DNA of 56,666 nucleotides from contig JAITKM010000013.1 of assembly GCA_031278395.1 (NCBI GenBank), positions 1 to 56,666 of the forward strand, read 5' to 3'. The position numbers and the translations under genes are program-made. The notes below the pieces were generated by a model. That model saw only the letters and a list, made by a program, of their open reading frames with translations. It did not search any database and had not been told where the DNA came from. The DNA comes from Deltaproteobacteria bacterium. Its GTDB lineage: Bacteria; Bdellovibrionota_C; UBA2361; SZUA-149; JAITKM01. Every line of letters begins with the position of its first letter. Position 1 is the first letter of the stretch. Shown one piece after another: positions 1 to 56,666 of the stretch.

Positions 1-90
1 TGGAATTTTGATGAACTCCATATTTTTGGATTTTGGAGATGGTGAATGCCAAAAAGCATTGCCCATAAATTACGATTTATCACAATTGAG

Positions 91-204
91 CGGTGATGAT
101 TTTTGTTTAATCCTATTGGGCTGTGATAATTTTTTTCTAATCTTTGGCTGTGATGATTTTTGTTTAGTCTTGGGAAGTTGTGATTTTTGTTTATATTTAA
201 AAGG
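91..204. repeat. Degenerate ~28-bp tandem repeat array, 4 units (consensus approx. CTGTGATGATTTTTGTTTARTCYTGGG)
   Basis: Read directly: units at about 91-120, 121-147, 148-174 and 175-204 share a GTGAT(G/A)ATTTTTGTTTA core. They abut with no spacers, so this is not a CRISPR. The annotated 90-aa ORF 8..280 is just the translation of this array. Confidence 0.7.
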
Positions 205-228
205 TAACTACCGGCAATTATTGCATTT

Positions 229-241
229 CCCCCCCCCTCCC
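229..241. repeat. Homopolymeric C9 tract followed by TCCC
   Basis: Sequence ccccccccctccc sits in an otherwise AT-rich non-coding stretch downstream of the valS 3' end. Confidence 0.8.
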
Positions 242-404
242 GCAACTTTTAGTAGGGAATTCGTGGAAGTTGTTTTTTAAAAAGTTGTTACTGATTTGTT
301 GTTTAAGATGTAACTTTTTTTGCATAAATTACCCCATTATAATGACCGAGGGGCTATTAAATTAATTATATTTTCTTGTCTAGATATTTTTTCAAGAGCT
401 TTTT

Positions 405-545
405 TCTGTTTTTTTTCTGGTACAGGGTTACTTTTATTTTTATACTTTTTTAGAAATTACAAAATAATTTAGAGAGTTACGTTTGTTTAATGTATGAAAA
501 AACTAATAAATAAAGTAACCCCATACCAGCGAAACCAGCGAAATA
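405..545. mobile_element. MITE-like palindromic repeat element, copy A
   Basis: The left terminus TTTTTTCTGGTACAGGGTTACTTTT (about 411-436) and the right terminus AAAGTAACCCCATACCAG (512-529) are inverted copies of each other. They flank an AT-rich core of about 75 bp. The right terminus is followed by the tandem ACCAGCGAA ACCAGCGAA. The core is about 80% identical to the core at 51663-51740. Confidence 0.8.
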
Positions 546-664
546 TGATGATTGCTAAAAATATACATTTTGATCGAGATTATAATCGTTAAAAATTTGT
601 CGCTTTTTATATTGACACAAATTCCATAGTAGTCGCTGCACTAGGTGCCAGGAATTATCGTTTT

Positions 665-3358
665 TTAACCTATAATATTTCCTTCCATTATTGAAATATA
701 ACTTCTTAAAGTCGCATTATTTGCCAAGAGATTTTTTTGTTTTTCTTTAACTTCTTGTACAATATTAGCTGGAGCTTTTTGTAAATAATTTTCATTACTC
801 AATGTTTTGTTACAAGTTAATAAAGCTTTTTCATTATCGGCTATTTTCTTAGTCAACATTTTGCTAATTTCTATAATATCAACAATTCCTTCATCCAATT
901 TTATATAAGCGAAACCTACATCAAGTGCTATTGGAATATATCCTGCCAATTGTTTTTTAGGACTCGTTAAGCTTTCTGTAATAAAGGCATTAGCTGTATT
1001 ATTTAAAACAAACTCTAATTCTTGATATTTTTTCAAATTGTCTCTAGCTGAATAGATAGAAATATTTAATTTTGTTTTATATTCTATGCCAAACAAATGT
1101 CTCATTTCTCGTACTTTTGTAACCAAATTCATATTAAGCAACATCGCAGAACAAATATCATTTGCACTAGGCACATCTACTTCTATCCAATTAGTATTAA
1201 GCAAAAATTGTTCGTGCTTAACATCCATAGTTTGTTGTAGTAATTGCCATAACTTTTCCGTCACATACGGTATATACAAGCTAAACATTTTTAATATCTG
1301 CACCATCACATAAACCGCCGTCATCAAAGCTTGTTGCTTGTCTACTAAGTTTTTGGAATGTAAACGCGGTTTAATTATTTCTATAAACCAATCGCAAAAA
1401 TCTCCCCGAAAGAATGCAGATAACTCAACAAAAGCTTGCGATATATTATAGGCTTGCAAATAATTATCATGATTAATAACGCATTGTTTGAGCTTAGCAA
1501 TGATCCATTTGTCTATTGCATTGTCTGATGATTTAAATTTGTCAAAATCAACTAATTTTGTTTCAGCAGTTAGATTAGTTAAGATAAAACGACAAGAATT
1601 CCATAATTTTGTAACTAAAGCTCTCCCTTCTTTATAATCATTATTGCTAATTTTGCAGTCTTGTCTTCCCAATGGATATTTACTAATCACTGTAGCTCTA
1701 ACTGCATCCACTCCAAATTCTTTAAATAAAATTAATGGATCTTGATAATTACCAAGACTTTTAGAAAGCTTACGTCCTTGTTCGTCACGAATTAGTCCAT
1801 GCAAAACCAAAGTTTTAAAAGGTATATTGTCAGTAAATTCTAAAGCCATTACCATCATTCTTGTACACCAGAAGAATAAAATATCTCGACCAGAAAAAAG
1901 AGTTGTCGTCGGAAACCAAAAATCTAATTCTGGAGTTTTCTTTGACCAACCTAAGGTAGAAAAGGGCCACAAGGCAGATGAAAACCACGTATCCAGCACG
2001 TCTGTTTCTTGTCTTAACTTAGTGTGCCCACACTTACTACAAGCTTGTGGTGTATCAATTTCAGCCATGAGATTGTCACATTTTTCGCAGGTATAAACTG
2101 GAATTTGATGTCCCCAAACTAATTGCCTAGAAATGCACCAGTCTCGAATATTATCCACCCAATGAAAGAAATCATTACGTTCAGAATCTGGAATAATTTT
2201 AATTTTTTTTGCTTCAACAGTTAACTTTGCCCGCAAAGCTAGATCTCTCATTTTTAAAAACCACTGTTCTGAAATAAGCGGTTCTATTACGTTATGACAA
2301 CGTTCACACTTAGTAATGTTATTTACATAATTCTCGATTTTTACTAAAAACTTTTGTTGGACTAGATCGTCAACAATAACATTACGAGCCGTCATTATAT
2401 CTAAGCCAATATATTTGGCTGGTGCAGGCTCTATTATTTTTCCATCTTTATTTATAATCGAAATTATTGGGAGATTATGCCGTTTTCCTACTTCATAATC
2501 AGTAAAATCATGCGCTGGCGTTATTTTTACCGCACCAGTTCCAAAATCTAAAGCAACAAAGTTGTCTTTAATAATTGGAATAACCCTATTTGCAAGCGGC
2601 AAAAAACATTTAGTATATTTTAAAGTTTTATATCTTTCATCTTCTGGATTTATTGCTACTGCCACATCACCTAACATGGTTTCGGGACGAGTCGTAGCAA
2701 TGACAACTCCGTCGTCTTGAATATTCTCTTGTTCATCTACAAACGGATATTTGATATACCACAATAATCCACTGTTTTTTTCATGAATTAAATCTTCGTC
2801 AGCAAAAGCTGTTCCGCATCTTGAACACCAACTTACTATTCTCGAACCTTTATAAATCAACCCTTTATTAAAAAGTCTAACAAACGCAGTGCGAACAGCT
2901 AAAGACAAGCCTTCGTCTAATGTAAATCGCTCACGTTCCCAATCACAAGAGAAACCTAATTTTTTAAGCTGAGTTGTAATAATATTCTTGTGATTTAAGG
3001 CAAATTCCCAAATCTTATTTAATAAAGCTTCTCTGGATAGAGTTTCCGGATTTATGCCTTGTTTGTATAAAAATTTTTTAACTACATTCTGAGTAGAAAT
3101 TCCTGCATGATCTGTGCCAGGTATCCACACAGCTGAAAATCCACGCATTCTATGCCAACGCAGATAAGCATCTTGTATAACATTATCTAAGATGTGTCCC
3201 AGATGCAATGTTCCAGTCACATTCGGTGGTGGTATTACAATTGAAAAAGGTTGTTTATTCTTATCTATCTCTGCGTGAAAGACACGACTCTTTTCCCACT
3301 GCTCACTAATCTGAGCTTCAATCTCTTCATGATTAAAATGTATAGGTATTTCTTGCAT
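665..3358 (-). CDS. valS: Valine--tRNA ligase
   Basis: 897 aa. HIGH-type motif (PPPNVTGTLHLGHILD), KMSKS-type motif (KLSKSLGN), tRNA-synthetase class I editing and anticodon-binding regions, and a C-terminal coiled coil typical of ValRS. Confidence 0.93.
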   Translation of the reverse strand: MQEIPIHFNHEEIEAQISEQWEKSRVFHAEIDKNKQPFSIVIPPPNVTGTLHLGHILDNVIQDAYLRWHRMRGFSAVWIPGTDHAGISTQNVVKKFLYKQGINPETLSREALLNKIWEFALNHKNIITTQLKKLGFSCDWERERFTLDEGLSLAVRTAFVRLFNKGLIYKGSRIVSWCSRCGTAFADEDLIHEKNSGLLWYIKYPFVDEQENIQDDGVVIATTRPETMLGDVAVAINPEDERYKTLKYTKCFLPLANRVIPIIKDNFVALDFGTGAVKITPAHDFTDYEVGKRHNLPIISIINKDGKIIEPAPAKYIGLDIMTARNVIVDDLVQQKFLVKIENYVNNITKCERCHNVIEPLISEQWFLKMRDLALRAKLTVEAKKIKIIPDSERNDFFHWVDNIRDWCISRQLVWGHQIPVYTCEKCDNLMAEIDTPQACSKCGHTKLRQETDVLDTWFSSALWPFSTLGWSKKTPELDFWFPTTTLFSGRDILFFWCTRMMVMALEFTDNIPFKTLVLHGLIRDEQGRKLSKSLGNYQDPLILFKEFGVDAVRATVISKYPLGRQDCKISNNDYKEGRALVTKLWNSCRFILTNLTAETKLVDFDKFKSSDNAIDKWIIAKLKQCVINHDNYLQAYNISQAFVELSAFFRGDFCDWFIEIIKPRLHSKNLVDKQQALMTAVYVMVQILKMFSLYIPYVTEKLWQLLQQTMDVKHEQFLLNTNWIEVDVPSANDICSAMLLNMNLVTKVREMRHLFGIEYKTKLNISIYSARDNLKKYQELEFVLNNTANAFITESLTSPKKQLAGYIPIALDVGFAYIKLDEGIVDIIEISKMLTKKIADNEKALLTCNKTLSNENYLQKAPANIVQEVKEKQKNLLANNATLRSYISIMEGNIIG

Positions 3359-3405
3359 TACTATTTCCTTGCGTTTTATTCATTTTAAATTAACTAAGAT
3401 TAAAC

Positions 3406-3445
3406 AAAAAAATTTAACAAAGACATAACTTTGTTAAATTTTTTT
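3406..3445. promoter_or_regulatory. Perfect 17-bp inverted repeat (AAAAAAATTTAACAAAG-6nt-CTTTGTTAAATTTTTTT) about 48 bp upstream of the valS start
   Basis: Read directly from the sequence. On the valS sense strand the hairpin is followed by a U-rich run, so it is a candidate operator or attenuator. Confidence 0.35.
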
Positions 3446-3512
3446 GTAGCTTTAATGTGACAATTTGTGTCTTTTGAAATTCAAATATTTTTTTAAATTT
3501 TCATGATAATCA

Positions 3513-3905
3513 TCATTCAAAAATATCAAAAGCCTCCCAACCACTCAATCGGTACAAATTGGACAACGTAGAACATAAAATTAAACTTGAAGTCAAGACA
3601 TCAAACTTAAGAATTCTTTTAATATCGTTTTCATCTAAAATTTCCAGGAGCTCGTAAATATTTTCGATATTATCTTTATGAACTGCACAACTAACTTTTA
3701 GCAAAAGTTGCTTTTATTACTTCGTTCATTGCCAAACCATTAGTAAGTATCTTAGCAATTAAATTATTAGAACGAATTTCTTTTACAAAATCTACAAGAT
3801 CTGTTCCACATAACAGTTCACCTTCTAATAAATGTATTTCCGAATTGGTAACATTAAGCTGTTTTAATAAATTTAAACCTTTTTCTCCAAAATTGATTAA
3901 CCTGA
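3513..3905 (-). pseudogene. Possible degraded gene remnant (two out-of-frame ORF pieces, no ATG start)
   Basis: An upstream fragment (~3691-3905) translates as ...LINFGEKGLNLLKQLNVTNSEIHLLEGELLCGTDLVDFVKEIRSNNLIAKILTNGLAMNEVIKATFAKS and stops at 3691-3693. In a different frame it abuts the TTG-initiated 63-aa ORF 3513..3704. Neither piece has a recognisable family. Confidence 0.25.
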
Positions 3906-4037
3906 AACGACTTTTTCAACTATTATTATTTATATTCTAGAATTTAGAATTTCTAGAATATCGAGAAAGAATTTATAAATACGACGGCGATCGTCTTGCT
4001 TTGTGCAAATTCATGTCCATTCGTTGGGCAGAAATAG

Positions 4038-4595
4038 TTAAAAATATGTATCTACTGCAAATTTAAACTGGTCAATAAATAATTTTTTAAAATATTGAGT
4101 GTTATTTTGTTCATAAAATAATAAAATTGCCTTTTTGTATTCGTCAACATTTGTATTGCGATATGATAACGGACAATAGTCGTTTGCAAGCAAGACTGCA
4201 TTGGCGAGAATTCGAGATGTTCTTTTATTACCATCTTCAAAGGGGTGAATGTAAGAAATCATTAAAACGCAAATTAATGCTTTTTCTATTGGATTTTCAG
4301 TTTGATTAACAAGCGCTACTAATTGTTCCAGCGCTTCTTTGATTTGTTTGGCATTATCCAGCGGACGATATTTCATGCCAATAATTCCAACTTTGTGATT
4401 ACGAATTCCAGACGTGATATCTAGGTCATTTGTTAGTAATTTGTGCAAATCTTCGATGTGACGTATTGTTGCCCGCGATGTTTTATCAAAATGTTCGGAT
4501 ACAAAATTCTGAATTTCTTGTCGCGAAACAGATTTTTTTAACTGTAAAAAATCTAAAATCGCTTGTTGACGTTCATTTAATTTATTTTGTGCCAT
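4038..4595 (-). CDS. Fic/Doc-family protein with N-terminal winged-HTH
   Basis: 185 aa. Fic active-site motif HPFEDGNKRTSR, a variant of HxFx(D/E)GNGRxxR. The N-terminal ~60 aa look like a DNA-binding wHTH (ERQQAILDFLQLKKSVSRQEIQNFV). Confidence 0.75.
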   Translation of the reverse strand: MAQNKLNERQQAILDFLQLKKSVSRQEIQNFVSEHFDKTSRATIRHIEDLHKLLTNDLDITSGIRNHKVGIIGMKYRPLDNAKQIKEALEQLVALVNQTENPIEKALICVLMISYIHPFEDGNKRTSRILANAVLLANDYCPLSYRNTNVDEYKKAILLFYEQNNTQYFKKLFIDQFKFAVDTYF

Positions 4596-4609
4596 TATAT
4601 TTTTCTTTG

Positions 4610-4655
4610 TTGCGTCTCATTTTAAGTTGGTTTCCGTATCAAAAATGAGACGCAA
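4610..4655. promoter_or_regulatory. Perfect 14-bp inverted repeat TTGCGTCTCATTTT-18nt-AAAATGAGACGCAA immediately 5' of the Fic start codon
   Basis: Read directly. The left arm starts about 15 bp upstream of the Fic ATG (minus strand). It is a candidate autoregulatory operator for the HTH-Fic protein, or a 5'-UTR hairpin. Confidence 0.45.
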
Positions 4656-4966
4656 ATATTTTATTTTCTGGCTATATAGTTATTTTGTTTTTAAAATAAT
4701 TAATATTTCTAATATGTTATATTTTATGCTTTTTAAAAGTAGCCTACGGACAGGCTGTCGTATTATTAGGTACCAAAAATTATGAAAACTATACAACAAA
4801 TAAGAATCAGAATATTAAATTATATTATTGGCGTGTGTAAAATAAAGGTCAAATGTCAGAAATTGATTTTGTGCTGAATTGTGGAAAAAAATTTAAAGAA
4901 TTGAAGTTAAAAGTGGCAAGATTTTCTCAAGATTGATGATTTAGAAATACTATTTAAATAGAAATT

Positions 4967-5179
4967 ATGGTTAATAAAATAATTTATCTTACTTTTGTTC
5001 TTTTCTTTTATTGCGCTTGTGTTCGCGTCAAGGATGACTATATCAATAACAATTTGGTCTACCATAATGTAACTTTAAAAGCTGCAGTGGAGAGGATTGA
5101 AGAGTATAAACTAGCAACTCAAAAGGAGCTTGAGGAAATAAAGTTACTTAGTTCTCAGGTAAAGGAAGACTTAAAATAA
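4967..5179 (+). CDS. Small exported protein (hypothetical)
   Basis: 70 aa with a hydrophobic N-terminus ending in ...FFYCAC, then a charged helical region. It lies 3 bp upstream of the next ORF, which suggests coupling. Confidence 0.35.
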   Translation: MVNKIIYLTFVLFFYCACVRVKDDYINNNLVYHNVTLKAAVERIEEYKLATQKELEEIKLLSSQVKEDLK

Positions 5180-5182
5180 TCT

Positions 5183-5965
5183 ATGAAAAATTTTGTTCGT
5201 TTTTTTCTTATTAGTAGTTTTGTGATTTTATGCTCGTTAAGTTTGGCTTTTGCTCAAGCTACTAAGCCTACATATGGTCGCACGCCAGATGGTAGCGCTT
5301 ATCGAATTGCTAAAGATGGCACGATTTTAATGGATCAAGTTGCGGAGTTAGAATTAACTGTTAATGAGTTACGCAATGATTTGATAGAAACTCAAAACGA
5401 GTTAAACGAGAAAACTAAATTAGTTCAAACTTTACAGAAGAAAATAGCCAGTCAAAGCTCTACTGAGCAAGTCCCTTATTATTCGTCTACTAATCTGTGT
5501 GCTAAGGAAAAGTCTGAGCTTGCGCGCCTGAAACAGGAATTAGTAAAATTAAAAGATGAATTAAAGATTACTAAAAGCTCATTAGCTTTTATTCAACATC
5601 AACGAGATAACGAAACGCAAAATAATGATTTTTTGTGGGGCGCTGAACCTAATAGAGCAGTAAAGACAAAAGCTAGTGGTAGTTTAAATCCATCTGCTGA
5701 AGCTGGGCTAACTAAGTCTATAACTAGAGTTGAGGCGTTAAGTAGTAAGCGTGATAAGTTGTTGGAAAAGCTAACCAAGGCAGGTAAAACTTTTGAAGTT
5801 AAAGAATTAGTTGCGACTAGTGGTAATGATTTTGAAAATCTTAAAACCAGAACAGTTAGTTCTAAGAAATCTTTGGACGAAGTAGAGTTAATTAGCCAAG
5901 ACCTTTCGGAAATTGAAAATATTTTAAAAGAAGATATTTCATTTTTACGCCGCATGTTAAAATGA
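5183..5965 (+). CDS. Secreted coiled-coil protein (hypothetical)
   Basis: 260 aa. N-terminal signal peptide (MKNFVRFFLISSFVILCSLSLAFAQA), followed by long heptad-like, Glu/Lys/Leu-rich segments. Confidence 0.5.
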   Translation: MKNFVRFFLISSFVILCSLSLAFAQATKPTYGRTPDGSAYRIAKDGTILMDQVAELELTVNELRNDLIETQNELNEKTKLVQTLQKKIASQSSTEQVPYYSSTNLCAKEKSELARLKQELVKLKDELKITKSSLAFIQHQRDNETQNNDFLWGAEPNRAVKTKASGSLNPSAEAGLTKSITRVEALSSKRDKLLEKLTKAGKTFEVKELVATSGNDFENLKTRTVSSKKSLDEVELISQDLSEIENILKEDISFLRRMLK

Positions 5966-6122
5966 AACAAATACAAGGTAGAGGCGCCCCTACAATATTT
6001 GACTATAGTAGTGTGAAATATTTTTGTTAAAAGTAACGATAGAGGCTGGGTAGGGATTTGTAGTTACTCTTTTTATTGGAGCTAAAGGGTTACAATAATA
6101 TAACGAACAACGAAAGTTATTT

Positions 6123-6368
6123 ATGAATATTCAAAAACTAAGCGCAGTAGCGCTGAAATATGATGATTCTATAGATGATGCACCTCTGATTGCCGCGCAA
6201 GGGCAATTATTAGTTGCCAAAGAAATGAAAGCTATTGCCAGACGTTACGGAATTCCAATTTGCACAAATGAAGAGCTAACAGAAAATTTGCAACAGTTGC
6301 AATGTAATCAAAATATTCCACAATCCCTATACTTAGAAGTCGCCAAAATTTTCGCCCCCAAAAAATAA
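6123..6368 (+). CDS. FlhB/YscU C-terminal-domain-like small protein (FhlB domain protein)
   Basis: 81 aa. The sequence KLSAVALKYDDSIDDAPLIAAQGQLLVAKEMKAIARRYGIPICTNEEL...LYLEVAKIFA matches the conserved post-NPTH C-terminal domain of type-III export switch proteins. It begins just after the position where NPTH would lie. Confidence 0.65.
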   Translation: MNIQKLSAVALKYDDSIDDAPLIAAQGQLLVAKEMKAIARRYGIPICTNEELTENLQQLQCNQNIPQSLYLEVAKIFAPKK

Positions 6369-6415
6369 GTCCTGAAAGTTTAACACCCAATAAAAACAGC
6401 CAGATCAAGGAATTT

Positions 6416-6460
6416 GTATCCTTTTTGAAAGTTGATACATCAAAAGGAGAGATTTTTTAT
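6416..6460 (+). terminator. Candidate intrinsic terminator after the FlhB-like gene
   Basis: Stem TCCTTTT/AAAAGGA with a 16-nt loop, followed by GAGAG and a T6 run. The spacer is a little long and the stem is weak. Confidence 0.4.
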
Positions 6461-6505
6461 ATTAATTATCTTTTATCCAATTATTTTTTTAAAAGGTGAA
6501 CGAAT

Positions 6506-6745
6506 ATGTTAACAATAAGTGTAAATGGAACTGAACTTGTGTTTAATCATGAACATGTCAAAAACATTAATGAATTAATTGAGTTTGTCAATGAAGGCGT
6601 AGCTCAACATAATCATTCAGTTTTTAGCGTTAAAAAAGGTGAGCAAGATTTAACTGAATTAGATTGGAGCATGCCGCTTCTTGATCATGAAGATACAACA
6701 CTGGCTATTTTGACTAGCGAGAAATTAACTGCGTCAGAATTATAA
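6506..6745 (+). CDS. Hypothetical protein
   Basis: 79 aa. A good RBS (AAAAGGTGAACGAAT ATG) precedes it. No recognisable family. Confidence 0.4.
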   Translation: MLTISVNGTELVFNHEHVKNINELIEFVNEGVAQHNHSVFSVKKGEQDLTELDWSMPLLDHEDTTLAILTSEKLTASEL

Positions 6746-6765
6746 GGGATTACTTCCTCCGTATA

Positions 6766-8439
6766 TTATCCCTGCATTAACTCTTGCGCAATTTCTCGAA
6801 ACTTTTCCGTAATGTTTTTGCCTGCCAGTAGATGCGCAATTTCTTCAATCCGCGCAGGACGATCTAGTTGGTTAATGTGAACAATAGTTTTTTCTGTTTT
6901 ACTAGATTTTTGTATTTCCTTTGTAATTACGTAATGTGTGTCAGCTAAAGCTGCAATTTGTGGAGAGTGGGTGATTAATAAAACTTGCGTCGTCTTGGAA
7001 ATAGTTTTTAATTTTTCACCGACTACAGTCGCAACCGCTCCACTAATCCCAGTATCAACTTCGTCAAAGATTTGCAAAATTGTTGCGTATTTCTCATTTA
7101 AAATAGTTTTTAAGGTTAGCAAAATACGGGATAATTCTCCGCCAGAAGCAACTTTATTTAACCCCCTAAATGGCTCACCAGGATTAGCAGCCAACATAAA
7201 CTCAATTACATCAGCGCCAAAACTTGAAAGCTCAACCTCTTGAAAGTCAATTTTAAACTTAGCCTTTTTCATATTTAAGCGATTCAACTCTGTTTCAACT
7301 TTTTGTTCCAAAACTTTAGCGCTAGCTTTGCGCCTTTGAGAGAGTTTCGCTGCCAATTTTTCAAGCTCTTTTTGAGTTAGTAAAAATTTCTTTTCAAGCT
7401 TTTCAATATCAAACTCACCGGCTTCAAATTCAACTAACTCTGCCTGAATTTTCTGATAATATTCTATTAACTCTGGAATACTTTTGTGGTATTTTCTTTC
7501 AAGTCTTGCAATTTCAGCAAGACGCTCGCGCAGACTTTCCAACTGCTCCGGATTTGCCTCAAGATTATTCAGATATTGCTCCAAACTAAAATTAATTTCC
7601 CGAATTTGTTGATAGGTTGAATCAATTAATTTATAAAATTCCTCTAAATTTTTGTCTTTTTTACTAGCATTTTCCAACAATTGCCTAAGTCGTACCAGTG
7701 AAAGCAACACGCCATGTTCGTCTGCATCAATTAATGTTAAGCTTTCGTTTATTGTATTGCAGATAAACTCAACATTTTGTAATTTACTAATTTGCGCTTC
7801 AAGTTTTTCTCGTTCACCTAATTCTAAACCAACTTGCTTTAATTCTTCTCTTTCAAAGCTGAGACGACGAAAATATTCCATCTTTTCACTAGCTTCTTTT
7901 TTAAAATCATCCAGTGTTTTTTTAGCTTTGGAATATTCTAAATATGCTGCCTTGACTACGCTCAACAACTCCCCAAATTCGCCATAATTGTCTAGTAATC
8001 TTCTGTGCTGGCTGTGGTCTAATAAAGATTGCTGCTGGTGTTGTCCAGTAATATCAAACAAAAAAACAGAGATTTTTTGTAAAGTTGCCAGCGGGACAAG
8101 ACTGGAATTTAAATAGGCTTTGCCTTTTCCATTGTCTTCAACAATTCTACGAATAATAATTTCTTCGTCTTCTAAGAGTTCAGCTAACTCGTCTGCTACT
8201 TCAATAATTGCTTGTTTGTTTTCGGGCGTAATATTAAATAAACCTTCAATCTCACAGCGGGCTTGACCATGCCGAATAATATCTGATGTGGAACGCAGAC
8301 CGCCTAATAAAGCAATCGCTTTCAAAATAATAGACTTACCTGCACCAGTCTCACCAGTGATGATATTTAAGCCGGAGTTAAATTCAACCTCAAGTTGTTC
8401 TACAATGGCTAAGTTTTTTATTTTAAGTAAGGATAACAT
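6766..8439 (-). CDS. recN: DNA repair protein RecN
   Basis: 557 aa. N-terminal Walker A (GETGAGKSIILKAIALLGG), a long central coiled coil, and a C-terminal SMC-type signature region (GGELSRILLTLK...DEVDTGISG). Confidence 0.9.
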   Translation of the reverse strand: MLSLLKIKNLAIVEQLEVEFNSGLNIITGETGAGKSIILKAIALLGGLRSTSDIIRHGQARCEIEGLFNITPENKQAIIEVADELAELLEDEEIIIRRIVEDNGKGKAYLNSSLVPLATLQKISVFLFDITGQHQQQSLLDHSQHRRLLDNYGEFGELLSVVKAAYLEYSKAKKTLDDFKKEASEKMEYFRRLSFEREELKQVGLELGEREKLEAQISKLQNVEFICNTINESLTLIDADEHGVLLSLVRLRQLLENASKKDKNLEEFYKLIDSTYQQIREINFSLEQYLNNLEANPEQLESLRERLAEIARLERKYHKSIPELIEYYQKIQAELVEFEAGEFDIEKLEKKFLLTQKELEKLAAKLSQRRKASAKVLEQKVETELNRLNMKKAKFKIDFQEVELSSFGADVIEFMLAANPGEPFRGLNKVASGGELSRILLTLKTILNEKYATILQIFDEVDTGISGAVATVVGEKLKTISKTTQVLLITHSPQIAALADTHYVITKEIQKSSKTEKTIVHINQLDRPARIEEIAHLLAGKNITEKFREIAQELMQG

Positions 8440-8491
8440 GTTAATTCAGCTTTAAAAATAGGTTGCTAAGGGAGAGGATTTTTTTCTACTC

Positions 8492-8938
8492 TTATTTAAG
8501 CCAATCCAATACGCCACGTTTCCAAATATACAAAAGACTTATTTCAACCAGGCTGACAAATAAAAATATTGCTACAAATCCCTGCTGACCTAAAACCTCC
8601 ACATTAACTGCATATGGATAAATTAGCGCCAGTTCAACATCGAACAGCGCAAAAACCACGGCAACTAGATAAAACTTAATATTTAAGCGCTGCCCAGTTT
8701 GGTTAGTTCCAAGAGTTCCGCACTCAAAAGCGGTCTGTTTAACTGAATTTGTTTTTGAAGATTTAAAAAAGAAACTCAAGGGGTGGCGAGTTGTTTTAGC
8801 AAAAACTAGATTGAAAAAATATAAACATAAAGGCAAAAGCAGATTTTTAAAAGTTGCCATAAAAACTACAATGCCTAGGCAGACAAGAGTAGTAATTAGT
8901 AAGGCTAAGTAAGGGGTGTCATTTAATTCAGGATTCAT
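8492..8938 (-). CDS. nuoA: NADH-quinone oxidoreductase subunit A (NuoA/ND3 family)-like membrane protein
   Basis: 148 aa. Conserved NuoA core AFECG...RLNIKFYLVAVVFALFDVELALIYPYAV...LLYIWKRGVLDW. The start overlaps the stop of the upstream DUF2934 ORF (ATGA). No other nuo genes are nearby. Confidence 0.55.
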   Translation of the reverse strand: MNPELNDTPYLALLITTLVCLGIVVFMATFKNLLLPLCLYFFNLVFAKTTRHPLSFFFKSSKTNSVKQTAFECGTLGTNQTGQRLNIKFYLVAVVFALFDVELALIYPYAVNVEVLGQQGFVAIFLFVSLVEISLLYIWKRGVLDWLK

Positions 8939-9453
8939 AATTCATTTTTTAGTTCTTCCACTGCCATTTGCCAGTGTTTTTCTGAATAGCCATGCGGACG
9001 ACCTTCTCGTTCCCAGATTGCATATGCCCGCGCTGATATTTCTTCAGGGGTAGGCTCTTTGGGCGGTTGAGTGGTGTTTTTATCAGGAATCTGAATATAG
9101 ACGTCGTCTGTATTTGAAGGATTATTGCTTGCTGATTTATCTAGTTTATCTTGAGCATTAAGTGTTTTTTGCAAGACTTGTTTGATATTTGTATTTTGGT
9201 AAAGAGATGATTTGATAGCTTTAGATTCCTGACAATCTTCATTTGCTTCTAATTGTTCTAAAACTTCTGATTCTAATTTGGTAGTTTTAGTTTTTTTAGG
9301 CTTATCAGAAATCTCAGTATTCAAACTTTTTTTGCTTGAGGTTTTTTCTTTAGTTAGAATACTTTTTGAGGATTTAGGTTTTGATTCTAATGTCGCGGAT
9401 TTTTTAATTATCGATTTAACAACATTAGATATGTTTTTATTTTTTTCTGCCAT
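8935..9453 (-). CDS. DUF2934-family protein with Lys/Ser-rich N-terminal region
   Basis: 172 aa. The C-terminus ARAYAIWEREGRPHGYSEKHWQMAVEEL matches the DUF2934 signature (AYxIWEREGRPHGxxxxHW). The N-terminal 140 aa are low-complexity and K/S/T-rich. Confidence 0.55.
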   Translation of the reverse strand: MAEKNKNISNVVKSIIKKSATLESKPKSSKSILTKEKTSSKKSLNTEISDKPKKTKTTKLESEVLEQLEANEDCQESKAIKSSLYQNTNIKQVLQKTLNAQDKLDKSASNNPSNTDDVYIQIPDKNTTQPPKEPTPEEISARAYAIWEREGRPHGYSEKHWQMAVEELKNEL

Positions 9454-9934
9454 TGTTGCTCTCTTTTATTTTGTTGCCAAGTTTAACCTAAAAAATACGG
9501 CGAACGTGTATCATAATTTAAGGTGATATAAAAATATCTATAAATTAATGTAGTTATAAAGTGAAAAAAATAGCATGATTAAGCTATGTTAGCAAGCTTT
9601 TGGCTTATATATGCAACTGCTAATTTATTCTGAGTAACCAATTACCGCCCCGCATTTTTTTATTCGCAAAGCAAATAAAAAATATCTTTCAGTCTATTCC
9701 AGGCGGGGAGCTTTAAATCATCCTGACTATTTGTAGTTTTGTCTTTTAATATTCGTCTCCAGATTATCTATAGTTTTTATTTTTTGAGATAAAACCACAA
9801 ATTATCGTGATGTAAATCTTCTTTGTATTTTTTGTCTAACAAAAATGCAGGGTGGTAAATTGTTTAGAGAACGAACGGTTACTTTATATTCGCAACTTGC
9901 AAGATATAAATTTATATGTTAGCGAAAGTCCCCA

Positions 9935-10294
9935 ATGATTAGAAGAAGATTAAAATTTATTGTTAGTGCCATGTTGATTGTATTTTGCCTCAACATATTC
10001 TCTGTGTCGTGTTTGTGTCTAGATGGTTGTTCTTGGCTTAAAATAACATCTAATTTTTGGGACTCTGCTATGGATCAAACTCAAGATTCTGATCACGTCC
10101 ATGCAAATACGACCTTCCATGAGTCTGGCTCTTGCTGTGATGGACATTGCCCAGTTTTAATTACAAAAGCTTTTAATTTTTCCAAAAATTTTTTCAAAAC
10201 AAATTTAGTAAACGTTAATACTTCAATTGTTTTATTCAGTTTCACTCCAAGCATTGAAAAACCTCCACGTCCTTATTCTTATAATACACTGTGA
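9935..10294 (+). CDS. Small Cys/His-rich exported protein (possible metal-binding), hypothetical
   Basis: 119 aa. Hydrophobic N-terminus, then CLCLDGCSW and HESGSCCDGHCP motifs. It lies immediately upstream of a heavy-metal-type efflux pair. Confidence 0.35.
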   Translation: MIRRRLKFIVSAMLIVFCLNIFSVSCLCLDGCSWLKITSNFWDSAMDQTQDSDHVHANTTFHESGSCCDGHCPVLITKAFNFSKNFFKTNLVNVNTSIVLFSFTPSIEKPPRPYSYNTL

Positions 10295-10374
10295 ATAGCT
10301 AAAATACACAAACAGGCAACCACAAAACCACTAGAGAAACCACTAGAGTTGCCTTATAATGAATAAGGAAATAT

Positions 10375-11625
10375 ATGAAATATATCATGACTCTTGCTAT
10401 AAGTATGGCTTTAGCAAGCATCACGCAACTTGCGCAAGCCAGTGAAGGGTGTTCAATAAATCGAGCAAGCGATGTGCTAAATTGCGCTTTAGAACAACAT
10501 CCTAGTCTGTTACAAGCCAAATCTCAAATTTCAATCTCCAGTATCAATCAAGACCTAGCTAACCGCTGGTTAAGCCCAAGTTTGGAAGTTAGTGGTGGAT
10601 ATAACCAAGAAGATGATGATCTCAGAGGTTTTGAAATTGACGTGGCAATTATGCAGCCTCTGGAAACGCTAACTAAGCGCCAAGCCCGTATCAAAAAAGC
10701 TCAAACGGAATTTGCCGCTGCAACAACTAGTTTGGAAGGTCAAAAAGAAATTACGGCATTTCAAGTCATGACACTGCTCAACCGCTTACGGCAAATTGCT
10801 AAAGAAAGAGGCGTGTTAATTGAAATTACAAAAACTTTTTCAGACGTAATTCAGAAATATAAAGCTCGACCAGCCTTAACACCTGAAGATAAAATCTCGC
10901 TAGATTTATTTCAATTTGCTTTTAATAATTACCAGCTTGAGAAAAACCAATTGGCAGTAGAAGAAAAAGGTTATCTTAATAATTTAAAAGCTATCTTAAA
11001 TGTTCCTTTCTCTGTAACTGAAAAAATTTTTTATTATCCGCCACGCCAGTGGCCTACACTAACAAGCATAACTTTGGCTGAAGATAATGTAGATTTAGCT
11101 CAAGAACGAATTAATATTGCACGAGCTAGAGTGGATTTTTTAGAAGCCCAAGCCTCTGCCTTTAGCGGCTTGAGTATTGGTCCATATATTCAAACTCGTC
11201 CGGGTAATGTAGGAAGAATTGACGTATATGGTTTAAAGTTTTCCTTACCACTTCCGCTTTATTCAAATGCTAAACCTGTAACTGCAGGTAATTTAGCAGT
11301 TTGGGCGGCTGAACAAAGTTATGAAGCTAAAAAGCGGGAATTAAGCCACAGTCTAGTAGGACTACAAGAACAATACATCTTAGGCGTTTCAGCTTTAAAA
11401 CAATACGACATTGACAAGATTGAAAAACAACACGCCCAAATAGAAGAGTTGTTTAAAACTGGTCGAGTAAGTGGAGCTTTATTAATTGAAGCCCATCGCC
11501 AGATGTCAGATAATGTCAAAATCTATCATCAGTATGAATTAGACACACTTCAGGCTCTCTGGAAAATTTATGCCGGACAACGCAAACTGCTAAGCTCTTT
11601 AAACGAAGTGTGCTATGAAAAGTAA
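10375..11625 (+). CDS. Outer-membrane efflux protein, TolC/CzcC-CusC family
   Basis: 416 aa. Signal peptide (MKYIMTLAISMALASITQLAQA). The size and two-repeat helical composition fit the OEP family. It lies 13 bp upstream of the RND pump gene. Confidence 0.6.
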   Translation: MKYIMTLAISMALASITQLAQASEGCSINRASDVLNCALEQHPSLLQAKSQISISSINQDLANRWLSPSLEVSGGYNQEDDDLRGFEIDVAIMQPLETLTKRQARIKKAQTEFAAATTSLEGQKEITAFQVMTLLNRLRQIAKERGVLIEITKTFSDVIQKYKARPALTPEDKISLDLFQFAFNNYQLEKNQLAVEEKGYLNNLKAILNVPFSVTEKIFYYPPRQWPTLTSITLAEDNVDLAQERINIARARVDFLEAQASAFSGLSIGPYIQTRPGNVGRIDVYGLKFSLPLPLYSNAKPVTAGNLAVWAAEQSYEAKKRELSHSLVGLQEQYILGVSALKQYDIDKIEKQHAQIEELFKTGRVSGALLIEAHRQMSDNVKIYHQYELDTLQALWKIYAGQRKLLSSLNEVCYEK

Positions 11626-11637
11626 GAGGAATTTATT

Positions 11638-14600
11638 ATGCTAAATCAGATTATAAAGTTTTCTGTCTACCATAAAGGAATAGTTTTTTTTATTACAGGT
11701 TTAGTGATAGTTTGGGGCTTTGTTAGCTTGCTCAAATTGCCAATTGATGCAGTCCCAGACATCACTAATAACCAAGTTCAAATCAATACTGCTGTTGCTG
11801 GTTGGTCAGCCGAAGAAATTGAAAAAATAGTTACCTTTCCAGTTGAATCAGTTGTGCGTGGCATACCAAATGCAAAAGAGATTTTTTCACTTAGTTATTT
11901 AGGTTTATCGCAAGTTACGATTATTTTTGATGATAGCATGGACATATATCGGGCGCGGCAATTAGTAGCTGAACGTCTACAAACAATTGCCGTGGATTTA
12001 CCAGAAGGCGCTAAACCGCAACTAGGACCAATTAGCACAGGATTGGGAGAAATTTATCAATATGTTTTGGAATTTAAAAATATTGCGACAGATAACGAGG
12101 AGCGTTTTAAACAATTAGTAGAACTGCGAACTACGCAGGATTGGTTTGTTAAACCGCGCTTGATTGGTATTACTGGTGTGGCTGAAGTCAATACTATTGG
12201 TGGCTATGAACGGCAAATTTATATTGTTCCAGATCCGAAAAAATTATCAGATTACGGTATTTCTTTTGCAGATGTTAAAAACGCGGTTAAGAACGCGACA
12301 CAAAATATAGGCGGCGGATATATTGAACAAAGCTCTGAACAATTTGTGGTGCAGGCAGTTGGTTTTTTAAAAGATAAAAATGATATTTTAGATTTACCGA
12401 TTAAGACTTTGCCGAATTTTCAAACTATCAGTGTTAGGGATGTAGCCGAGGTGCAAGAAGGTAAAGAAAACCGCAGTGGAGCCGCGACCTATAACGGGCG
12501 TGAAGCCGTGCTCGGAACAGCTATGATGATGACTGGAGCCAACAGTCGAACTGTTGCCCTACGCATAGAAGAACGAATTGAGGAAATTGCTAAAACACTT
12601 CCTGCGGCAATGGAAATTATCCCCCTCTATAGTCGTTCAGATTTGGTGAATGCGACAATTAATACGGTTTGGCACAACATTTTAACTGGCGCTTGTTTAG
12701 TGATTGTAATTTTGTTTTTACTAGTTGGAAATTTGCGTGCAGCATTTATCACCGCGTTGGCAATTCCGTTGGCGCTACTGATTACTATTATTAGTATGCA
12801 AGCTTTGAATATTTCGGGTAATTTAATGAGCCTAGGCGCACTAGATTTTGGAATTATTATTGATGGGGTGGTGATTGTAGTTGATCATTGTTTGCGCAAA
12901 ATTAAAGAAAAAATCGGTGAAACTAAACTGGTTTTAACTCAGGCAGAAATTGATAGTTTCGTGCTAGACGCTACCACTGAAATTAGAACTGCGGCTGGTT
13001 TTGGACAATTGATTTTGGTGGTTGTCTTTTTGCCAATTTTTGCCTTAGTTGGAATTGAAGCTAAAACATTTCAACCTATGGCAACCACATTCATCAGCGC
13101 TTTACTAGGAGCTTTGTTATTATCCTTGACCTTAACGCCAGCTTTAATTGCCACGCTACTACGCAAAAATTATGCGGAGCAGAAATCGTACTTAATGTCG
13201 TTTTTAGAACAGATGTATCAAAAAATTATTACAAGTGTTTTAAAGAGATCGTCTTTGATTATTACTGGCTCGGCAGTCCTGATTGGTTTAGCGGTTGGAT
13301 TAGTTAATTTTTTTGGCGCGGAGTTTTTACCCCAATTAAAAGAGGGAGCATTGGCCTTTCATATAATTCGCCCGCAAAATGTGTCTTTAACACTTAGCGT
13401 TGATTTGCAAGGTAAAGCTGAAAAAATTATTTTGGAATATCCCGAAGTGTCCCATGTTTTTTCGCGTATTGGAACTGCGGAAGTGGCTACTGATCCAATG
13501 GGTATACATGTTTCGGATACTTACATTATTCTTAAAAATTTTGGTAAGGGGTTAGATTTTGATAAGTTTTCCGAAGAGTTAATGGAGCATTTGAAAACTG
13601 CTTTGCCAGCAATGACCTATCTAGCTTCACAACCAATTCAGATGCGTTTTAATGAATTACTAGAAGGCTCTCGTGCAGATTTAACAATTAAAATTTTTGG
13701 TGATGATTTGCAAGAATTAGAAAAAATAGGTGAACAAGTAGAAGAGTTGATTAAGCCTATTTCACCAACTAGTGATATTGAATTGGATAAAACGGGTAAT
13801 TTTCCGGTTTGGACGATTGAACCGAATTTACGAGCTTTACAAAGATATGGTGTAAGTAAAGCGGCTGTCTTAGAGTTAGTCTCTTTGGCTTTAGCTGGAG
13901 AACCAGTTGGTTATTTCTTTGATAAAGATAAGCGTTTTCCAATTATGATTCGCTTAAACGAAGAGACTCGCCAAAATTTGGAGGTTATTAAAAAACTGCC
14001 TGTGCCGTTGTTTGCGGATACGATTGTGCCGCTGGAAGAAATTGCAACGGTTGGGTTTAAAGAAACCTATAGCGCAATTAATCGTGATAATGGGTATAGG
14101 CGGGCTACAATTATGGTTAATATTCGTGGGCTGGATACCAAAACTTTTGTTGAGAAAGTACAAAAGTTAGTGGCAGAAAAAATTAAGTTGCCTGAAGGAT
14201 ATTTTATTGAATGGGGAGGGCAATACAATAATTTGCAGGAAGCAACAGCGCGTTTTGCAATTTTAATACCATTTACGCTTTTAATTGTCTTTTTTATGAT
14301 TTTTATGGCTTTTAAAAGCGTGAAGAAAACATTGTTAATTTTTGTTGGTATTCCGTTTGCGCTGCTTGGAGGGATTTTGAGTCTATTTTTTGTGGGCTTG
14401 CCATTTAGTATTTCGGCAGCAGTTGGTTTTATTGCGTTGTTAGGGATAGCAGTTTTAAATGGTATTGTTTTGTTGAACGGTTTTAGTAGTGGTGCGTATC
14501 AGAGTTTGCCTTTGCAAGAAAAGATAGTTAAAGGGTCAACGTCGCGTCTGCGTCCAGTCTTAATGACTGCTTTGGCAGATATTCTAGGTTTTATTCCGAT

Positions 14601-14742
14601 GGCTCTTTCGATGGGAATAGGTTCGGAAGTTCAACGCCCGCTAGCAGTGGTGATTATCGGAGGTATTATCACATCCACAGCTTTAACCTTGATTGTTTTA
14701 CCAACAATTTATTATCGTTGGTATAAACATTTTGAGAAATAA
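11638..14742 (+). CDS. CusA/CzcA-family heavy-metal efflux RND transporter permease
   Basis: 1034 aa. 12-TM RND architecture with two large periplasmic loops. Strong family-level similarity, for example GGYERQIYIVPDPKKL and VGIPFALLGGILSLFFVGLPFSISAAVGFIALLGIAVLNGIVL. Confidence 0.9.
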   Translation: MLNQIIKFSVYHKGIVFFITGLVIVWGFVSLLKLPIDAVPDITNNQVQINTAVAGWSAEEIEKIVTFPVESVVRGIPNAKEIFSLSYLGLSQVTIIFDDSMDIYRARQLVAERLQTIAVDLPEGAKPQLGPISTGLGEIYQYVLEFKNIATDNEERFKQLVELRTTQDWFVKPRLIGITGVAEVNTIGGYERQIYIVPDPKKLSDYGISFADVKNAVKNATQNIGGGYIEQSSEQFVVQAVGFLKDKNDILDLPIKTLPNFQTISVRDVAEVQEGKENRSGAATYNGREAVLGTAMMMTGANSRTVALRIEERIEEIAKTLPAAMEIIPLYSRSDLVNATINTVWHNILTGACLVIVILFLLVGNLRAAFITALAIPLALLITIISMQALNISGNLMSLGALDFGIIIDGVVIVVDHCLRKIKEKIGETKLVLTQAEIDSFVLDATTEIRTAAGFGQLILVVVFLPIFALVGIEAKTFQPMATTFISALLGALLLSLTLTPALIATLLRKNYAEQKSYLMSFLEQMYQKIITSVLKRSSLIITGSAVLIGLAVGLVNFFGAEFLPQLKEGALAFHIIRPQNVSLTLSVDLQGKAEKIILEYPEVSHVFSRIGTAEVATDPMGIHVSDTYIILKNFGKGLDFDKFSEELMEHLKTALPAMTYLASQPIQMRFNELLEGSRADLTIKIFGDDLQELEKIGEQVEELIKPISPTSDIELDKTGNFPVWTIEPNLRALQRYGVSKAAVLELVSLALAGEPVGYFFDKDKRFPIMIRLNEETRQNLEVIKKLPVPLFADTIVPLEEIATVGFKETYSAINRDNGYRRATIMVNIRGLDTKTFVEKVQKLVAEKIKLPEGYFIEWGGQYNNLQEATARFAILIPFTLLIVFFMIFMAFKSVKKTLLIFVGIPFALLGGILSLFFVGLPFSISAAVGFIALLGIAVLNGIVLLNGFSSGAYQSLPLQEKIVKGSTSRLRPVLMTALADILGFIPMALSMGIGSEVQRPLAVVIIGGIITSTALTLIVLPTIYYRWYKHFEK

Positions 14743-14838
14743 GTAACTATTCATTATTTGCTATGGACAAAAAATATTAATTAGTTTAGTAGCGTCCCGC
14801 GTTACAAAAAATATATTAAATATGTGGAGAACTAAAAA

Positions 14839-15435
14839 ATGAATTTTTTAAGATTTTTTGTTTTGAGTGTTGTCATAGTTACTGGCTTAAGCGCTTGTTC
14901 AACTTTTGATTCAAAATCTAACTTTGCAGCGGGACAACAGATTGCAATTGATGTTTTTGCAGGACGCGGTTTTCTTAGTGGCACAAGCTACGAAAGGTAT
15001 TATTTAGATAATAATGTGCTTTGGCGTGAATGTGGTAATGTTACCAGAGAAGATAACAAGAAATCGCCAGATATGTTACCAGCCTTTGCATATCATCCTA
15101 ATTTAAAATTAACTAATACAGGTAAAGAGATTTTAACTGACAAAGAATTTGACAAAATTGCTAATGTAGCAGTTGAGTTATTTAATGATATTTCAACTCG
15201 CGATAAAGAGGATTTACCAGAACCAGAGTCATTGTTTTCTCTTTCTAATGCAGGAGTTTTTGAAATTCGCATAACTTATAATGGTAATGATAAATCTTTG
15301 GTTACTTCATTAGATGGTATTAATGAGGGGAAATTAATTCGCCAAAAAACAGCCCGTAATCTGTTCACTTTAATTCGTGGTGTCGGTCCTGTAATCTGTA
15401 GTTCACAAACTTTTTTTGGGATTGAAAGACGCTAG
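14839..15435 (+). CDS. Lipoprotein (hypothetical)
   Basis: 198 aa. Signal peptide with lipobox LSAC. No recognisable catalytic motifs. Confidence 0.5.
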   Translation: MNFLRFFVLSVVIVTGLSACSTFDSKSNFAAGQQIAIDVFAGRGFLSGTSYERYYLDNNVLWRECGNVTREDNKKSPDMLPAFAYHPNLKLTNTGKEILTDKEFDKIANVAVELFNDISTRDKEDLPEPESLFSLSNAGVFEIRITYNGNDKSLVTSLDGINEGKLIRQKTARNLFTLIRGVGPVICSSQTFFGIERR

Positions 15436-15628
15436 ATTATTTGTGGCATTGATTCATTGAGTATAAAGAGTCTTAAAAAAGACTGCTAACTAACGGCAAT
15501 CTGCTATGATTTTTCAGATTTGCATCTTGGCTTCATATAATGTATTGAAGGTCGTTTTATTTCTGAATTAGAATTCCAGATTAGAAAGATAGTTTACGAG
15601 AGTTACTTAGTAAATATAAACAAAAGTT

Positions 15629-16711
15629 ATGAAATCAATTTTAATTACAGGTGGTGCAGGATTTATTGGTTCTAATTTTGTGCCGTATTTTTTGAATAAA
15701 TACCCCGATTACAGAATTATCAATTTAGACAAACTGACATATGCTGGAAGTTTGGATAACCTTCAAGAGTTAAACTCTTTAGTTAAACCGACGGACTCGC
15801 CTAAAGTCGTGAGATTGGCGAATTACGTCTTTATTCAAGGCGATATTTGTAATTTTGAGTTGGTGAGTAGTATTTTTGAGGCATATGATATTCGTGGAGT
15901 AATTCATTTTGCCGCGGAAAGCCATGTCGATAATTCTATTAATAATCCTAGAGTTTTTGTAGAAACTAATGTCGTAGGGACTTTTAATTTGCTCCAAGCC
16001 GCATATAAACACTGGATGGGACAACCAGGTCAATATAAAGCTGATTATGAAAATTGTCGTTTTCATAATGTTTCAACTGATGAAGTCTACGGGTCGTTAG
16101 ATATTTTACCTGACGTATCTAGTTGGACAGAAAACTCAAAATACGCGCCTAATTCGCCGTATGCTGCTACTAAAGCTGCGGCTGATTTTTTAGCGCGCAG
16201 CTATTATCAGACTTACGGTATAAATATTACAACTTCTAACTGTTCTAATAATTATGGTCCAAAGCAACATTCTGAAAAATTAATTCCGACGATTATTCGT
16301 AAATGCTTAGCCGGTGAGGCGATTCCAATTTATGGTAAGGGTGAAAATGTGCGAGATTGGCTTTATGTTTTAGATCACTGTAAAGCCATAGATTTGATTT
16401 TTCATAAAGGGCGAACGGGCGAAACTTATAATGTGGGTGGGGTTAATGAGAAAAACAATTTAGAGGTAGTGCAGATAGTATGTGAGCTTTTAGATAATAA
16501 ATTGCCAAGAGCTGCTGGTAAATATAGCGATTTAATTATCTTTGTCGCAGACAGACCGGGGCATGATTTACATTATGCAATTGATGCTACTAAACTTAAA
16601 ACTGAACTGGGGTGGCAAGCTAAAGAAAGTTTTGAGACTGGTATGGCTAAAACTCTTGATTGGTATCTCGAGGCATTACATGCCACGCCTCAGCTAGAAC
16701 GTGTCATATGA
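15629..16711 (+). CDS. rmlB: dTDP-glucose 4,6-dehydratase
   Basis: 360 aa. N-terminal Rossmann GGAGFIGSNF, the short-chain dehydrogenase catalytic region YAATKAAADFL (YxxxK), and overall RmlB-like sequence. Confidence 0.9.
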   Translation: MKSILITGGAGFIGSNFVPYFLNKYPDYRIINLDKLTYAGSLDNLQELNSLVKPTDSPKVVRLANYVFIQGDICNFELVSSIFEAYDIRGVIHFAAESHVDNSINNPRVFVETNVVGTFNLLQAAYKHWMGQPGQYKADYENCRFHNVSTDEVYGSLDILPDVSSWTENSKYAPNSPYAATKAAADFLARSYYQTYGINITTSNCSNNYGPKQHSEKLIPTIIRKCLAGEAIPIYGKGENVRDWLYVLDHCKAIDLIFHKGRTGETYNVGGVNEKNNLEVVQIVCELLDNKLPRAAGKYSDLIIFVADRPGHDLHYAIDATKLKTELGWQAKESFETGMAKTLDWYLEALHATPQLERVI

Positions 16712-17499
16712 AAATAGCTGTTCATCTGCATCTATATTATTTAGAGCAACTGCCGAGGTTCTTAAAAAAATTAAAAAATCTTCCAGCTAATTCTTACGAT
16801 TTATTTGTAACCATGGTTAGTTCAAATAAAATGATAGAACAAGCCGTCCTTTCTTTTAATCCAAAAGCTAAAATTATTTTTGTTCCTAATCGAGGCTTTG
16901 ATGTGGGTCCGTTTATATTTGTGTTAAGCCAGATAGAATTAGAGGCTTACGATTATGTGCTCAAGATTCACACTAAGAATTGGAATTGGCGTTATTTAAC
17001 TAGGTTAAATAACGTCTGGTTTAATCACAAAAATTGGTCGCGTTTATTAATTAATTCTTTATTAAAGAGCAAAGCAGTTGTTGCAAGAAATTTAAAGCTC
17101 TTTGAAAACAATCCGCAGATTGGCATGTTAGCTTCTAGTTATTGTATAACTGACGAGGATTTTTGTTATCAAGGTTTGTTGAATTTTATAAATTCGGAGT
17201 TAAAAAAAATTAATTATAGCAACGTGATGCCGTTACCTTTTGTGGCAGGCACAATGTTTATGGTGCGGGCAAAATTATTAAAACCATTGCAAGGTAAATA
17301 TAACATAGAGGATTTCGATTTTTCTTCCACTATAATTAAAGATTATACGTTAGCACATGCCTTAGAAAGGATGTTTGGTATTTTAGTTCAACTCCAGGGG
17401 TTTGAGATACAAGGTGTTAAGTATGACAAACCAGATATGTATATAGCGCTAGCGCTAAAGTCAAAAGAGGTAATACAGCGTGTTTTCTCTTTTTCCTAG
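16708..17499 (+). CDS. Rhamnan-synthesis-F (RgpF/WsaF)-like glycosyltransferase family protein
   Basis: Likely starts at ATG 16708 (MKIAVHLHLYYLEQL...), overlapping the rmlB stop (ATGA). The HLHLYY...YDLFVT pattern resembles the Rhamnan_synth_F family. The ORF-track start at 16660 overlaps rmlB and is unlikely. Confidence 0.5.
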   Translation: MKIAVHLHLYYLEQLPRFLKKLKNLPANSYDLFVTMVSSNKMIEQAVLSFNPKAKIIFVPNRGFDVGPFIFVLSQIELEAYDYVLKIHTKNWNWRYLTRLNNVWFNHKNWSRLLINSLLKSKAVVARNLKLFENNPQIGMLASSYCITDEDFCYQGLLNFINSELKKINYSNVMPLPFVAGTMFMVRAKLLKPLQGKYNIEDFDFSSTIIKDYTLAHALERMFGILVQLQGFEIQGVKYDKPDMYIALALKSKEVIQRVFSFS

Positions 17500-17688
17500 C
17501 CTTTTCCTAGTGCATGGTTCATGTAGTAATAAAACAGGAAATACAAACAAAATAACCCTGCCCCAAGTGGTTAGGGTGAGCCCTGCACTTTCTGTTTTTT
17601 TCTCTTTCGGTTTTTTCTGGCACCACTATAGATGATAGCACAGCCAGGATTGGGCTGTGCTACACACAAAAAAAGTCGTCTCAACTTT

Positions 17689-18384
17689 TTAAGCGGCGTG
17701 TTTTATATTAGGGTTAGGTTTGCCTTTCTTTTTGCTTTTCGTGATTTTTTCTCCGCTAAGCCCTTTGTATTCATTATAAGTCTGAAATAATCTTTTTTTG
17801 AGCATGAGACGTGAACGATGAAGTCGAGACTTTATCGCTGGAATACCAATATTTAGAATGGCACTGACCTCTTTATTAGAGAGTTCGTCAATGTCTCGCA
17901 AAATATAAACTGCCCTGTAATCTGGTGGTAGTTTCGCAATTGCATTTTCTAAATTAGAACGTATGTCGCTGAAATTTATTTCAGCTTCAGCAGAATTAGT
18001 AGTATTTAATAATTCTGTATTATCCTTGTTTAAAATAATATCATCTAATGAAATGTAACGTTCTTGTCTGCGTTTTCTTAATTTCATAAAAGCTGAATTG
18101 GCAGCTACTCTATAAAGCCAGCTTGAAAATTTAGACTTGCCTTCAAAACTATCTATCTTACGATAGACCGTAATAAATACGTCTTGCAAAACTTCCTCAG
18201 CGTCTTCTTTGTTTTTTGTTAAACGTAAAGCCAAACTAAAAACTTTAGCTTTATAACGGTCAACTAAATCGTGAAAGCTAAGTTCAGAGCCTTTAACAAA
18301 ATTAATAATTAGTTCTTCGTCAGTAAGTTCAAGATTAGTTATAGTTGTAGTTAAATTTCTAGTTGTTTCTGAACTTGTTTCCAT
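17689..18384 (-). CDS. RNA polymerase sigma-70 family ECF sigma factor
   Basis: 231 aa. Region 2 (VFITVYRKIDSFEGKSKFSSWLYRVAANSAFMKLRKRRQ) and region 4.2 HTH (LSNKEVSAILNIGIPAIKSRLHRSRLMLKK). Lys-rich C-terminal tail. No adjacent anti-sigma gene. Confidence 0.85.
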   Translation of the reverse strand: METSSETTRNLTTTITNLELTDEELIINFVKGSELSFHDLVDRYKAKVFSLALRLTKNKEDAEEVLQDVFITVYRKIDSFEGKSKFSSWLYRVAANSAFMKLRKRRQERYISLDDIILNKDNTELLNTTNSAEAEINFSDIRSNLENAIAKLPPDYRAVYILRDIDELSNKEVSAILNIGIPAIKSRLHRSRLMLKKRLFQTYNEYKGLSGEKITKSKKKGKPNPNIKHAA

Positions 18385-18588
18385 CTGTTGAAATCCTTTT
18401 ACTTTAGCGCCACTTCGTTAATATTTACAGCCAAACAACTTCATTGTGTTTGGGCTTGTAATTTATTTTAGGAACAGAGTTGCCATAGAATTGTAAAAGA
18501 TTTCACACGCTTTGTAATAAGAAGGTAAAATGTTATTCTGGTAGATAACCATTTATGAGGGCTGAAGTAGTTACAAAATAATTATCAA

Positions 18589-19257
18589 TCATCTGGAGGA
18601 AGCTAGCCAAGAACAAAGGAGCTTGCGGGCAGATTCGACACCATAAAACTTTTTATTGCCGACAGTAGAAACTGGAAGTATTTGCGAATCCTCAAGCAGA
18701 AGGGATTTTTTAAGGTTGTTTTTAGCATTGGCTAACTCGCGATTAGATAACTTATCTATTTTAGTTAAGAGTAAAAGAAAATTACTATTGTGAAAACTAC
18801 CGTCTTGGCACATTTGAGAAATTAGAATTTCTTCTCGTTCTGGTTGGCGACGACAGTCCAGAAATAAACAAATTCCCTTCAACTGCTGGCGTTCTCGCAG
18901 GTAATGCACAATTTGTTCAGCCCATTTTTTTTGCATCTGAGCATTCACTTTGGCATAACCATAACCAGGTAAGTCAACAATATGTCCCTCAGCTTTTACC
19001 AAATTCTGATTGCAATTTTCTAGTTGATCTAGAACAGACTTAAATTCAATTTTAAAGTAATTAAAGGATTGAGTTTTGCCAGGCGTGTTACTCGTTTTAG
19101 CTAACTTGTTTCTGCCAACAATGGCGTTTAACAAGCTCGATTTTCCAACATTTGAACGTCCCACCAAAGCTACTTCACTTAATTGTGTTTGCGGAAGCTT
19201 AGCAATTTCAAAAACAGAAGTAATAAAAGTAGCGTTAGTTATGTTGTAGGTTTGCAT
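18589..19257 (-). CDS. engB: Ribosome biogenesis GTP-binding protein YihA/YsxC (EngB)
   Basis: 222 aa. G1 motif GRSNVGKSS and G3 motif DLPGYG, with EngB-family order and length. Confidence 0.85.
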   Translation of the reverse strand: MQTYNITNATFITSVFEIAKLPQTQLSEVALVGRSNVGKSSLLNAIVGRNKLAKTSNTPGKTQSFNYFKIEFKSVLDQLENCNQNLVKAEGHIVDLPGYGYAKVNAQMQKKWAEQIVHYLRERQQLKGICLFLDCRRQPEREEILISQMCQDGSFHNSNFLLLLTKIDKLSNRELANAKNNLKKSLLLEDSQILPVSTVGNKKFYGVESARKLLCSWLASSR

Positions 19258-19364
19258 GATTTATGTGATTTTATGTAACCGTTCAGGCTATAGTTTTCTA
19301 CCTTCCCGCATTTTTTTTGCAACGCCAAGAAAAATGCTTTCCTTCCTATTCTAAGAGGGGAACT

Positions 19365-20912
19365 TTAGGGGTCTAGTTCTTCTTCTTCTTCATCAATCAC
19401 AACCCAGTCAAAATCAACTTCGTCAGTATTTGAAACGCCTAAGTCGTTTTTGACATCCGCTAATTTATTAAGTACGTGGTCCTTAACCCAACTTCTATCC
19501 CACCACTCAATTGGCGAGACAGCTTGCCCTTGAACTAAAACAGCAAGATAAAGCTTAGCCCCGGCAGCTAAACCAGAATTACCACTCTTGCCAAGGACAG
19601 ATTCACGTTGAACAGAGTCTCCCGCTCTAACATAACTTTCAGACAAATAACCATACATTGAACTTAACCCAAACCCATGGTCAATTATTACTGCCTTACC
19701 ATAAACGCCTAGTTTTCCCGTAAACACTACAACGCCTTCAGCCAATGGCAAAACTTCACTTCCTGTATGCAAAGAAACTTCAAGCCCTTTGGTAATTACC
19801 GAACTAAGCGGATTACTATTGAAATAAAAATTTTTCTTATCGCCATATAAAGACGAAAGCGTATTGTTAATTTGGTTAAAACTACCATTCCAAAGCTTAG
19901 CATGAACTGTATCTGCCGTTAAAGTTCTAATTCGCTCAGTAGTAAGTTTTAAAAACTCTGTATTTAAAAGCTTAAACTTATCCTCTAGGTTTAAATTAGG
20001 ATTATCTTCTATTTTATAAGTTTCAGCCTCGGCCAGATAGTATTGTTCATAAACTCGCCCAGCCTTTTCTAAAAATTCTTTGGAAATTTCAAGATTACGA
20101 ATTGTCTGCGAAACTCGTCGCGTATTATATTTAAATTTAGCCAGCTTTTCATTACCCGCGCTATCGCGGGCGTAAAGTCGAATAATATCTTTTCTTGGAT
20201 TAAAATCCAGGGGGATAGCATAAAATACAAAATAAGCGTTCTTAGCTTTTTCATATTCCGGGCTATATTCCGCTAACGGAAAACCTTTAAAGTATTGATT
20301 ACGGATTTTAATTCCGCTTTCAACTAAATTTTTATCTTCTACTCGATAAACAATTAGTTCAGAACCGCCTTGTGTGCCGTTATGTTGTGTTGTGTAAGCT
20401 GCAATACGTGGAGCTGTAACATCTACCAGATACTCCCAACTAGCTTCGGCGCTATTACTCCAGAATGATTTATCAAAGACCTTGACTTCAATCTTGCCAG
20501 TTTTAAAAGGGAAAATACTGTTTTTGTCTTTATCTTTCGATTTGCCAGACAACTCAACTTCTATTCTATCTTGATAAACATCTTGCTTGAACTCATAACG
20601 CTTATTTAAAATAGTTCGATTCACTCCGCGTTCTGTGGCGCGAATGACAACTTCATCTAGACCCGCGCCTTTATCCGAGACTTCTAGAATGATTTTTGAT
20701 TTTGCTAGACCAAAACCCGCTGGCGCTTGAATGATTTTTAAGGTTGGCGCGTCATTTTCTAAATATTTTTTATAAATGCGTAGTGAAATAACCAGAGCTG
20801 GAATTATTATAAATAATGTAAAAATAACAAAGGCAATCCAAAAGGCTTTATTATTTAATTTTTTAATTTCGGCTAACTCTACTGGGGTTAATTTTTTTTT
20901 AGATTTAAACAT
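19365..20912 (-). CDS. M23-family metallopeptidase (membrane-anchored)
   Basis: 515 aa. N-terminal TM helix. C-terminal LytM/M23 domain (DHGFGLSSMYGYL...GNSGLAAGAKLYLAV). Acidic C-terminal tail. Confidence 0.8.
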   Translation of the reverse strand: MFKSKKKLTPVELAEIKKLNNKAFWIAFVIFTLFIIIPALVISLRIYKKYLENDAPTLKIIQAPAGFGLAKSKIILEVSDKGAGLDEVVIRATERGVNRTILNKRYEFKQDVYQDRIEVELSGKSKDKDKNSIFPFKTGKIEVKVFDKSFWSNSAEASWEYLVDVTAPRIAAYTTQHNGTQGGSELIVYRVEDKNLVESGIKIRNQYFKGFPLAEYSPEYEKAKNAYFVFYAIPLDFNPRKDIIRLYARDSAGNEKLAKFKYNTRRVSQTIRNLEISKEFLEKAGRVYEQYYLAEAETYKIEDNPNLNLEDKFKLLNTEFLKLTTERIRTLTADTVHAKLWNGSFNQINNTLSSLYGDKKNFYFNSNPLSSVITKGLEVSLHTGSEVLPLAEGVVVFTGKLGVYGKAVIIDHGFGLSSMYGYLSESYVRAGDSVQRESVLGKSGNSGLAAGAKLYLAVLVQGQAVSPIEWWDRSWVKDHVLNKLADVKNDLGVSNTDEVDFDWVVIDEEEEELDP

Positions 20913-20957
20913 AGTCCTTAGCTTTAAGCTGACAAGCGACGGGAGCGCTCGCCACTA

Positions 20958-22517
20958 CTATAAAATTGGTTCATCATATAAACTATCTTCTTCATTATTA
21001 CCTCTGAGATTAGAACTGCTGAGAACACCGCTAATTATCGCTTCTTCAGTAATTTCGCCATAACCTTCAGCTGCATTTTCAAATGAAGTATACTCGCCAT
21101 GAAAAATCAGCGGAATGGTTCTAGTTTCTCCATTACGATGTTTAGCAATAATTAACTTAGCTTCATTTCTATCTTCTTCTTTTTTAGTTATGGGATATTT
21201 ACGTTGAACAAAAGCAATAATATCCGCATCTTGTTCAATAGCTCCAGATTCTCTTAAATCTGAGAGCAGTGGATCACTGATACCAGTGGTAGTGCGCTTT
21301 TCTACAGCACGACTAAGTTGTGACATAGCCACCACTGGTATTCTTAATTCTTTGGCTAAGGCTTTTAAAGACCTTGAAATTTCCGCGACTTCTTGTTCAC
21401 GATTACGGTCATTACGGCTTGGATTAGCCCGCATTAATTGGAGGTAATCAATAAAAATAATATCTAAATTTTTATCTCGATGTATTCTACGGGCTTTAGC
21501 TCTTAACTCGCCAACTGTAATTGACGGAGTTTCGTCGATAATAATATCAGCTGGACTAATCCTACCGCCAGCATCAGCTAATCTAGCAAAGTCGTCCGTG
21601 GCTAAATATCCGCTACGTATTTTTGAACTCGAAACTCTGGATTCAATACTTAAAATGCGATCGCCAATTTGATCGGCTGACATTTCCAGTGAAAAGAAAG
21701 CCACTCTCTTACCATACTCAACTGCTATTTTACGCACAATCGACAAGGCTAGGGCGGTTTTTCCCATGGCAGGTCTGCCAGCTATAATAATTAGATCTGA
21801 GGGTTGAAATCCAGAAGTTAGTTTATCTAGTTCGGTTAAGCCTGTTTCAACTCCAGTAATTGCGCCTTTATTGTTATATCTGGCTTCAATACGTGGAAAA
21901 GCGTTTTGCATAATATCGCTAATCTTGGTGACGCCATTGTGAGTTCTCACAGATGAAATTTGCAAAATCTTTTCTTCAATATTGTCGATTAAGTCTAAGG
22001 TTTCGCCTTTGTGAGTAAAGGCGCTATCGACAATTTCGCTAGCAGCGTGGATTAATTTTCTACGTAAAGCGGAATCTTTAACAATTTTTGTGTAATAAGC
22101 CGCATTAGCGGAGGTTGGCACAGAGTCAAGCAGGGTAATTAAATAATTAATACCGCCAACGTCTTGTAAGAGGTTGTCCGCTTTAGAAAAAAACTCATTA
22201 TCGTTTTTACCTTTCTCGGCTGTGGTATCTACTTTTTTTAAAAAATTTGCCAAAGTTAAAGTGTCTATTGGTTCACCTTTAGCATTCATTTTGAGCATGG
22301 CAGTAAAGATCGTTTTGTGTGCTTTTTTGTAAAAGTCATCGGCTTGGAGTTTGCCATCAATAATGTAGTTTAGGCTTTCATTATCACGCAAAACGGCTCC
22401 TAACACGGATTGTTCAGCTTCCAAAGAGTGGGGTGGAGTTCGTCCAGCGGATTGTTCTGGAAACTGAATATCTTGAGTTGTGTTTTCAATTAGAATTTCT
22501 GCGGTATTATTACTCAT
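20958..22517 (-). CDS. dnaB: Replicative DNA helicase DnaB
   Basis: 519 aa. N-terminal DnaB domain (SLEAEQSVLGAVL), Walker A GRPAMGKTALAL, and RecA-like C-terminal domain motifs. Confidence 0.9.
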   Translation of the reverse strand: MSNNTAEILIENTTQDIQFPEQSAGRTPPHSLEAEQSVLGAVLRDNESLNYIIDGKLQADDFYKKAHKTIFTAMLKMNAKGEPIDTLTLANFLKKVDTTAEKGKNDNEFFSKADNLLQDVGGINYLITLLDSVPTSANAAYYTKIVKDSALRRKLIHAASEIVDSAFTHKGETLDLIDNIEEKILQISSVRTHNGVTKISDIMQNAFPRIEARYNNKGAITGVETGLTELDKLTSGFQPSDLIIIAGRPAMGKTALALSIVRKIAVEYGKRVAFFSLEMSADQIGDRILSIESRVSSSKIRSGYLATDDFARLADAGGRISPADIIIDETPSITVGELRAKARRIHRDKNLDIIFIDYLQLMRANPSRNDRNREQEVAEISRSLKALAKELRIPVVAMSQLSRAVEKRTTTGISDPLLSDLRESGAIEQDADIIAFVQRKYPITKKEEDRNEAKLIIAKHRNGETRTIPLIFHGEYTSFENAAEGYGEITEEAIISGVLSSSNLRGNNEEDSLYDEPIL

Positions 22518-23442
22518 AGCATACTTCCTTAATTAGAATGTGAACATCGTTTTTAAAACTTGTATTCCAGAACTCTGGAAAGTTTTGAGAAAATGAAGAA
22601 CAAAAGGGGCGGTCTTTTTTCTTGAGTTTTGTCAAATCTTTGCTGGCGTCAGTTAACAGGATAATGGCTTTAGCGGTATAATATTCTTCTAAATTATAAT
22701 CAAAGAGTTTTAAAATTTTATTAACTTGGCAAAAGGCGGAGTTTTTTTTGCCATTGGAGTATAAACTAATAGCATATAAATTGTTGAGACTAACAGATTT
22801 TAGTTTTTTTTCTTTGAGATTGAAAATTAAAAATTCTTCAGCTTCTTCTGTTTGGTCTAGGGCTAAGAGTAACTTGGCGTATTGTTCGGCGTAATAAGTA
22901 TTTGGTTCAGTTTCAAAGGCGAGTTTTGAATATCGGATTGCGGTTGGGTTAAGATTTTGTAAATGGTAGATTAAAGATATATTTTGATAGATGAGCGCCA
23001 GGTCAGTTTTAGTGAGTTGGGTTTTAGTTTTGAGAAGTTCAGTATATAATTGTAGAGCTTGGTCTGTAGAGCCTTCTTGATAGAGTAGGTAAGCTAGATT
23101 AATTTGGGCGTTAATATTTGCGGGGTCTAAAGTTAATGCTTTTTCAAAATAAGTTTTAGCTTCTGACAGATTTTTTTGTTTGAGTAAGGCGTAGCCTAAG
23201 TCGTTATATATTCCAGAGTTGTTGTCATTTAAGGATAAGGCTTTTTTAAATTCTATTTCTGCGGCTTGGTATCTGTTTTGATCGGCTAGGTCTTTTCCTT
23301 TTTTAATGATACTTAATAATTCGATTTGTTGTGCGTTCTCTGGGTCAGTAGTAATTTTTTGTGGTGGAGTAATACAGGCGGTTGGGAGAAAGAAGAATAA
23401 TGAGATAACGAAAATATAGTTGATTGTTTTGTCTAAACACAT
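22510..23442 (-). CDS. TPR-repeat lipoprotein
   Basis: 310 aa. Signal peptide with lipobox (LPTAC). Multiple 34-residue TPR-like repeats (AEIEFKKALSLNDNNSGIYNDLGYALLKQKNLSEAKTYFEKAL...). Overlaps the dnaB start by 8 bp. Confidence 0.6.
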   Translation of the reverse strand: MCLDKTINYIFVISLFFFLPTACITPPQKITTDPENAQQIELLSIIKKGKDLADQNRYQAAEIEFKKALSLNDNNSGIYNDLGYALLKQKNLSEAKTYFEKALTLDPANINAQINLAYLLYQEGSTDQALQLYTELLKTKTQLTKTDLALIYQNISLIYHLQNLNPTAIRYSKLAFETEPNTYYAEQYAKLLLALDQTEEAEEFLIFNLKEKKLKSVSLNNLYAISLYSNGKKNSAFCQVNKILKLFDYNLEEYYTAKAIILLTDASKDLTKLKKKDRPFCSSFSQNFPEFWNTSFKNDVHILIKEVCYE

Positions 23443-23580
23443 CGATGCTGACCAATAGTATGTTTAACTAACGTCGTTAATATTAAAAAAGTATGGTAAA
23501 GTAGTCGCCGAACATACTTGTTTGGAATGGATAAAGCAACAAAATCACACTTCTGCTGCTGATCTATTCTGGTTGACTAT

Positions 23581-23760
23581 TTCTGGAGAAAAAAATAAAA
23601 AAATTCTGGAAATTCTGGTATGGGGTTACTTTATTTATTATCTTTTTTATAATTTGTTAAAACTACAATATATTGAATTTATTTGTTATTCTTTGAAAAA
23701 AAATTAAAAGTTTATATTTAAAAGTAACCCCATACCAGATGACCAGATGAATCCAGAGCT
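23581..23760. mobile_element. MITE-like palindromic repeat element, copy B
   Basis: Left arm TTCTGGA x3 then TGGTATGGGGTTACTTT (23617-23633). AT-rich core of about 85 bp. Right terminus AAAGTAACCCCATACCA (23721-23737), followed by ACCAGATG ACCAGATGA ATCCAGAG. Overlaps the spurious ORF 23522..23707. Confidence 0.8.
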
Positions 23761-23817
23761 ATTAACATCTTAAATTTATGTATTATTCTTTAGATTTGGT
23801 CTTTATGTGAAAGTATA

Positions 23818-23866
23818 TGAAATAACCCTGTACCAAAGAAAACCCCAAAGAAAACCAAAGAAAAAT
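23818..23866. repeat. Solo element terminus (AATAACCCTGTACCA) followed by 3x tandem CCAAAGAAAA(CC)
   Basis: Read directly: gaaataaccctgtaccaaagaaaaccccaaagaaaaccaaagaaaaa. Confidence 0.7.
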
Positions 23867-24104
23867 AAATCACAATTTTTTGAGGTATTTCCCTTGATTT
23901 TTAGTAAAAAATTCTATACTGAACTGCTGCTTAAATTTATTATATTTTAGTAGAAGTGCGTATTTGTTTCTCTGTTATAGAGTAATTTTAGTGATTTTAT
24001 AATAGGGAAACAAAATTCTTGAAAAAGGTTTTATGTTCCTTTGTTGAATTTCTAGTTTTCGCGGAAAACTTGTTTATTCAATAAATTTAGTTTTTGAAAA
24101 AGGA

Positions 24105-25085
24105 ATGAGGTTTATTATGAAAGGGTTAATTGATATTGACCTAACTAAGCTTGGCCTTAAAAATGTTAGGAAAGGCAAGGTCAGAACGCTGGGCGAGTTT
24201 GGTGATAAATTTATAGCAGTTACAACAGACAGGTTGTCAGCCTTTAATGTTGTTTCTACTCAAGCAGTTCCCTTTAAAGGGCAGTGTTTGAACGCCCAAA
24301 GTAGGTATTTCTTCAATGAATGTGAAAACATAATTAAGCCTTGGGCAGGGACGATTTCTCACCCACTCCTGTTAATTGGAGAAAAGTTGGAAATCATTCC
24401 ATTCGAATTCATCTATCGAGCAATCCTCACTGGATCGCTTGCAGATGATTATGCTCGCGGGGAGCGCGGGGAAGTTTATGGAATTAAACTCCCAGATAAT
24501 TTGAAGAGAAACCATTTTTTTGAAAAGCCAATTTTTACGCCAACCAGAAAATCTGAGTTTGACGAAAAAATCTCCGTAGACACGATGTTTGAGGAGGCTA
24601 AATCAGGTAAAATTCAGGGAAAGAGAATAATTTCTCCTATTATAAAGGAGGCGATAGATGTTGGATTTGCGTTGTTCTACAGAATCCAAAATCTGTTAAA
24701 TGATAAAAACCTGATTCTTGCAGATTGTAAGTTAGAGTTTGGAATTAGTAGTGACTCAAGATTAATGTGGGCTGACGAAGCCCCAACAGGTGATTCAGCT
24801 AGATTTTTTGATCGAGCAGAGTTTGAAGAGGCTGTTGCCGAAGGAAGAGAACCTGTTCAGTTATCAAAAGAATACCTTCGTCAAATCTTGAAGAAAATGG
24901 GATGGACTGGCGGAACGCCTGTAATGCCGATTTTCTCAGAAGAGGAGATATCCGAAACAAGTAAACGTTATCTTGAGCTTACTAAACTAATTAGAGGGAA
25001 ACCTGTTAGCAAATTGGATTATGACATAAATCAAGAGGAGGTAATAGTTAGTATTATCTCAGATTATTTAGGTTGTATTAGATAA
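24105..25085 (+). CDS. purC: Phosphoribosylaminoimidazole-succinocarboxamide (SAICAR) synthase family protein
   Basis: 326 aa. SAICAR-synthetase signatures GKVRTLGEF...IAVTTDRLSAFNVV and LILADCKLEFGISSD. It is the long-form architecture. No other pur genes are adjacent. An alternative start is at 24117. Confidence 0.6.
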   Translation: MRFIMKGLIDIDLTKLGLKNVRKGKVRTLGEFGDKFIAVTTDRLSAFNVVSTQAVPFKGQCLNAQSRYFFNECENIIKPWAGTISHPLLLIGEKLEIIPFEFIYRAILTGSLADDYARGERGEVYGIKLPDNLKRNHFFEKPIFTPTRKSEFDEKISVDTMFEEAKSGKIQGKRIISPIIKEAIDVGFALFYRIQNLLNDKNLILADCKLEFGISSDSRLMWADEAPTGDSARFFDRAEFEEAVAEGREPVQLSKEYLRQILKKMGWTGGTPVMPIFSEEEISETSKRYLELTKLIRGKPVSKLDYDINQEEVIVSIISDYLGCIR

Positions 25086-25096
25086 CCGGTGCTTTC

Positions 25097-25146
25097 GAAA
25101 AAAGGTTATTTCGTTTAGTCATACTAAATGAAATAACCTTTTTAAA
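25097..25146. terminator. Candidate bidirectional terminator between the convergent purC-like and TolC-family genes
   Basis: Perfect 12-bp inverted repeat AAAGGTTATTTC / GAAATAACCTTT with a 17-nt loop. It is flanked by A-runs upstream and T-runs downstream. Confidence 0.55.
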
Positions 25147-25310
25147 TTTATGATGTTTTATAAGAATTTTGTTTCTAATATTTTGTTGATTATGCCTTTT
25201 GTTAAGAAACACAGCCAGTTTTATGTTTAGAACTCTTTGTGTTGTAGTAGCATGTAACATTTAAAACCTTACAGCTCCCTAAATTTGAACATCTCCAAAG
25301 TTATAGTGAA

Positions 25311-26741
25311 TTATTTCCCCACAGCTCTTTCTAGTCTGGCAATAGCTACATTATAGTCATACAGCGCACTGATTTTATTATTGCACGCGTCAGTTAGATC
25401 ATATTGGGACTGCAAAACATCTAACTGTATTCCAACTCCTGCGTCTTTGCTGGCTTTGGCAAGACGTAAGCTTTCTTCAGCTTGTTCTGTAACTTTGGTC
25501 GACGCTTCTAATAAGGCTTTAGCTTCTACAAAGCTTGAATAGGCGCGCCTAACTTCAACTTCAATCGTCAGCTGTTGGTTAGATTTATTGGTTTTTAAAA
25601 TGTTTTTGTCGGCAATGGCTTGTTCAACTTGCGCAGTTGTCCCAAAACCATCAAACAAATTCCAAGAGGCAAGCGCGCCGACTTTCCAGCCAGCAGCGGC
25701 ATCGTCGTAAAATGTATGAGATAAATTTTTGTTGGCTAGCCCGTAGCTCGCAAAAATATTGATTTTGGGTAGATAGCCTGCTCGATTGGCCAGAATAACT
25801 TTATCTTGGGCGGCAATTGCCGCGTATAGCTCCTCAAGTTCAGCGCGATTACTTTGAGCTATTTCGAGGGCTTTATCCAGGTTAATATTATAAGGCTTAT
25901 CTTTTAACTCACCTTTAATATCTAAGAGTATTTGCGATTCTGTTTCAATATCACTTAACCCCAGCACTTGTCGTAACTCCTCAATAGTTATGCGATAAGA
26001 ATTCTGAGCCCGAATTAAAGGCACTTTACTGTTAGCTAAAGCAACTTCTGCTCTAAGAACATTAAATTCCGGCACAACTCCAGCTTTAAATTTATTTTTT
26101 TCCGAAATTAATTCTTTAGAAAGTAATTCTACTAGTTGTTCCTGAACTTCAATTCTGTTACGAGCGAGCAGAGCAGAGTAAAAAATAGTTTTTATATTAA
26201 ATATCGTATCTTCTACAATCCATTTTAGTTTTTTCTTTAAAGAATCCAGCATTAAATTTTCTTTTTGTAGCAAAGCTAAATTTTTTCCACCTGCAAAAAG
26301 CGTTTGATTGATTGTAGCATCTGCATCCCAAAGATTCTCAGTAACTCTGCCGTTTGTGCCAGAGATTTTTTTTAACATTTCGTCATCAATTTTAGTGGCG
26401 CTGGTATTTAATGTCAGGCTTGGAAGCAGCTGGGAAAGTGCCACTTTTTGGATAGCATTTTGTTTAACGATATTTTTTTTAGCAATTTTTATATTATTGT
26501 TATTACGTAAGGCAAAATTAATGCAATCGTCGAGAGTGAACGTATATTTACTGGTTTGATTAGTTGATAGCGGGGGAAGCTCGCCAATTAGCTCAGAGTG
26601 GTTATCCCTGGCAGTTTCATCTGCCAGGTGGATAGTTTTATTAATTTTATCCTGAATACTTTGTGTTTCTATAGAGTATGCTTGAGAAGAAACACTCCCC
26701 CCAATAATAAATATAAATAATGTCCACCGTGCTATTTTCAT
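25311..26741 (-). CDS. TolC-family outer-membrane efflux protein
   Basis: 476 aa. Signal peptide (MKIARWTLFIFIIGGSVSSQAYS). Two-repeat OEP-like helical architecture. Ends 7 bp after the SPFH gene stop, in the same orientation. Confidence 0.7.
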   Translation of the reverse strand: MKIARWTLFIFIIGGSVSSQAYSIETQSIQDKINKTIHLADETARDNHSELIGELPPLSTNQTSKYTFTLDDCINFALRNNNNIKIAKKNIVKQNAIQKVALSQLLPSLTLNTSATKIDDEMLKKISGTNGRVTENLWDADATINQTLFAGGKNLALLQKENLMLDSLKKKLKWIVEDTIFNIKTIFYSALLARNRIEVQEQLVELLSKELISEKNKFKAGVVPEFNVLRAEVALANSKVPLIRAQNSYRITIEELRQVLGLSDIETESQILLDIKGELKDKPYNINLDKALEIAQSNRAELEELYAAIAAQDKVILANRAGYLPKINIFASYGLANKNLSHTFYDDAAAGWKVGALASWNLFDGFGTTAQVEQAIADKNILKTNKSNQQLTIEVEVRRAYSSFVEAKALLEASTKVTEQAEESLRLAKASKDAGVGIQLDVLQSQYDLTDACNNKISALYDYNVAIARLERAVGK

Positions 26742-26748
26742 TGTTTTG

Positions 26749-28260
26749 TTATTTTCTATTTAGAACGCTACCCAGTCCATCCACAAACTTCTCACCAGCA
26801 GGCGTGCCTTTTAAGCCTTCCAAAGCGCTCCCCAAAGCTAAACCACCTTTAGTTGAGAAAATTTCCATGGCTGACTTTAAACCACTGTCCACACTTCCGC
26901 CGTTAGCAATAACTTTAATATCAGCTCGTCCTAAATTCTTTGCTTGTTCAATTCCTATTTTCTCATTTGCTTCAACCTGACGCACAGATACTAAATACTT
27001 CTGATATGGTTCGTTAGCGCCTACCTTTTCAGCTAAGGTAACTTGTGCCACAACCGAAGCCAACTCTTTTTCCTTTAAAGCTACTGCCACGGCTTTACCT
27101 TCAAGCTCAATACCTTGAGACTCTTTTTGTTTAGCCACCAAAGCTGCAGCAGCTTCTAATTCAATCGCTGTTTTTTTACCTTCAGCTTCAGTAATAAAGA
27201 CAGCCTTATGACCATTTGCCTCGGTCATGGCAACATTCTTAGTTGCTTCAGCCTTAATTTCTGCGACAGACCTATCTTCTTCTGCCTTAACAATATTAGC
27301 TTCCTTTTTAATTGTTGCCATTTGAACTTGCTTGACTTGCTCTACAGCCATTTGCTTTTCAGTCGTAATTTTGGCTTGTTCAGTAATATCCTGCTCAGCT
27401 TTTTCTTTAGCAATCCCAATGGTTCTTGAAACTTCGGCTTGTTTTTTACCAACATCCTCTTTAGCTGACTCATTCTTCAAAGCTACTTCTCGTGAAGCTT
27501 CAATCTCAGCTTGTTCAGCTTTTTTTCTGTTTTCAGCCACCTCTGTCCTGGACTCCATTTCAATCTGAGATTTCTTTTTAGCCATAATATTTTCAATAAC
27601 TCGGCTATCTTTAGTGTCACGAATATCCATTAACTCAATACTTTTTACTGGCACGACGCCCCACGCCTCAAGTTGTTGCGTTACTTCTTCGGTGAATTTT
27701 GCTCCGTAAATACTTCTTTCTGACATGATGCTTTCCAAATCAGATTTAGCTAGTAGACTTCTCACAGCGCCACGCACAATATCAGTCAACTGTTTGTGTA
27801 ATTCTCCGAACGACGATACGCGACTGGCTGCAACATCTGAATTGTCTATTCTAAAGAAGGCTTTCACATCAACCACAAACGGCAAACGCCCTTTATCGTA
27901 GGCTTCGTAATTTATTAAATCAATATCAAAAACAGAAATAGGATAACTTACAACTGAAACACCTATGAATGGCATCCATGAAGGCCATTCATAGTATTTA
28001 TTACCTGCCGAACTATTTTTGCCATATGAAGTAGCAGATTTAGCTCTTTGCACAATATCTACCTGATTAGTTGGAACTACGCGCCTTAAACTTAAGATTG
28101 CATAGATTATCCATGCTCCAAATAACGCTAAGATAATCAAAAAGAAAAAACTTATAACTGCTGCTTCAAATGACTCAAACATAAATTGTTCTCCATTATT
28201 ATTTATTAGTTTATCATGTTCTACGCCTAACTCGACTAAGGAGATAATCGTGTATAGCAC
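26749..28260 (-). CDS. SPFH/band-7 (flotillin-like) membrane protein
   Basis: 503 aa. N-terminal TM helix, an SPFH domain, then a long Ala/Glu/Lys-rich coiled-coil region (EAEGKKTAIELEAAAALVAKQKE...). Confidence 0.75.
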   Translation of the reverse strand: MLYTIISLVELGVEHDKLINNNGEQFMFESFEAAVISFFFLIILALFGAWIIYAILSLRRVVPTNQVDIVQRAKSATSYGKNSSAGNKYYEWPSWMPFIGVSVVSYPISVFDIDLINYEAYDKGRLPFVVDVKAFFRIDNSDVAASRVSSFGELHKQLTDIVRGAVRSLLAKSDLESIMSERSIYGAKFTEEVTQQLEAWGVVPVKSIELMDIRDTKDSRVIENIMAKKKSQIEMESRTEVAENRKKAEQAEIEASREVALKNESAKEDVGKKQAEVSRTIGIAKEKAEQDITEQAKITTEKQMAVEQVKQVQMATIKKEANIVKAEEDRSVAEIKAEATKNVAMTEANGHKAVFITEAEGKKTAIELEAAAALVAKQKESQGIELEGKAVAVALKEKELASVVAQVTLAEKVGANEPYQKYLVSVRQVEANEKIGIEQAKNLGRADIKVIANGGSVDSGLKSAMEIFSTKGGLALGSALEGLKGTPAGEKFVDGLGSVLNRK

Positions 28261-28330
28261 AGACTAAGAGCTTAAGATGTTCTTGTGATGAAATTATTTA
28301 GAGAAAATATTCAGAAAAGTTTTGGAAGTT

Positions 28331-28352
28331 ATTTCTGGTATGGGGTTATTTC
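28331..28352. repeat. Solo element terminus (ATTTCTGGTATGGGGTTATTT)
   Basis: Read directly. It lies in the 141-bp gap between the SPFH gene and the upstream methyltransferase gene. Confidence 0.65.
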
Positions 28353-28401
28353 CATATAACAACACTATCAGTTAGTATGCAACGTCTAAAACTAGCTACA
28401 T

Positions 28402-29853
28402 TCAGCTAGTTAAGGCAATTTCTTTGAAAAAGGCGAGAATATCTTCAATTTCATTGAGTGTAAGCTCAGGAGTTAATTTTTTAGAAATGTCCTGAAGGGA
28501 ATTTGTAGCATCCAGAAGTTTGGCGACTTTAATTTCATTTGGGGTAAGTTTAACATATTCATGACGATAATTAGTTATCCAGTCTTGAGTTTCAAGCTGA
28601 ATTTTTACGTAAGGCGAGATAGGTTTCTTATCTGTCGAGCAGCTTAGATACAGATCTAATAGTTCTTGTTTAAATAATTTAAAAAGCTCTTCTTTAACTG
28701 AAGTTTCGAGAGTCATTCCTACTAATGGAGCTAGGCTTTTTATTTCTCTAGGGTTAGGCCATTCTTGAATTACAAATTTTAAAATTTCTTGAGTTACTTT
28801 ATTGCGGATGCTAACTTTTACACCTTGTGCGTCGTAAAAATATGTTTCACCAAAATTGTCCGACTCAAAAACAAGCTTGGAGCTAAGATAGCAATCTTCA
28901 ATTATGTCTAAATTTGGTTTACGATTTATTAGGGCTTCATTTTTACAAAAAAGAGTTCCGCGAAATGCAGTAGCTTGACAGAAATCCGCCTCTTGCTCAC
29001 AAGTTTCAATAAAATCATCGCTGTAAACTTCGGGATTCTTATTAAGATCTAAGTAGTTAATTCTGTTTAATTTACTATCGCCTAGGTATTTTAAACCGAA
29101 ACTTTTAATATGCTCAGTTAGTTCTTGAAAATAGAACGCTTGATTATGTTCTGCTAGAAGTTCGTAAAATATATAACCGTCACTTTGTTGCAGAATGTGA
29201 TTAATTTCAAAATTTAACCTTGCGGCTTGAAAGGGTAGGTGTTTGTTTTTAAAATTGTAATTTAAAAGAAAGTCACGAATTTCTTGAAGGTTTGTCTGGG
29301 TTGGAACAGATAAATTAGAAAATTTATTTTGTAGTTCATGTCTTAAGAAATTCCGAACTTCGAAGCCTGGTAGCACATTATAGCTAATGTAACAAACGCC
29401 GTTTGAGGCAAGTTGAGACGAGCAGATTTGCAAAATACTATCTTGGGTTGCAGTTGGAACCCAAGAGAAAACTCCATGAACTAGAATATAGTCAAAATCC
29501 TTCTGAGTTTGGCTTTGCCAGAGATGTTGTTCAGTCTGATTAAGATCTTGAGCAATAAATTTAATATTTTTTAGGTTTAAGCTTTGGACATGCTGGTTAG
29601 CAATAGCAATTTGTTCTTTAGAAATATCAACCCCGATAAATGAGCTATTTGGATTACTTAAAGCAACTGGAATTAAGTTACTTCCTGTTCCGCAGCCAAG
29701 CTCTAAAATTACTGCATTTTGACTTAAGAGCTTCGCTTTTAAACCAAATAATCTGGCAATTAAACACAACCTGTCAGGGTGTTTATCGTAGCTAGGTTTT
29801 GATATGTAGTTTAATTTGTTATCTATTTCTGGTATGGGGTTACTTTTAGACAT
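28402..29853 (-). CDS. Class I SAM-dependent methyltransferase with C-terminal extension
   Basis: 483 aa. Motif I VILELGCGTGSNLIPVA and the post-I acidic residue (GVDIS). About 300 aa of C-terminal unknown domain. The first 30 nt of the CDS (ATGTCTAAAAGTAACCCCATACCAGAAATA) are a copy of the repeat-element terminus. Confidence 0.7.
   Translation of the reverse strand: MSKSNPIPEIDNKLNYISKPSYDKHPDRLCLIARLFGLKAKLLSQNAVILELGCGTGSNLIPVALSNPNSSFIGVDISKEQIAIANQHVQSLNLKNIKFIAQDLNQTEQHLWQSQTQKDFDYILVHGVFSWVPTATQDSILQICSSQLASNGVCYISYNVLPGFEVRNFLRHELQNKFSNLSVPTQTNLQEIRDFLLNYNFKNKHLPFQAARLNFEINHILQQSDGYIFYELLAEHNQAFYFQELTEHIKSFGLKYLGDSKLNRINYLDLNKNPEVYSDDFIETCEQEADFCQATAFRGTLFCKNEALINRKPNLDIIEDCYLSSKLVFESDNFGETYFYDAQGVKVSIRNKVTQEILKFVIQEWPNPREIKSLAPLVGMTLETSVKEELFKLFKQELLDLYLSCSTDKKPISPYVKIQLETQDWITNYRHEYVKLTPNEIKVAKLLDATNSLQDISKKLTPELTLNEIEDILAFFKEIALTS
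29826..29847. repeat. Element terminus (TATTTCTGGTATGGGGTTACTTTT) overlapping the 5' end of the methyltransferase CDS
   Basis: Read directly. Its reverse complement encodes residues 2-10 (SKSNPIPEI) of the 28402..29853 protein. Confidence 0.7.
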
Positions 29854-29910
29854 AAATTTAAATAGAAATTCTTTTAAAAAATAAACGATAAGAATAAATT
29901 TTAACTATTC

Positions 29911-29978
29911 ACTAACTTACCTCCCTCCCTGCATTTTTTACTCCGCAAGCAAAAATGCAGGGAGGGAGGTAAGTTAGT
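29911..29978. promoter_or_regulatory. Perfect 28-bp inverted repeat with 12-nt loop (ACTAACTTACCTCCCTCCCTGCATTTTT-TACTCCGCAAGC-AAAAATGCAGGGAGGGAGGTAAGTTAGT)
   Basis: Read directly. It has a GC-rich core in an AT-rich divergent intergenic region, 58 bp from the minus-strand methyltransferase start and 140 bp from the plus-strand methyltransferase-GT8 start. Confidence 0.6.
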
Positions 29979-30117
29979 ATCTCAATGATTCCGCTCTCAG
30001 CGTCTATATATGTAAAAACTATGTAACAAAAGACTTTTTATAATTATTTTGCATCAAAGGTTGTAGTATTAAATCTAGTTTTTAGCATAATTCTATAAAA
30101 TTTTATCAAATTTAAAA

Positions 30118-31827
30118 ATGAAATTTATTCAATCAACTTCAACAGAAGAACAAATTCTTAATCGGCTCAATCCAGAATATATTCAGTATTCTGAAATGCA
30201 GCCTTTAGAACGAAGTTTTTTAAATACGCTTGTTTTAAGACATAAGCCTAAAAGAATATTAGAACTTGGAGTTTCAGCCGGTAGCTCCGCTGTGCTTATT
30301 TTGAATGCGCTTCAAGAAATTCCTGGTTCTAAACTCTATTCAATTGATTACAGCAGTAGTTTGTATAGAGACTTAACTAAACACGTAGGCTTTACAGTTG
30401 ATAACTATCCAGAACTAAAGCAAAACTGGCAACTTTTAACCAACGGACTAGCTTGCAAGTTTATAGATAATCTGGAGGAAAGTTTTGATTTTTGCTTTAT
30501 CGATACCGTGCATAAAGTTCCAGGCGAAATACTGGACTTCTTATTAGTTTTCCCATACCTCAAACAAAATGCAGTGATTGTTCTACACGATACTAACTTA
30601 CATACTATTAATAACTGCTATAATGATTTGAATAGTAACAATATGCTCATCAGTGCGATTAGTGGTGAGAAACTAGTCCCTAATTATGACCGTTATCTAG
30701 GTATGAGATTTGCCAATATTGCTGGAGTTATTCTTAATGAACAACAACAAGAAAATATTTGGGACATTTTTAATCTTTTACTCCAGCCCTGGAAATATAT
30801 GCCATCCGGCATAAACCTTAACAATATTAGAAAATATTTAGCCCAACACTATACTGATTATTTTTGCAACTTCTTTGATCGAGTAGTGAATTATCAAATC
30901 TCAAAGGCTAGTTGTAACCTAAACACAGAAATTTTATATATTCCCAAGCGCGCTCCTGCTACCCACAACACAGCTGCCGTAACTACTCAAGAACTAGACG
31001 AGCTACCTCCTTGTGTTATGGATATATTTTTTGCTGCTGATAATAATTATTCTCAATCCATGTGCGTTGCTTTAACCTCTATTCTAGTTAATTCTCGCCA
31101 AGAAGAAAATTTTAATTTTTATATCTTAGATGGCGGTATTCAAGTTGAAAATAAGCAAAAGATTGAAGAAATAAAAAATATTAAATCTTGTAATATCGAA
31201 TTTATTACAATTGATGGTTCGCTTTTTGATAATTGTCCTCTTGTCTCTGACTGTAGTCATATATCTAAAACAACCTATTACCGCTATTTAATTCCTGTCT
31301 TAAAACCAGAAATTCAGAAATGTCTTTACTTAGACTGCGACCTTGTAGTTGAAAACAGTTTAAGAGATTTGTGGGATACTTTTTTAGGAGATAATTACGC
31401 TGCCGTGATTGAAGACCGTGATCCGATAAATAATAGCAAACGTCTTAAAACAAAGGACTATTTTAATGCCGGTGTTATGTTGATTAACAACCAACAGTGG
31501 ATTAAGAACAATATTACTGAGGTCTTATTTAAAACAACAGTCGAGATGGAAGAACAAGGACTGATTAAATTTGTTGATCAAGATGTTTTAAATAAAGTCT
31601 TTGATAAACGTATCTTATTTATCCATCCCAAATATAATCTGCTAACATGCTCAATTTTTAAAACTAAATCGTTAAATTATCTGAACCGAGAGTTAGAGGA
31701 GGCACAAACTCAACCGATAGTTATCCATTATGCCAGCAATGTGAAACCATGGATTCAAAGTTGCTATCCACCATTTGGTCAGCGCTATTTTGAATATTTA
31801 AATTTAACGCCTTACCGGATTAATTAA
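30118..31827 (+). CDS. Bifunctional class I SAM-methyltransferase (TylF/CmcI-like) / family-8 glycosyltransferase fusion
   Basis: 569 aa. N-terminal RILELGVSAGSSAV...FDFCFIDTVHK (O-methyltransferase-like). C-terminal GT8 signatures DIFFAADNNY...YLDCDLVV...YFNAGVMLIN, as in LPS alpha-1,3-glycosyltransferases. Confidence 0.7.
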   Translation: MKFIQSTSTEEQILNRLNPEYIQYSEMQPLERSFLNTLVLRHKPKRILELGVSAGSSAVLILNALQEIPGSKLYSIDYSSSLYRDLTKHVGFTVDNYPELKQNWQLLTNGLACKFIDNLEESFDFCFIDTVHKVPGEILDFLLVFPYLKQNAVIVLHDTNLHTINNCYNDLNSNNMLISAISGEKLVPNYDRYLGMRFANIAGVILNEQQQENIWDIFNLLLQPWKYMPSGINLNNIRKYLAQHYTDYFCNFFDRVVNYQISKASCNLNTEILYIPKRAPATHNTAAVTTQELDELPPCVMDIFFAADNNYSQSMCVALTSILVNSRQEENFNFYILDGGIQVENKQKIEEIKNIKSCNIEFITIDGSLFDNCPLVSDCSHISKTTYYRYLIPVLKPEIQKCLYLDCDLVVENSLRDLWDTFLGDNYAAVIEDRDPINNSKRLKTKDYFNAGVMLINNQQWIKNNITEVLFKTTVEMEEQGLIKFVDQDVLNKVFDKRILFIHPKYNLLTCSIFKTKSLNYLNRELEEAQTQPIVIHYASNVKPWIQSCYPPFGQRYFEYLNLTPYRIN

Positions 31828-31854
31828 AAACAAAAAATTTTGGCTGATTAAAAT

Positions 31855-32748
31855 ATGGAACAAATAAAAGTTAGTATCATTATTCCAGTTTATAATACAG
31901 GGTTATATTTAGATAAATGTTTAATCTCAATCATTAGGCAAACCTTAAAAGAAATAGAAATTATTTGTGTCAATGATTGTTCAACCGATAATAGTTTAGA
32001 AATTTTAAAATACTATGCTGAATTAGATACGCGTATAAAAATTATTGATTTACCTCAAAATGTAGGTATTTCAGCCGTCAGAAACAGTGGGCTACTTGCA
32101 GCTAGTGGTGAATATATTGGTTTTGTTGATTCTGACGATTATATCTCTCCGGGGTATTTTGAAATATTATGGAAAACAGCCCAAAAAGAAAATTGTGAAG
32201 TCTCTTGTTGCAACCAGTTTATTTATATTTTTCCCAAGCAGCTAGAATTTTCTTCCTCAGTTCTAGCGCCAGGAATTTATGAAGTTAATAGCAGATTGTT
32301 GGAGCTTAATAGTATTGCGGTAATGGTTTGGACAAAAATTTTTAAGAAGTCCTTAATTGATAAAGTGCAATTAGAATTTCCTGTTGGCTTAATTCACGAG
32401 GACGTCTATTGGCACTACTGTATTATGCCTTACGTTTCAAAACTAACTGTTATCACAGACGTCAAGTGTTTGTATTTTTATCGTCAACATATAAATTCTT
32501 TGATGGCTAGAGAAAAAGAAGAGAAAGGCGATTCCTTTGATATCTGGCTGGTTATTTTTGATAAAATTTTTCAATTCTATAAGGCGCAGGGCTTGCTCGA
32601 AAAATTTTCTTTACCATTTCAGCTTATTTGTTTCTACAAGCAAGAACAGCAATTAAATAAAATACGTGATCTTGTTAGCGGTTACTTACCAGATATTAAA
32701 AAAACTGACCACCGGGCAATGGGCTTTTTGAATCAATTAGGTCTTTGA
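31855..32748 (+). CDS. Family-2 glycosyltransferase
   Basis: 297 aa. VSIIIPVYNTGLYLDKCLISI...VNDCSTDNS...DSDD motifs typical of GT2. Confidence 0.85.
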   Translation: MEQIKVSIIIPVYNTGLYLDKCLISIIRQTLKEIEIICVNDCSTDNSLEILKYYAELDTRIKIIDLPQNVGISAVRNSGLLAASGEYIGFVDSDDYISPGYFEILWKTAQKENCEVSCCNQFIYIFPKQLEFSSSVLAPGIYEVNSRLLELNSIAVMVWTKIFKKSLIDKVQLEFPVGLIHEDVYWHYCIMPYVSKLTVITDVKCLYFYRQHINSLMAREKEEKGDSFDIWLVIFDKIFQFYKAQGLLEKFSLPFQLICFYKQEQQLNKIRDLVSGYLPDIKKTDHRAMGFLNQLGL

Positions 32749-32759
32749 TAGTTTAAATT

Positions 32760-34427
32760 TTAAAGACGAACTTTTGATTCATACAAATCTAACAAATCAT
32801 TTTCATACAAAATTACATCTTCTGGTTTGGCATTAGCGGCGACCCAAGTTTTTACTTCTTTTGCAGTATCAAGCTTAACCAGTTTTTGTTGGCTTAAATC
32901 TGCGGTGGATTTAAAACCATCAATTAAACTTTTTATTCTCTTAGGAATAACAGCAACCAAAACATCTGCAACTCGACCTATTTCTTGACCCACAGTAAAA
33001 TGCTCTTGTTCATGAATTTCTCCTAACTCCACCATGCCCGGTGTAACTAAAATACGTCTCCCCTTAGGTCGTTTTAAGATATTTAACACGCCAAGTGCTG
33101 AACGAAATCCAACAGGGTTAGAATTATAAATATCGTCGATAACTATGGCGGTATTAGGGTTACGCAAAACTTCCAGACGATGTTGAATCTGCGGCATAGT
33201 TTTTAAACTTGCTACAATTGTTTCCGGCGCAATACCTAAAATTGTAGACATCACAAACGCTTCAGCAATATTAGTTATTTGATGTAAGCCGTAAATAGGA
33301 CATTGCAGTTCGTAAACCTCTCCATTTAATTCTAACTTAAATGTAACTCCATCAACAGTTAGTTTTTCATCTGAAATGATACAAGTCTGATAATCTGGAT
33401 CTTTCTTACGCGCTACTAAAATGACGTCTTTTTGACTCCTCGCAGTAAAATGCTCAATATATTTTCTATCAACTAGCTCGGCGTTAATTACCAGTTTTCC
33501 ACCTTTTTTAAAGACTGCCTCAGCTAACTCAAACTTAGTTTGAGCTATAGTTTCTTGGCTTTTAAAACGTTCAAAGTGCATTTTTCCAACAGCAGTGATA
33601 ATCCCATATGTCGGCGGCGTGAGATTACAAATTCGTTCTATTGATCCACGTCCATATGCTCCCATTTCAGAAACAAAAAACTTATGTTCAGGTTTTAATT
33701 TTTCGCGAATAACCCTCGTAATTCCCATCGGGGTATTAATTCCGCCAGCTGGAAAAAAAATCGGGACTGATGATGATGTAATATGTGACAAGATATGTTT
33801 AGTAGAAGTTTTGCCGTAAGAACCTGTAATACCAATAATAGTTGGGTTAATCCGAGCTAATTTTTCTTTGGCTTCAGTTAAGAATTTATTTTGTGACCAC
33901 TTTTCTAATGGAGATAGAAGAATATTAGAAAGGACTAACATCAGCGGAGTCAGCTGGGTCAAAATAATAAATGAGCTAATTGGGCAAATAATTACAAAAG
34001 GCGAATTTAGAAAATTAAATGGTAAGTGCAGATAAATCACAACAGCTAAAAGCAGCACATAAAGTAAGCCAAAGACACTTAAAATACGCTTAACGCGAGC
34101 AGTCTGCACTAAGGCTTTTCTGGCGTTTTTAGCTAGTTTTAATTGTAAAAAGAAAAATACAATTAAAGTTAGAAAGATTATTAAATAAAACAAATCGATT
34201 AGATTAATTAGACTTAGATTGCTCTGAAAATGTTGAGCTATAAAAGCTAGGATACCAAGCAGTAACAAAACCACTGTTAATTTTTTATCAACTAATCTTA
34301 AGTTTCTAAAAGTAAAATTTAAAAAACGAATATTGTTATATTCGTCTTGTTGAAAGAAAATCATCAAAAGTTTAGCCCGCGCAAATAAGAAAACTAAAAA
34401 AGTAATTGTAACTATTATAATCGGCAT
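32760..34427 (-). CDS. murF: MurF-like Mur ligase with N-terminal polytopic membrane domain
   Basis: 555 aa. Residues ~1-175 are about 5 predicted TM helices. This is followed by Mur ligase central (GITGSYGKTSTK) and C-terminal domains, with the MurF-type DDIYNSNP motif. Confidence 0.55.
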   Translation of the reverse strand: MPIIIVTITFLVFLFARAKLLMIFFQQDEYNNIRFLNFTFRNLRLVDKKLTVVLLLLGILAFIAQHFQSNLSLINLIDLFYLIIFLTLIVFFFLQLKLAKNARKALVQTARVKRILSVFGLLYVLLLAVVIYLHLPFNFLNSPFVIICPISSFIILTQLTPLMLVLSNILLSPLEKWSQNKFLTEAKEKLARINPTIIGITGSYGKTSTKHILSHITSSSVPIFFPAGGINTPMGITRVIREKLKPEHKFFVSEMGAYGRGSIERICNLTPPTYGIITAVGKMHFERFKSQETIAQTKFELAEAVFKKGGKLVINAELVDRKYIEHFTARSQKDVILVARKKDPDYQTCIISDEKLTVDGVTFKLELNGEVYELQCPIYGLHQITNIAEAFVMSTILGIAPETIVASLKTMPQIQHRLEVLRNPNTAIVIDDIYNSNPVGFRSALGVLNILKRPKGRRILVTPGMVELGEIHEQEHFTVGQEIGRVADVLVAVIPKRIKSLIDGFKSTADLSQQKLVKLDTAKEVKTWVAANAKPEDVILYENDLLDLYESKVRL

Positions 34428-34429
34428 GG

Positions 34430-35188
34430 TTAGCTCTCCTTTGAATGATTGATAAAATCGTTTATTAAATTTTGCACTTGAAAACGAGCAGAGGTCAAAA
34501 TTGTGTTATGGTCAATATCGTCCAGCAGAACTAATTTTGCCTTTTTAATTAACTCTGCATACTCACTTCCCATATACGGCGGTGTAACGGTATCTAGATT
34601 TCCATAAATAATAAGCGCTGGACAAGATACTTTATTTGTATATTCGTAGATAGTTTCATTAGCAGCTTTAATTAAGATTCGTCGCATTATGCCGCTAGTA
34701 TTATTATAATCTGAACTACCGACTAGCCCTCCAAAACGTTCTCTTAAATTTAAGCCTGTTATTTTTTCAAATAGCTTAGCTATAGGTGTTAGATGTTTAA
34801 TAATAAAAATTTTAATTTTTAAGAAAAAGTTACGCTTAACTTTCATGCCAGCCGCCGCCAATAATACAATGCCAGCTACATTTTTAGGATACTCATTTGC
34901 CAAAACGACCGACAGTTTTCCACCAAACGAATGCCCAATAAAATAGGTTGGTTTCTCTTCCAAAGTCGCTAGCCAATCATGTATAGCTTGAGCGTATTCC
35001 TGCACACCCCAAATGCTATCTGGTGTAGTTGATTCTCCAAAGCCTGGCAAGTCCAACACATAATTTTCAAACTCCGAACAAAAATAGTCCGCCAGCGGCA
35101 TTAGCCAACGGTGATTATTCCCCCAGCCATGCAACCAGACTAGTCGTTTAGTTTTTGGTTCAGTATGTAATGCTTTGCTAAAAATCAT
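34430..35188 (-). CDS. Alpha/beta-fold hydrolase
   Basis: 252 aa. Nucleophile elbow GHSFGG and an HGW oxyanion region (VWLHGWGNN). Confidence 0.7.
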   Translation of the reverse strand: MIFSKALHTEPKTKRLVWLHGWGNNHRWLMPLADYFCSEFENYVLDLPGFGESTTPDSIWGVQEYAQAIHDWLATLEEKPTYFIGHSFGGKLSVVLANEYPKNVAGIVLLAAAGMKVKRNFFLKIKIFIIKHLTPIAKLFEKITGLNLRERFGGLVGSSDYNNTSGIMRRILIKAANETIYEYTNKVSCPALIIYGNLDTVTPPYMGSEYAELIKKAKLVLLDDIDHNTILTSARFQVQNLINDFINHSKES

Positions 35189-35429
35189 ATATATAAAGTC
35201 TTTATTTTTAATTTTTCATTCTTGTCATTGGGAGTAGTGGCAATTGAAGTTTGCATTTAAGTCAGCTAATGTTACTTAAAATAATAGTCGATAGTTAATT
35301 CTAAAAAGAAACGCAATGCTCTAACATATAAAGACTGAAAAATCAATTTTTTAGGGAGATTTTATAAATTTATATCTTGCGTAATTATATTGATTACCAT
35401 AAACCCCGTTATAAATTATTAGAAATTTT

Positions 35430-36488
35430 TTGAATATTATGAGAAATTTATTTTTAACTATTTTATTATTACTCATTGTTTCGCTTAGTTCGCTTACTGC
35501 TTGTAATAAGCAAGAACAGGCAAAATCTGGAATTATTGTGCCTGTTGTTGGTTTAACTATTACTGGCGAAAAACTTCAAAACGCCATAACGATTGTAGGT
35601 AATCTTCAAGCTAACGAAGACGTCATTATTAAATCAGAAATTACTGGAAACGTGGAGAAAATAAACTTTGAAGAAGGACAAACTGTTAAAAAGGGAACAC
35701 TTCTGATTCAAGTTGACCACAAAAATTTAAATTCCGAAATGGAACAGGCGCAAGCTAATTTTAATCTAGCTGATGCAAACTTGAAACGGAGTAAAGAGTT
35801 ATTTGAAAATAAAACTATTTCATCGCAAGCATATGATCAAGCGTTTGCTCAATATAAAGCAACTCAAGCTACTTTAAACAAAACTAAACAACAACTCGAT
35901 AAGGCTTCTATTGTTGCGCCATTTGACGGAATTATGGGGGCGCGTAAAGTCAGCCCTGGTCAATATGTTAGTAATAATGACACGCTAACTTCAATTAGTA
36001 GTGTGAACCCTATCAAATTAGAGTTCAATCTGGCTGAACGTTATTTAAGTAAAATTAGTCTTGGACAAAAAGTTGAAGTTTCAACTGCTGCCTTTGACAA
36101 ACAGATTTTTACTGGCGAAACTTTTTTTATTGCCCCAAGTGTTGATGTTCAAACTCGGACAGTTTTGGCTAAAGCAAAGATTGATAATGCTGTTCTACTT
36201 CTAAAACCAGGGATGTTTTCGCGTGTTAAGCTAATCTTAGAAGAAAAAGAGAATGCAATTTTAATTCCGAGTTCTGCAATTATCAACCGAGAAGATAAAT
36301 CTTCCGTGTTTGTAGTATCCGAGGATGGTATAGCAAATTATAGAGATATTACATTGGGTATTGAATATAATGATAAAATTGAGGTTACTTCTGGATTAAA
36401 AATCGGCGAGACTATCATAACTGAAGGAATAGTGAAACTTCAGCCCGGCATGCTCACACGTATATCATATCAGGTATCTGATTCTTAG
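35430..36488 (+). CDS. Efflux RND transporter periplasmic adaptor subunit (HlyD/MFP family), orphan
   Basis: 352 aa. Lipoprotein-type signal (LTAC). Biotinyl-lipoyl-like and beta-barrel motifs (IVAPFDGIMGARKVSPGQYV). No pump gene is adjacent. Confidence 0.8.
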   Translation: MNIMRNLFLTILLLLIVSLSSLTACNKQEQAKSGIIVPVVGLTITGEKLQNAITIVGNLQANEDVIIKSEITGNVEKINFEEGQTVKKGTLLIQVDHKNLNSEMEQAQANFNLADANLKRSKELFENKTISSQAYDQAFAQYKATQATLNKTKQQLDKASIVAPFDGIMGARKVSPGQYVSNNDTLTSISSVNPIKLEFNLAERYLSKISLGQKVEVSTAAFDKQIFTGETFFIAPSVDVQTRTVLAKAKIDNAVLLLKPGMFSRVKLILEEKENAILIPSSAIINREDKSSVFVVSEDGIANYRDITLGIEYNDKIEVTSGLKIGETIITEGIVKLQPGMLTRISYQVSDS

Positions 36489-36596
36489 TGTATACTAAGT
36501 TAGTTTCCTAAAATTCCTTCATCCAAGCATTAGGTTCTAATTCAAAAGTGTGAGATATAGGTTTTCTTCGGCTAGGTTATTAATGATTTTTTGGAG

Positions 36597-37505
36597 TTAA
36601 CTTAGCTTCTTGATTACTGTGATTTGATTTCCCTTTGAGTTGAAAAGGACTAGATCAAAAATTTGTCTAATAATAGTTAAACCTCGTTTAGTGATTTTTA
36701 ACATGTCCATTGGAGAATTATCTAATTCTTCGATAATCTTAGCCCAATCAAAACCACAGCCAGGGTCAGTCGTGGTAATAACAATATTCTTTTCTTCAAG
36801 TTCAATCTTGATTGTAATAATTAGATTCTTATCACTAGATATTTGCGACTGCTTTTTAATAAAAGCCTCCAACTGACCATCTTCACAAAGTTTTAACTTT
36901 TCTTCAGAGTTTAAACCAAAAGAACCATGTTCCAACGCATTACGTAAGATTTCTTGTAACCCTAAACGAATATAATTAAACTCGTTCTTGTGTATTGTAT
37001 AAACAAAGAAAGAAGTTAGAATTTTATAAGCATGTTTTATTGCTTCTGAGCTACTTTCTATTTCAAGGGTTATATTAGCTTTTCGTAAAGGCACATTTAC
37101 ATTTGTCTGATTTTCTAAGATTACCCTACGACTTTGTTTTATAATTGCAATCACCTGATTAAACTCAGTAAGATTGAACGGCTTCTTTAAATTATAAGCC
37201 GGATAATTTAACAAACACTCAATTAAAGTTTGGTTTGGTTCAGTAGCAATTAGAATCACAAAAGGTTGATCTTTTCTATTCTTAATCAATAAAAGAAAAT
37301 CAGGAAGTTCTTTGATCCTATCAGTATCAACAATAATCAGGTCAAAAGTTGAACTTGTAAGCTCACGATATGCGTTATTTAAATCCCGTACAAACGAACA
37401 ATCACTAAGCTGGTTCTTAAGTAGGTTACCTATAATAGTTGGCTTTAGGTCTTCTTCTAACCCAATAACTAGGACTTTTTGTTTACTTTGCTCTTGAAGT
37501 TCCAC
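36597..37505 (-). CDS. Response-regulator receiver domain fused to GHKL ATPase (anti-sigma-factor/RsbW-like kinase) domain
   Basis: 302 aa. The REC domain has acidic pocket (LEED), phospho-acceptor D (DLIIVDTD), T (IATEP) and K (LKKP). The C-terminal domain has HATPase_c-like N-box (LQEILRNALEHG) and G-box (ITTTDPGCGFD). Confidence 0.5.
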   Translation of the reverse strand: MELQEQSKQKVLVIGLEEDLKPTIIGNLLKNQLSDCSFVRDLNNAYRELTSSTFDLIIVDTDRIKELPDFLLLIKNRKDQPFVILIATEPNQTLIECLLNYPAYNLKKPFNLTEFNQVIAIIKQSRRVILENQTNVNVPLRKANITLEIESSSEAIKHAYKILTSFFVYTIHKNEFNYIRLGLQEILRNALEHGSFGLNSEEKLKLCEDGQLEAFIKKQSQISSDKNLIITIKIELEEKNIVITTTDPGCGFDWAKIIEELDNSPMDMLKITKRGLTIIRQIFDLVLFNSKGNQITVIKKLS

Positions 37506-37559
37506 TTGACTCTTATCGACACAATTTTGTAACTCCTTGAAAGATTAAGAAAACTTATA

Positions 37560-37597
37560 AATTATATATACAAATCTAGATTATATATACAAATCTA
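37560..37597. repeat. Tandem 19-bp direct repeat (AATTATATATACAAATCTA / GATTATATATACAAATCTA) upstream of the REC-GHKL gene
   Basis: Read directly. It lies between the pgpA stop and the REC-GHKL start. Confidence 0.7.
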
Positions 37598-37602
37598 AAA
37601 CC

Positions 37603-38112
37603 TTACATATGATCTAAAAGTATTTTATTTAAACCACCTGTGCCCAGCAAAATCACCCACGAGTAGGCTCCAGCATAAACCCCAGCAGCAACATCATCTA
37701 ATGTGATTCCATATCCACCTGTTAACTTTTCTAATCTATTAGCAGGATAAAATTTCTTAATGTCAAAGAGGCGAAAAAATAAAAACGCTAAAATAAAACT
37801 AAAATATGTCCAGGGTAAAATAGAAATTGCCACAAAAAAACCAGCAAATTCGTCAATCACTATTGAATTCGGATCTTGATTGTCGCCGTAAAGCTTTAAT
37901 TTTAAAGCTTCATTACTAACATATATTGAAAGCCAGATAATCAGCAGCGCCAGTGGAATAGTTACAATATATGACGGATTTAAATTAAAACTAAACTTTA
38001 ATACCGAAACAATAACTAATGCGGCAATGGTTCCACAAGTTCCAGGTGCAATCGGTGATTTCCCAGAATAAAAGCCGGTAGCCAGAAAATCAATAAGTTG
38101 TGATTTATTCAT
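37603..38112 (-). CDS. pgpA: Phosphatidylglycerophosphatase A
   Basis: 169 aa. PgpA-family motifs GTCGTIAALVI and ITLDDVAAGVYAG, with membrane topology. Confidence 0.8.
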   Translation of the reverse strand: MNKSQLIDFLATGFYSGKSPIAPGTCGTIAALVIVSVLKFSFNLNPSYIVTIPLALLIIWLSIYVSNEALKLKLYGDNQDPNSIVIDEFAGFFVAISILPWTYFSFILAFLFFRLFDIKKFYPANRLEKLTGGYGITLDDVAAGVYAGAYSWVILLGTGGLNKILLDHM

Positions 38113-38132
38113 ATCTTGAAAAGATTTAAGTT

Positions 38133-39425
38133 TTATCCAAGCAATCTATCTAAAATAATTGCCGCAGCACTGCGGACAGATAAATGATTGTATCTACCAC
38201 ATCCTAAAATCGGGTCAAGTCTATATTTCGCTAGCTCCATAACTTCATTTGCTAGTCCCCAGCCTGTCCCAAAAAGAATTAAGAACGGATGATCAGTTTC
38301 AGCAATGATTTCCCTCAGATTCTCATAACTTATTGTGTCACTTCCGCTGCGAGCGGAGGTTGTTACAATAATTGGTGTTTTACCATTACGATTTCTTAAA
38401 TCTAAAATAACATCTTCAATAGTTGGCAAAATCTTTAGTAAAGCTAGCGCCTCTTTGCGATTAGGATTGTAAGTTGAGCCATATCCAGTATTCCAATGTT
38501 CAAAGATTTTTTCTGATAAGCGTCGTAATATTTTTGTTGGATGAACTATATACAGCGCATCAACATCAAAAGTTTTACATGAGCGGGCGACATCGTGCAG
38601 ATCAATATTGGTAATTGATGAAGTAATAATTTCTCCATTTTTGCCTAAGACAGGATAGTGGATTAAAGCTAATGAGATGTTTGGATTGTTAACTTTGGGC
38701 ACTAATTGTTTAGAATGAATTGCTTTTTGATAAAGATCAGGACGGCGTTCTTGAGTGATTTTTAGGGCTTGTTCTTTTTGCCAATTTTGAATTTCTTGGT
38801 GGTTACCAGACAGGAGAACTGTCGGAACACTCAAGCCTTCATAGACATTCGGTTTTGTATATTGTGGATATTCAAGCAAATAATTTTCAAAAGATTCGTT
38901 TTTGATTGATTCTGGATTACCTAAAACTCCAGGCAACAAACGGCAAATGCTTTCCATGAATGCCATAGCCGGGACTTCGCCACCCATGAGAATGTAGTCG
39001 CCTAGGCTTATTTCAAGGTCGACATAATGTTGAATAATGCGTTCGTCCACACCTTCATAGCGAGTACATAAAATAATGAAATCTGTATTTTGCTCTTTAC
39101 TGGCTTGGGTTAGTTCTAATTTTTTTACTAACTCTTGGTTAAAAGTTTTTCCGCGTGGACTAAAGAGAACGATTTTTGCATTAGGTAATTTTTTTTTGGC
39201 ATATTTAATTGCTGTAACCGCAGGTTCAATTCGCAAAATCATACCTGAACCGCCGCCATATGGAGTATCGTCAATTTGTCCGTGTGTGTTAATTGCAAAA
39301 TCTCTAAGTTGTGTAGTTTCAATCTTAATTTTGTTTTCATTTATTGCCCGTGAGATAAGCCCAAATTTTTTAAACGGCTCAAATAATTCTGGGAAAATAG
39401 TTAAGATTTGAAAATTGATTGGCAT
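38133..39425 (-). CDS. trmD: tRNA (guanine37-N1)-methyltransferase TrmD fused to a second C-terminal SPOUT (SpoU/TM1570-like) domain
   Basis: 430 aa. Residues 1-~235 are canonical TrmD (ILTIFPELFEPF, GGGSGMILRIEP, YEGVDERI, GDYILMGGEVPAMAF). Residues ~240-430 carry SpoU-like motifs (NIDLHDVARSCKTFDV; LILFGTGWGL; GCGRYNHLSVRSAAAIILDRL). Confidence 0.8.
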   Translation of the reverse strand: MPINFQILTIFPELFEPFKKFGLISRAINENKIKIETTQLRDFAINTHGQIDDTPYGGGSGMILRIEPAVTAIKYAKKKLPNAKIVLFSPRGKTFNQELVKKLELTQASKEQNTDFIILCTRYEGVDERIIQHYVDLEISLGDYILMGGEVPAMAFMESICRLLPGVLGNPESIKNESFENYLLEYPQYTKPNVYEGLSVPTVLLSGNHQEIQNWQKEQALKITQERRPDLYQKAIHSKQLVPKVNNPNISLALIHYPVLGKNGEIITSSITNIDLHDVARSCKTFDVDALYIVHPTKILRRLSEKIFEHWNTGYGSTYNPNRKEALALLKILPTIEDVILDLRNRNGKTPIIVTTSARSGSDTISYENLREIIAETDHPFLILFGTGWGLANEVMELAKYRLDPILGCGRYNHLSVRSAAAIILDRLLG

Positions 39426-39565
39426 AAAATTCTATATCCATGTTTGGGAGTTATATAGTCAAGCTCCATTAGTTCCTACGGATCACAAGCATAAAGTATA
39501 AAGAAAGTGCCTCCTAGCTTGCAACTTAGCATCAGCTAAGTCAAAACCTTTAGGAGACACAAATT

Positions 39566-40315
39566 CTAAAACCTTTTGGTCACGGGATTACTTCTTTGAT
39601 TAACTTGGTTAATCAAAAAACTGTGACTCTCAAAGCCTAAAAACTTGTTTCCATACATTGTCGGATTCAGCAATCGGTTAGATTGCTGTTTCCCGTTAGT
39701 AAGGAAACATTCGTTGTTGATAGTTTTTACTTCGTATTTTTCAACAAAGTTAGTATTGTTTTGCAGTAAGGGTATTGCCGCAAACACCAGCATTAAAATT
39801 ACTGGCATTACGCCAAGTTCGCCATTTGTTGGATTAAATACGTCTGTCGCGTATTGAGCTAAGCTCCCAACATGAACTTGGTTATGCCAAACATATTGCT
39901 TACAGTTAACAATATCCTTATTGATTCTACCTATTGTTATATAAGTGTCATCAATAAAGAGACATTGTTCACTGTTTTTGCCCTTTCCTTTACCAATAAG
40001 GGAGTTTCCTAATTTTGAAACTAGAGGAGTAATCTCTGTTCCAAAATCTTTTTTCATCAAGTCTATTATGGCTTGAATATGGTCTTGTCCTTCTTGTATC
40101 TCACATCCGGGAATAATGATTCCTCCATGATGATTAGGTAGTTTTAGGAGAGGGTGATTGTTAGTTGAAACTAACGAAATCCCTCCGTTTTCATAAACTG
40201 CTAACCAAACCCGGCGGATTTTGGGCAGAGTTTCAAAAATCATTTGGTTCTCAATCCTAGGCTCGTAAAGTTTAAGAGCTTGATGGGATGAAAACACTCG
40301 TATTCTTTTACCCAT
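39566..40315 (-). CDS. Hypothetical protein (weak Nudix-like segment, C-terminal TM helix)
   Basis: 249 aa. GGIIIPGCEIQEGQDHIQAIIDLMKKDFG loosely resembles a degenerate Nudix box, but REx2EE is absent. Confidence 0.3.
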   Translation of the reverse strand: MGKRIRVFSSHQALKLYEPRIENQMIFETLPKIRRVWLAVYENGGISLVSTNNHPLLKLPNHHGGIIIPGCEIQEGQDHIQAIIDLMKKDFGTEITPLVSKLGNSLIGKGKGKNSEQCLFIDDTYITIGRINKDIVNCKQYVWHNQVHVGSLAQYATDVFNPTNGELGVMPVILMLVFAAIPLLQNNTNFVEKYEVKTINNECFLTNGKQQSNRLLNPTMYGNKFLGFESHSFLINQVNQRSNPVTKRF

Positions 40316-40446
40316 GATAAAAATCCTTCCAGACGTGATTGTCTAAAAAAGAGTGATTCACAACTTGTTTTGCAAAGTATAACTACAAGTCATACAAACA
40401 ATTGTGTTTGATACGGCTTATAGAGCTATTGCTTTATAAAGTAAAG

Positions 40447-40612
40447 TTTTCTGGTTTTTCTAGTTATTTTTTGGGGTATGGGGTATGAGGTTGTTTTATT
40501 TTTCTTATTTTTTAGTACCTTGAATATCTGCAACATAGTTAATTTATTTTGTATTTTCTTAAAAGTTAAAAAATAAAAGTAACCCGGTACCAAAAAAAGC
40601 CCAAATAAAAAC
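40447..40612. mobile_element. MITE-like palindromic repeat element, copy C
   Basis: TTTTCTGG...GGGGTATGGGGTATGAGGTTGTTTT (40473-40497), AT-rich core, then AAAGTAACCCGGTACCA (40576-40592) followed by an A-run. Overlaps the spurious ORF 40426..40614. Confidence 0.75.
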
Positions 40613-40625
40613 AATCCTCCACTAA

Positions 40626-42002
40626 TTACCGCAAGTATAATTTTTCAATTTCTTCTGCATTTCGTGGTATGCCTTTGGATAAGACTTCGCAGGCAGTGCG
40701 AGTAATTAAGATATCTTCCTCAATTCTAATACCAATACCGCGATATTTCTTCGGCACGGTTTTGTCATTAAGATCAAAATATAAACCTGGTTCGATGGTG
40801 AACACATTACCAGCTACTAATGGCATATCATAAACTTGTTTGAAATTATTGTTATTTAACTCATAAAGCGGTTCAATATCGTGTGTATTTAACCCAAGAG
40901 GATGTCCAGATCTGTGCATGTAAAAGAACTTATATGCGCCATCTTTAACAAGTTTTGCAACTTTGCCTTTTTTTAAAACACCTAATTCAAGCAGACCTTC
41001 AGTTAGACTAATACAAATTGCATAATGAATTTCTGTCAAAGTTTTTTTAGGCTTAGCGTTTTTTATACCGACTTCCAAGGCTCTAAGCACTATATTATAG
41101 ACTGCCTTTTGCTCTTTTGTAAAAACTCCTGAGACTGGAACAGTTCTAGTAACATCACCGCAATAGCCGCTAAATTTTGCTCCAGTATCGATCAGAACTA
41201 ATTCTTTTTTAGGTAGAGGTTTATTAGTAGGCATATGGTGCAAAGTTGTGGCATTTTTTCCGCCTGCGACAATAGTAGGGAAGGCAAGGTTTTCTGCTCC
41301 TAGTTTAAAGTACTCGCGTTCTAATGCTGTGGCGCAGTCTCTTTCGCTTGAAAAAGTTTTTAATTGTGTAATAGTGTTTCGTAAGCCTTGAGTAGTAATT
41401 TTTGCTGCTTGCTTTAAGCAAGAAATTTCATACTGGTTTTTGATCCAGCGCATTTTAGCAGTCAGTAGTCTTGAATCTGAGAGTGTATTAGGATAGTTGA
41501 CACGTGGAGCAGTTGTGCTTTTTAAAAGTGTAAAAACAATGTTATCAAAGCTATCGTTATTTCCAAGTGCATAATGCAAAGTGCTTGCTCCAACCAGATA
41601 TTTACGAAGTCCGTCGATTATGTTCTGAATATCTAGAACGTCGTTAAACTTTAAAATTTTTTTGGCTTTAGCAATGCCTAATATTTGACCAGTCCAGCGT
41701 TCTTGTGCAGGAGCTTTATCCTTAATAAAAAGAAGAGATTTCATACCATATTTTTTGGTGTTAATTAGTAAGATGGCAGCGTTTGGTTCGTTTATACCGG
41801 TCAAGTAAAAAAAATCTGCTTCTTGTTGAAAGGGGAAGTTTTGATCTCTGTCGCTGGTTTGTTCTTTAGCGGCACAGAATAAAGCCACGCCATTAGGGAT
41901 TTGTTTTAAGATTTTAACTCTGCGTGTTTGATAAATTTTTTCAAGTTGTTTCATAATTATCATGTTGGTTTGTTTGTAAAAAAAACTCTGTTCGCTTAGC
42001 AT
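40626..42002 (-). CDS. pepP: Xaa-Pro aminopeptidase (M24B family)
   Basis: 458 aa. N-terminal creatinase-like domain. C-terminal pita-bread fold with metal ligands (DTGAKFSGYCGD, HRSGHPLGLNTHD, EPGLY, EEDIL). The true start may be an internal Met (MIIMKQLEKI). Confidence 0.8.
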   Translation of the reverse strand: MLSEQSFFYKQTNMIIMKQLEKIYQTRRVKILKQIPNGVALFCAAKEQTSDRDQNFPFQQEADFFYLTGINEPNAAILLINTKKYGMKSLLFIKDKAPAQERWTGQILGIAKAKKILKFNDVLDIQNIIDGLRKYLVGASTLHYALGNNDSFDNIVFTLLKSTTAPRVNYPNTLSDSRLLTAKMRWIKNQYEISCLKQAAKITTQGLRNTITQLKTFSSERDCATALEREYFKLGAENLAFPTIVAGGKNATTLHHMPTNKPLPKKELVLIDTGAKFSGYCGDVTRTVPVSGVFTKEQKAVYNIVLRALEVGIKNAKPKKTLTEIHYAICISLTEGLLELGVLKKGKVAKLVKDGAYKFFYMHRSGHPLGLNTHDIEPLYELNNNNFKQVYDMPLVAGNVFTIEPGLYFDLNDKTVPKKYRGIGIRIEEDILITRTACEVLSKGIPRNAEEIEKLYLR

Positions 42003-42517
42003 TGAAAAAAAATCTTAGTCAAGAAGATATATTCAACTCGCGCAATACGCAGCACCATTGACGGGCAACGACAAAAACCGCGCTCTGATAAAAGTACAGG
42101 GTTTGTTCGTATGTTTATCCTATCCAGCGAGGTTGATAAGGATGTTGCTGCAAAGCACGACCAGAATAATTTTGCTATTATGAAGATTCTTCGTAAATAT
42201 TCACCTGCGATAGTGAGATCATATTATCGTATCTGCTTTCCACATTTTTTCTGGTTGATGATGCCACTATAGCAGTAAAAACATGGTAGTTCAGGCTAGT
42301 TAGGTGTTCTTAAAAAAAGTTTGTCTTTTTATATAAATTTTGCTAGGAAAGCGAAAATTTTTAAGTCGTCATAACAATGACTTTAAATTTTAGGTTATTT
42401 TAGGTTTTTTGTTCTTAATCCTTGGGGTTGTATTTTTTAGTCCTAGCTTTAATTACCCTTGCATTGGTTATTTTTCGGTTGTCATTTGAATGGACAGCCA
42501 CGCTATTTTTTTAAACT

Positions 42518-43003
42518 ATGGCTTTTTTGCATGAACAAAATAAGTTGTGGCAACACATCGAAAGTCTAGCTCGGGAACTTGAATTTACGATTTATGATTT
42601 AGAGAAACGCGGCAGAGGAAAGATTATTGTAAGTATCAATAAAGCGACAAAAGCTACAGCTGTTACTAGTGAGGATTGCTCTAAGCTGGTTCGCAAATTA
42701 ATGAATGATTTTCTGATAACTGGTGAAAGTTTTGGATTAACCAACGAGCCAGAAATAGAAGTTTGTTCGCCAGGAATTAACCGCATTTTACGCTTATCTC
42801 AGCACTTTATGAATGCGCTAGGGGAGCGAGTAAAAATAATTGTGCAAGCCGCAGGCACAAAAAATGGGACTATTTTGTTAGTTGGTAACTTAATTGCCTC
42901 AGATGGTAAAACAGCTTGCGTAGCTGATGAACAAACCAAAAAAGAAGTTAGTTTTTTACTGGAAGATGTTAAGTCAGCCAGAATAGATTTTAAGTTTGAT
43001 TAA
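42518..43003 (+). CDS. rimP: Ribosome maturation factor RimP
   Basis: 161 aa. RimP-like EVCSPGINRILRL motif and domain order. It lies directly upstream of nusA, the conserved operon position. Confidence 0.8.
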   Translation: MAFLHEQNKLWQHIESLARELEFTIYDLEKRGRGKIIVSINKATKATAVTSEDCSKLVRKLMNDFLITGESFGLTNEPEIEVCSPGINRILRLSQHFMNALGERVKIIVQAAGTKNGTILLVGNLIASDGKTACVADEQTKKEVSFLLEDVKSARIDFKFD

Positions 43004-43024
43004 TGTTTTGATTAACGGTGAAAT

Positions 43025-44518
43025 ATGGGAATACGTTTTGATTTAGACCAAATAGTTGGACAAGTTGGAAAAGATAAAGGCATTGATAAAGAAGTTCTGA
43101 TTAAGGCTTTGGAATCAGCTGTCTTAAGTGCGGCAAAAAAACATTATGGGCATGGGCGAAACCTTGAGGCGTCTTATAATCCAGACTTGGGTGAGATTGA
43201 AGTCTTAGAGTTTAGAACAGTTGTTGAGGAAGTTAAAGATTCGGCTACACAGATGACTTTAGAAACTGCCCGCAAAGAATATGATGCTGATTCTGAAATT
43301 GGAGATGAGTTAGGACGCAAGCTAAACTCGTCAGAATTAGGACGTATTGCAGCCCAAACAGCTAAACAAGTTATTATTCAAAAATTGCGTGAAGCAGAAC
43401 GAGATATTATTTTTAACGAATTCAGAGGACGCAAAGGTGAACTAGTCAATGGTATTGTGCAACGTTTTGAAAAGGGAAACTTGATTGTCAATTTAGGGCG
43501 AACTGATGCAATTTTGCCTGAACGTGAACAAATAAAAAAGGAACGATATCGACAAGGGGATAGAATTAGAGCCATGATTTTGGAGATTGATCCACATTCA
43601 CGTAGTTCGCAGGTAATTTTAACACGAAGTCATCCTGAATTTATGCGTCGGCTTTTTGAACAAGAAGTGCCAGAAATTAATGAAGGTACAATTGAAGTTA
43701 AGGGACTGGTTCGCGAAGCTGGCGAGAGAGCCAAAATTGCCGTTTCATCATCTGACCCTAATCTCGATGCAACAGGGGCTTGTATTGGTCTTAAAGGTTG
43801 CCGCGTGCAAGCGGTAACTAATGAATTAAAAGGTGAAAAGGTGGATATTGTAGCTTGGTCTGCAGATGCTCCAACCTTCGTTTCTAAGGCTCTATTTCAA
43901 GATGGCTCTAAAGATATTGAGAGAATTTTAGTCGATGAGGATGAACATTCTATGGAAGTAATTGTGCAGGACGCAAAATTAGCTCAAGCAATTGGTAAGC
44001 GCGGTTCAAATGTAAAGCTGGCTTCAAAATTAACTGGCTGGCGAATTGATGTGCGAAGTTTATCTGCAGTTGAGGAGGAACAAAAAGCAGCTCGTGCGGC
44101 TTTGGAATCCATCCCAGGCATTGGGTTTGGCGAATCCGAGTTGTTATTTCAGGAAGGTTACCAAACTATTCGGGATGTAGCATATGCGGCAGTTGAGGAA
44201 TTACAAGCCATTGAAGGTATTGATAATGCAAGAGTTGAGTCGATTATCCAAGAAGCTAGAAATTATCTTGATCTTCATAAAGACGAAGAAGAGAAACGGG
44301 ATAAACATCGCAGATTTAGTGATATTGATCAGCTGATTTTGCCAGAAGATACGAAAGAGATTTTGATTTTATGTGGCTATAATCGAATCCAACTTTTGGC
44401 AGATATCACAGCAGATGAATTGATTGAACAAACTGGCATGAATCGTAAGGAAGCCGAAGTTGTTGCAGACGCGGTGGATAAATTTTTAAAGGCACAAACA
44501 TCGTCTATTAATGGCTAA
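43025..44518 (+). CDS. nusA: Transcription termination/antitermination factor NusA
   Basis: 497 aa. N-terminal domain, S1, two KH domains (GxxG: LKGCRVQ, IGKRGSNVKL) and a C-terminal acidic repeat region. Confidence 0.92.
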   Translation: MGIRFDLDQIVGQVGKDKGIDKEVLIKALESAVLSAAKKHYGHGRNLEASYNPDLGEIEVLEFRTVVEEVKDSATQMTLETARKEYDADSEIGDELGRKLNSSELGRIAAQTAKQVIIQKLREAERDIIFNEFRGRKGELVNGIVQRFEKGNLIVNLGRTDAILPEREQIKKERYRQGDRIRAMILEIDPHSRSSQVILTRSHPEFMRRLFEQEVPEINEGTIEVKGLVREAGERAKIAVSSSDPNLDATGACIGLKGCRVQAVTNELKGEKVDIVAWSADAPTFVSKALFQDGSKDIERILVDEDEHSMEVIVQDAKLAQAIGKRGSNVKLASKLTGWRIDVRSLSAVEEEQKAARAALESIPGIGFGESELLFQEGYQTIRDVAYAAVEELQAIEGIDNARVESIIQEARNYLDLHKDEEEKRDKHRRFSDIDQLILPEDTKEILILCGYNRIQLLADITADELIEQTGMNRKEAEVVADAVDKFLKAQTSSING

Positions 44519-44876
44519 GCTTGAGAAAAAAACACAACGAACTTGTGTTGTATGTAAACAAAAAGCTGATAAAGCTAGTTTATTGCGGTTTGTGCAAGTA
44601 AGAAATAGAAGTGGTAAGCTGCTAGTTACAGAGCAATTTCAGCAGCGGGCAGCTAGTTCTCAGGATAACCAACTAAATTATGAAGTTTTAAAAAAGATAG
44701 AAGATAAAACAATGCCAAAGGTTATGTTTGATGAACTACAAAAAATGTCGGGACGTTCTGCGTATTGTCATAATCAGCCAGAGTGTTTGGGCTCAGCAAG
44801 GGTTACAAGATTTATTTCTGGTAGTTTAAATAGAGGCAGATACAATAGGAAAAACATTAGGAAGAAGAAACGGTAA
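44511..44876 (+). CDS. YlxR/DUF448-family RNA-binding protein
   Basis: 121 aa. RTCVVCKQKADKASLLRFV signature. Lies between nusA and infB in the conserved position. Overlaps the nusA stop by 8 bp. Confidence 0.75.
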   Translation: MAKLEKKTQRTCVVCKQKADKASLLRFVQVRNRSGKLLVTEQFQQRAASSQDNQLNYEVLKKIEDKTMPKVMFDELQKMSGRSAYCHNQPECLGSARVTRFISGSLNRGRYNRKNIRKKKR

Positions 44877-44884
44877 ATAAATTT

Positions 44885-47623
44885 ATGGCAAAACTTAGAA
44901 TTCACGAACTTGCTAAAGAATTAGGACTTGAAAATAAGGACCTCTTAGAGCTTTGTGCAAAGATTGGCTTGAGTGGTAAGACCTCTCATTCTAATACTCT
45001 GACGGATGATGAAGCAGATAAATTGCGACGGGCTGTTTTGCGCCAAGCTGTTGGTGGTAGTGTGGGTATAGCTAAAGACGTAGAGCGTGAAGATGGTAAA
45101 TTCACAGAAAGGCGCCTTGGTGGCAATATTATTAGACGTAGAAAAAGAGAAGATACGCCAGAAGATAAGGAAGAAAAAATTGATCTCAATGCCGAAGCTC
45201 TCCAGAATGAGCCTCAATTTGCGGTTTCTGTGCCAAATTTTGCGGATGAAAAAGCCATACGCGATCAAGCGTTAGCCTCGGCGGACGCGTTGTTTGAAGA
45301 AGAAACCCCACCTACTGTTGAGCCAGAAAGTGCAAAAGTAGAGCCAACGTGGTCAGAATTAGATTTATTTCCAACAGAACCAGTAGCAACGGATAATGAT
45401 GCGGTCGTTGCTATGCCGGAAGTTCAAGAGTTACCACAATTATCTTCAGAGGAATTATTAGCCAAAGAACGCACTAATAAACTTAATGCGATTCGTGAAA
45501 GACACGGTGTTAAAGCGCCTAATGTTTTGGGAACCATTGTTTTACCAACAGTTCCTGGTTTTGAGAAAAAAGAGAGTGAAGAAATAACTAAAAAAGAGAA
45601 GCTCAAATCCAAAACTAGTGCCGCCAAAAACAAAGATAAAAAAGGGCTCAAGGGTAAAGACTTTGATGAGCTTGACGAAACACCAAAATTTCAAAAGAAA
45701 ACTAAGCGTAAGGTGCTTGAAAAAGACGATTTGGTTGATATGGATGACGAGTCTAGTTGGCGCACTGCTAGATTAAGAGAGAGAAATAAAAAGAAACAAG
45801 AAAAGGTCAAAACGGCGGAGCAGCCTTTGGCTAATGAAATGCGTGCCTCGAAGAAAGTTATTAAGATGCAAAATGAAATTATTGTTAGCGAGCTGGCAAA
45901 AAGCATGCAGGTAAAGTCGGGTGAGATTATTAAAAAATTAATGTCACTTGGGGTTTTGGCGAGTATTAACCAACTAATTGATTTTGAAACAGCTGAACTA
46001 ATTGCTAGCGAATATGGCTATAGCATAACTAAAGTGGGGGATGAGGAAGACGAGTTAGGAATTTTAGCTGAGTTAAAGCAGTTAGATGCAGAGGAAAATT
46101 TAATCCTCAGACCGCCAGTAGTTACAATTATGGGGCATGTTGACCATGGTAAAACAACATTATTGGACGCCATTCGTAATTCATCTGTGACTGCAAGCGA
46201 GGCTGGTGGAATTACGCAACATATTGGAGCTTACAAGGTAACAACTAAATCTGGTGGGCAGGTAACATTTATCGATACGCCAGGGCATGCCGCATTTACT
46301 GAAATGCGTGGACGTGGGGCAAAAGTTACGGATATTGTCGTGTTAGTTGTGGCGGCTGACGACGGTATTATGCCACAAACAATTGAGGCAATTAATCATG
46401 CTAAAGCGGCAAGCGTGCCGATTATTGTGGCGATTAATAAGATAGACAAGCCCGGCGCAAATATTGAAAAAACTAAACAACAGCTTACCGAGTATGAACT
46501 AGTTCCAGAAGATTGGGGCGGACAAACCATTATTTGTCCGGTTTCTGCAAAAAGTAAGGAAGGATTGGATAATTTGCTTGAAAACTTAGCCTTGCAAGCT
46601 GAAATTTTGGAGTTAAAAGCTAATCCAAACCGTTCGGCAATTGGAACAGTCATCGAATCTAAAGTTGATAAAGGACGTGGTCCGGTTACTACAATTCTAG
46701 TGCAGAATGGGACTTTGGAAAAAGGCGATGCATTTATTGCAGGCATAACTTGGGGAAAGGTGCGGGCGATGAGTTCATATGATGGGAAAAGTATTACTGC
46801 TGCTACGCCAAGTATGCCGGTTGAAATTTTGGGAGCTGAATCTGCGCCGTTAGCTGGTGAAGAATTTTTAGTGATTAAGTCCGAAGCTGCTGCGCGCCGG
46901 ATTGCTGAAATTAGGCAAAGTCGTGCCAGACTTAAAGATTTAGCCCACAAAAGCGGTGGTGTTGGCGCGCCGCTGACTTTGGATTATTTTGCTGAGATTA
47001 CTGGTAATGCAGATAAGAAAGAATTGAATTTAATTATTAAAGCCGATGTTCAAGGCTCAGTTGAAGCTGTTTCGCAGGCTTTAGAGAGGCTGACAAATAA
47101 TGAAGTTACTGTAAGAGTTTTGCATAAAGCAGTCGGAGCAGTAAATGAAAATGATATTCAGTTAGCGCTGGCTTCCAATGCCATATTAATTGCCTTTAAT
47201 ATTCGGGCAGATGCACGAGCTACAGAACTGGCGGAAAAGTCTGGAGTAGAAATTCGGTATTCAAGAATTATTTATGAATTAATCGAAAATATTGAAGCTG
47301 CTCTCAAGGGCTTTAAAGCTCCGGTGTTTAAAGAAAATATTTTAGGTCGAGTGGAAGTTCGGCAGACTTTTAAAGTTCCAAAGATTGGGATTATTGCCGG
47401 GTGTTATATAACGAGTGGTATGGTTAAACGTAACTCGCTATTACGATTGCTGCGAGATAATGTTGTTGTGTTTGAAGGGAAGATGGCGAGTTTAAGAAGA
47501 GCTAAAGATGATGTGAAGGAAGTTCAGGCAGGGTATGAATGCGGTATAGGTATTGAGGGGTATCATGATTTTAAAGAGGGTGACGTTTTAGAAGTTTATG
47601 TCATGGAGCAGGTCGAGGTCTAA
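44885..47623 (+). CDS. infB: Translation initiation factor IF-2
   Basis: 912 aa. Charged low-complexity N-terminal region. G domain [22 protein letters not shown]-terminal beta-barrels. Confidence 0.95.
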
Positions 47624-47626
47624 TTT

Positions 47627-48019
47627 ATGTTTCGTAAAGAAAGAGTTAGTGAAGTTTTGTTAGGTTTTTTAGCGCAAGCAGTGCGTGAACTTGAAGATGC
47701 GCGTTTGATGTTGGTTACAATTACAGACGTGCGGGTATCGTCTGATTTAAAGTATGCTCAAGTTTTTTGGTCAATGCCGATTTGGAATACTGTTAAAAAC
47801 GGTAGCCAAGAAGTTAGAGTTTTAAGCTTTCCAAATCCAGTTCAACAAGCGCAACTTAACAAAATTTTTGATGAATATAAAAATAACCTCAAAAGCCAAA
47901 TTGCTAAGGAGTTAAATCTACGTTATACGCCGGAACTGTATTTTGAATATGATTTTTCTGAAGAACAAGGGACTAAGATTGATAGGACGATTGATAATAT
48001 TTTGAATAATCAAAGATAG
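47627..48019 (+). CDS. rbfA: Ribosome-binding factor A
   Basis: 130 aa. RbfA-like KH fold sequence (LVTITDVRVSSDLKYAQVFWS). Conserved position after infB. Confidence 0.8.
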   Translation: MFRKERVSEVLLGFLAQAVRELEDARLMLVTITDVRVSSDLKYAQVFWSMPIWNTVKNGSQEVRVLSFPNPVQQAQLNKIFDEYKNNLKSQIAKELNLRYTPELYFEYDFSEEQGTKIDRTIDNILNNQR

Positions 48020-48021
48020 GT

Positions 48022-49005
48022 ATGACATTACAAGAAATAGCTGCTGCAATTAAACAAGCTAAGAATGTGCTAGCTTTAACTCATGTTAGTCCAGATCCAG
48101 ATGCAATTGGTTCAAGTGGAGCCTTAGTTTTAGCTCTAAATTCAATCGGGATAAAGGCTAAGTTATTGCTTGAAGCTGAACCAGAATATAAAATTAGAGA
48201 ATTAGCCAAGACTATTCCGATTATTTATGAACTGCAGAAGGCAGAGAGTTTTGATTTAGTTGTTGGCTTAGATACCTCAACTAAAAAAAGATTAGCAGGC
48301 TATCAAGATGGTTTAGTAAAAGCAGATGGCAAAATTATCAATATTGATCATCATGTAAGTTCTGAAATTAGTTGGGCAACTATGAATTTTGTTTCAGATA
48401 AATATCCGGCTGCTAGCGCGATTGTATTTGAAATTTTAAATTTACTAGAGGTTAAAATTGACTCTGTGATGGCTAATTTGTTGTTAGCAGGCTTAATGGA
48501 TGATACCGGTTCTTTTAGATTTAGTAATACTAATGAAATTGCGTTTAATACTGCTTTGGGATTGTTACGGTGTGGAGCAAATTCAGAGTTAGTTTCTAAT
48601 AATCTTTATTATTCTATTCCGCAAAGAATTTTAAACTTAACAAGTATCTGTTTATCAGATATGAGGTATTTTGCTGAGGGACGTGGCTCGTTAATTTTTT
48701 TAACGCGGGAACTTTTAGAGGAGCTAGGAGCGCAAGATGGTGATACCGATGTTTTGCCGGATATTGGGCGTTCTGCCGCTGGTGTTATTGTGTCTGTTAT
48801 TATTAGACCTGGTATGCGAGAAAAAGGTAAGTGGAAGATTAGCTTGCGTTCTAAGGAGCGTCGGATCGATGTGAATAAAATAGCGGCGAAGTTTGGTGGT
48901 GGTGGACATATTCAAGCTTCTGCTTTTGTTTATCAGGGGAATGAAATTGCAAGGATAGAGTCAGCTTTACTGGATGAAATTACGAGGTGGTTAGATTTAT
49001 TGTAA
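48022..49005 (+). CDS. nrnA: DHH/DHHA1 phosphoesterase (NrnA-like oligoribonuclease/pAp phosphatase)
   Basis: 327 aa. DHH motifs (HVSPDPDAIGS; NIDHH) and DHHA1 GGGGH. Confidence 0.7.
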   Translation: MTLQEIAAAIKQAKNVLALTHVSPDPDAIGSSGALVLALNSIGIKAKLLLEAEPEYKIRELAKTIPIIYELQKAESFDLVVGLDTSTKKRLAGYQDGLVKADGKIINIDHHVSSEISWATMNFVSDKYPAASAIVFEILNLLEVKIDSVMANLLLAGLMDDTGSFRFSNTNEIAFNTALGLLRCGANSELVSNNLYYSIPQRILNLTSICLSDMRYFAEGRGSLIFLTRELLEELGAQDGDTDVLPDIGRSAAGVIVSVIIRPGMREKGKWKISLRSKERRIDVNKIAAKFGGGGHIQASAFVYQGNEIARIESALLDEITRWLDLL

Positions 49006-49008
49006 GTT

Positions 49009-49476
49009 ATGTATCTTTGGACTACTCAGACAAAAATTGGAAAAATTTCCATTGCTGAAAATAGTGGAAAGATTACCAACCTTTATTTTACTAATGATGT
49101 GAAGCCGGAGCGAGATTATATACTGCGGCAAACTCCACTACTTCAAACCGCGTTTCAGCAATTAAACGCTTATTTGTCTGGTGATTTAAAAAACTTTTCA
49201 GTTCCGCTAAATCCGCAAGGCACTAAATTTTTGCAGCAGGTTTGGAAAGCTTTGCAAAGAATTTGTTATGGACAAACTGTAAGTTATCGGGATATTGCTT
49301 TAAAAGTAGGCAATTCGAAAGCTGCGCGAGCTGTGGGACTGGCGAACAATAGAAATCCGATTCCTGTCTTTATTCCATGTCATCGTGTGCTTGGTAGTGA
49401 TGGTAGTTTGGTTGGTTATCGTGGTGGAGTTGAGTTAAAGGCGCAACTTTTAGAAATAGAAAGAATAAGGTTATAA
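49009..49476 (+). CDS. ogt: Methylated-DNA--protein-cysteine methyltransferase
   Basis: 155 aa. Active-site PCHRV motif (IPCHRVLGSDGSLVGYRGG) and N-terminal domain. Confidence 0.85.
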   Translation: MYLWTTQTKIGKISIAENSGKITNLYFTNDVKPERDYILRQTPLLQTAFQQLNAYLSGDLKNFSVPLNPQGTKFLQQVWKALQRICYGQTVSYRDIALKVGNSKAARAVGLANNRNPIPVFIPCHRVLGSDGSLVGYRGGVELKAQLLEIERIRL

Positions 49477-49519
49477 GAGAAGTAAGTTCTTATTAATGGT
49501 GTAGATTTTTTTTTAGATT

Positions 49520-49745
49520 TTTTTTGTTTTTCTTTGGTGCAGGGTTCTTTTTTAGCTTTTTGTATATAAAAAGCTATTAAAAGTTGTATAGTTTTTAGAT
49601 AGTAAAATTAAATAGTTATCTTTTAAAAAGGTAACACTATAACCAAGAAAGCAAGCAAAAATTTGTTTCATACGTGGATTATCATAAAAAGATTATAAAG
49701 TAACCCTGCACCAGAAATAACCAGAAATACCAGAAATAACTGCAG
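49520..49745. mobile_element. MITE-like palindromic repeat element, copy D (longer core)
   Basis: TTTCTTTGGTGCAGGGTTCTTTT (49531-49552), a core of about 145 bp, then AAAGTAACCCTGCACCA (49698-49713) followed by ACCAGAAATA x3. Confidence 0.7.
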
Positions 49746-49876
49746 TGGTATCTCGAAAATCAGGAATGAGTTAATTCTGTAAAATCCGGCGATTATCAGA
49801 AGTATTATAAGAAAACAATATGCCGGACGCTAACCATTGCGGTTTTGTTAACACCTAGGCGGTCGGAAGGAGAATT

Positions 49877-50224
49877 ATGGCAAATTATATAGAAAACCGA
49901 CCTTGGGGCAGTTTTGAAGTTTTGCTGGATAATGTAAATTACAAAGTAAAAATTCTGACTGTCCGTCCGCAAAAACGTTTGAGCCTGCAGTCACACCGGC
50001 GCCGCAGTGAAAACTGGGTGGTTGTGGTCGGACAGGCTTATGTGGAGATAGACGATGAGTTTTGGATTTTGGACAAAGGTCAACATGTGTTTATACCGAT
50101 CGGCGCGAAGCACCGCCTGGAGAATAAAGGCGAGGTTGACCTCGTAGTTGTGGAGACGCAGACCGGCGATTATTTTGGCGAGGATGATATTGTGCGCTAT
50201 GCTGATGATTTTCAGAGAACTTAA
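49877..50224 (+). CDS. Cupin-domain protein (mannose-6-phosphate isomerase type-II C-terminal-like)
   Basis: 115 aa. ENRPWGSFEVL...QSHRRRSENWVVVVGQAYVEID...GAKHRLENKG cupin motifs. By eye the gene is visibly GC-richer than its neighbours. Confidence 0.65.
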   Translation: MANYIENRPWGSFEVLLDNVNYKVKILTVRPQKRLSLQSHRRRSENWVVVVGQAYVEIDDEFWILDKGQHVFIPIGAKHRLENKGEVDLVVVETQTGDYFGEDDIVRYADDFQRT

Positions 50225-50522
50225 TCGATGAGCCAGCTGGGGATTTTTTCTGGAACGGCTTATATTTTTTTGGGTCTACGCCGTGCCGCTGTTTTCTTTC
50301 TTTGGTGCAGCCCCTGCCCCTCTGCCCCAGCAGAAAAACAAAATCAAGTAATATGCGAAAAGAGACGATAGGCAATGGCGCGAAAAAGAAATTTTTTAAG
50401 ATATTTGTTCCCATCGAATATAAGTATAATGACGGATTTTAATCAACTAAAAGGTAAGCAGGTAGTAACAGTAGTGGATTATATCGGCAATTAAAACCGC
50501 CGTTTGAATTAAGCTGCACTTC

Positions 50523-51509
50523 TTAAGCTTCGCCGCGAATTATCTTATAGGTTTCTTCAATTTGTTTCTTTTCTTCTTTTTGCCGCGATAATTTTTTATA
50601 AATATTAGCCTGTTCAATGTTGCCTTGCTCTTTATATAAAACAGATAATTCATAGCATGCACCAGCAGTCCATTTTTGTTCATGACATAAAATCTTAAAG
50701 ATAGCCTCTGCTTCTTTTATTTTATTAAGTTTCATTTTAGTACGTCCAAGATTACCATAGGCATTAATATCTCCAAGTTCATGTCCTTTAGCAAACAACA
50801 GTTCTGCCAAGTCATAATTTTTACGTATAAACTCAATTGTGCCAAGGTTATTGTGTGCTCCAGCATGATTTAAACTCACTGCTCGTCCATATAAAACATG
50901 AGCATTTATATTATCATAAAGTAGCTTCTCATAAACTAACCCGGCATGAAAACAACCTGCACCGTTGTTTAAATCACATGCCTTTTCATACCAGTTAATT
51001 GCTTGGTAATAATCTTTCTTATTATAACGATAATCATTCGCAACCAGCATACATGAGTTACTAGTGATATTGCCTCTCTGGCATGTCTTTTTAGCAATTT
51101 CAATGTTAACTGGAGCTAATGAAAATTGTGCATTGAGCCTTGGTAGTAAAAGAAATATTAATATTAGCAGCAGTAAAATTATAGCCTGCCGAGGATGCAG
51201 CTTATCTGGCTGAAATTTACTTTTCCATTGTTTAACAGCATAGTTAGTTTCTATATCTATCTTGTCACTTAGTTGTTTGTTTTTTTCTGAAAATATAGTC
51301 TTTTGAGAATTTGTTTTTAAAACTAAATCGTTAGTTAAAAAATTATTATTTCGTGAGTATGAATCATTGGTATTAGAAGTCTCTTGAGGTGGTTTAATAT
51401 TTTTTAATAACAGATACATTACCCAGATTAATATTCCCAGTAGTATTACTATTCTTAGGGCAGTCTGAGGATCTTCTATTAAAAATTGGATTGAATTAGC
51501 TATTGGCAT
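50523..51509 (-). CDS. Sel1-like repeat (SLR/TPR-like) membrane-anchored protein
   Basis: 328 aa. TM helix near residue 100. The C-terminal half has Sel1-like repeats with spaced Cys/Gly/Ala (AINWYEKACDLNNGAGCFHAGLVY...NHAGAHNNLG...). Confidence 0.6.
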   Translation of the reverse strand: MPIANSIQFLIEDPQTALRIVILLGILIWVMYLLLKNIKPPQETSNTNDSYSRNNNFLTNDLVLKTNSQKTIFSEKNKQLSDKIDIETNYAVKQWKSKFQPDKLHPRQAIILLLLILIFLLLPRLNAQFSLAPVNIEIAKKTCQRGNITSNSCMLVANDYRYNKKDYYQAINWYEKACDLNNGAGCFHAGLVYEKLLYDNINAHVLYGRAVSLNHAGAHNNLGTIEFIRKNYDLAELLFAKGHELGDINAYGNLGRTKMKLNKIKEAEAIFKILCHEQKWTAGACYELSVLYKEQGNIEQANIYKKLSRQKEEKKQIEETYKIIRGEA

Positions 51510-51587
51510 AGATTTTTATTTTACTTTTGCAGGAACAAAAAAGTATAATCGAAACACTAACATTAAAACTTTAATATTATTAATATT

Positions 51588-51800
51588 GAATGTTGGGTAA
51601 CAAAATTAATACAATATCTAATCTAAATTAAAGTAACCCCATACCAACACTACCAACACTAACTTTTTACTTTTTTAAAAATTACAAAATAATTTAGAAT
51701 CTTATATTTATTTAAATCATGAAAAAACTAATAAACAAAGCACCATAGAAAACAACCCTACACCATAGCACCATAGAAACACATGTTCACCATAGAAAAT
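51588..51800. mobile_element. MITE-like repeat element, copy E (rearranged: terminus-core-degenerate terminus)
   Basis: AAAGTAACCCCATACCA (51630-51646) plus ACCAACACT x2. The core at 51663-51740 is about 80% identical to the copy A core. The right end is degenerate (AAAGCACCATAGAAAACAACCCTACACCATAGCACCATAGAAA), with CACCATAGAAA repeated 3 times. Confidence 0.7.
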
Positions 51801-51983
51801 AATCAAACTTGCTCTATTTTTTTTTTTTTGATAAAGCTACTCGTTTTTTTATCCTATTTATGGAAGTAGTTTTAGATTTAGTTGTGTTGTTTGTTGCGTG
51901 TTGTAATGGTGATTTAACAACATTTTATTTATAATTTGTTGCCGAATATAAATTTAGTTCGGTTTTTTATTGGAGTTTTTTTT

Positions 51984-52703
51984 ATGAAAAAAAGTAATTT
52001 AATTTTATTAACATTTGCAGTATCGCTGTTTGCTGTCATACCCCATACTTTCGCAGAGGGAAATGAAGTAACAGTTTCTCCTTACGTTTCAACAAAACTA
52101 TCATTTGGCTGGACAAAAGGTCATAACGCTGTTGGTGATTTATCGTCAGATGATGGTTATGAAACTTCTTTTGATACTAATACTGATACTGGAGTTGGTA
52201 CAAAAATAGCCGTTGGTGTTTCAACAGCTGTCCCTGCTATTCATGGCGCAATCAGAACAGAATTAGAATTTGGTTTAAATTCAGATTACAAAGATAAAAA
52301 TGTAGATACTAGCTATGTTGATGATGGATATCCGTCATTTACTGTTGAGAGTAAAACGTTTTTATTCAATGTTTATTATGATTTTACCAATTGTTCAAAA
52401 TTTACTCCATACATCGGAGCTGGTTTGGGTTTAGCTCATACAACTTTGGATATGAATTATTTTGGTGATGACGGTGGTAATGATTGGTATGCTGGCGGAA
52501 GTAAAACGAATAATAAATTTGCTTGGCAGGTAGGAACTGGTGTTGCTTATAACATAACTGACAAAACTGCATTAGATCTTGGATATAGATTTACTGATCT
52601 TGGTGAAATTAGCGCAGATGCAGACCGAAACAGTAATCCAGGTGCTGTTAAAGCAGATTTAAAATCACATGAAATCTTACTTGGGCTTAGATATACTTTC
52701 TAA
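51984..52703 (+). CDS. Outer-membrane beta-barrel protein (OmpA-like/OMP_b-brl porin family)
   Basis: Most likely start is MKKSNLILLTFAVSLFAVIPHTFA (signal peptide). There are alternating amphipathic beta-strands and a C-terminal ...LGLRYTF aromatic terminus. The ORF-track start at 51936 is probably too early. Confidence 0.75.
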   Translation: MKKSNLILLTFAVSLFAVIPHTFAEGNEVTVSPYVSTKLSFGWTKGHNAVGDLSSDDGYETSFDTNTDTGVGTKIAVGVSTAVPAIHGAIRTELEFGLNSDYKDKNVDTSYVDDGYPSFTVESKTFLFNVYYDFTNCSKFTPYIGAGLGLAHTTLDMNYFGDDGGNDWYAGGSKTNNKFAWQVGTGVAYNITDKTALDLGYRFTDLGEISADADRNSNPGAVKADLKSHEILLGLRYTF

Positions 52704-52798
52704 TTCTTAAGATTGTGATGAAATCACAAAGTTTTTGCCGAAATATTTTTAGCGGCAGAACTTTTAAAAAAATTCTTATAGAATTCTAATTTGTTTTA

Positions 52799-52830
52799 AG
52801 TCGGTGATAATTGTTACCGACTTTTTTTTC
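52799..52830 (+). terminator. Candidate intrinsic terminator downstream of the OMP gene
   Basis: GTCGGTGATAATTGTTACCGAC imperfect hairpin, followed by a T8 run. Confidence 0.55.
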
Positions 52831-52839
52831 TCTCCTCCT

Positions 52840-53121
52840 CCTGACCTCCTCCTTCCTCCTGGTACAGGGTTACTTTCATTTTATATTTCTTGATGACACT
52901 TTTAAAAAATACCAAATAAATCTAATATATTAATCAAGATACCTAACTAAAAATATGGGTAATACCAGAAAGACCAGAAAAGTAACCTTATACCAGAAAG
53001 AAAATTAGTGGTCAGTGGTTAGCACAAGAGTGGTTAGTGGTTAGTTTACATGAGAACCAGAAAGAAAATATTAAACAGAAATCTAGTGTTAGACCAGAAC
53101 CCTATACCAGAAAGAAAAAAA
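52840..53121. mobile_element. MITE-like element copy F plus cluster of solo termini and microsatellites
   Basis: CCTCCT-rich run, then TGGTACAGGGTTACTTTC (52860-52877), core, then AAAAGTAACCTTATACCA (52978-52995) flanked by ACCAGAAAG repeats. GTGGTTA is repeated 3-4 times at 53007-53043. A further terminus AGAACCCTATACCAGAAAG lies at 53096-53114. Confidence 0.7.
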
Positions 53122-53532
53122 AATTCTTGACTTGGCGAAACCTTTACTCTCGCCCCCAGACCCACCAAAACCTCGCTATGCCCTACATAACGATGTAATA
53201 ACTTAACCGGTAAATTCCAGCGCTGTTGCAAAAAAAAATCCTTTGTAGCTCTGGCAAACACTTATACTTTTGTGAATCAATCACGGGTATAAGTAAAATA
53301 AATCTCTTAGTCCTTAGTTTTTAAATATTTTTTAGGTTGTTTATTATCGTTTTTAGAGCATAAAACGGTGGTCGTATTAGGAGAAAAATTGTGATTTGGC
53401 AATAAAAACTTTTAGTTTGCGCTTGAAACAAAGTATGAAACGGACCCAAAATTGTTATGATAATGGTTTCTTATGGTTTAAAATTATTTTTATTTTTTGA
53501 AACAGATAATAAAACTACATCAAACTTAATTC

Positions 53533-53549
53533 AAAAGAACCCTGTACCA
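53533..53549. repeat. Solo element terminus (AAAAGAACCCTGTACCA + A-run) at the base-composition boundary
   Basis: Read directly. The GC-rich segment begins about 10-40 bp downstream. Confidence 0.65.
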
Positions 53550-53590
53550 AAAAAACTAACCTTTGCGAAACGTTACATTTGATCTTTGAT

Positions 53591-54904
53591 TTATCTGAAT
53601 GTAATTCCGTTTTTTTCTGAGCGTTTTAGCAACGTAATTGCAACAATCAGGGCAAGCATTTCCGCAATACCTGCGGTAAACCACACAACGGCAACGCCGA
53701 ATAAAACGGGAAATACGGAAATAATCACCGAGTTGAACAGCAGTCCCCGGCATACGTTGATGATAACCGATTCTTTCGTGCGTTTAGTTGAATATAAATA
53801 CGCAGAAATAATCGCAGTCAGGGAAATCGGAATAAAACTCCATGCGAATTTCGGCATAGCGTCCACGATGACATTGTAGATAGTCTCGTCCGCTCCAAAC
53901 AGCCCGCAAATTACCCTGCCTAAAAACAGCAACAGAACAAAGATCGCTACGCTTGCAGAAAAGTTGATCACAACGCCGGCATGAAAATAGTATTTCAAAT
54001 CATTTTCTTTTTTCGCCCCATAGGATTGTCCGAATAAGGGTTGCAAGCCCTCGGAAATGCCCCAAAATGCCGCAAATAAACAGGACGACACATAGTTGAT
54101 GATTGAATAAGCGTTGACCGCGCTGGCGCCAAGCGAGTTAAGCAACGTGTAGTTCAGGCAGAGCGTTGTAACCGGCATGGCGAATTGCGCGGTCATTTCG
54201 GGCAGCCCGCGAAGGAGAATTTTACGCCACATGGCGAAATCCGGCGTAAAGAGATGAAACCGCAAAGCCCCTTTTTTGCGTATAAAGTGAGACAGCATGA
54301 TAACAGCCCCGATTGTTTGGGATATTCCCGTTGCGATTGCCGTGCCCGCCACGCCTTGTTGAAGGGGGAAAATAAACAGCCAGTCCAGAAAAACATTGGC
54401 GGCGGTACTGACAATAACCGACGCGGCGACAAGTCGCGGCGAACCGTCATTGCGGCAAAATGCTTGCAATAAAAAGCCCGGTTCGGAAATAATCAGGAAC
54501 GCCGAATACCAGAATAAATAATCGCGGACGTAGGTAAAATAAATATCGTTTGCTCCGAGCAGGCGGGCAAGCGGTCCGGTAAAGAACATTCCGGCAATAC
54601 ATAACAGTACGGCAACCATGAAAATACCGGAAAGAGCGTGCATAAAAACCTGATTGGCGCCATTGGTATCGCCGCGACCAAGACGAATAGCGGCAATTGT
54701 TACACCGCCTATGGTTACGAGCAAATTAAGCGATACGACCAGCATGACGAAAGGAAGCGCAATATTGATCGCGCCAAGCGCATCCACCCCGACGCCCCTG
54801 CCGACAAAAACGCCGTCAATGACTGTAAATAAGAAAAAACAACAACTGCTGAGTACCGAAGGTACAAGATAATATGCTATATTTTGCGCCCGTGTCCGTT
54901 TCAT
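53591..54904 (-). CDS. MATE-family efflux transporter
   Basis: 437 aa. 12 predicted TM helices with MatE-family repeats (e.g. PEMTAQFAMPVTTLCLNYTLLNSLGASAV). GC-rich codon usage unlike the rest of the window. Confidence 0.8.
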   Translation of the reverse strand: MKRTRAQNIAYYLVPSVLSSCCFFLFTVIDGVFVGRGVGVDALGAINIALPFVMLVVSLNLLVTIGGVTIAAIRLGRGDTNGANQVFMHALSGIFMVAVLLCIAGMFFTGPLARLLGANDIYFTYVRDYLFWYSAFLIISEPGFLLQAFCRNDGSPRLVAASVIVSTAANVFLDWLFIFPLQQGVAGTAIATGISQTIGAVIMLSHFIRKKGALRFHLFTPDFAMWRKILLRGLPEMTAQFAMPVTTLCLNYTLLNSLGASAVNAYSIINYVSSCLFAAFWGISEGLQPLFGQSYGAKKENDLKYYFHAGVVINFSASVAIFVLLLFLGRVICGLFGADETIYNVIVDAMPKFAWSFIPISLTAIISAYLYSTKRTKESVIINVCRGLLFNSVIISVFPVLFGVAVVWFTAGIAEMLALIVAITLLKRSEKNGITFR

Positions 54905-55410
54905 AAATTAACGCCCCTACGAAAAAATTAATTTCTTTATGCAACGACCGAAGTCCTCATACTGCAAAAAAAAAGCCGAATAAGACGCCAATTGGATGTA
55001 ATTGGTTTTCTTATCCGGCGTGTTAGATACGTCTGCACGCCCTCCGAAAAACCAACTTATCCGACGTCTTATCCGGCTTTGTAACTACGCTGTACAAATC
55101 CTCCGACGAACAAAGTAAATAGTAATAAGATTACCCAAAACTATTTGAAACGTCAATCTGCCGTTTAACATACTTCCAAAGTCCAAGGTTGCAGTCGCGG
55201 TTCGGGTATTCCAATATGCACATCAGTAATTCAGCTTTTTCTTCCGTGGAAAATGTCTTTGACCAGCAAAGCGAGCATGGGGTCTATCAAAATCTTCATT
55301 TGCCCACCCCTTGGTCAAACAATGTCGGTTGCGCGGCCTGTTCCTGCCATTCCACCTTGAACGCCACGCAGTCCTTGACTTCTTGAACAAAGACCAGTTC
55401 TTCGCTTTAC

Positions 55411-55719
55411 ATGACGACGCGGGCGTTCTGCGTGAATACGAACCGCGATACTTTTTTGCGCCCCTGTAAGAACTCCAAGCCGGTCCGCGTTAAAATCCAT
55501 ATAAAAACCGAGTTCAAAAACAAATTGGAAGAGATTTATGCTCCGATACAAGAAATTATAAAAGAAGACGGATTGTTGAAAAGTGGCGCATTAAATATAA
55601 CAATCGATATGCACATGAAAGAGATACTGTTTATAGACCAGCCGGAAGAGAATCTTGATAACGAATCAATCTACAAATTGCTCGTTCCCGCCATCAAGGA
55701 AGCGCGGAATCAAATATGA
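55411..55719 (+). CDS. Hypothetical protein (uncertain ORF)
   Basis: 102 aa. No recognisable motif. Composition is mixed. The true start is unclear. Confidence 0.2.
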   Translation: MTTRAFCVNTNRDTFLRPCKNSKPVRVKIHIKTEFKNKLEEIYAPIQEIIKEDGLLKSGALNITIDMHMKEILFIDQPEENLDNESIYKLLVPAIKEARNQI

Positions 55720-55862
55720 TTTATAGAGAAGCTAAACCGCTTCCCACGAGCAAAGCATAATTTTCTGCACTTCGGCGGTATGTTTAAGGGCACGTTTGCA
55801 GCCAACGTTGTTAGCCGCAACTTCGCGTAATACTTATTATTTCGGCAATAGAAAATATTCTC

Positions 55863-56465
55863 TTAAAGGTTTATATTTTTTACCCGAATAAAATTTGTTA
55901 GTGTTTCACGATTGACACGAAGTTTTCTGGCAATAGCGGTCTTACTATCACCACGCGCGAGCATTCGGCGCACGCTATTTTCTTTGCCTGTCAGTTTCAG
56001 ATATGAACTCTTGCTGCCGAACGGCCGGCCAAGAATTTGACCAGCCGCACGACGGGCGGCCAGCGCTTCCTTGGTGCGCTGGGATATGAGATTTCTTTCC
56101 AATTCGGCTGTAAGACCAAAGGCAAAGGCGAGGATTTTTCCCTGTATACCTGCGTCAAGGCGATAATTGTCTCGGATAGTCCAAATGTTCGCACCAATAT
56201 TCATACAATGGTTCAGAATGCCCATAATCTGTAATAAATCACGTCCAAGGCGCGATAATTCGCTTGAAATAACTATATCGTCTTTTTTGATTTTCCTTAT
56301 CAATCTGCCAAGTTTGCGCTTTTTTAGCTCTTGCCGCGAACTGATGGTTTCCTCAACCCACTCATCAATAACGATGTGCTGCCCAGCAACGAATTGCTCT
56401 ATCTCAAACCTTTGGTTTTCTGTTGTTTGCGTAGCTGTGCTGACCCGTATGTAGCCATAAATCAT
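55863..56465 (-). CDS. Small serine recombinase (resolvase/invertase family)
   Basis: 200 aa. Catalytic N-terminus MIYGYIRVSTATQ (Ser nucleophile), SELSRLGRD motif, and C-terminal HTH (SKTAIARKLRVNRETLTNFI). Confidence 0.85.
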   Translation of the reverse strand: MIYGYIRVSTATQTTENQRFEIEQFVAGQHIVIDEWVEETISSRQELKKRKLGRLIRKIKKDDIVISSELSRLGRDLLQIMGILNHCMNIGANIWTIRDNYRLDAGIQGKILAFAFGLTAELERNLISQRTKEALAARRAAGQILGRPFGSKSSYLKLTGKENSVRRMLARGDSKTAIARKLRVNRETLTNFIRVKNINL

Positions 56466-56530
56466 TTTATACTCCTTTATTTTTGTTGAACATGTGTAGT
56501 CTAAATCATTTTATACTTCTTTGTTTTTCT
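56458..56530. promoter_or_regulatory. 29-bp direct repeat pair (TAAATCATTTTATACTCCTTTATTTTTGT / TAAATCATTTTATACTTCTTTGTTTTTCT) at the recombinase 5' end: candidate res-like/autoregulatory site
   Basis: Read directly. Copy 1 contains the recombinase RBS and start codon. Copy 2, 44 bp further upstream, carries ATG-ATT-TAG (a start followed by an immediate stop). Confidence 0.45.
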
Positions 56531-56666
56531 TAAACAACAACTTGTATAAAATAAACGACCGTATAAATCCGCCGGCGGCGCGATGATTTTTAATCCCACG
56601 CTGGGTCGAGAAATACCGGCGGGGTGGGAAACCTTGAAATTAGAAAAGCGGTTCAATTTTGATAGA

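Follow-up and report, generated by a model that had tools for sequence, protein, structure and literature searches.

The DNA analyzed in this study (a stretch of 56,666 nt, hereafter the window) contains a real family of small repeats, whose shared cores show that the copies are related by descent from one another. We interpret them as non-autonomous, REPIN/MITE-like TIR repeats, probably mobilized in trans by a TIRYT-type transposase, an explanation whose chances we put at about even; within it, what we infer is which enzyme is involved and that the mechanism operates on single strands. The anatomy of the units appears to fit TIRYT-associated REP/REPIN-like TIR repeats better than a Correia- or RPE-like MITE, because of the G-rich core, the partial re-iteration of the outer ends, and the mixture of dimers, solo termini, and clusters. 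The sequence family appears to be undescribed, and the kind of element ordinary. In agreement with the preliminary description, in which the terminal sequence was not recognized as belonging to a described family, no published description of TGGTACGGGGTTACTTT was found in the literature searched.

Repeat units and their genomic location

The repeat terminus, 5'-(C)TGGTAYRGGGTTACTTT, whose ancestral form is TGGTACGGGGTTACTTT, is present in 16 copies in the window, as identified by an nhmmer profile, compared with practically none expected by chance. The same excess is seen with simple matching: TAYRGGGTTACTTT with at most one mismatch occurs 10 times (0.10 expected), and the 18-mer CTGGTAYRGGGTTACTTT with at most three mismatches occurs 13 times, compared with none in five shuffles. 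As had been claimed, the copies lie between genes or at gene ends: 15 are in intergenic DNA, which makes up 17% of the window, and the remaining one overlaps the initial codons of a methyltransferase gene, supplying its start. By our own estimate, the probability of such a bias is ~5e-13 when counted per copy and ~2e-8 when each occupied intergenic region is considered as one event. Intergenic regions of all three types (divergent, convergent, and tandem) contain copies, whose position and orientation with respect to the genes are not fixed.

Individual copies are listed in Table 1. Of the six structured inverted copies proposed originally, A, B, D, and F are clean inverted pairs and C is a pair with a decayed arm, but E is not inverted, its left arm being replaced and its right arm rearranged. 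Five of the seven proposed solo termini (23819, 28335, 29829, 53093, and 53533) were retained, but the candidates at 42091 (nhmmer E = 9) and 50303 (no nhmmer match) were not. The units are 111-181 bp long and gene-less, with termini of 17-18 bp (up to ~35 bp between A and B) and, in the window, cores of 75-145 nt. The cores of A and E, estimated earlier to be about 80% identical, share 84% identity over 77 nt; the only ORF in the units, a short one in copy A, is not conserved in copy E.

When folded as single-stranded DNA, the termini pair with each other in copies A, B, and F and in three units from relatives (L008, L056, and L075), and no internal hairpin is formed within a single terminus in these folds, only the two arms being paired. 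The pairing of the termini, which the preliminary description suggested checking, is thus observed, but the fold energy stands out from shuffled sequences for A (z -3.0) and B (z -4.8) and not for C (z -0.7) and F (z -1.1); in the units from relatives, z is -5.1, -2.2, and -5.5, respectively.

Table 1. Repeat copies and their parts in the window. The clean pairs span 417-529 (A), 23615-23738 (B), 49534-49714 (D), and 52859-52996 (F).
Feature	Position	Strand	Description
Copy A	417..529	.	Complete inverted pair; AT-rich 77-nt core
Copy A, left terminus	417-434		CTGGTACAGGGTTACTTT
Copy A, right terminus	512-529		AAAGTAACCCCATACCAG
Copy A, outer end and flank	525..543	+	Tandem re-iteration, ACCAGCGAA x2.1 (TRF)
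Possible decayed relic, weak	17538..17564	-	TTGGGGCAGGGTTATTTT; intergenic; nhmmer E = 1
Copy B	23601..23750	.	Complete pair; termini 23615-23632 and 23721-23738
Copy B, left outer-end re-iteration	23601-23618		AAATTCTGG x2
Copy B, right outer-end re-iteration	23734-23750		ACCAGATG x2.1
Solo terminus and array	23819..23864	-	Terminus 23819-23836, TTGGTACAGGGTTATTTC
Array beside this solo terminus	23832-23864		ACCAAAGAAA x3.1
Solo terminus	28335..28352	+	CTGGTATGGGGTTATTTC; between SPFH-domain gene and methyltransferase gene
Solo terminus, gene-start fusion	29829..29853	+	Terminus 29829-29846
Copy C	40472..40593	.	Right terminus 40576-40593 intact
Copy C, duplication in left arm	40472-40497		Internal TGGGGTA x2.9; arm badly decayed (nhmmer E = 1.1)
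Copy D	49534..49740	.	Termini 49534-49551 (TTGGTGCAGGGTTCTTTT) and 49697-49714
Copy D, outer-end array	49710-49740		ACCAGAAAT(A) x3
Copy E	51630..51776	-	Rearranged; both termini in the same orientation
Copy E, terminus	51630-47		With TACCAACAC x2.2
Copy E, core	51664-51740		84% identical to copy A core
Copy E, degenerate terminus	51749-66		With CACCATAG repeats
Copy F	52859..52996	.	Termini 52859-52876 and 52979-52996
Copy F, just inside right arm			Internally deleted motif units, ACCAGAAAG
Solo terminus	53093..53110	-	CTGGTATAGGGTTCTGGT; nhmmer E = 2e-4
Solo terminus	53533..53550	-	TTGGTACAGGGTTCTTTT; nhmmer E = 3e-4

Insertion and re-iteration of outer ends

Comparison of orthologs identifies at least one of the copies as an insertion. 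The solo terminus at the start of the methyltransferase gene (28402-29853), read on the minus strand, encodes residues 3-9 of the protein (KSNPIPE), and the start codon (29851-29853) is located in the neighboring inner portion of the element, which thus supplies the start codon and eight further codons. The corresponding N-terminal extension of 10-12 residues is absent in all five closest homologs. In L145, whose ortholog has 71% amino-acid identity, the intergenic region between the methyltransferase and glycosyltransferase genes retains the promoter block and lacks the terminus-bearing segment of ~150-190 nt. Since the extension is absent both from the homologs and from the orthologous locus, the solo terminus is an insertion. 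The presence/absence differences suggested for orthologous sites are also seen in a relative with 79% identity (L121), where the NrnA-cupin region is devoid of copy D, as well as of the Ogt gene. A second assembly of the same organism ends inside copy D. No copies of the terminus were found in 17.5 kb of the closest relatives (L119-L121 and L145).

Target-site duplications, expected for a classical Correia- or RPE-like MITE that is moved by a DDE transposase, were not found: none of at least 3 nt flanks the nine complete pairs from four genomes, with boundary shifts allowed. Part of the outer end, along with flanking DNA, is instead repeated in tandem. In the window, nine of the 16 outer ends fall in short tandem arrays, compared with 5.6% of intergenic bases (P = 4e-8), and similar re-iterations were observed in relatives L018, L028, L045, L056, L058, and L082. 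To our knowledge, partial tandem re-iteration of this type is not a footprint of DDE transposition.

The terminus in other genomes and its likeness to TIR repeats

The terminus family is not lineage-specific: eight distant MAGs of 42-57% GC, labeled Bdellovibrionota/Bdellovibrionales, Proteobacteria, and Ca. Dadabacteria, contain multiple copies of the same 17-mer, in which the YR position is CG. The cores differ among these MAGs while the terminus is conserved, and this speaks for a protein that recognizes the terminus. Descent of copies from one another is also seen in other MAGs, within which element subfamilies are shared, and a Bdellovibrionales MAG (L028) contains two 116-nt copies, 100% identical and 4.2 kb apart. 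Direct arrays of the repeats were found in L057, L072, and L082, and a GTAGCCCCG variant of the terminus is also present in relatives.

TIRYT genes encode RAYT-like Y1/HUH transposases (PF01797) that correspond to subclass 2.1 of TnpA_REP (PMC6006769), and the published consensus of the TIR core is GGGG[AT][CG]A[CG] (PMC3733652; PMC6006769). The core of the window terminus, GGGGTTAC, agrees with it in seven of eight positions, the exception being T at position 6, where C or G is expected, and the core variant GGGGCTAC agrees in six. The TIRYT genes fetched here, from plasmids and IMG/VR, lie between inverted repeats whose cores are of the consensus type but also vary around it (e.g., GGTGACAG and GGGGACGT), and one TIR type, TTACGGTGACAG of L129, additionally shares the TACGG prefix with the window terminus. 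Partial outer-end re-iteration was observed at six TIRYT loci (L125, L127, L129, L137, L139, and L143), a parallel drawn by eye from a handful of loci, with no control survey of the ends of DDE-type insertion sequences.

The window copies resemble the TIR repeats and TIRtrons associated with TIRYTs (Di Nocera et al. 2013, PMC3733652; Quentin et al. 2018, PMC6006769) in the inverted termini and the G-rich core, in the occurrence of intergenic singles, inverted dimers, and clusters (four to five dimers, five solos, and a rearranged cluster in the window), in the re-iteration of the outer end with its flank, shared with the fetched TIRYT genes, and in what we count as a further likeness, the lack of target-site duplications. 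Unlike them, the window terminus was not found to flank any TIRYT gene, deviates from the consensus at position 6, and is conserved as a full 17-mer across distant lineages, whereas only the 8-mer is common to the published TIRs. The REPIN and REP-RAYT systems (Bertels & Rainey 2011; Nunvar 2010) are similar in having two inverted short repeats with a spacer that can fold as one long hairpin, degeneration to singlets (here, the arms of C and E), high intergenic density, a transposase, presumably single-copy, that works in trans, and tandem re-iteration with flanking DNA. However, the REP unit is an imperfect palindrome of 20-40 nt with a GTAG-type head, whereas the window terminus is not palindromic, has neither a GTAG nor a GTGG head (although relatives have the GTAGCCCCG variant), and is separated from its partner by longer spacers (75-145 nt in the window).

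Neither the window (Pfam on 44 of 45 gene-length ORFs; phmmer on all six-frame ORFs) nor ~120 fetched loci covering ~0.9 Mb, 15 of them motif-rich, yielded a Y1/TIRYT gene, with RayT and eight TIRYTs as phmmer queries, and none of more than 8000 TIRYTs from a profile search could be traced to a motif-bearing genome. Hence we infer the enzyme link, and the defining association of such a gene with flanking termini is hypothetical. Since no copies occur in the 17.5 kb from the closest relatives, the conservation of the terminus in distant lineages could also be due to an unknown element that spread horizontally, with no TIRYT partner involved. A full unit consists of two inverted termini around a lineage-specific non-coding core of ~25-145 nt and, when single-stranded, can form a hairpin with the two termini as its stem. 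Units decay into solo termini and rearranged copies. In the proposed mechanism, a transposase from another part of the genome would recognize the termini and copy the units. The likeliest enzyme would be a Y1/HUH transposase of the TIRYT type (TnpA_REP subclass 2.1), acting on single-stranded DNA and leaving no target-site duplication; processing at the outer ends would explain the tandem re-iterations of the outer terminus and the flank.

Alternative explanations and implications

The units could also be classical MITEs, that is, deletion derivatives of an insertion sequence with a DDE transposase and TGGTACGGGGTTACTTT ends, moved by a cut-and-paste or copy-and-paste mechanism. We consider this rather unlikely, despite the terminal inverted repeats with 5'-TG...CA-3' ends, the small size (90-180 bp), the lack of coding capacity, the intergenic location, and the identical copies in L028. 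The Correia/NEMIS elements of Neisseria, RPE of Rickettsia, Nezha of cyanobacteria, and RUP are likewise small, gene-less, TIR-bounded, dispersed, and mostly intergenic, with occasional gene-end fusions comparable to the methyltransferase start. However, their terminal sequences are unrelated, and the outer-end re-iterations set the window copies apart from them, as does the lack of target-site duplications and of a detected parent insertion sequence. Correia and RUP elements duplicate TA at the target. No transposase was found in the window, the sampled ORFs beside motif copies in relatives are not transposases, no protein recurs among the motif-rich loci, and no insertion sequence with these termini was seen in the ~0.9 Mb fetched; plasmids gave no match, and viral contigs gave only single matches at about the chance rate. 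Of the initial comparison with Correia- or RPE-like MITEs, the small, gene-less, intergenic units with inverted termini stand, but no target-site duplication was seen at the nine complete pairs, and no parent element in the window or the fetched loci.

The 17-mer might be a binding site for a host protein involved in chromosome organization, DNA uptake, or global regulation and be kept by selection, in line with its strong conservation in genomes of 35-57% GC next to variable neighboring sequence and with the frequent inverted pairs, as in Neisseria uptake sequences. This seems improbable, as the copies share homologous cores and thus arose by duplication of whole units, their position and orientation relative to genes are not fixed, and, unlike uptake sequences, they do not occur in coding regions except for one gene-start fusion; moreover, the 17.5 kb from the closest relatives contains none of them, and one of the copies, inserted in this lineage specifically, changed the start of a gene. 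Even less credible is a primarily RNA-level role as terminators or mRNA-stabilizing hairpins, with the repeat family as a by-product. The termini are able to form a 17-19-bp stem, and several copies lie directly downstream of genes (those of ValRS, PepP, Ogt, and an outer-membrane protein), but the units have no Rfam match, the hairpin loops in the window are 75-145 nt long, and copies also occur in the divergent promoter regions 23443-24104 and 51510-51935. A canonical terminator (52798-52823) belonging to the outer-membrane protein gene lies upstream of copy F and is not formed by it. Finally, the stem sequence is fixed across lineages, whereas a constraint on pairing only would result in covariation.

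Returning to mobilization by a TIRYT-type transposase, a bolder version, which we think unlikely, is an old partnership between the repeats and an enzyme (a TIRYT-type Y1 or another single-copy enzyme), with the recognition sequence near-constant across Bdellovibrionota-like lineages of 35-57% GC and the outer-end re-iterations being a footprint of enzyme processing. If the partnership is true, TIRYTs would acquire a natural substrate that is defined and a cleavage site, near TGGTA/CGGGG, that can be tested.

For genome analysis, the repeats break assemblies and inflate intergenic regions, and at least once, in the methyltransferase gene, a copy has re-made a gene start, which is relevant for annotation. 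If the TIRYT link fails, what remains is just one more undescribed family of small repeats. If it is true, a large class of RAYT-like transposases would have a well-defined, highly conserved substrate, the partial tandem re-iteration of the outer ends would be a visible footprint of their activity, and a set of genomes for testing both would be at hand.

Repeat copies and their ends

The repeats constitute a genuine family of small non-autonomous elements. With at most one mismatch, the terminus TAYRGGGTTACTTT has 10 matches in the window versus 0.10 expected, the 18-mer CTGGTAYRGGGTTACTTT with up to three mismatches has 13 versus none in shuffled sequences, and a nhmmer profile made from the copies finds 16 solid instances and a few marginal ones. 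The terminal sequence reported in the preliminary description is thus real and far above chance. Of the 16 termini, 15 are intergenic (intergenic DNA being 17% of the window); the remaining one extends into the beginning of a coding sequence, whose start it supplies. The window consists of ordinary chromosomal DNA (~35% GC) with ValRS, RecN, DnaB, AcrB, NusA/IF-2/RbfA and similar genes, contains no transposase gene, and belongs to a MAG labeled by NCBI as "Deltaproteobacteria bacterium".

Units and solo termini are listed in the table. At least six inverted pairs had been proposed; A, B, D, and F are clean, C is decayed in one arm, and E is not an inverted pair. The cores of A and E share 84% identity (earlier estimate, ~80%). 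Two proposed solo termini, at 42091 and 50303, are unsupported by the nhmmer profile. Both arms of the units pair in single-strand folds, and the cores are not palindromic themselves; fold energy goes beyond that of shuffled controls in A (z -3.0) and B (z -4.8), but C and F are not distinct from the controls. In a separate assembly of this organism, a contig (L084, Logan SRR14710901) stops inside copy D, as would be expected if the repeats interrupt short-read assembly.

Positions of the repeats and of other features (window coordinates unless a contig is named)
Feature	Position	Description
Copy A	417-529	clean inverted pair
Copy B	23615-23738	clean inverted pair
Copy C	40472-40593	left arm decayed
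Copy D	49534-49714	clean inverted pair
Copy E	51630-51776	left arm replaced by an oppositely oriented terminus; right arm an array of partial units
Copy F	52859-52996	clean inverted pair
Solo termini	23819, 28335, 29829, 53093, 53533	confirmed
Outer-end tandem arrays		ACCAGCGAA x2, AAATTCTGG x2, ACCAGATG x2, ACCAGAAAT x3, TACCAACAC x2, CACCATAG x2
Methyltransferase gene	28402-29853	start region 29829-29853
Palindrome	29911-29978	perfect 28-bp stem (ACTAACTTACCTCCCTCCCTGCATTTTT), loop of 12
Half-copy of palindrome	9841-9871	74% complementary, another intergenic region
Tandem repeat	85-193	27-30-nt unit, ~3 copies, 80% match
GC-richer patch	54000-56666	45.6% GC within the 35% GC window
Serine-recombinase (resolvase) gene	55863-56465 (-)	at the end of the patch
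Tandem repeat	56450-56536	44-nt unit, at the start of the recombinase gene
Part matched by L084	47009-49636	ends inside copy D
Palindrome in L122	734-850 of L122	long, near-perfect; arms start CGGGTACAGGGTTACTCT

Any of C, T, or A can precede TGG, which puts the ends of the unit at 5'-TG...CA-3'. Target-site duplications, for which a search had been proposed, are absent: none of at least 3 nt was found at nine complete pairs from four genomes, with boundary shifts allowed. In the window and in relatives, the outer part of the terminus and a few adjacent flank bases form tandem repeats. Such arrays contain 9 of the 16 outer ends versus 5.6% of intergenic bases (P = 4e-8), and a like re-iteration, in units of 10-27 nt, occurs in the GC-rich relatives L018, L028, L045, L056, L058, and L082.

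Several further features of the window were observed. Where GC-rich relatives have a central CpG in the terminus (TACGGGG), all 16 window copies read TG, CA, TA, or CC (e.g., 421-426 and 23619-23624). The remaining positions look much better conserved by eye, yet the window as a whole has 0.98 of the expected CpG. Methylation of cytosine at this site or a change in the master copy could account for the difference. There are 27 GTAC sites in the window where ~106 would be expected, a four-fold deficit; the observed-to-expected ratio is 0.18 for GTACG and ~0.58 for GATC and TCGA, a scarcity that suggests avoidance driven by restriction-modification systems. The GC-richer patch with the recombinase gene probably marks the border of another mobile element. 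The tandem repeat just upstream of copy A has no sequence relation to the terminus.

Distribution and insertion of the repeats

The terminus is not restricted to the lineage of the window organism. A scan of species-representative genomes (596 Gb) yielded mostly chance matches, as expected for a 17-mer, and eight MAGs with several copies in single short loci. Their labels include five Bdellovibrionota or Bdellovibrionales, "Proteobacteria bacterium AM_0240", and "Ca. Dadabacteria J135". The GC content of these MAGs is 42-57%, and their version of the terminus is TGGTACGGGGTTACTTT. They are only distant relatives of the window organism; NrnA identity to a Bdellovibrionales MAG is 36%. Copies in these MAGs occur as inverted pairs, as direct pairs spaced 26-27 nt, and in arrays, and their cores vary, with a loop of 24 nt in L075 and ~57 nt in L008 and L056, and a unit of ~190 nt in L059. 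In L028, two 116-nt copies 4.2 kb apart are 100% identical, which indicates a recent duplication.

No copy was found in 17.5 kb of the closest sampled relatives (NrnA 68-79%, methyltransferase 71% identity), and a plasmid BLAST with a GC-rich unit gave no match. A search for a viral origin led nowhere: viral contigs contained 34 single matches, about the chance rate, and no multi-copy locus. A paired-pattern metagenome scan returned one unrelated-looking palindrome, in the human-gut contig L122 (60% GC); the resemblance may be coincidental, or the terminus may have a remote relative there, in an unrelated organism of high GC.

Comparison of orthologous loci, which the preliminary description had recommended, revealed an insertion. 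The methyltransferase N-terminus is MSKSNPIPEIDNK. Its opening nine residues, MSKSNPIPE, come from the repeat, start codon included: the solo terminus encodes residues 3-9, and adjoining element sequence provides the ATG. In each of the five closest homologs and in the ortholog at locus L145, the protein begins 10-12 residues further in. This locus retains the two divergent genes (methyltransferase and glycosyltransferase) and a block of the promoter region but lacks a segment of ~150-190 nt comprising the terminus, an AT-rich stretch, and the 28-bp perfect palindrome. Similarly, in L121 the cupin gene directly follows NrnA, and both Ogt and copy D are missing. The palindrome adjoining the solo terminus may represent another family of small repeats.

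Comparison with TIRYT repeats and alternative explanations

RAYT-like Y1 transposase genes (TIRYT) lie between inverted repeats sharing GGGG[AT][CG]A[CG]; these repeats can give rise to dispersed families with single, dimeric, and clustered members, and REP clusters are re-iterated in tandem with flanks of variable length (Di Nocera et al., PMC3733652). TIRYT corresponds to TnpA_REP subclass 2.1 (Quentin et al., PMC6006769). At TIRYT genes that we retrieved from plasmids and IMG/VR, flank cores include GGGGTCAG, GGGGACAG, and TTACGGTGACAG, and the core GGGGTTAC of the window family agrees with the published consensus at seven of eight positions. As in the window, outer ends are partially re-iterated at six TIRYT loci (L125, L127, L129, L137, L139, and L143), often in tandem, e.g., CCGTAATTC CGTAATTC and TAGAATTACGGTGACA x2; no explicit statement of this for TIRYT flanks was found in the two papers cited above. 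Given the flank re-iteration and the core agreement, the family appears to work like a TIRYT-type TIR-repeat or REPIN system. TIRYT membership is a candidate assignment, since no Y1 gene flanked by the terminus was found in the window or in ~0.9 Mb of retrieved loci. These loci also contained no RayT or TIRYT homolog, and no protein recurs among the motif-rich ones; ORFs beside copies in relatives encode PBP1, ORF6N/Rha-like proteins, or proteins of no assigned family. Among the 120 matches listed of more than 8000 in a TIRYT profile search, none had a Bdellovibrionota label.

The earlier MITE-like reading survives in part. The architecture is that of a MITE, but classical DDE-derived MITEs do not account for the outer-end arrays or the absence of target-site duplications at the nine complete pairs, and no parent IS was found in the window or the retrieved loci; by their footprint, the repeats are better classed with REPIN/TIR-repeat elements. 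Conservation of the 17-mer would also agree with a host-protein binding site or an uptake signal, but this explanation does not account for the cores shared between copies, their lack of positional logic, their almost complete avoidance of coding DNA, or the insertion event. Terminators or RNA hairpins are not supported, given the lack of Rfam matches, the large loops, the position of some copies in divergent promoter regions, and the separate canonical terminator upstream of copy F.

Other candidates were tried and rejected. The termini translate as KVTPYQ or SNPIPE, with ATGAAAAAACTAATAAA common to A and E, but small peptide genes are contradicted by the stop after nine codons in E and by YR variation that is not synonymous. 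A sigma-54 promoter (TGGCAC-N5-TTGC) would require one more base of spacing and GC rather than AC in the -12 element, and paired copies converge. The LexA and NtcA boxes, integron attC, dif, and parS misfit in sequence or context. As for tRNA-like or known RNAs, ARAGORN predicted no genes and Rfam gave nothing at the gathering threshold and just noise at E up to 5. A cyanobacterial origin with STRR/HIP1 repeats is at odds with the single HIP1 and with the proteins and NCBI label, which indicate a "Deltaproteobacteria" MAG.

Literature searches (13-mers of the terminus; Bdellovibrio with MITE, REPIN, or RAYT) found no published description of the family, in line with the earlier failure to recognize the terminal sequence. 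By analogy with the TIRYT repeats, we suggest that a Y1/HUH (TIRYT-type) transposase encoded elsewhere probably mobilizes the elements in trans. Two points are worth following: that distant lineages share a conserved terminus, and the footprint at the outer ends.

What the first reader, a model, noticed from the sequence alone, without database searches (positions are those of the whole stretch)
29911..29978. Perfect 28-bp inverted repeat with GC-rich core in a divergent promoter region
ACTAACTTACCTCCCTCCCTGCATTTTT and its exact reverse complement are separated by TACTCCGCAAGC. That makes a 68-nt perfect hairpin or cruciform-capable site. Such a structure is vanishingly unlikely by chance in 56 kb. 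It sits between two divergently transcribed methyltransferase genes; the element terminus at 29830-29847 lies only 64 bp from the left arm. The arms contain CCTCC and GGAGG (anti-SD and SD-like) sequences. Possible roles are a shared operator for a dimeric regulator, a transcript-stabilising or processing hairpin, a recombination site, or a structured small RNA. There is no adjacent terminator-type U-run on either strand.
Basis: seen in the sequence. Interest (0 to 1): 0.6.

Follow-up and report, generated by a model that had tools for sequence, protein, structure and literature searches.

The report
Orphan perfect palindrome inserted between genes
A real, perfect 68-bp hairpin-forming palindrome lies between two divergent genes, but the only available relative with the same gene pair lacks it and no second copy was found, so it is most likely a young piece of inserted or self-copied DNA and not a conserved control element.

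Summary
Arms 29911-29938 and 29951-29978 are 28/28 complementary around a 12-nt spacer. This is far beyond chance, and an independent assembly reproduces it exactly.

The functional readings are not supported:
- The one syntenic relative (L031, genus-level) has the same divergent gene pair and a 54-bp intergenic block that is 93% identical. It has no trace of the palindrome. That block, not the palindrome, is the conserved regulatory DNA.
- The palindrome is 46% GC in a 20% GC spacer.
- I found no second copy in the contig, in GTDB representative genomes, or in the JGI metagenome, IMG/VR, plasmid and phage collections.
- It matches no Rfam family at threshold.
- It abuts a copy of an unrelated dispersed repeat that has remodelled the 5' end of the left gene.
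- Few genes in this organism have a Shine-Dalgarno sequence, so the GGAGG/CCTCC motifs carry no weight.

Best explanation (about 0.4): a TIR-only miniature transposon. The ends read C-TA-[24-bp TIR, 12 bp, 24-bp TIR]-TA-G, which is what a TA-duplicating IS630/Tc1-type insertion into CTAG would leave. If it is transcribed, it would form a 28-bp duplex.

Main rival (about 0.3): a one-step template-switch inverted duplication seeded at the central T5/A5.

Copy number in the rest of the genome could not be tested. Interest is low.

The parts
29911..29938 (.). Left arm of the perfect inverted repeat (ACTAACTTACCTCCCTCCCTGCATTTTT)
   Evidence: 28/28 complementary to 29951-29978. It has no other copy in the window.
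29939..29950 (.). 12-nt non-palindromic spacer or loop (TACTCCGCAAGC). It is bracketed by T5 and A5, the innermost stem bases.
29951..29978 (.). Right arm of the perfect inverted repeat (AAAAATGCAGGGAGGGAGGTAAGTTAGT)
29915..29974 (.). Inferred 60-bp mobile unit under the mini-transposon reading: a 24-bp TIR (ACTTACCTCCCTCCCTGCATTTTT), a 12-bp core and a 24-bp TIR.
   Evidence: This is an inference from the sequence. TA at 29913-14 and 29975-76 is the only palindromic, TSD-compatible dinucleotide at the ends. ISY100 has 24-bp TIRs, and about 30 bp of each end suffices for its transposition (PMC2170065).
29913..29914 (.). Left TA, the putative target-site duplication. Together with C29912 and G29977 it reconstructs a CTAG target, and with the outermost bases an ACTAGT target.
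   Evidence: Sequence. TA duplication by the IS630 family, and the CTAG preference of IS630, are cited in PMC2170065. Inferred, not shown.
29975..29976 (.). Right TA, the putative target-site duplication.
   Evidence: Same basis as for the left TA.
29827..29846 (+). Context, not part of the palindrome. This is a copy of the dispersed repeat TTTCTGGTAYRGGGTTACTTT. It lies inside codons 3-8 of the PKMT-like gene, and its AT-rich tail runs toward the palindrome.
   Evidence: The arms are unrelated to this family: 40% of shuffles align as well.
30005..30058 (.). Context. This 54-bp block is 50/54 identical in relative L031, while the flanking genes are 69-74% identical at nucleotide level. It contains TATAAT and the direct repeats ATGTAAAAA/ATGTAACAA spaced 11 bp apart. 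It is the likely genuine shared regulatory or promoter DNA.

Best explanation
The palindrome is a young, lineage-specific DNA insertion. It is most likely a TIR-only miniature transposon. In this reading it is a 60-bp unit made of two perfect 24-bp terminal inverted repeats around a 12-bp core. A TA-duplicating DDE transposase of the IS630/Tc1-mariner type, encoded elsewhere in the genome, would have inserted it into a TA within a CTAG (ACTAGT) target.

The TA duplication plus the palindromic target would extend the 24-bp TIR symmetry to the observed 28 bp. The element landed in an intergenic region already remodelled by another dispersed repeat, next to but outside the conserved regulatory block.

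Any present-day effect is a by-product:
- It pushes the PKMT-like gene further from the conserved block. The hairpin is 68 bp of about 105 extra bases on that side.
- If the region is transcribed from either strand, it gives a 28-bp perfect RNA duplex (about -50 kcal/mol). That is the kind of substrate RNase III cleaves in Correia-element transcripts.

What is shown: the structure, its absence from the syntenic relative, its foreign composition, its singleton status in all searchable data, and its TA-flanked ends. What is inferred: the transposase family, the target site, and transcription or processing.
For: - The structure is real, and an independent assembly is identical.
- The whole hairpin is missing from L031. 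L031 keeps the same divergent gene pair and a 54-bp block at 93% identity.
- A contig from L031's sample (L041) is 97% aa / 80.5% nt identical in NusA, so the sample holds a genus-level relative.
- Composition is foreign: 46% GC, with a 77% GC core, against 20% GC for the rest of the spacer.
- The ends read C-TA-[24 bp...24 bp]-TA-G. TA is the only TSD-compatible reading, and there is no direct repeat outside the 28-bp arms.
- The IS630 family duplicates TA, and IS630 prefers TA within CTAG. ISY100 has 24-bp TIRs, and about 30 bp of each end is enough to transpose (PMC2170065).
- Bacterial MITEs typically carry terminal TA and TIRs and fold into long hairpins (PMC2229807; PMC3184786).
- The site is an insertion hotspot: a dispersed-repeat copy sits 64 bp away, inside the first codons of the left gene.
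- It matches no RNA family at threshold. It has no terminator tail. Pairing does not extend beyond the stem.
Against: - Only one copy is known. There is none elsewhere in the 56.7-kb contig. The 18-nt arm core has no paired-arm match in GTDB representative genomes, JGI metagenomes or IMG/VR. A blastn search of the whole hairpin against the plasmid and phage collections found nothing either.
- No parent IS is known, and no transposase is encoded in the window.
- IS and MITE TIRs are usually imperfect; these are 28/28.
- A 12-bp core would make this smaller than any bacterial MITE in the reviews I read.
- Only one syntenic comparator exists and there is no outgroup, so insertion versus deletion is not formally polarised.
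- The empty site in L031 is too diverged to show ACTAGT.
Confidence: 0.4

Rival explanations
1. The palindrome is a de novo inverted duplication made by replication template switching or snap-back. One arm plus the spacer pre-existed. The polymerase switched strands at the T5...A5 microhomology that brackets the 12-nt spacer. It copied about 23 more nucleotides as reverse complement and then returned, creating a perfect 28-bp stem in one event. No transposase and no function are required.
For: - The arms are perfect at 28/28, as expected from a single copying event.
- It is a strict singleton in all searchable data.
- T5-N12-A5 lies at the centre. Short inverted repeats of 5-9 bp separated by 3-12 bp can seed snap-back events (PMC7999016).
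- Template switching is documented in bacteria. It creates or perfects hairpin stems, including by long insertions (PMC8794818; PMC5941160).
- It needs no missing parent element.
Against: - A GC-rich source arm of about 40 nt is still needed. That arm is absent from L031 and foreign in composition to a 20% GC spacer, so a prior insertion is needed anyway.
- It does not explain why the symmetry ends exactly at TA-flanked, CTAG-like borders.
- No single-arm intermediate is available to observe.
Confidence: 0.3
2. The palindrome is a recently acquired but selected regulatory element. It could act as a cruciform or protein-binding site. It could also act as a 5'-UTR hairpin (a processing, stabilising or roadblock element) that tunes expression of the PKMT-like gene or the methyltransferase-GT8 gene in this lineage only.
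For: - It lies in a divergent promoter region, 57 nt from the left ATG and 26 nt from the conserved block.
- The structure is extremely stable on both strands.
- MITE-type hairpins are known to alter expression of neighbouring genes, for example through RNase III cleavage of Correia-element transcripts (PMC10969869; PMC2229807).
- Perfect arms could reflect maintenance and not youth (PMC5941160).
Against: - It is absent from the only relative with the same gene pair, while the adjacent block is 93% conserved.
- To my knowledge, 28-bp perfect arms far exceed any operator half-site, and functional RNAs rarely have flawless long duplexes.
- It matches no Rfam family at threshold.
- Promoter-like sites in the region are at or below chance, 1 found against 2.5 expected, so transcription through the hairpin is unproven.
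- SD-like motifs are irrelevant here, since only 5 of 40 genes have one.
- Flank pairing is at chance level.
Confidence: 0.15
3. The palindrome is a site for a site-specific or single-strand DNA enzyme. Candidates are an HUH nickase origin (a Rep or relaxase-type hairpin with the nick site in the loop), an integron attC-like site, a hairpin-telomere resolution site, or a recombinase target.
For: - It forms a hairpin with an asymmetric loop.
- From memory, the loop TACTCCGCA resembles the pMV158-family nick sequence TACTACGAC at 6 of 9 positions. This was not tested.
- A serine resolvase gene lies at the far end of the contig, 55863-56465.
Against: - No Rep, relaxase, integrase, TnpA or protelomerase gene lies within the 56.7 kb. 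The resolvase is 26 kb away.
- attC sites need RYYYAAC/GTTRRRY cores and extrahelical bases. Here the cores do not fit (CACTAAC / GTTAGTA) and the stem is flawless.
- Telomere-resolution sites have no 12-nt asymmetric centre.
- The context is chromosomal housekeeping: ValRS, DnaB and NusA-IF2.
Confidence: 0.05

Closest known systems
IS630/Tc1-mariner-derived MITEs (for example pneumococcal RUP; ISY100 mini-transposons; eukaryotic Stowaway-like MITEs)
   Same: It has terminal inverted repeats of about 24 bp, TA at both ends, no coding capacity and an intergenic location, and it folds into a long hairpin. A palindromic CTAG-type target would explain the 28-bp symmetry (PMC2170065, PMC2229807).
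   Different: Only one copy is known. No parent IS or transposase was found. The TIRs are perfect, and only 12 bp separate them (60 bp against about 107 bp for RUP). The TIR sequence has no match in any collection searched.
Correia/NEMIS elements of Neisseria
   Same: Both are TA-flanked, TIR-bounded small insertions next to promoters. Transcripts of Correia elements form long hairpins that RNase III cleaves, with effects on neighbouring genes (PMC10969869, PMC2229807).
   Different: Correia elements are 104-157 bp, occur in hundreds of copies, and carry IHF sites and promoter motifs. The element here is a singleton of 60-68 bp with no sequence similarity and no evidence of transcription.
REP / REPIN (RAYT-mobilised) palindromes
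   Same: Both are small, relatively GC-rich, intergenic hairpin-forming sequences. REPINs are inverted REP pairs forming hairpins of about 70-100 nt.
   Different: REPs are 21-65 bp, are individually palindromic, are often preceded by GTAG, and are present in tens to hundreds of copies with a RAYT gene (PMC3184786). Here each arm is not itself palindromic, no GTAG or RAYT is present, and the copy number is one.
Template-switch (quasipalindrome) hairpin mutations
   Same: Both give a perfect stem created in one step, a short central microhomology and a singleton locus (PMC8794818, PMC5941160).
   Different: The events described there are mostly shorter and copy local sequence. Here the copied sequence is compositionally foreign, and no ancestral single arm is seen.

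Membership tests
MITE (miniature inverted-repeat transposable element) | Terminal inverted repeats bounding a short non-coding unit | tested here: met
   The inverted repeat is a perfect 28 bp (24 bp if the TA and target bases are excluded) around 12 bp.
MITE (miniature inverted-repeat transposable element) | Target-site duplication flanking the TIRs | tested here: inconclusive
   There is no direct repeat outside the 28-bp arms. TA at 29913-14 and 29975-76 is compatible with a 2-bp TSD, but it cannot be told apart from the palindrome itself.
MITE (miniature inverted-repeat transposable element) | Multiple dispersed copies in the genome | tested here: not met
   There is one copy in 56.7 kb. 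None was found in GTDB representatives, JGI metagenomes, IMG/VR, plasmids or phages. The rest of the source genome is not searchable, so this result covers the available data only.
MITE (miniature inverted-repeat transposable element) | Filled versus empty site between relatives | tested here: met
   It is absent from L031, which has the same gene pair. There is one comparator and no outgroup.
IS630/Tc1-mariner-derived element | TA target duplication (CTAG preference for IS630) | tested here: inconclusive
   The ends read C-TA-...-TA-G, consistent with PMC2170065. The pre-insertion site is not recoverable from L031.
IS630/Tc1-mariner-derived element | Cognate DDE transposase or parent IS with matching TIRs | tested here: not met
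   No transposase is encoded in the window. The 18-nt TIR core has no paired match in any collection.
REP/REPIN | Each unit is an imperfect palindrome, often with a 5' GTAG; high copy number; RAYT gene | tested here: not met
   The arm is not self-complementary, and no GTAG or RAYT is present. It is a single copy.
Intrinsic terminator | GC-rich stem followed by a U-run, downstream of a gene | tested here: not met
   The scan found 0 terminator-like sites. Both neighbouring genes diverge from the site.
Operator for a dimeric regulator of the gene pair | Conservation with the regulated genes in relatives | tested here: not met
   It is absent in L031, while the adjacent 54-bp block is 93% identical.
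Curated structured RNA (Rfam) | Covariance-model match at the gathering score | tested here: not met
   There were no hits at gathering score. The permissive scan gave only generic miRNA-hairpin models on both strands, far below threshold.
Integron attC | R''/R' cores (RYYYAAC/GTTRRRY), extrahelical bases, nearby integrase | tested here: not met
   The outer 7-mers CACTAAC and GTTAGTA do not fit the cores. The stem has no bulges. No integrase is present.
Template-switch inverted duplication | One arm ancestral (present in relatives), the other a reverse-complement copy | not testable with these tools
   The only syntenic relative is too diverged and has neither arm. Closer relatives are not in the collections.

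The most novel reading that the evidence does not exclude
The hairpin is the first sighted copy of a previously undescribed ultra-small (about 60 bp, essentially TIR-only) TA-targeting mobile element in an uncultured Bdellovibrionota/Oligoflexia-like lineage. It would be active enough to keep perfect ends, and here it would rewire the divergent promoter of two cell-envelope modification genes through a 28-bp RNA or DNA hairpin.
Probability: 0.15. Interest if true: 0.45.

Novelty: new member of a known kind. Interest (0 to 1): 0.22.

Why it matters
If it is a mini-transposon, it would sit at the lower size limit for a mobile element: two transposase-binding ends and almost nothing else. It would also be an example of promoter-region remodelling in a poorly sampled predatory-bacteria-like lineage. 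If it is a template-switch product, it is a clean natural example of one-step birth of a long perfect hairpin next to a promoter. Either way, the practical message is that the conserved 54-bp block at 30005-30058 is the place to look for regulation of this gene pair, not the eye-catching palindrome.

Tried and rejected
- **Genome-wide repeat.** I scanned the 18-nt arm core. It gave 3 solitary hits in GTDB representative genomes, 25 solitary hits in JGI metagenomes and 0 in IMG/VR. All lack a partner arm. One soil group matches 23 nt, which I put at about 5% by chance. It is in an unrelated organism of 54-56% GC and matches no RNA family.
- **Plasmid and phage blastn.** Only chance matches of 20-27 nt came up.
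- **Looser gapped core scan in IMG/VR.** It found 17 hairpins in phages of mostly 58-70% GC, with 10-17-bp stems and no further similarity.
- **Extended helix into the flanks.** The - strand fold suggested this, but it is at chance level, z = -0.7 on both strands.
- **Relation to the adjacent dispersed repeat, such as a degenerate partner TIR.** The alignment score is matched by 40% of shuffles.
- **Other similarity inside the window or in relatives.** The best match is 12 nt, E = 0.08.
- **Outgroups to polarise the indel.** Orthologues at 40-50% identity sit in different neighbourhoods, next to arginase or in glycosyltransferase operons.
- **Extending the genome beyond the contig.** The Logan contig ends at the same place.
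- **Leader peptide or SD sequestration.** A 13-codon ORF follows the right arm, but it is not conserved in L031, and SD use in this genome is rare.
- **Terminator, attC, HUH origin and telomere-resolution site.** I rejected all four on anatomy and on the absence of cognate genes.
- **Assembly artefact.** Rejected, because the independent assembly is identical.

Full report
**1. Observation**

It has two 28-nt arms, ACTAACTTACCTCCCTCCCTGCATTTTT and its exact reverse complement, around the 12-nt spacer TACTCCGCAAGC.

With up to 3 mismatches the 28-mer occurs only at these two positions. None of 100 dinucleotide-preserving shuffles produced a match. It is the longest hairpin-type repeat in the window. 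The next best are ordinary 19-21-bp AT-rich hairpins.

| Fold | Energy (kcal/mol) | z-score |
|---|---|---|
| RNA, + strand | -53.3 | -10.7 |
| RNA, - strand | -64.3 | -12.7 |
| DNA | -32.4 | -14.1 |

The - strand fold appeared to extend the helix into the flanks through G-U pairs. That extension is at chance level, z about -0.7 on both strands.

An independent assembly of run SRR14710901 (Logan) is identical over 7.4 kb including the palindrome, so it is not an assembler artefact.

**2. Context**

The window is a complete 56,666-bp contig of a MAG labelled 'Deltaproteobacteria bacterium'. Its NusA is 62-64% identical to proteins named Bdellovibrionota, Bdellovibrionales or Oligoflexia. GC content is about 35%.

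The contig carries housekeeping genes, including ValRS, RecN, DnaB, TrmD and NusA-IF2-RbfA. It has no transposase. The only recombinase is a serine resolvase at the extreme right end.

- The left gene (28402-29853, -) has Methyltransf_31, MethyTransf_Reg and PKMT winged-helix domains. That is a PKMT-like protein methyltransferase architecture.
- The right gene (30118-31827, +) is a Methyltransf_24 + glycosyltransferase-8 fusion. A GT2 gene and a Mur-ligase-like gene follow it.

These look like envelope or protein-modification genes, not DNA methyltransferases.

No terminator-like site and no significant promoter-like site is found in the spacer. Only 5 of 40 genes have GGAG/GAGG upstream, and neither flanking gene does. 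The SD/anti-SD resemblance of the arms is therefore not informative.

**3. Comparison with relatives**

Homologue searches with both flanking proteins found only one relative that keeps the gene pair. This is JGI contig Ga0466696_470947 (L031), with 71% and 60% amino-acid identity. Another contig from the same sample (L041) has NusA at 97% aa and 80.5% nt identity. L031 may therefore come from a genus-level relative.

In L031 the divergent spacer is 138 bp, against 264 bp here. A 54-bp block (window 30005-30058) is 50/54 identical, whereas the flanking coding DNA is 69-74% identical. The block contains a perfect TATAAT and two ATGTAA(A/C)AA repeats 11 bp apart.

The palindrome and about 40 nt of adjacent AT-rich DNA have no counterpart in L031. 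More distant orthologues (40-50% identity) lie in other neighbourhoods and cannot polarise the indel.

The conserved block is the candidate regulatory DNA.

**4. Is it one of a family?**

No second copy was found in anything I could search:
- Elsewhere in the contig: nothing.
- The 18-nt arm core in GTDB representative genomes (596 Gb): 3 solitary hits.
- The same core in JGI metagenomes: 25 solitary hits.
- The same core in IMG/VR: 0 hits.

None of the solitary hits has a partner arm, and identity collapses outside the core. One soil group matches 23 nt, which is borderline, but it is from an unrelated high-GC organism.

Plasmid and phage blastn gave chance matches only. A looser gapped scan of IMG/VR found unrelated GC-rich phage hairpins.

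The source genome itself is not in the scannable collections. Copy number in the remaining megabases is unknown, and this is the main gap.

**5. The neighbouring repeat**

- It has 11 strict and 17 loose copies in the window.
- Three inverted pairs of 113-138 bp exist.
- Copies lie in divergent, convergent and tandem spacers.
- ACCAGAAAT-type 9-10-bp sub-repeats lie beside several copies.

The copy at 29829-29846 lies inside the first codons of the PKMT-like gene. The window protein begins MSKSNPIPEIDNKLNYISKP, whereas L031 begins MSEFNYVSKP. Another copy at 28335 brackets the gene's 3' end.

The family is absent from about 25 kb of relatives and from IMG/VR. The palindrome arms are unrelated to it.

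The palindrome therefore sits in a spacer that has already accepted other repeat DNA in this lineage.

**6. What it most likely is**

The palindrome is 46% GC, with a 13-nt core at 77% GC, inside a spacer that is otherwise 20% GC. It is flawless and lineage-specific. These are signatures of a recent DNA-level event, not of a long-maintained functional site.

Two mechanisms fit.

(a) *A TIR-only miniature transposon.*
- No direct repeat flanks the 28-bp arms. The only TSD-compatible reading is TA at 29913-14 and 29975-76.
- That reading gives C-TA-[24-bp TIR, 12 bp, 24-bp TIR]-TA-G. It is the product expected from a TA-duplicating insertion into CTAG (here ACTAGT).
- IS630-family elements duplicate TA, and IS630 prefers TA within CTAG. 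ISY100 has 24-bp TIRs and transposes with only about 30 bp of each end (PMC2170065).
- Bacterial MITEs typically have TA termini and TIRs and fold into long hairpins (PMC2229807, PMC3184786).
- Against this reading: single copy, no parent IS, perfect TIRs and a very small size.

(b) *A one-step template-switch or snap-back inverted duplication*, seeded by the T5-N12-A5 at the centre.
- This explains the perfect arms and the singleton status (PMC8794818, PMC5941160, PMC7999016).
- It still needs a foreign GC-rich source arm, and it does not explain the TA/CTAG-like borders.

My confidences are about 0.4 for (a), 0.3 for (b), 0.15 for a recently selected regulatory hairpin and 0.05 for an enzyme recognition site.

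My own estimate for the broader statement, that this is a lineage-specific insertion and not a conserved operator or RNA, is about 0.8.

**7. Likely consequences (inferred)**

The extra DNA, of which the hairpin is 68 bp, moves the PKMT-like gene about 105 bp further from the conserved block.

If transcription crosses the palindrome in either direction, the RNA carries a 28-bp perfect duplex. In Neisseria, Correia-element hairpins of this kind are cleaved by RNase III and change mRNA levels (PMC10969869, PMC2229807).

Perfect non-coding inverted repeats in E. coli K-12 all have arms shorter than 20 bp (PMC5941160). A 28-bp stem is therefore unusual, and template-switch correction could keep it homogeneous. 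None of this is shown here.

**8. Novelty and score**

The sequence has no known relative. Its kind is familiar, whether a small TIR or hairpin insertion or a template-switch palindrome in a promoter region. I file it as a new member of a known kind with unproven membership, and I score interest at about 0.2.

The most novel reading still open is a founding copy of an ultra-small TA-targeting mobile element in an uncultured Bdellovibrionota-like lineage. I give it a probability of about 0.15.

Noticed in passing
window 417-529, 17552, 23615-23738, 23822, 28335, 29829, 40576, 49535-49713, 51630, 51752, 52859-52996, 53096, 53536: A dispersed intergenic repeat family with core TTTCTGGTAYRGGGTTACTTT and an AT-rich tail. 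It has 11 strict and 17 loose copies in 56.7 kb, against about 0.06 expected by chance. Three inverted pairs of 113-138 bp look MITE-like. ACCAGAAAT-type 9-10-bp sub-repeats flank several copies. The family is absent from relatives' loci and from IMG/VR. Its nature (MITE, REP-like or protein-binding array) is unresolved.
   Followed up: partly
window 29815-29853 (5' end of gene 28402-29853, - strand) and 28321-28352: One family copy lies in frame inside codons 3-8 of the PKMT-like gene. The window protein starts MSKSNPIPEIDNK..., whereas the relative starts MSEF.... A second, direct copy sits just past the gene's stop, so the gene is bracketed by direct repeats 1494 bp apart. Synteny with the relative breaks at that 3' end.
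   Followed up: partly
window 30005-30058: A 54-bp intergenic block is 93% identical to the genus-level relative, although the flanking genes are only 69-74% identical at nucleotide level. It contains a perfect TATAAT and the direct repeats ATGTAAAAA/ATGTAACAA spaced 11 bp apart, a spacing that would suit a response-regulator-type binding site. It is the likely true control region of the divergent pair.
   Followed up: partly
window 53591-56666: At the right end of the contig GC rises to about 46%. This region holds a MatE gene, a 102-aa orphan ORF and a serine resolvase (55863-56465, -), plus a 44-bp tandem duplication at 56450-56536. The independent Logan contig breaks at the same place. This may be the edge of a mobile or horizontally acquired segment.
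   Followed up: no
window 52832-52860: A polypyrimidine CTC/CCT-rich tract (ctctcctcctcctgacctcctccttcctc) lies directly upstream of the family copy at 52859. It is superficially reminiscent of the palindrome's CCTCCCTCCC core, but no alignment supports a relationship.
   Followed up: no
window 4038-4595: A small Fic/DOC-family protein gene sits in an otherwise housekeeping neighbourhood, between ValRS and RecN.
   Followed up: no

Follow-up and report, generated by a model that had tools for sequence, protein, structure and literature searches.

A 17-nucleotide (nt) box, AAAGTAACCCYRTACCA, is probably the recognition box of a REP/REPIN-like repeat family that belongs to a RayT clade, and the short tandem duplications in the tails that follow it may be scars left by RayT. 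In the window, by which we mean the whole 56,666-bp stretch of DNA that was analyzed, the elements built from this box are, to judge by their sequence, REPIN-like doublets and singlets of a RayT-type system and not DDE-type MITEs. RayT/REPIN-type systems are of a known kind; for this clade, its highly conserved nonpalindromic box, and the position-anchored tail duplications, we found no description in the literature. Our results suggest that cognate repeats do exist for a long-form clade of RAYTs whose type had been described as lacking REPs.

Results

The window has ~35% GC overall (31% in its spacers) and carries ordinary chromosomal genes (valS, recN, those for an AcrB efflux pump and its partners, dnaB, purC, nusA-infB-rbfA, ogt, and those for an outer-membrane beta-barrel protein and a MatE pump), with a small serine recombinase gene at its GC-richer contig end (55863-56465). 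AAAGTAACCCYRTACCA matched the window at 13 positions with two or fewer mismatches, versus 0.03 expected from shuffles, and 13 of 13 matches fell in intergenic DNA (Table 1). The box carries a GTAA or GTAG tag and then CCCYRYACCA. A preliminary description of this DNA had taken the termini for the ends of a dispersed inverted-repeat element, and this is what they are: four outward-facing inverted pairs lie in the window (418/512, 23616/23721, 49534/49697 with a degenerate left arm, and 52860/52979), with AT-rich spacers of 77 to 146 nt and a total size of ~110 to 240 bp. A fifth pair (40472/40576) is decayed, and the remaining boxes are singlets. The interior at 51664-51740 (+ strand) is 84% identical to that of doublet 1 (439-515).

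When folded as single-stranded DNA (ssDNA), the doublets gave long hairpins in which the two boxes form the stem (z-scores in Table 1). An inverted box pair, a short spacer, and a single long hairpin define a REPIN, and the window doublets have all three. In the published definition of a classical REP (PMC6006769), a single unit holds GTAG or GTGG and, beginning 0 to 2 nt further 3', a hairpin whose stem has 7 bp or more; the box has the GTAA/GTAG tag, but its CCCYRYACCA, as read from the box, is not self-complementary. Because the single box is nonpalindromic, the TIRtron/TIRYT variant comes closest among published descriptions. Rfam returned no family at the gathering score across the whole window, and on two subregions of it gave one chance-level miRNA match only (E up to 1).

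Table 1. Boxes, tail duplications, and related features of the window, in order of position
Feature	Position	Strand	Evidence
Box, left arm of doublet 1	418..434	-	Motif scan; fold z = -2.9
Box, right arm of doublet 1	512..528	+	Motif scan, reading
Tail duplication ACCAGCGAA x2.1	525..543	+	TRF, tandem and breakpoint analysis
Tail duplication, left arm of doublet 2; CCAGAATTT x2 on - strand	23601..23618	-	TRF, reading, breakpoints
Box, left arm of doublet 2	23616..23632	-	Motif scan; fold z = -4.9
Box, right arm of doublet 2	23721..23737	+	Motif scan, reading
Tail duplication ACCAGATG x2.1	23734..23750	+	TRF, breakpoints
Single box, 2 mismatches	23819..23835	+	Motif scan
Tail array ACCAAAGAAA x3.1, imperfect (16% indels)	23832..23864	+	TRF
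Single box without tail duplication	28336..28352	-	Motif scan, reading
Single box without tail duplication	29830..29846	-	Motif scan, reading
Degenerate left arm, internal 7-nt tandem (TGGGGTA x2.9)	40472..40497	-	TRF, reading
Box CCCGGTACCA without tail duplication	40576..40592	+	Motif scan, reading
Degenerate left arm TGGTGCAGGGTTCTTTT of focal doublet	49534..49550	-	Inverted-repeat search, TRF, fold
Focal box AAAGTAACCCTGCACCA, right arm of doublet	49697..49713	+	Motif scan; pairs with 49534-49550 in ssDNA fold, z = -3.3
Focal tail array ACCAGAAATA / CCAGAAATAA x3.2, 90% matches	49710..49740	+	TRF; first bases overlap box end
Box	51630..51646	+	Motif scan, reading
Tail duplication TACCAACAC x2.2	51642..51661	+	TRF, breakpoints
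Degenerate box AAAACAACCCTACACCA with CACCATAG x2	51749..51776	+	TRF, reading, tandem scan
Box, left arm of doublet 4 (most decayed doublet)	52860..52876	-	Motif scan, TRF; fold weak, z = -1.1
Box 52979-52995 (AAAGTAACCTTATACCA) among three ACCAGAAAG units	52964..53000	+	Motif scan, reading
Truncated box AACCCTATACCAGAAAG	53098..53115	+	Reading
Degenerate box, 2 mismatches, without tail duplication	53533..53549	+	Motif scan, reading

Other readings of the box were considered and rejected. A coding reading (S-N-P-I/V-P) fails on the stops that precede most copies and on the use of both strands in doublets, and sigma-54, ECF, or sigma-70 promoters have unsuitable spacing and key bases. Mimicry of a tRNA 3' end (ACCA) was discarded after ARAGORN found no tRNA and the T-arm/acceptor geometry went unmatched, and a phage origin after IMG/VR gave seven singleton matches only. 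Finally, an invertible promoter worked by the serine recombinase at 55863-56465 was set aside: the box does not have the dyad symmetry of a crossover site, and it is also conserved where that recombinase gene is missing.

The identical 17-mer occurs in at least eight other metagenome-assembled genomes (MAGs) of 42 to 57% GC, mostly labeled Bdellovibrionota or Bdellovibrionales. In a scan of species-representative genomes with the bare 17-mer, the matches listed included many chance singletons and, among them, exact clusters in Bdellovibrionota/Bdellovibrionales MAGs (L008/L056, L018, L028, L034/L059, and L082; L numbers denote loci). Further exact clusters lay in the unclassified Proteobacteria MAG AM_0240 (L057, L058, and L075), in a MAG labeled Dadabacteria (L031, L045, and L072), and in two further MAGs (L012 and L016). 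A metagenome scan added box loci L096/L154, L102, L118, L149, and L151; a metagenome scan for the paired-box pattern gave no match, and a literature search for the box sequence returned unrelated primers only. Many of the relatives' boxes bear similar tail duplications with complex, GC-rich units, such as TACCATTCCCCGTCT x3 in L016, TACCATTCCCCGACAT x2 in L082, TACCAGTGCTTTTA x2 in L018, and CCAGAATGTT x2 in L028. As a separate observation, AT-rich -10-like hexamers are often found 7 to 30 nt upstream of the box in the GC-rich relatives.

We determined how often such duplications occur in the window and whether they are real. Tandem duplications beside the termini had been claimed before on the basis of the sequence, and they were borne out: an exact tandem, of two or more copies and with a unit of 8 to 12 nt, runs from the box end at 6 or 7 of the 13 boxes, starting 3 to 5 nt before that end, and the anchor is indeed (T)(A)CCA. 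The background rate of such tandems was 1.2% both at random window positions and at intergenic positions away from boxes (binomial P of ~4e-9 for the enrichment at boxes over the intergenic background). Furthermore, a second assembly made independently from that sample (Logan SRR14710901) was base-for-base identical over 23443-24104, tandem units included. The identical second assembly and the low background rate therefore show that the duplications are real and not background simple sequence. It is extremely improbable that they represent ordinary simple sequence of AT-rich intergenic DNA, the counterexplanation named in the preliminary description, or an assembly artifact. The low GC content of the spacers and the many short tandem repeats in the window would be in keeping with simple sequence; against it stand the contrast between 1.2% elsewhere in intergenic DNA and ~50% at boxes and the same kind of signature with GC-rich complex units in other genomes (e.g., TACCATTCCCCGTCT x3), and the agreement of the two assemblies speaks against an artifact.

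The individual examples given earlier needed some correction. Those at 525, 23734, 23832, 49710, and 51642 are present, although the unit at 23734 is 8 nt and not 9. At 51741-51800, the tandem is limited to CACCATAG x2 at 51761-51776, the other CACCATAGAAA copies being dispersed, and the three ACCAGAAAG copies at 52966-53000 do exist, but two precede the box and one follows it. The mirror-image repeat described for the opposite arm is found as AAATTCTGG x2 at 23601-23618. In the focal array, the exact part comprises two copies from position -4 relative to the box end, and the imperfect three-unit array (one missing A) also phases from -3. T-rich repeats (49502-49536) precede the focal left arm, and the tail of the doublet 4 left arm is a purine-rich GGAGGA run (52832-52860).

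The edges of the duplications were compared in the window and 24 related loci, which yielded 21 nonredundant duplications. A left breakpoint at -5 (R|YACCA) fits 13 of the 16 boxes ending in CGTACCA, TGTACCA, or TGCACCA, and one at -3 (TA|CCA) fits all 5 boxes ending in CATACCA (L028 and four from the window). The right breakpoint varies freely, with unit lengths spread evenly from 7 to 17 nt over the 21 events, and microhomology at the new joint was 0 to 2 nt in 20 of the 21. We scanned 120 nt around 80 boxes and obtained 31 tandem events, 14 of which started at -6 to -3. Only ~30% of boxes carry an exact duplication; anchored ones were present at 16 of 45 singlets and at 4 of 20 boxes with an inverted partner. 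Since singlets are duplicated as well as doublets, duplication does not depend on the hairpin. In a few larger duplications the edges lie elsewhere, e.g., 5' of the tag (L045 at -16 and L159 at -14).

These breakpoints bear on how the duplications arose. We consider them most likely to be by-products of RayT nicking at the box/tail junction, and from the duplication edges we infer that cleavage would fall at R|YACCA or TA|CCA. Of the origins that the preliminary description had offered, a fixed staggered cut with target-site duplication is not supported, the units ranging from 7 to 17 nt and the arm flanks being mirror images and not direct repeats. Slippage, another of them, is unlikely for the first duplication given microhomology of 0 to 2 nt, but it probably alters copy number later. 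The main rival to RayT nicking keeps RayT-type boxes but leaves the duplication to the replication machinery alone: polymerase would stall at bound protein or at the folded box and re-prime some nucleotides back, without a nick. Stalling accounts for the position of the duplications, in that the fixed edge lies at the boundary of a conserved, presumably protein-covered box and the doublets can form hairpins with their foot at TACCA, and the strain-variable copy number is what slippage would be expected to give. It accounts neither for the missing microhomology, 0 to 2 nt being insufficient for re-annealing a slipped end, nor for the single-base precision, as each lineage keeps to one exact edge (-5 or -3) instead of a spread over several bases. 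Furthermore, singlets unable to form a hairpin are duplicated as often. We consider this rival rather unlikely.

Next to the box, copies of a subfamily have ~4 to 12 nt of tail in common and then diverge. The common tail is TACCAGAAT in both L028 copies, TACCATTCCCC in L012, TACCATTCCCCG in L016 and L082, and TACCATTAACTTT in L075a, L075b, and L154. The duplicated unit extends 3 to 6 nt beyond this common tail into locus-specific DNA (L028 copies; L016 versus L082). Thus, the earlier statement that every copy has a different unit holds for the last 3 to 6 nt, which are locus specific, but not for the first part of the tail (e.g., TACCAGAAA), which is common. The accompanying statement that the duplications are local to each copy stands without change: because the unit includes locus-specific flank, each duplication was made in place, after the copy's arrival.

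Whether unit number varies between strains was also among the checks proposed earlier, and two comparisons confirmed that it does. L075 and L154, with a 92%-identical left flank and the element in common, differ by one 8-nt tail unit. L163 and L161/162 encode an identical RayT, and their upstream spacers are otherwise identical (186/186) but for one 41-nt block, made up of a whole-box unit of 29 nt and a tail unit of 12 nt; the MAFFT gap falls exactly at CCCCG|TACCA. A purC relative with 57% protein identity is without elements upstream of the conserved leader. For an empty-site comparison, the nearest purC relatives, 50 to 57% identical, on short contigs, and without elements, were too distant to place the insertion point.

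We also weighed whether selection has built up the (T)ACCA(G) units as arrays that offer additional binding sites, in DNA or in the transcript, for a host regulator or the C-terminal domain of RayT. Near boxes, ACCAG-like pentamers are found repeatedly despite differing spacers (23560-23620 and 52960-53115), and with -10-like hexamers upstream in the GC-rich relatives the tails may be transcribed, both of which would suit binding. However, the periods of 7 to 17 nt have no helical-phase preference, the spacers are exact copies and so reflect recent events and not conserved sites, copy number differs among near-identical strains, the majority of boxes are without duplication, and the purC relative is without any elements. 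Binding arrays are therefore improbable, and the arrays of binding sites that the preliminary description had allowed for, taken as phased sites, are not favored.

To identify the protein that goes with the box, we ran a Pfam scan on 90 open reading frames (ORFs) adjoining boxes at 21 loci. Two of the 90 contain a Y1_Tnp domain (L149:19-1035 and L151:729-1766, which are 41% identical to each other), with Pfam scores of 27 to 33 bits against a cutoff of 23; the window ORFs scanned with Pfam included no Y1_Tnp or rayT gene. For both proteins, the nearest NCBIfam model was NF047646 (REP_Tyr_transpos; E of ~1e-19 and 68 bits, below its equivalog cutoff of 80), and the IS200 model reached only E = 1e-4. 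A database search gave ~150 relatives of ~331 amino acids, many of them named RayT by JGI and one labeled a Bdellovibrionales transposase by NCBI. Among 49 homologues, there is no variation at H60, H62, W100, Y121, or N125 and almost none at P126, giving HUH, W, and Y---NP, the last of which defines class 2 (TnpA-REP) proteins (PMC6006769). The AlphaFold model (pLDDT 90.4) had as its best Foldseek match 4ER8, TnpA-REP bound to a REP hairpin (E = 7.7e-8, TM 0.76 over 152 columns, rmsd 2.5 A), followed by the ISDra2, IS608, and IS200 transposases (including 2XM3 and 2VJV), and a sequence profile search also ranked 4ER8 first (E = 2.9e-4). The C-terminal ~190 residues are conserved (RMWCIC and PPGLFPP) and gave no match to any solved structure. 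On the strength of these profiles and this model, the ~331-amino-acid protein is predicted to be a RayT-type HUH tyrosine (Y1) transposase of Bdellovibrionota-like bacteria.

The arrangement of boxes around the gene is that of a RAYT system. In L151, L159 (P0020), and L161 to L163 (P0022), two to four exact 17-mers lie on either side of the rayT-like gene, with the tag side toward the gene and the tails outward, and in L159 and L161 to L163 the gene is adjoined by the same housekeeping genes (methyltransferase, M23 peptidase, and ftsX), a conserved synteny that is also typical of RAYTs. RAYT systems are defined by this REPtron pattern, in which inverted copies of a short sequence that is abundant elsewhere in the genome flank the gene (PMC5581495, PMC8266576). 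More distant homologues have variant GTAG-tagged boxes in a similar layout: AAAGTAGCCCTGCACCA in L164, GTAGCCCCGCTCCAG on both sides of the gene in L157, and in L160 eight tandem ~27-nt units with the palindrome GTAGCCGGGCTAC and an inverted copy on the opposite side. Among the boxes, this L160 variant is the only palindromic one.

These genes also bear on whether the elements are ordinary DDE-transposase MITEs, with tandem units that represent footprints of excision or target-site duplications. A short AT-rich interior between terminal inverted repeats and ends that read 5'-TG...CA-3' would be expected of such MITEs. In contrast, the 25 most frequent Pfam families of the 90 box-adjacent ORFs included no DDE family, and Y1 genes were found; the arm flanks are mirror images and not direct repeats, unit length is inconstant, and ~10 nt of tail beyond the box is common to copies with different flanks. 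We regard the MITE reading as very improbable. The same common tail of ~10 nt, counted beyond the TA, led us to reject an IS630/mariner-like TA duplication (CTGG-TA-[element]-TA-CCAG). Two-site HUH excision and reinsertion of the unit was not supported either, as the dinucleotide before the unit differs from that at its end.

Discussion

The proposed mechanism builds on what has been reported for TnpA-REP. That enzyme cleaves ssDNA beside REPs, with the GTAG tag helping in site choice, and forms a 5'-phosphotyrosine link that another 3'-OH can resolve, while the freed 3'-OH could prime replication (PMC8266576). By analogy, RayT would nick the tagged strand at a fixed position at the box end and remain linked to the 5' end. 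Polymerase might then extend the free 3'-OH by a few nucleotides, or another nearby 3' end might serve, and the extended end would be rejoined to the 5' end held by the enzyme. The outcome would be a head-to-tail duplication with its left edge fixed at the nick and its right edge free, 3 to 12 nt into the tail and unique flank; once two units were present, slippage or recombination could change their number. Several points count against this explanation. E. coli TnpA-REP cuts at C|T and requires a 3' C on the attacking strand (PMC8266576), whereas in our family G|T or A|C forms the junction and any of T, A, C, or G can stand 3' at the new joint. Exact duplications are limited to ~30% of boxes, and a few larger ones have their edges elsewhere. 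As to the assignment to RayT, the single box is nonpalindromic, unlike a classical REP, the NCBIfam score is below its cutoff, and the window ORFs scanned included no rayT gene. We advance the fuller account only tentatively, as a possibility, namely, that the tail duplications are in vivo RayT scars made by a nick at the box/tail junction, short 3'-OH priming, and rejoining and that the clade is a new REPIN-forming RAYT group with a nonpalindromic box and a novel C-terminal domain, spread across Bdellovibrionota.

Of the known systems, REP/REPIN-RAYT (E. coli TnpA-REP, 4ER8, and the Pseudomonas REPINs) shares the HUH/Y1 fold with Y---NP; a syntenic gene, apparently single copy (here known from loci), flanked by inverted arrays of GTAG/GTAA-tagged boxes; and dense intergenic dispersal as hairpin-folding inverted doublets and singlets, with tandemly reiterated clusters. 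It differs in that here the single 17-nt box is not palindromic and is conserved at 17 of 17 positions across genomes of 35 to 57% GC and in that the protein has twice the length, including a conserved C-terminal region of ~190 amino acids that has no solved relative. In the REP/RAYT literature, we found no description of fixed-left-edge microduplications of the last 3 to 5 nt of a box plus tail; Di Nocera et al. described REP clusters reiterated with variable flanking DNA and nothing further on tails.

TIRtrons (TIRYT; Di Nocera et al. 2013, PMC3733652) likewise have RAYT-like genes flanked by nonpalindromic terminal inverted repeats. Their motif GGGGWSAS, compared with the box as a published consensus only, has one mismatch to the box reverse complement GGGGTTAC, at an S. 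TIRtrons and subclass 2.1 (PMC6006769) also resemble our clade in their long proteins with a C-terminal extension and an NHVH motif, in their prevalence in delta-proteobacteria, and in that some TIRs form moderately abundant families of dimers or clusters. However, subclass 2.1 proteins have a median length of 238 amino acids and were reported without REP-like repeats (Quentin et al. 2018, PMC6006769), whereas the repeat family here is dense, with 13 copies per 57 kb; the clade would be a candidate for subclass 2.1, for subclass 2.3, or for a new subclass.

The IS200/IS605 transposons (IS608 and ISDra2) share the catalytic fold, ssDNA processing, and cleavage at a set distance from the recognized element. 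They differ in having Y---Q, ~150 amino acids, multicopy genes that lie inside the repeated unit, and subterminal hairpins without terminal inverted repeats; here we find Y---NP, 331 amino acids, and a gene outside the repeated unit that is apparently single copy (known from loci). Similarly, the DDE-type MITEs (Correia/NEMIS, RUP, and ERIC) are comparable in size (~100 to 150 bp), terminal inverted repeats, intergenic location, and possible promoter-like interiors, whereas the present elements have no constant target-site duplication, no DDE partner found, a GTAR tag, and an association with Y1 genes.

On how REP and REPIN sequences are moved or multiplied by RAYTs, published accounts state that the evidence for mobility driven by RAYTs "remains indirect" (PMC5581495) and that REP dissemination is "poorly understood" (PMC8266576). 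Exact, anchored, strain-variable duplications allow the site of cleavage to be predicted in testable form and activity to be read out cheaply, as tail units can be counted in population or long-read data. If our reading is true, ordinary genome sequences record the position and strand of the RAYT cut, and RAYTs generate local tandem amplification, a possible seed of REP clusters and BIME-like arrays, instead of or besides long-range transposition. The repeat family also extends REPIN-like elements to Bdellovibrionota-like lineages.

There are two practical observations for assembly and annotation. Assemblies break at the boxes: a Logan contig stops ~60 nt before the focal one. In annotation, a box may also be taken for a promoter, a MITE, or a gene start; an example is 29830-29853, where the box at 29830-29846 overlaps the first ATG of a mechanically called ORF (28402-29853).

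Repeats and other features of the window

A perfect inverted repeat lies between the divergent starts of a methyltransferase gene and a glycosyltransferase gene, and a related half-copy is found elsewhere in the window. The position of this inverted repeat between two divergent gene starts speaks against a role as a terminator. The mechanically called methyltransferase ORF, with its ATG at 29853, passes through a box (the conserved 17-nt recognition sequence of the REP/REPIN-like family) and reads M-S-K-S-N-P-I-P-E there. The real start is probably further downstream, and this start call is thus an annotation trap.

Coordinates and properties of the features described in this part
Feature	Position	Properties
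Methyltransferase gene	28402-29853	
Called ORF start running through a box	29830-29853	
Inverted repeat	29911-29978	28-nt arms (ACTAACTTACCTCCCTCCCTGCATTTTT and its complement), 12-nt loop
Related half-copy	9841-9871	
Glycosyltransferase gene	30118-31827	
Plus-strand ORF	8-280	90 aa
Tandem repeats	85-193	units of 27-30 nt in 2.7-3.6 copies, ~80% matches
Exact tandem duplication	37561-37597	19 nt, ATTATATATACAAATCTAG x1.9
Tandem in decayed box arm	40472-40491	7 nt, TGGGGTA x2.9
Stretch poor in plus-strand ORFs	53000-53590	~590 nt
purC leader	23940-24104; L093 410-610	
Serine recombinase	55863-56536 region	200 aa, Resolvase domain
Tandem repeat at recombinase start	56450-56536	44 nt, x2
Shared left flank and element	L075 1-260; L154 812-1080	
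Tandem units beside RayT homologue	L160 2714-2947	eight units of ~27 nt

Near the beginning of the window, the 90-aa ORF covers the 27-30-nt tandem repeats. On the minus strand an ATG near 325 lies downstream of the box at 418, and the frame that it opens, the only one checked for stops, is full of them. The exact duplication occupies a spacer separating two minus-strand genes. The TGGGGTA tandem lies within one of the inverted boxes of a decayed doublet, and therefore duplications occur in the box body too. The stretch at 53000-53590 has no plus-strand ORF of at least 80 aa, holds GTGGTTAG repeats and several ACCAGAAAG units, and gave no match in an Rfam search with E up to 1.

The purC leader shares the conserved blocks GTAGAAGTG... 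and TAGGGAAnCAAAATTCTT...AAGGTTTT with L093, although PurC identity to this relative is no more than 57%. It matches no Rfam family and may be an undescribed purine-related leader.

Contig end and element junctions

The serine recombinase stretch at the contig end has a GC content of 46%, against 35% elsewhere in the window, and the recombinase start codon falls within a tandem repeat. An acquired element may have its border here.

Two loci from other genomes or metagenomes, L075 and L154, have a left flank and element in common, followed by unrelated right flanks. Either a rearrangement broke the sequence at the element, or the repeat led to a chimera in the metagenome assembly.

RayT homologues

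Immediately upstream of a RayT homologue with 41% identity (REP-associated HUH tyrosine transposase; locus L160) are tandem units that each contain the palindrome GTAGCCGGGCTAC, and an inverted copy lies downstream. This is a palindromic variant of the window's box family.

The P0017 family, a RayT-like clade, has a conserved C-terminal region of ~190 aa (residues ~145-331), which was confidently modelled in the predicted structure and found no match among solved structures. Within it C266, W295, G298, and G307 are invariant, and the motifs RMWCIC and PPGLFPP are present.

Follow-up and report, generated by a model that had tools for sequence, protein, structure and literature searches.

Junctions with foreign DNA coincide with the ends of MITE-like elements that may act as break-and-join hot spots in a termite-gut bacterium

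In a 56.7-kb contig from a deep-branching termite-gut lineage, analysed here in full and referred to as the window, a repeat-dense tract (52704-53590) lies between host DNA and a segment of higher GC content. The question raised by this locus is how the two came to be joined. The original prediction had offered two answers: that the repeats were the recombinational landing pad through which a foreign segment was acquired, or that they caused an assembly join. As the window is the whole contig, the foreign segment extends to the contig end. The features discussed below are collected in Table 1.

The tract was found to be non-coding, as had been predicted, and had no Pfam, Rfam or tRNA match. 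Its two longest open reading frames, of 71 aa (53046-53261, minus strand) and 53 aa, gave no Pfam match even at E ≤ 10. The tRNA scan detected no tRNA gene in the tract or elsewhere in the window, and nothing in the tract reached the Rfam gathering threshold, matches at E ≤ 5 being noise only. When the 53046-53261 frame was compared with 1.8 billion representative proteins, it matched only itself and two long repeat proteins, of which the one examined was a WD40-repeat protein aligned via a WNLxxxLLHxxxGH motif; the frame had no match to Pfam WD40 and was treated as non-coding. The description of this interval as low-complexity was not confirmed, its 53119-53270 part being a spacer of 41% GC without a Pfam match and with only weak matches, to a WD40-like motif. 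A search of plasmid and phage collections with the spacer sequence 53100-53560 was negative. The exact protein of the upstream outer-membrane protein (OMP) gene is present on a Logan contig (L077, corresponding to window positions 51739-52808), and an exact-protein look-up of the version with a TTG start returned no record. The short repeats reported earlier were recovered: the CCTCCT-rich run as a CT-rich segment at 52832-52860 with 63% GC, the GTGGTTA repeats as GTGGTTAG (five copies in the window, three of them in 53015-53044), and ACCAGAAAG, of which all four exact window copies fall inside 52964-53114 (0.42 expected). The tract is the intergenic space 3' of the OMP terminator, colonised by a family of inverted-repeat elements.

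Table 1. Positions of host, repeat and foreign features in the window
Feature	Position	Strand	Details
Element copy (~49529-49714) with three tandem CCAGAAATA(A) units	49529-49738		First unit starts with terminus tip CCAG at 49711; third ends at 49738
Margulisiibacteriota-like patch (cupin patch), 553 bp	49739-50291	+	93.4% nucleotide identity to L078 5864-6426 (Margulisiibacteriota MAG)
Truncated left-terminus-like sequence TTTCTTTCTTTGGTGCAG	50293-50310	+	Right junction of the cupin patch
Outer-membrane beta-barrel protein (OMP) gene, host DNA	51984-52703	+	Upstream border of the tract; Pfam OMP_b-brl 3.8e-15; GC3 0.17
Intrinsic terminator of the OMP gene	52798-52831	+	Terminator scan: 11-bp stem, 4-nt loop, T8
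CT-rich run (CTCCTCCTCCTGACCTCCTCCTTCCTCCT)	52832-52858		63% GC; borders copy F on the outer side of its left terminus
Copy F, complete inverted-repeat element	52859-52996		138 bp; 18-nt termini at 52859-52876 (+) and 52979-52996 (-)
GTGGTYAG short repeats, four copies	53006-53045	+	TRF; immediately outside the right terminus of copy F; Logan contig L001 starts within them, at 53018
Degenerate partial right-end copies	53056-53118	-	Self-BLAST
GC-richer spacer	53119-53270		41% GC; no demonstrable coding or RNA function
AT-rich spacer	53271-53532		26% GC; all six frames interrupted by stops
Last solo terminus AAAAGAACCCTGTACCAA	53533-53550	-	19 of 20 nt identical to the left end of element 49529-49714; foreign DNA on its outer side
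Interval holding the host/foreign junction	53551-53590		Junction placed only within these 40 bp
MATE efflux transporter gene, intact, foreign	53591-54904	-	Pfam MatE 1.6e-39; GC 0.475, GC3 0.52
Structured, conserved MATE leader	54950-55112	-	Folds into a long hairpin with a T-run at its end
Pseudogenised remnants of two prophage-region genes	55153-55399	-	77% nucleotide identity to L079 10356-10600
Mpi-family serine DNA invertase gene, intact	55863-56465	-	NCBIfam NF009949, 281.8 bits (cut-off 272)
hsdS (type I restriction specificity) 5' end	56583-56666	+	Cut off by the contig end; 84 nt present

The terminus motif of the family, CTGGTAYRGGGTTACTTT, has 13 copies with at most three mismatches in the window, all of them intergenic, and its 11-mer core occurs nine times against 0.39 expected. 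Four inverted pairs with terminus spacings of 113-186 bp define units of 113, 124, 138 and about 186 bp, each bounded by 18-nt inverted repeats, whereas roughly half of the motif sites occur solo. The interiors, 75-150 bp long, are variable and not conserved between copies, the sole similarity found by self-BLAST being that between 439-515 and 51664-51740 (84%). The element copy noted in the tract was verified as a complete unit, copy F. Its interior is AT-rich and dissimilar to that of the other copies, so that copy F matches them only at the termini; in a single-stranded DNA fold its two termini pair with each other. ACCAGAAAG/ACCAGAAAAG lie just inside its right end (52964-52982). The three further solo termini claimed for the tract held up in part. 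That at 53533-53549 is solo, whereas 52966-53000 turned out to be the right inverted repeat of copy F; a terminus at 53096-53114 is present, but as a degenerate copy (ACCCTATACCAGAAAGAAAAA, 53098-53118, 21 nt) with 95% identity to 52984-53004. A second partial copy, ACCAGAAAGAAAAT (53056-53069), is identical to 52992-53005.

Tandem duplications of 8-12 nt span the tip of the terminus in seven of the 13 copies, compared with 0.9% of 902 control YTGG sites. They always lie on the outer side of the terminus and include the terminal YTGG. The tandem units differ between loci and must therefore have arisen in place; the duplications show that the element ends themselves are unstable. The three termini of the tract are mostly without clean tip duplications.

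No target-site duplication flanks the four complete pairs, the flanks sharing no direct repeat and the tandem duplications being individual to each end instead, and no transposase or parent insertion sequence (IS) was found within the window. In metagenome contigs the terminus pattern matched 62 stretches from unrelated biomes, 60 of them with a single match, which by our own estimate is about the number expected by chance; viral contigs gave one match. Since the matches in these public collections are at chance level, the family was not found elsewhere. A contig of 11.9 kb (L081) from a relative with 90% amino acid identity in DnaB, which does not extend to the tract locus, has no copy of the motif at up to four mismatches. 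Upstream of its dnaB gene it has only a 46-nt block in common with the window, adjoining the site of the element at 23615-23738, and the TPR gene that lies near this element in the window is also missing from this contig.

In their short length (113-186 bp), non-coding character, intergenic location and terminal inverted repeats of about 18 nt, as well as in being a single-lineage family of many solo and paired copies, these elements resemble bacterial MITEs such as the Correia elements of Neisseria and the palindromic elements of Rickettsia. They differ from MITEs in the absence of target-site duplications and, within the window, of a parent IS, in their mostly unrelated interiors, and in ends that carry locus-specific tandem duplications including the terminal YTGG. 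Because the interiors are not conserved between copies, this is not a textbook MITE family; it is a lineage-specific, non-autonomous, MITE-like one. REP, BIME and REPIN sequences, which are mobilised by RAYT transposases, likewise consist of a short conserved extragenic motif, either single or paired in inverted orientation around spacers that vary. Unlike these, the 18-21-nt motif is not a palindrome or hairpin and has no conserved dyad, the fold pairing only left with right termini, and the window contains no RAYT gene. The spacers of the present elements are also longer than is typical of REPINs. Comparison by eye with consensus sequences led to the rejection of a sigma-54 promoter, a hix/gix-like invertase site and an integron core site, because in each case the motif lacks the invariant positions or the dyad symmetry of the consensus.

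The predicted switch in composition was found at the downstream edge of the tract, GC content rising from 0.265 (53400-53599) to 0.425 (53600-53799) and to about 0.50 from 54000 onwards. Over 53591-56465 it is 0.45, compared with 0.35 in 1-49738, and GC3 is 0.52 in the MATE gene and 0.43 in the invertase gene, compared with 0.17-0.34 in host genes. Between the core of the last terminus, whose final base is 53550, and the MATE stop codon at 53591-53593 there is a gap of 40 bp. Nucleotide similarity to the contigs of MATE homologues stops at the stop codon (53591), and the GC boundary lies 0-40 bp outside the terminus. The closest relatives of the MATE protein (64-72% amino acid identity over the full length) are found in unrelated gene contexts and include one from a Treponema-labelled MAG (64%) and unnamed metagenome proteins (up to 72%); a Peptococcaceae MAG has a homologue with 58%. 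Three of the close homologues lie in unrelated contexts without an invertase gene, and for this reason a conserved mobile module of MATE and invertase was rejected. In three homologue contigs (L012-L014), nucleotide similarity of about 73-75% continues past the start codon into the leader region, for 50-210 bp. The leader had no Rfam match, and 7 of the 49 base pairs predicted from the alignment are compensatory; it was transferred together with the gene.

According to their translations, one of the phage remnants is the C-terminal part of a 141-aa gene, interrupted by an in-frame stop, and the other a truncated N-terminus of a 167-aa gene. Together with the invertase gene and hsdS they have about 77% nucleotide identity to an Alphaproteobacteria MAG. 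The invertase has relatives with 83-88% amino acid identity, one of them beside hsdS genes in an Alphaproteobacteria MAG. The translated hsdS start of the window, MIFNPTLGREIPAGWETLKLEKRFNFDR, was compared with the half-hsdS of L079, MIFNKTLGREIPERWDVKKL, and window positions 56548-56630 match the L079 hsdS in both orientations. As in phase-variable type I restriction-modification loci, where hsdS shufflons have their own invertase, the invertase gene is divergent from the hsdS 5' end, and the relative carries hsdS and half-hsdS with inverted homologous segments; unlike in such loci, only 84 nt of hsdS precede the contig end and neither hsdM nor hsdR is visible. For comparison, host DnaB has one relative with 90% identity and others with at most 60%, among Deltaproteobacteria- or Bdellovibrionota-labelled MAGs. 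The foreign block had no match in the plasmid collection, and an IF-2 search of genome contigs for syntenic loci returned distant relatives only (≤53% amino acid identity). By composition and ancestry the downstream DNA is foreign, and it is a mosaic.

An independent parallel case was found upstream of the tract, in the cupin patch. Its cupin gene (49877-50224) is intact and is flanked by decayed gene pieces, the 3' part of an rfbB-like gene on one side and the 5' part of ftsK on the other. The cupin codons differ from those of the Margulisiibacteriota MAG at 10 synonymous and 3 non-synonymous positions, while the flanking fragments have acquired a nonsense mutation and frameshifts. As the cupin frame was kept while its flanks decayed, the patch is a genuine resident insert. 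It starts at the base right after the third CCAGAAATA unit of the terminus at 49697-49714, with AGAAA-type microhomology, and on its right side it meets a truncated left terminus whose 13-mer, TTCTTTGGTGCAG, is confined to two places in the window, 49530-49542 and 50298-50310.

All three visible junctions between host-type and foreign DNA therefore lie at termini, two of them placed to the base and the third within 40 bp; the far junction of the MATE segment is beyond the contig end. The proposal that the tract served as a landing pad gains support from these observations, mainly from the cupin patch, whereas the mechanism, including breakage of the termini as the cause of joining and the enzyme responsible, is what we infer. 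We lean towards reading the tract as a cluster of MITE-like elements, with ends that act as break-and-join hot spots and have captured foreign DNA. The element ends would be sites of repeated DNA breakage and repair, which would generate the locus-specific duplications across the tip, and exogenous DNA would occasionally be joined in by microhomology-mediated illegitimate recombination. The DNA joined to the tract is a mosaic that measures at least 3.1 kb and derives from other gut bacteria: the intact MATE gene together with its regulatory leader, prophage genes in decay, and an invertible hsdS locus with its Mpi-family invertase. Termite-gut symbionts are documented to exchange genes horizontally (PMC11257099). 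With horizontally acquired islets at repeat or IS borders and with filler-DNA capture by microhomology-mediated end joining, the locus shares the sharp GC and GC3 shift, the phylogenetically foreign genes, the decayed remnants of mobile elements and the few bases of microhomology at its junctions. It differs from them in that no tRNA target, integrase or flanking direct repeats are present in the window (the far end lying beyond the contig) and in that the junctions are at the ends of small repeat elements, not at an island att site.

The association of foreign DNA with termini was observed for just two foreign segments, and it could also have come about without a causal connection if elements and foreign DNA both gathered in gene-poor intergenic space that tolerates insertions, for example downstream of terminators, the foreign DNA entering by an unrelated route such as a prophage/invertase module or ordinary illegitimate recombination. 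The strictly intergenic location of the termini is compatible with such co-localisation, the prophage remnants and the recombinase could have brought the mosaic in, and no terminus is present where the MATE unit meets the prophage patch (~55121-55153). Taking into account, however, that none of the three host-type/foreign junctions lies away from a terminus, that the cupin patch fits between the last tandem unit and a 13-mer found at one other terminus only, that this patch is a random fragment with truncated genes and no mobile element, and that the tip duplications reveal unstable ends, we regard mere co-localisation as rather unlikely.

The terminus may also be seen not as a transposon end but as a protein-bound site of 18-21 nt, such as a replication-fork barrier or the att-like target of some site-specific element that is itself unseen. 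Insertion and excision, or fork collapse, beside the bound site would then have left the duplications and the foreign DNA as their footprints. This would agree with the solo state of about half of the copies, the unrelated interiors, the lack of target-site duplications, and the confinement of the YTGG-containing duplications to one side. The four inverted pairs and the one pair with 84% similar interiors fit mobile elements better, and no candidate binding protein or motif-specific recombinase was found, the sole recombinase being located in the foreign DNA beside hsdS. A protein-bound site thus appears improbable.

That the 3.6-kb block 53018-56666 or the cupin patch comes from another organism and was joined via repeats or chimeric reads, during assembly or amplification, is very doubtful. 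The foreign block does lie at the contig end, the exact cupin protein of the window has no record in Logan, and Logan contigs from the same run break at 52808 and 53018, so that continuity between these two positions comes from the original assembly alone. Nevertheless, a contig from a separate assembly (Logan L001, run SRR14710901) is identical to 53018-56551; it crosses the GC boundary at 100% identity and carries two host-family termini, in about 570 bp of AT-rich DNA, together with the foreign genes. As L001 reproduces this stretch exactly, the GC boundary is not an assembly join, and the longest exact repeat that the two sides of the tract have in common across the break is 16 nt. The predicted alternative of a repeat-induced join is thereby largely refuted at this boundary. 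As for the cupin patch, it is internal to the contig, its two junctions have only about 6 nt of microhomology, it diverges by 6.6% from the Margulisiibacteriota MAG, and its flanks are inactivated around a conserved cupin frame, all of which would be unexpected in a chimera with a living donor genome.

Finally, it is very improbable that the Mpi-family invertase encoded 2.3 kb away flips the 113-186-bp units as invertible promoters (invertons), and that the tract is a phase-variation control region, even though some inverted-repeat pairs lie between divergent genes (e.g. 23615-23738): the invertase gene is in foreign DNA beside hsdS, as is that of its 87%-identical relative, and hence hsdS shuffling is indicated, the motif is solo in half of its copies and does not always form inverted pairs around a promoter, copy F is situated 3' of a terminator where two genes converge, and the motif, as read from the sequence, has no hix/gix-like dyad symmetry.

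On a bolder reading, the conserved terminus with its tip duplications would be where a dedicated system for DNA capture or recombination, one not described so far, does its work. Such a system would cut repeatedly at ...TACCAG and ligate short fragments from neighbouring bacteria into the chromosome, the donors being Margulisiibacteriota and spirochaete-like bacteria. We think this decidedly improbable; if true, random foreign fragments would be tried as new genes, cupin and MATE having been kept while the flanks decayed.

In practice, the jump in GC content at the end of this MAG contig calls for read-level checks before it is trimmed off as contamination. Horizontal gene transfer in uncultured bacteria has mostly been inferred from gene trees, the joints never being seen. 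In the present contig two such joints could be placed to the base, both at the ends of one small repeat family and with microhomology; the donor of the cupin patch is identified, at 93% nucleotide identity, and the way in which the patch decayed, with the gene kept and its flanks broken, marks a real insert. If the association between termini and foreign DNA held genome-wide, the tandem duplications across the tips would represent an unusual end structure, and the elements would be a specific place at which foreign DNA enters the genome in this deep-branching lineage of the termite gut.

The 887 bp (32% GC) between the stop codon of the OMP gene (52703) and that of the convergent MATE gene (53591) contain no credible gene. 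Stop codons are abundant in all six frames, the longest ORFs (71 and 53 aa) have no Pfam match even at E<=10, in agreement with the original prediction that the tract holds no convincing ORF, and scans of the tract for tRNA genes and Rfam families detected neither. All the repeats listed in that prediction, the CT-rich run among them, were found. ACCAGAAAG is present in four exact copies within 150 bp of the tract and nowhere else in the contig (0.42 expected), and GTGGTTAG in three copies within 30 bp. Some details had to be corrected: the region 53046-53261, described as low-complexity, is not, and the supposed solo terminus (the conserved end motif of the repeat family) at 52966-53000 belongs to copy F, the complete element of the tract, as its right arm. 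The intrinsic terminator with which the tract opens had been missed. Of the two partial re-duplications of the right end of copy F, the first is identical to 52992-53005 and the second is 95% identical to 52984-53004.

Features of the tract in order, contigs from the different assembler, and termini with tip duplications
Feature	Position	Remark
Terminator	52798-52831	intrinsic, OMP gene
CT-rich flank	52832-52860	
Copy F	52859-52996	complete element
GTGGTYAG repeats	next after copy F	
Partial re-duplications of copy F right end (two)	53056-53069 and 53098-53118	
Spacer	53119-53270	41% GC
Spacer	between 41% GC spacer and last solo terminus	26% GC
Last solo terminus	53533-53550	19/20 nt match left end of 49.5-kb element
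Forty base pairs, then MATE stop codon	downstream of 53550	
Logan contig, SRR14710901	50442-51632	
Logan contig, SRR14710901	51739-52808	
Logan contig, SRR14710901	53018-56551	100% identity
Termini with tip duplications (among others)	417-529; 23615-23738; 49697-49738; 51630-51660	

Allowing up to 3 mismatches, the terminus CTGGTAYRGGGTTACTTT occurs in 13 copies in the window, all of them intergenic, besides a few weaker copies, and the 11-mer core of the motif was found nine times (0.39 expected). Four inverted pairs enclose 113, 124, 138 and ~186 bp; the other termini are solo. Only about 21 nt of the element are conserved: the interiors are AT-rich and, except for one pair at 84%, unrelated between copies, and the folded units pair through their termini only. 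No target-site duplications are visible around the elements. At 7 of the 13 termini there are tip duplications, two to three tandem copies of 8-12 nt made up of locus-specific flank and the terminal YTGG of the motif (e.g. TTTCGCTGG twice, AAATTCTGG twice and TTATTTCTGG three times); the same tandem pattern was found at 0.9% of 902 control YTGG sites. Because the units differ between loci, they must have arisen in place. The motif family was not found in metagenome and viral collections, where match counts were about at chance level, nor does the motif occur in the 11.9 kb scanned of the nearest relative available.

Further repeats were seen in the window. The element at 51630-51769 is a mosaic of a right terminus with CCAACACTA twice, an interior 84% identical to 439-515, and a variant terminus with CTATGGTG repeats, a composition suggesting that it may be a product of recombination between element copies. 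A perfect 28-nt inverted repeat with a 12-nt loop (29911-29978, ACTAACTTACCTCCCTCCCTGCATTTTT...) adjoins a solo terminus upstream of a glycosyltransferase gene, and at the contig start (90-192) three to four tandem repeats of ~27-30 nt (GCTGTGATGATTTTTGTTTAGTC...) precede the first element copy.

The predicted switch in base composition is real: GC rises from 0.265 (53400-53599) to 0.425 over the following 200 bp, reaching ~0.50 from 54000. As an independent check of the assembly, short contigs of run SRR14710901 made by a different assembler (Logan) were retrieved by exact-protein look-ups. A single contig, 53018-56551, crosses the GC boundary, running from ~570 bp of AT-rich DNA, in which two termini of the host family lie, into the foreign genes; therefore the boundary is not a scaffolding join, and the repeat-induced assembly join that had been proposed as an alternative is largely refuted there. 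Whichever genome this block comes from, it also carries the lineage-specific motif. The Logan contigs are interrupted within the tract, at 52808 and 53018, where continuity is provided by the original assembly only; no exact repeat longer than 16 nt is common to both sides of the break.

The MATE gene beyond the boundary is full length, with a GC3 of 0.52 as against 0.17-0.34 in eleven host genes. Its nearest relatives (64-72% identical) are JGI metagenome proteins and one from a MAG labelled Treponema, and their genes lie in three unrelated contexts, none of which includes a recombinase. Nucleotide similarity to the contigs of the homologues covers the gene from its stop codon and a further 50-210 bp ahead of the start codon, thus the gene arrived with its own control region. 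The conserved leader of ~150 nt (54950-55112, minus strand), common to three MATE homologues in unrelated contexts, contains CCGGATAAG twice and is predicted to fold into a long hairpin that terminates in a T-run, with compensatory changes in 7 of 49 predicted pairs. An Rfam search of the leader gave no match, and it may be an attenuator or riboswitch-like element of a kind not yet described.

From 55153 on, the segment has 77% nucleotide identity to DNA that lies next to a prophage in an Alphaproteobacteria MAG. Two genes of the prophage region survive at 55153-55399 (minus strand) as pseudogene remnants, of which one has an in-frame stop and the other is truncated. The Mpi-family invertase is intact (NF009949 score over the cut-off; relatives 83-88% aa), and the first 28 codons of hsdS, divergent from the invertase, lie at the extreme contig end (both within 55863-56666); 56548-56630 can be aligned in either orientation with the hsdS genes of the relative. 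This layout points to an invertible locus for type I restriction specificity, whose sequence heterogeneity probably explains why the contig ends at hsdS. Given that layout, the invertase is unlikely to have the host repeat family as its target. The 580 bp that hold a 102-aa ORF next to the invertase are flanked by a 27-nt inverted repeat (55159-55185 / 55766-55792, 78% complementary), which may be a site of inversion or may have arisen by chance. A 35-nt direct repeat (56458-56492 / 56502-56536; 89% identity, 44-bp spacing) consists of two copies of the invertase gene's 5' end with its ribosome-binding region.

A second GC-rich patch, 3.5 kb upstream (49739-50291, 553 bp), has 93.4% nucleotide identity to a Margulisiibacteriota MAG contig, where the corresponding 553 bp run from the 3' part of an rfbB-like gene through a complete cupin gene into the 5' part of ftsK. 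The window retains an intact cupin ORF, which differs at 13 nucleotides (10 codons changed synonymously and 3 non-synonymously); the rfbB 3' fragment carries a nonsense codon and a frameshift, and the ftsK 5' fragment carries frameshifts and a deletion. The patch is thus a genuine, resident, partly decayed insert. The transfer went from the Margulisiibacteriota lineage into that of the window. On the left, the patch is joined directly behind the third CCAGAAATA(A) unit on the terminus 49697-49714, and this joint shows AGAAA-type microhomology with the donor. The right junction adjoins TTTCTTTCTTTGGTGCAG, and the 13-mer TTCTTTGGTGCAG within it has one other site in the window, the left terminus of the adjacent element. 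The following 231 bp (50292-50522, 38% GC), between the patch and a Sel1/TPR gene, start with a run rich in C (GCCCCTGCCCCTCTGCCCCAG); they, too, may have been captured.

The window is a complete contig (56,666 bp, ~35% GC, proteins MDR2337560-606) from a MAG deposited as 'Deltaproteobacteria bacterium', and it carries the housekeeping genes valS, dnaB, purC and nusA-infB and a CzcA-type pump. Its DnaB has a single 90%-identical relative, from another JGI sample, and the remaining matches (<=60%) are from MAGs labelled Deltaproteobacteria, Bdellovibrionota or Oligoflexia, therefore the host belongs to a poorly sampled, deep-branching lineage. In the contig of the closest relative (L081), the TPR gene upstream of dnaB (window 22510-23442) is missing at 385-600, and a 46-nt block beside this gene (23507-23552) is 87% conserved. 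Proteins at least 90% identical to one window gene come from 'Candidatus Termititenax' and Margulisiibacteriota MAGs; as Termititenax is an organism of the termite gut, the habitat of the window organism is probably the same.

Counting the MATE junction, host-type and foreign DNA meet at three visible joints, each of them at a terminus of this one family. In substance this supports the original view of the tract as a recombinational landing pad for the downstream segment; the causal step is one that we infer. We lean towards interpreting the tract as a decayed cluster of MITE-like elements with ends that act as break-and-join hot spots, where DNA of co-resident gut bacteria was captured at least twice. 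Cleavage or stalling at a terminus would be followed by microhomology-mediated repair, which would duplicate the tip or capture filler DNA. The main mundane explanation, that joints and termini co-localise by chance in permissive intergenic DNA, appears rather unlikely to us. The family differs from MITEs in having neither target-site duplications nor conserved interiors, which leaves some room for the terminus motif being a protein-bound site or an att-like target; this we regard as improbable.

Symbionts of the termite gut are well known to exchange DNA horizontally (PMC11257099), thus the transfer itself is unsurprising. We assign the feature to small inverted-repeat elements bordering horizontally acquired DNA. 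What is unusual is that joints can be placed to the base at a repeat terminus, and that the tips are duplicated.
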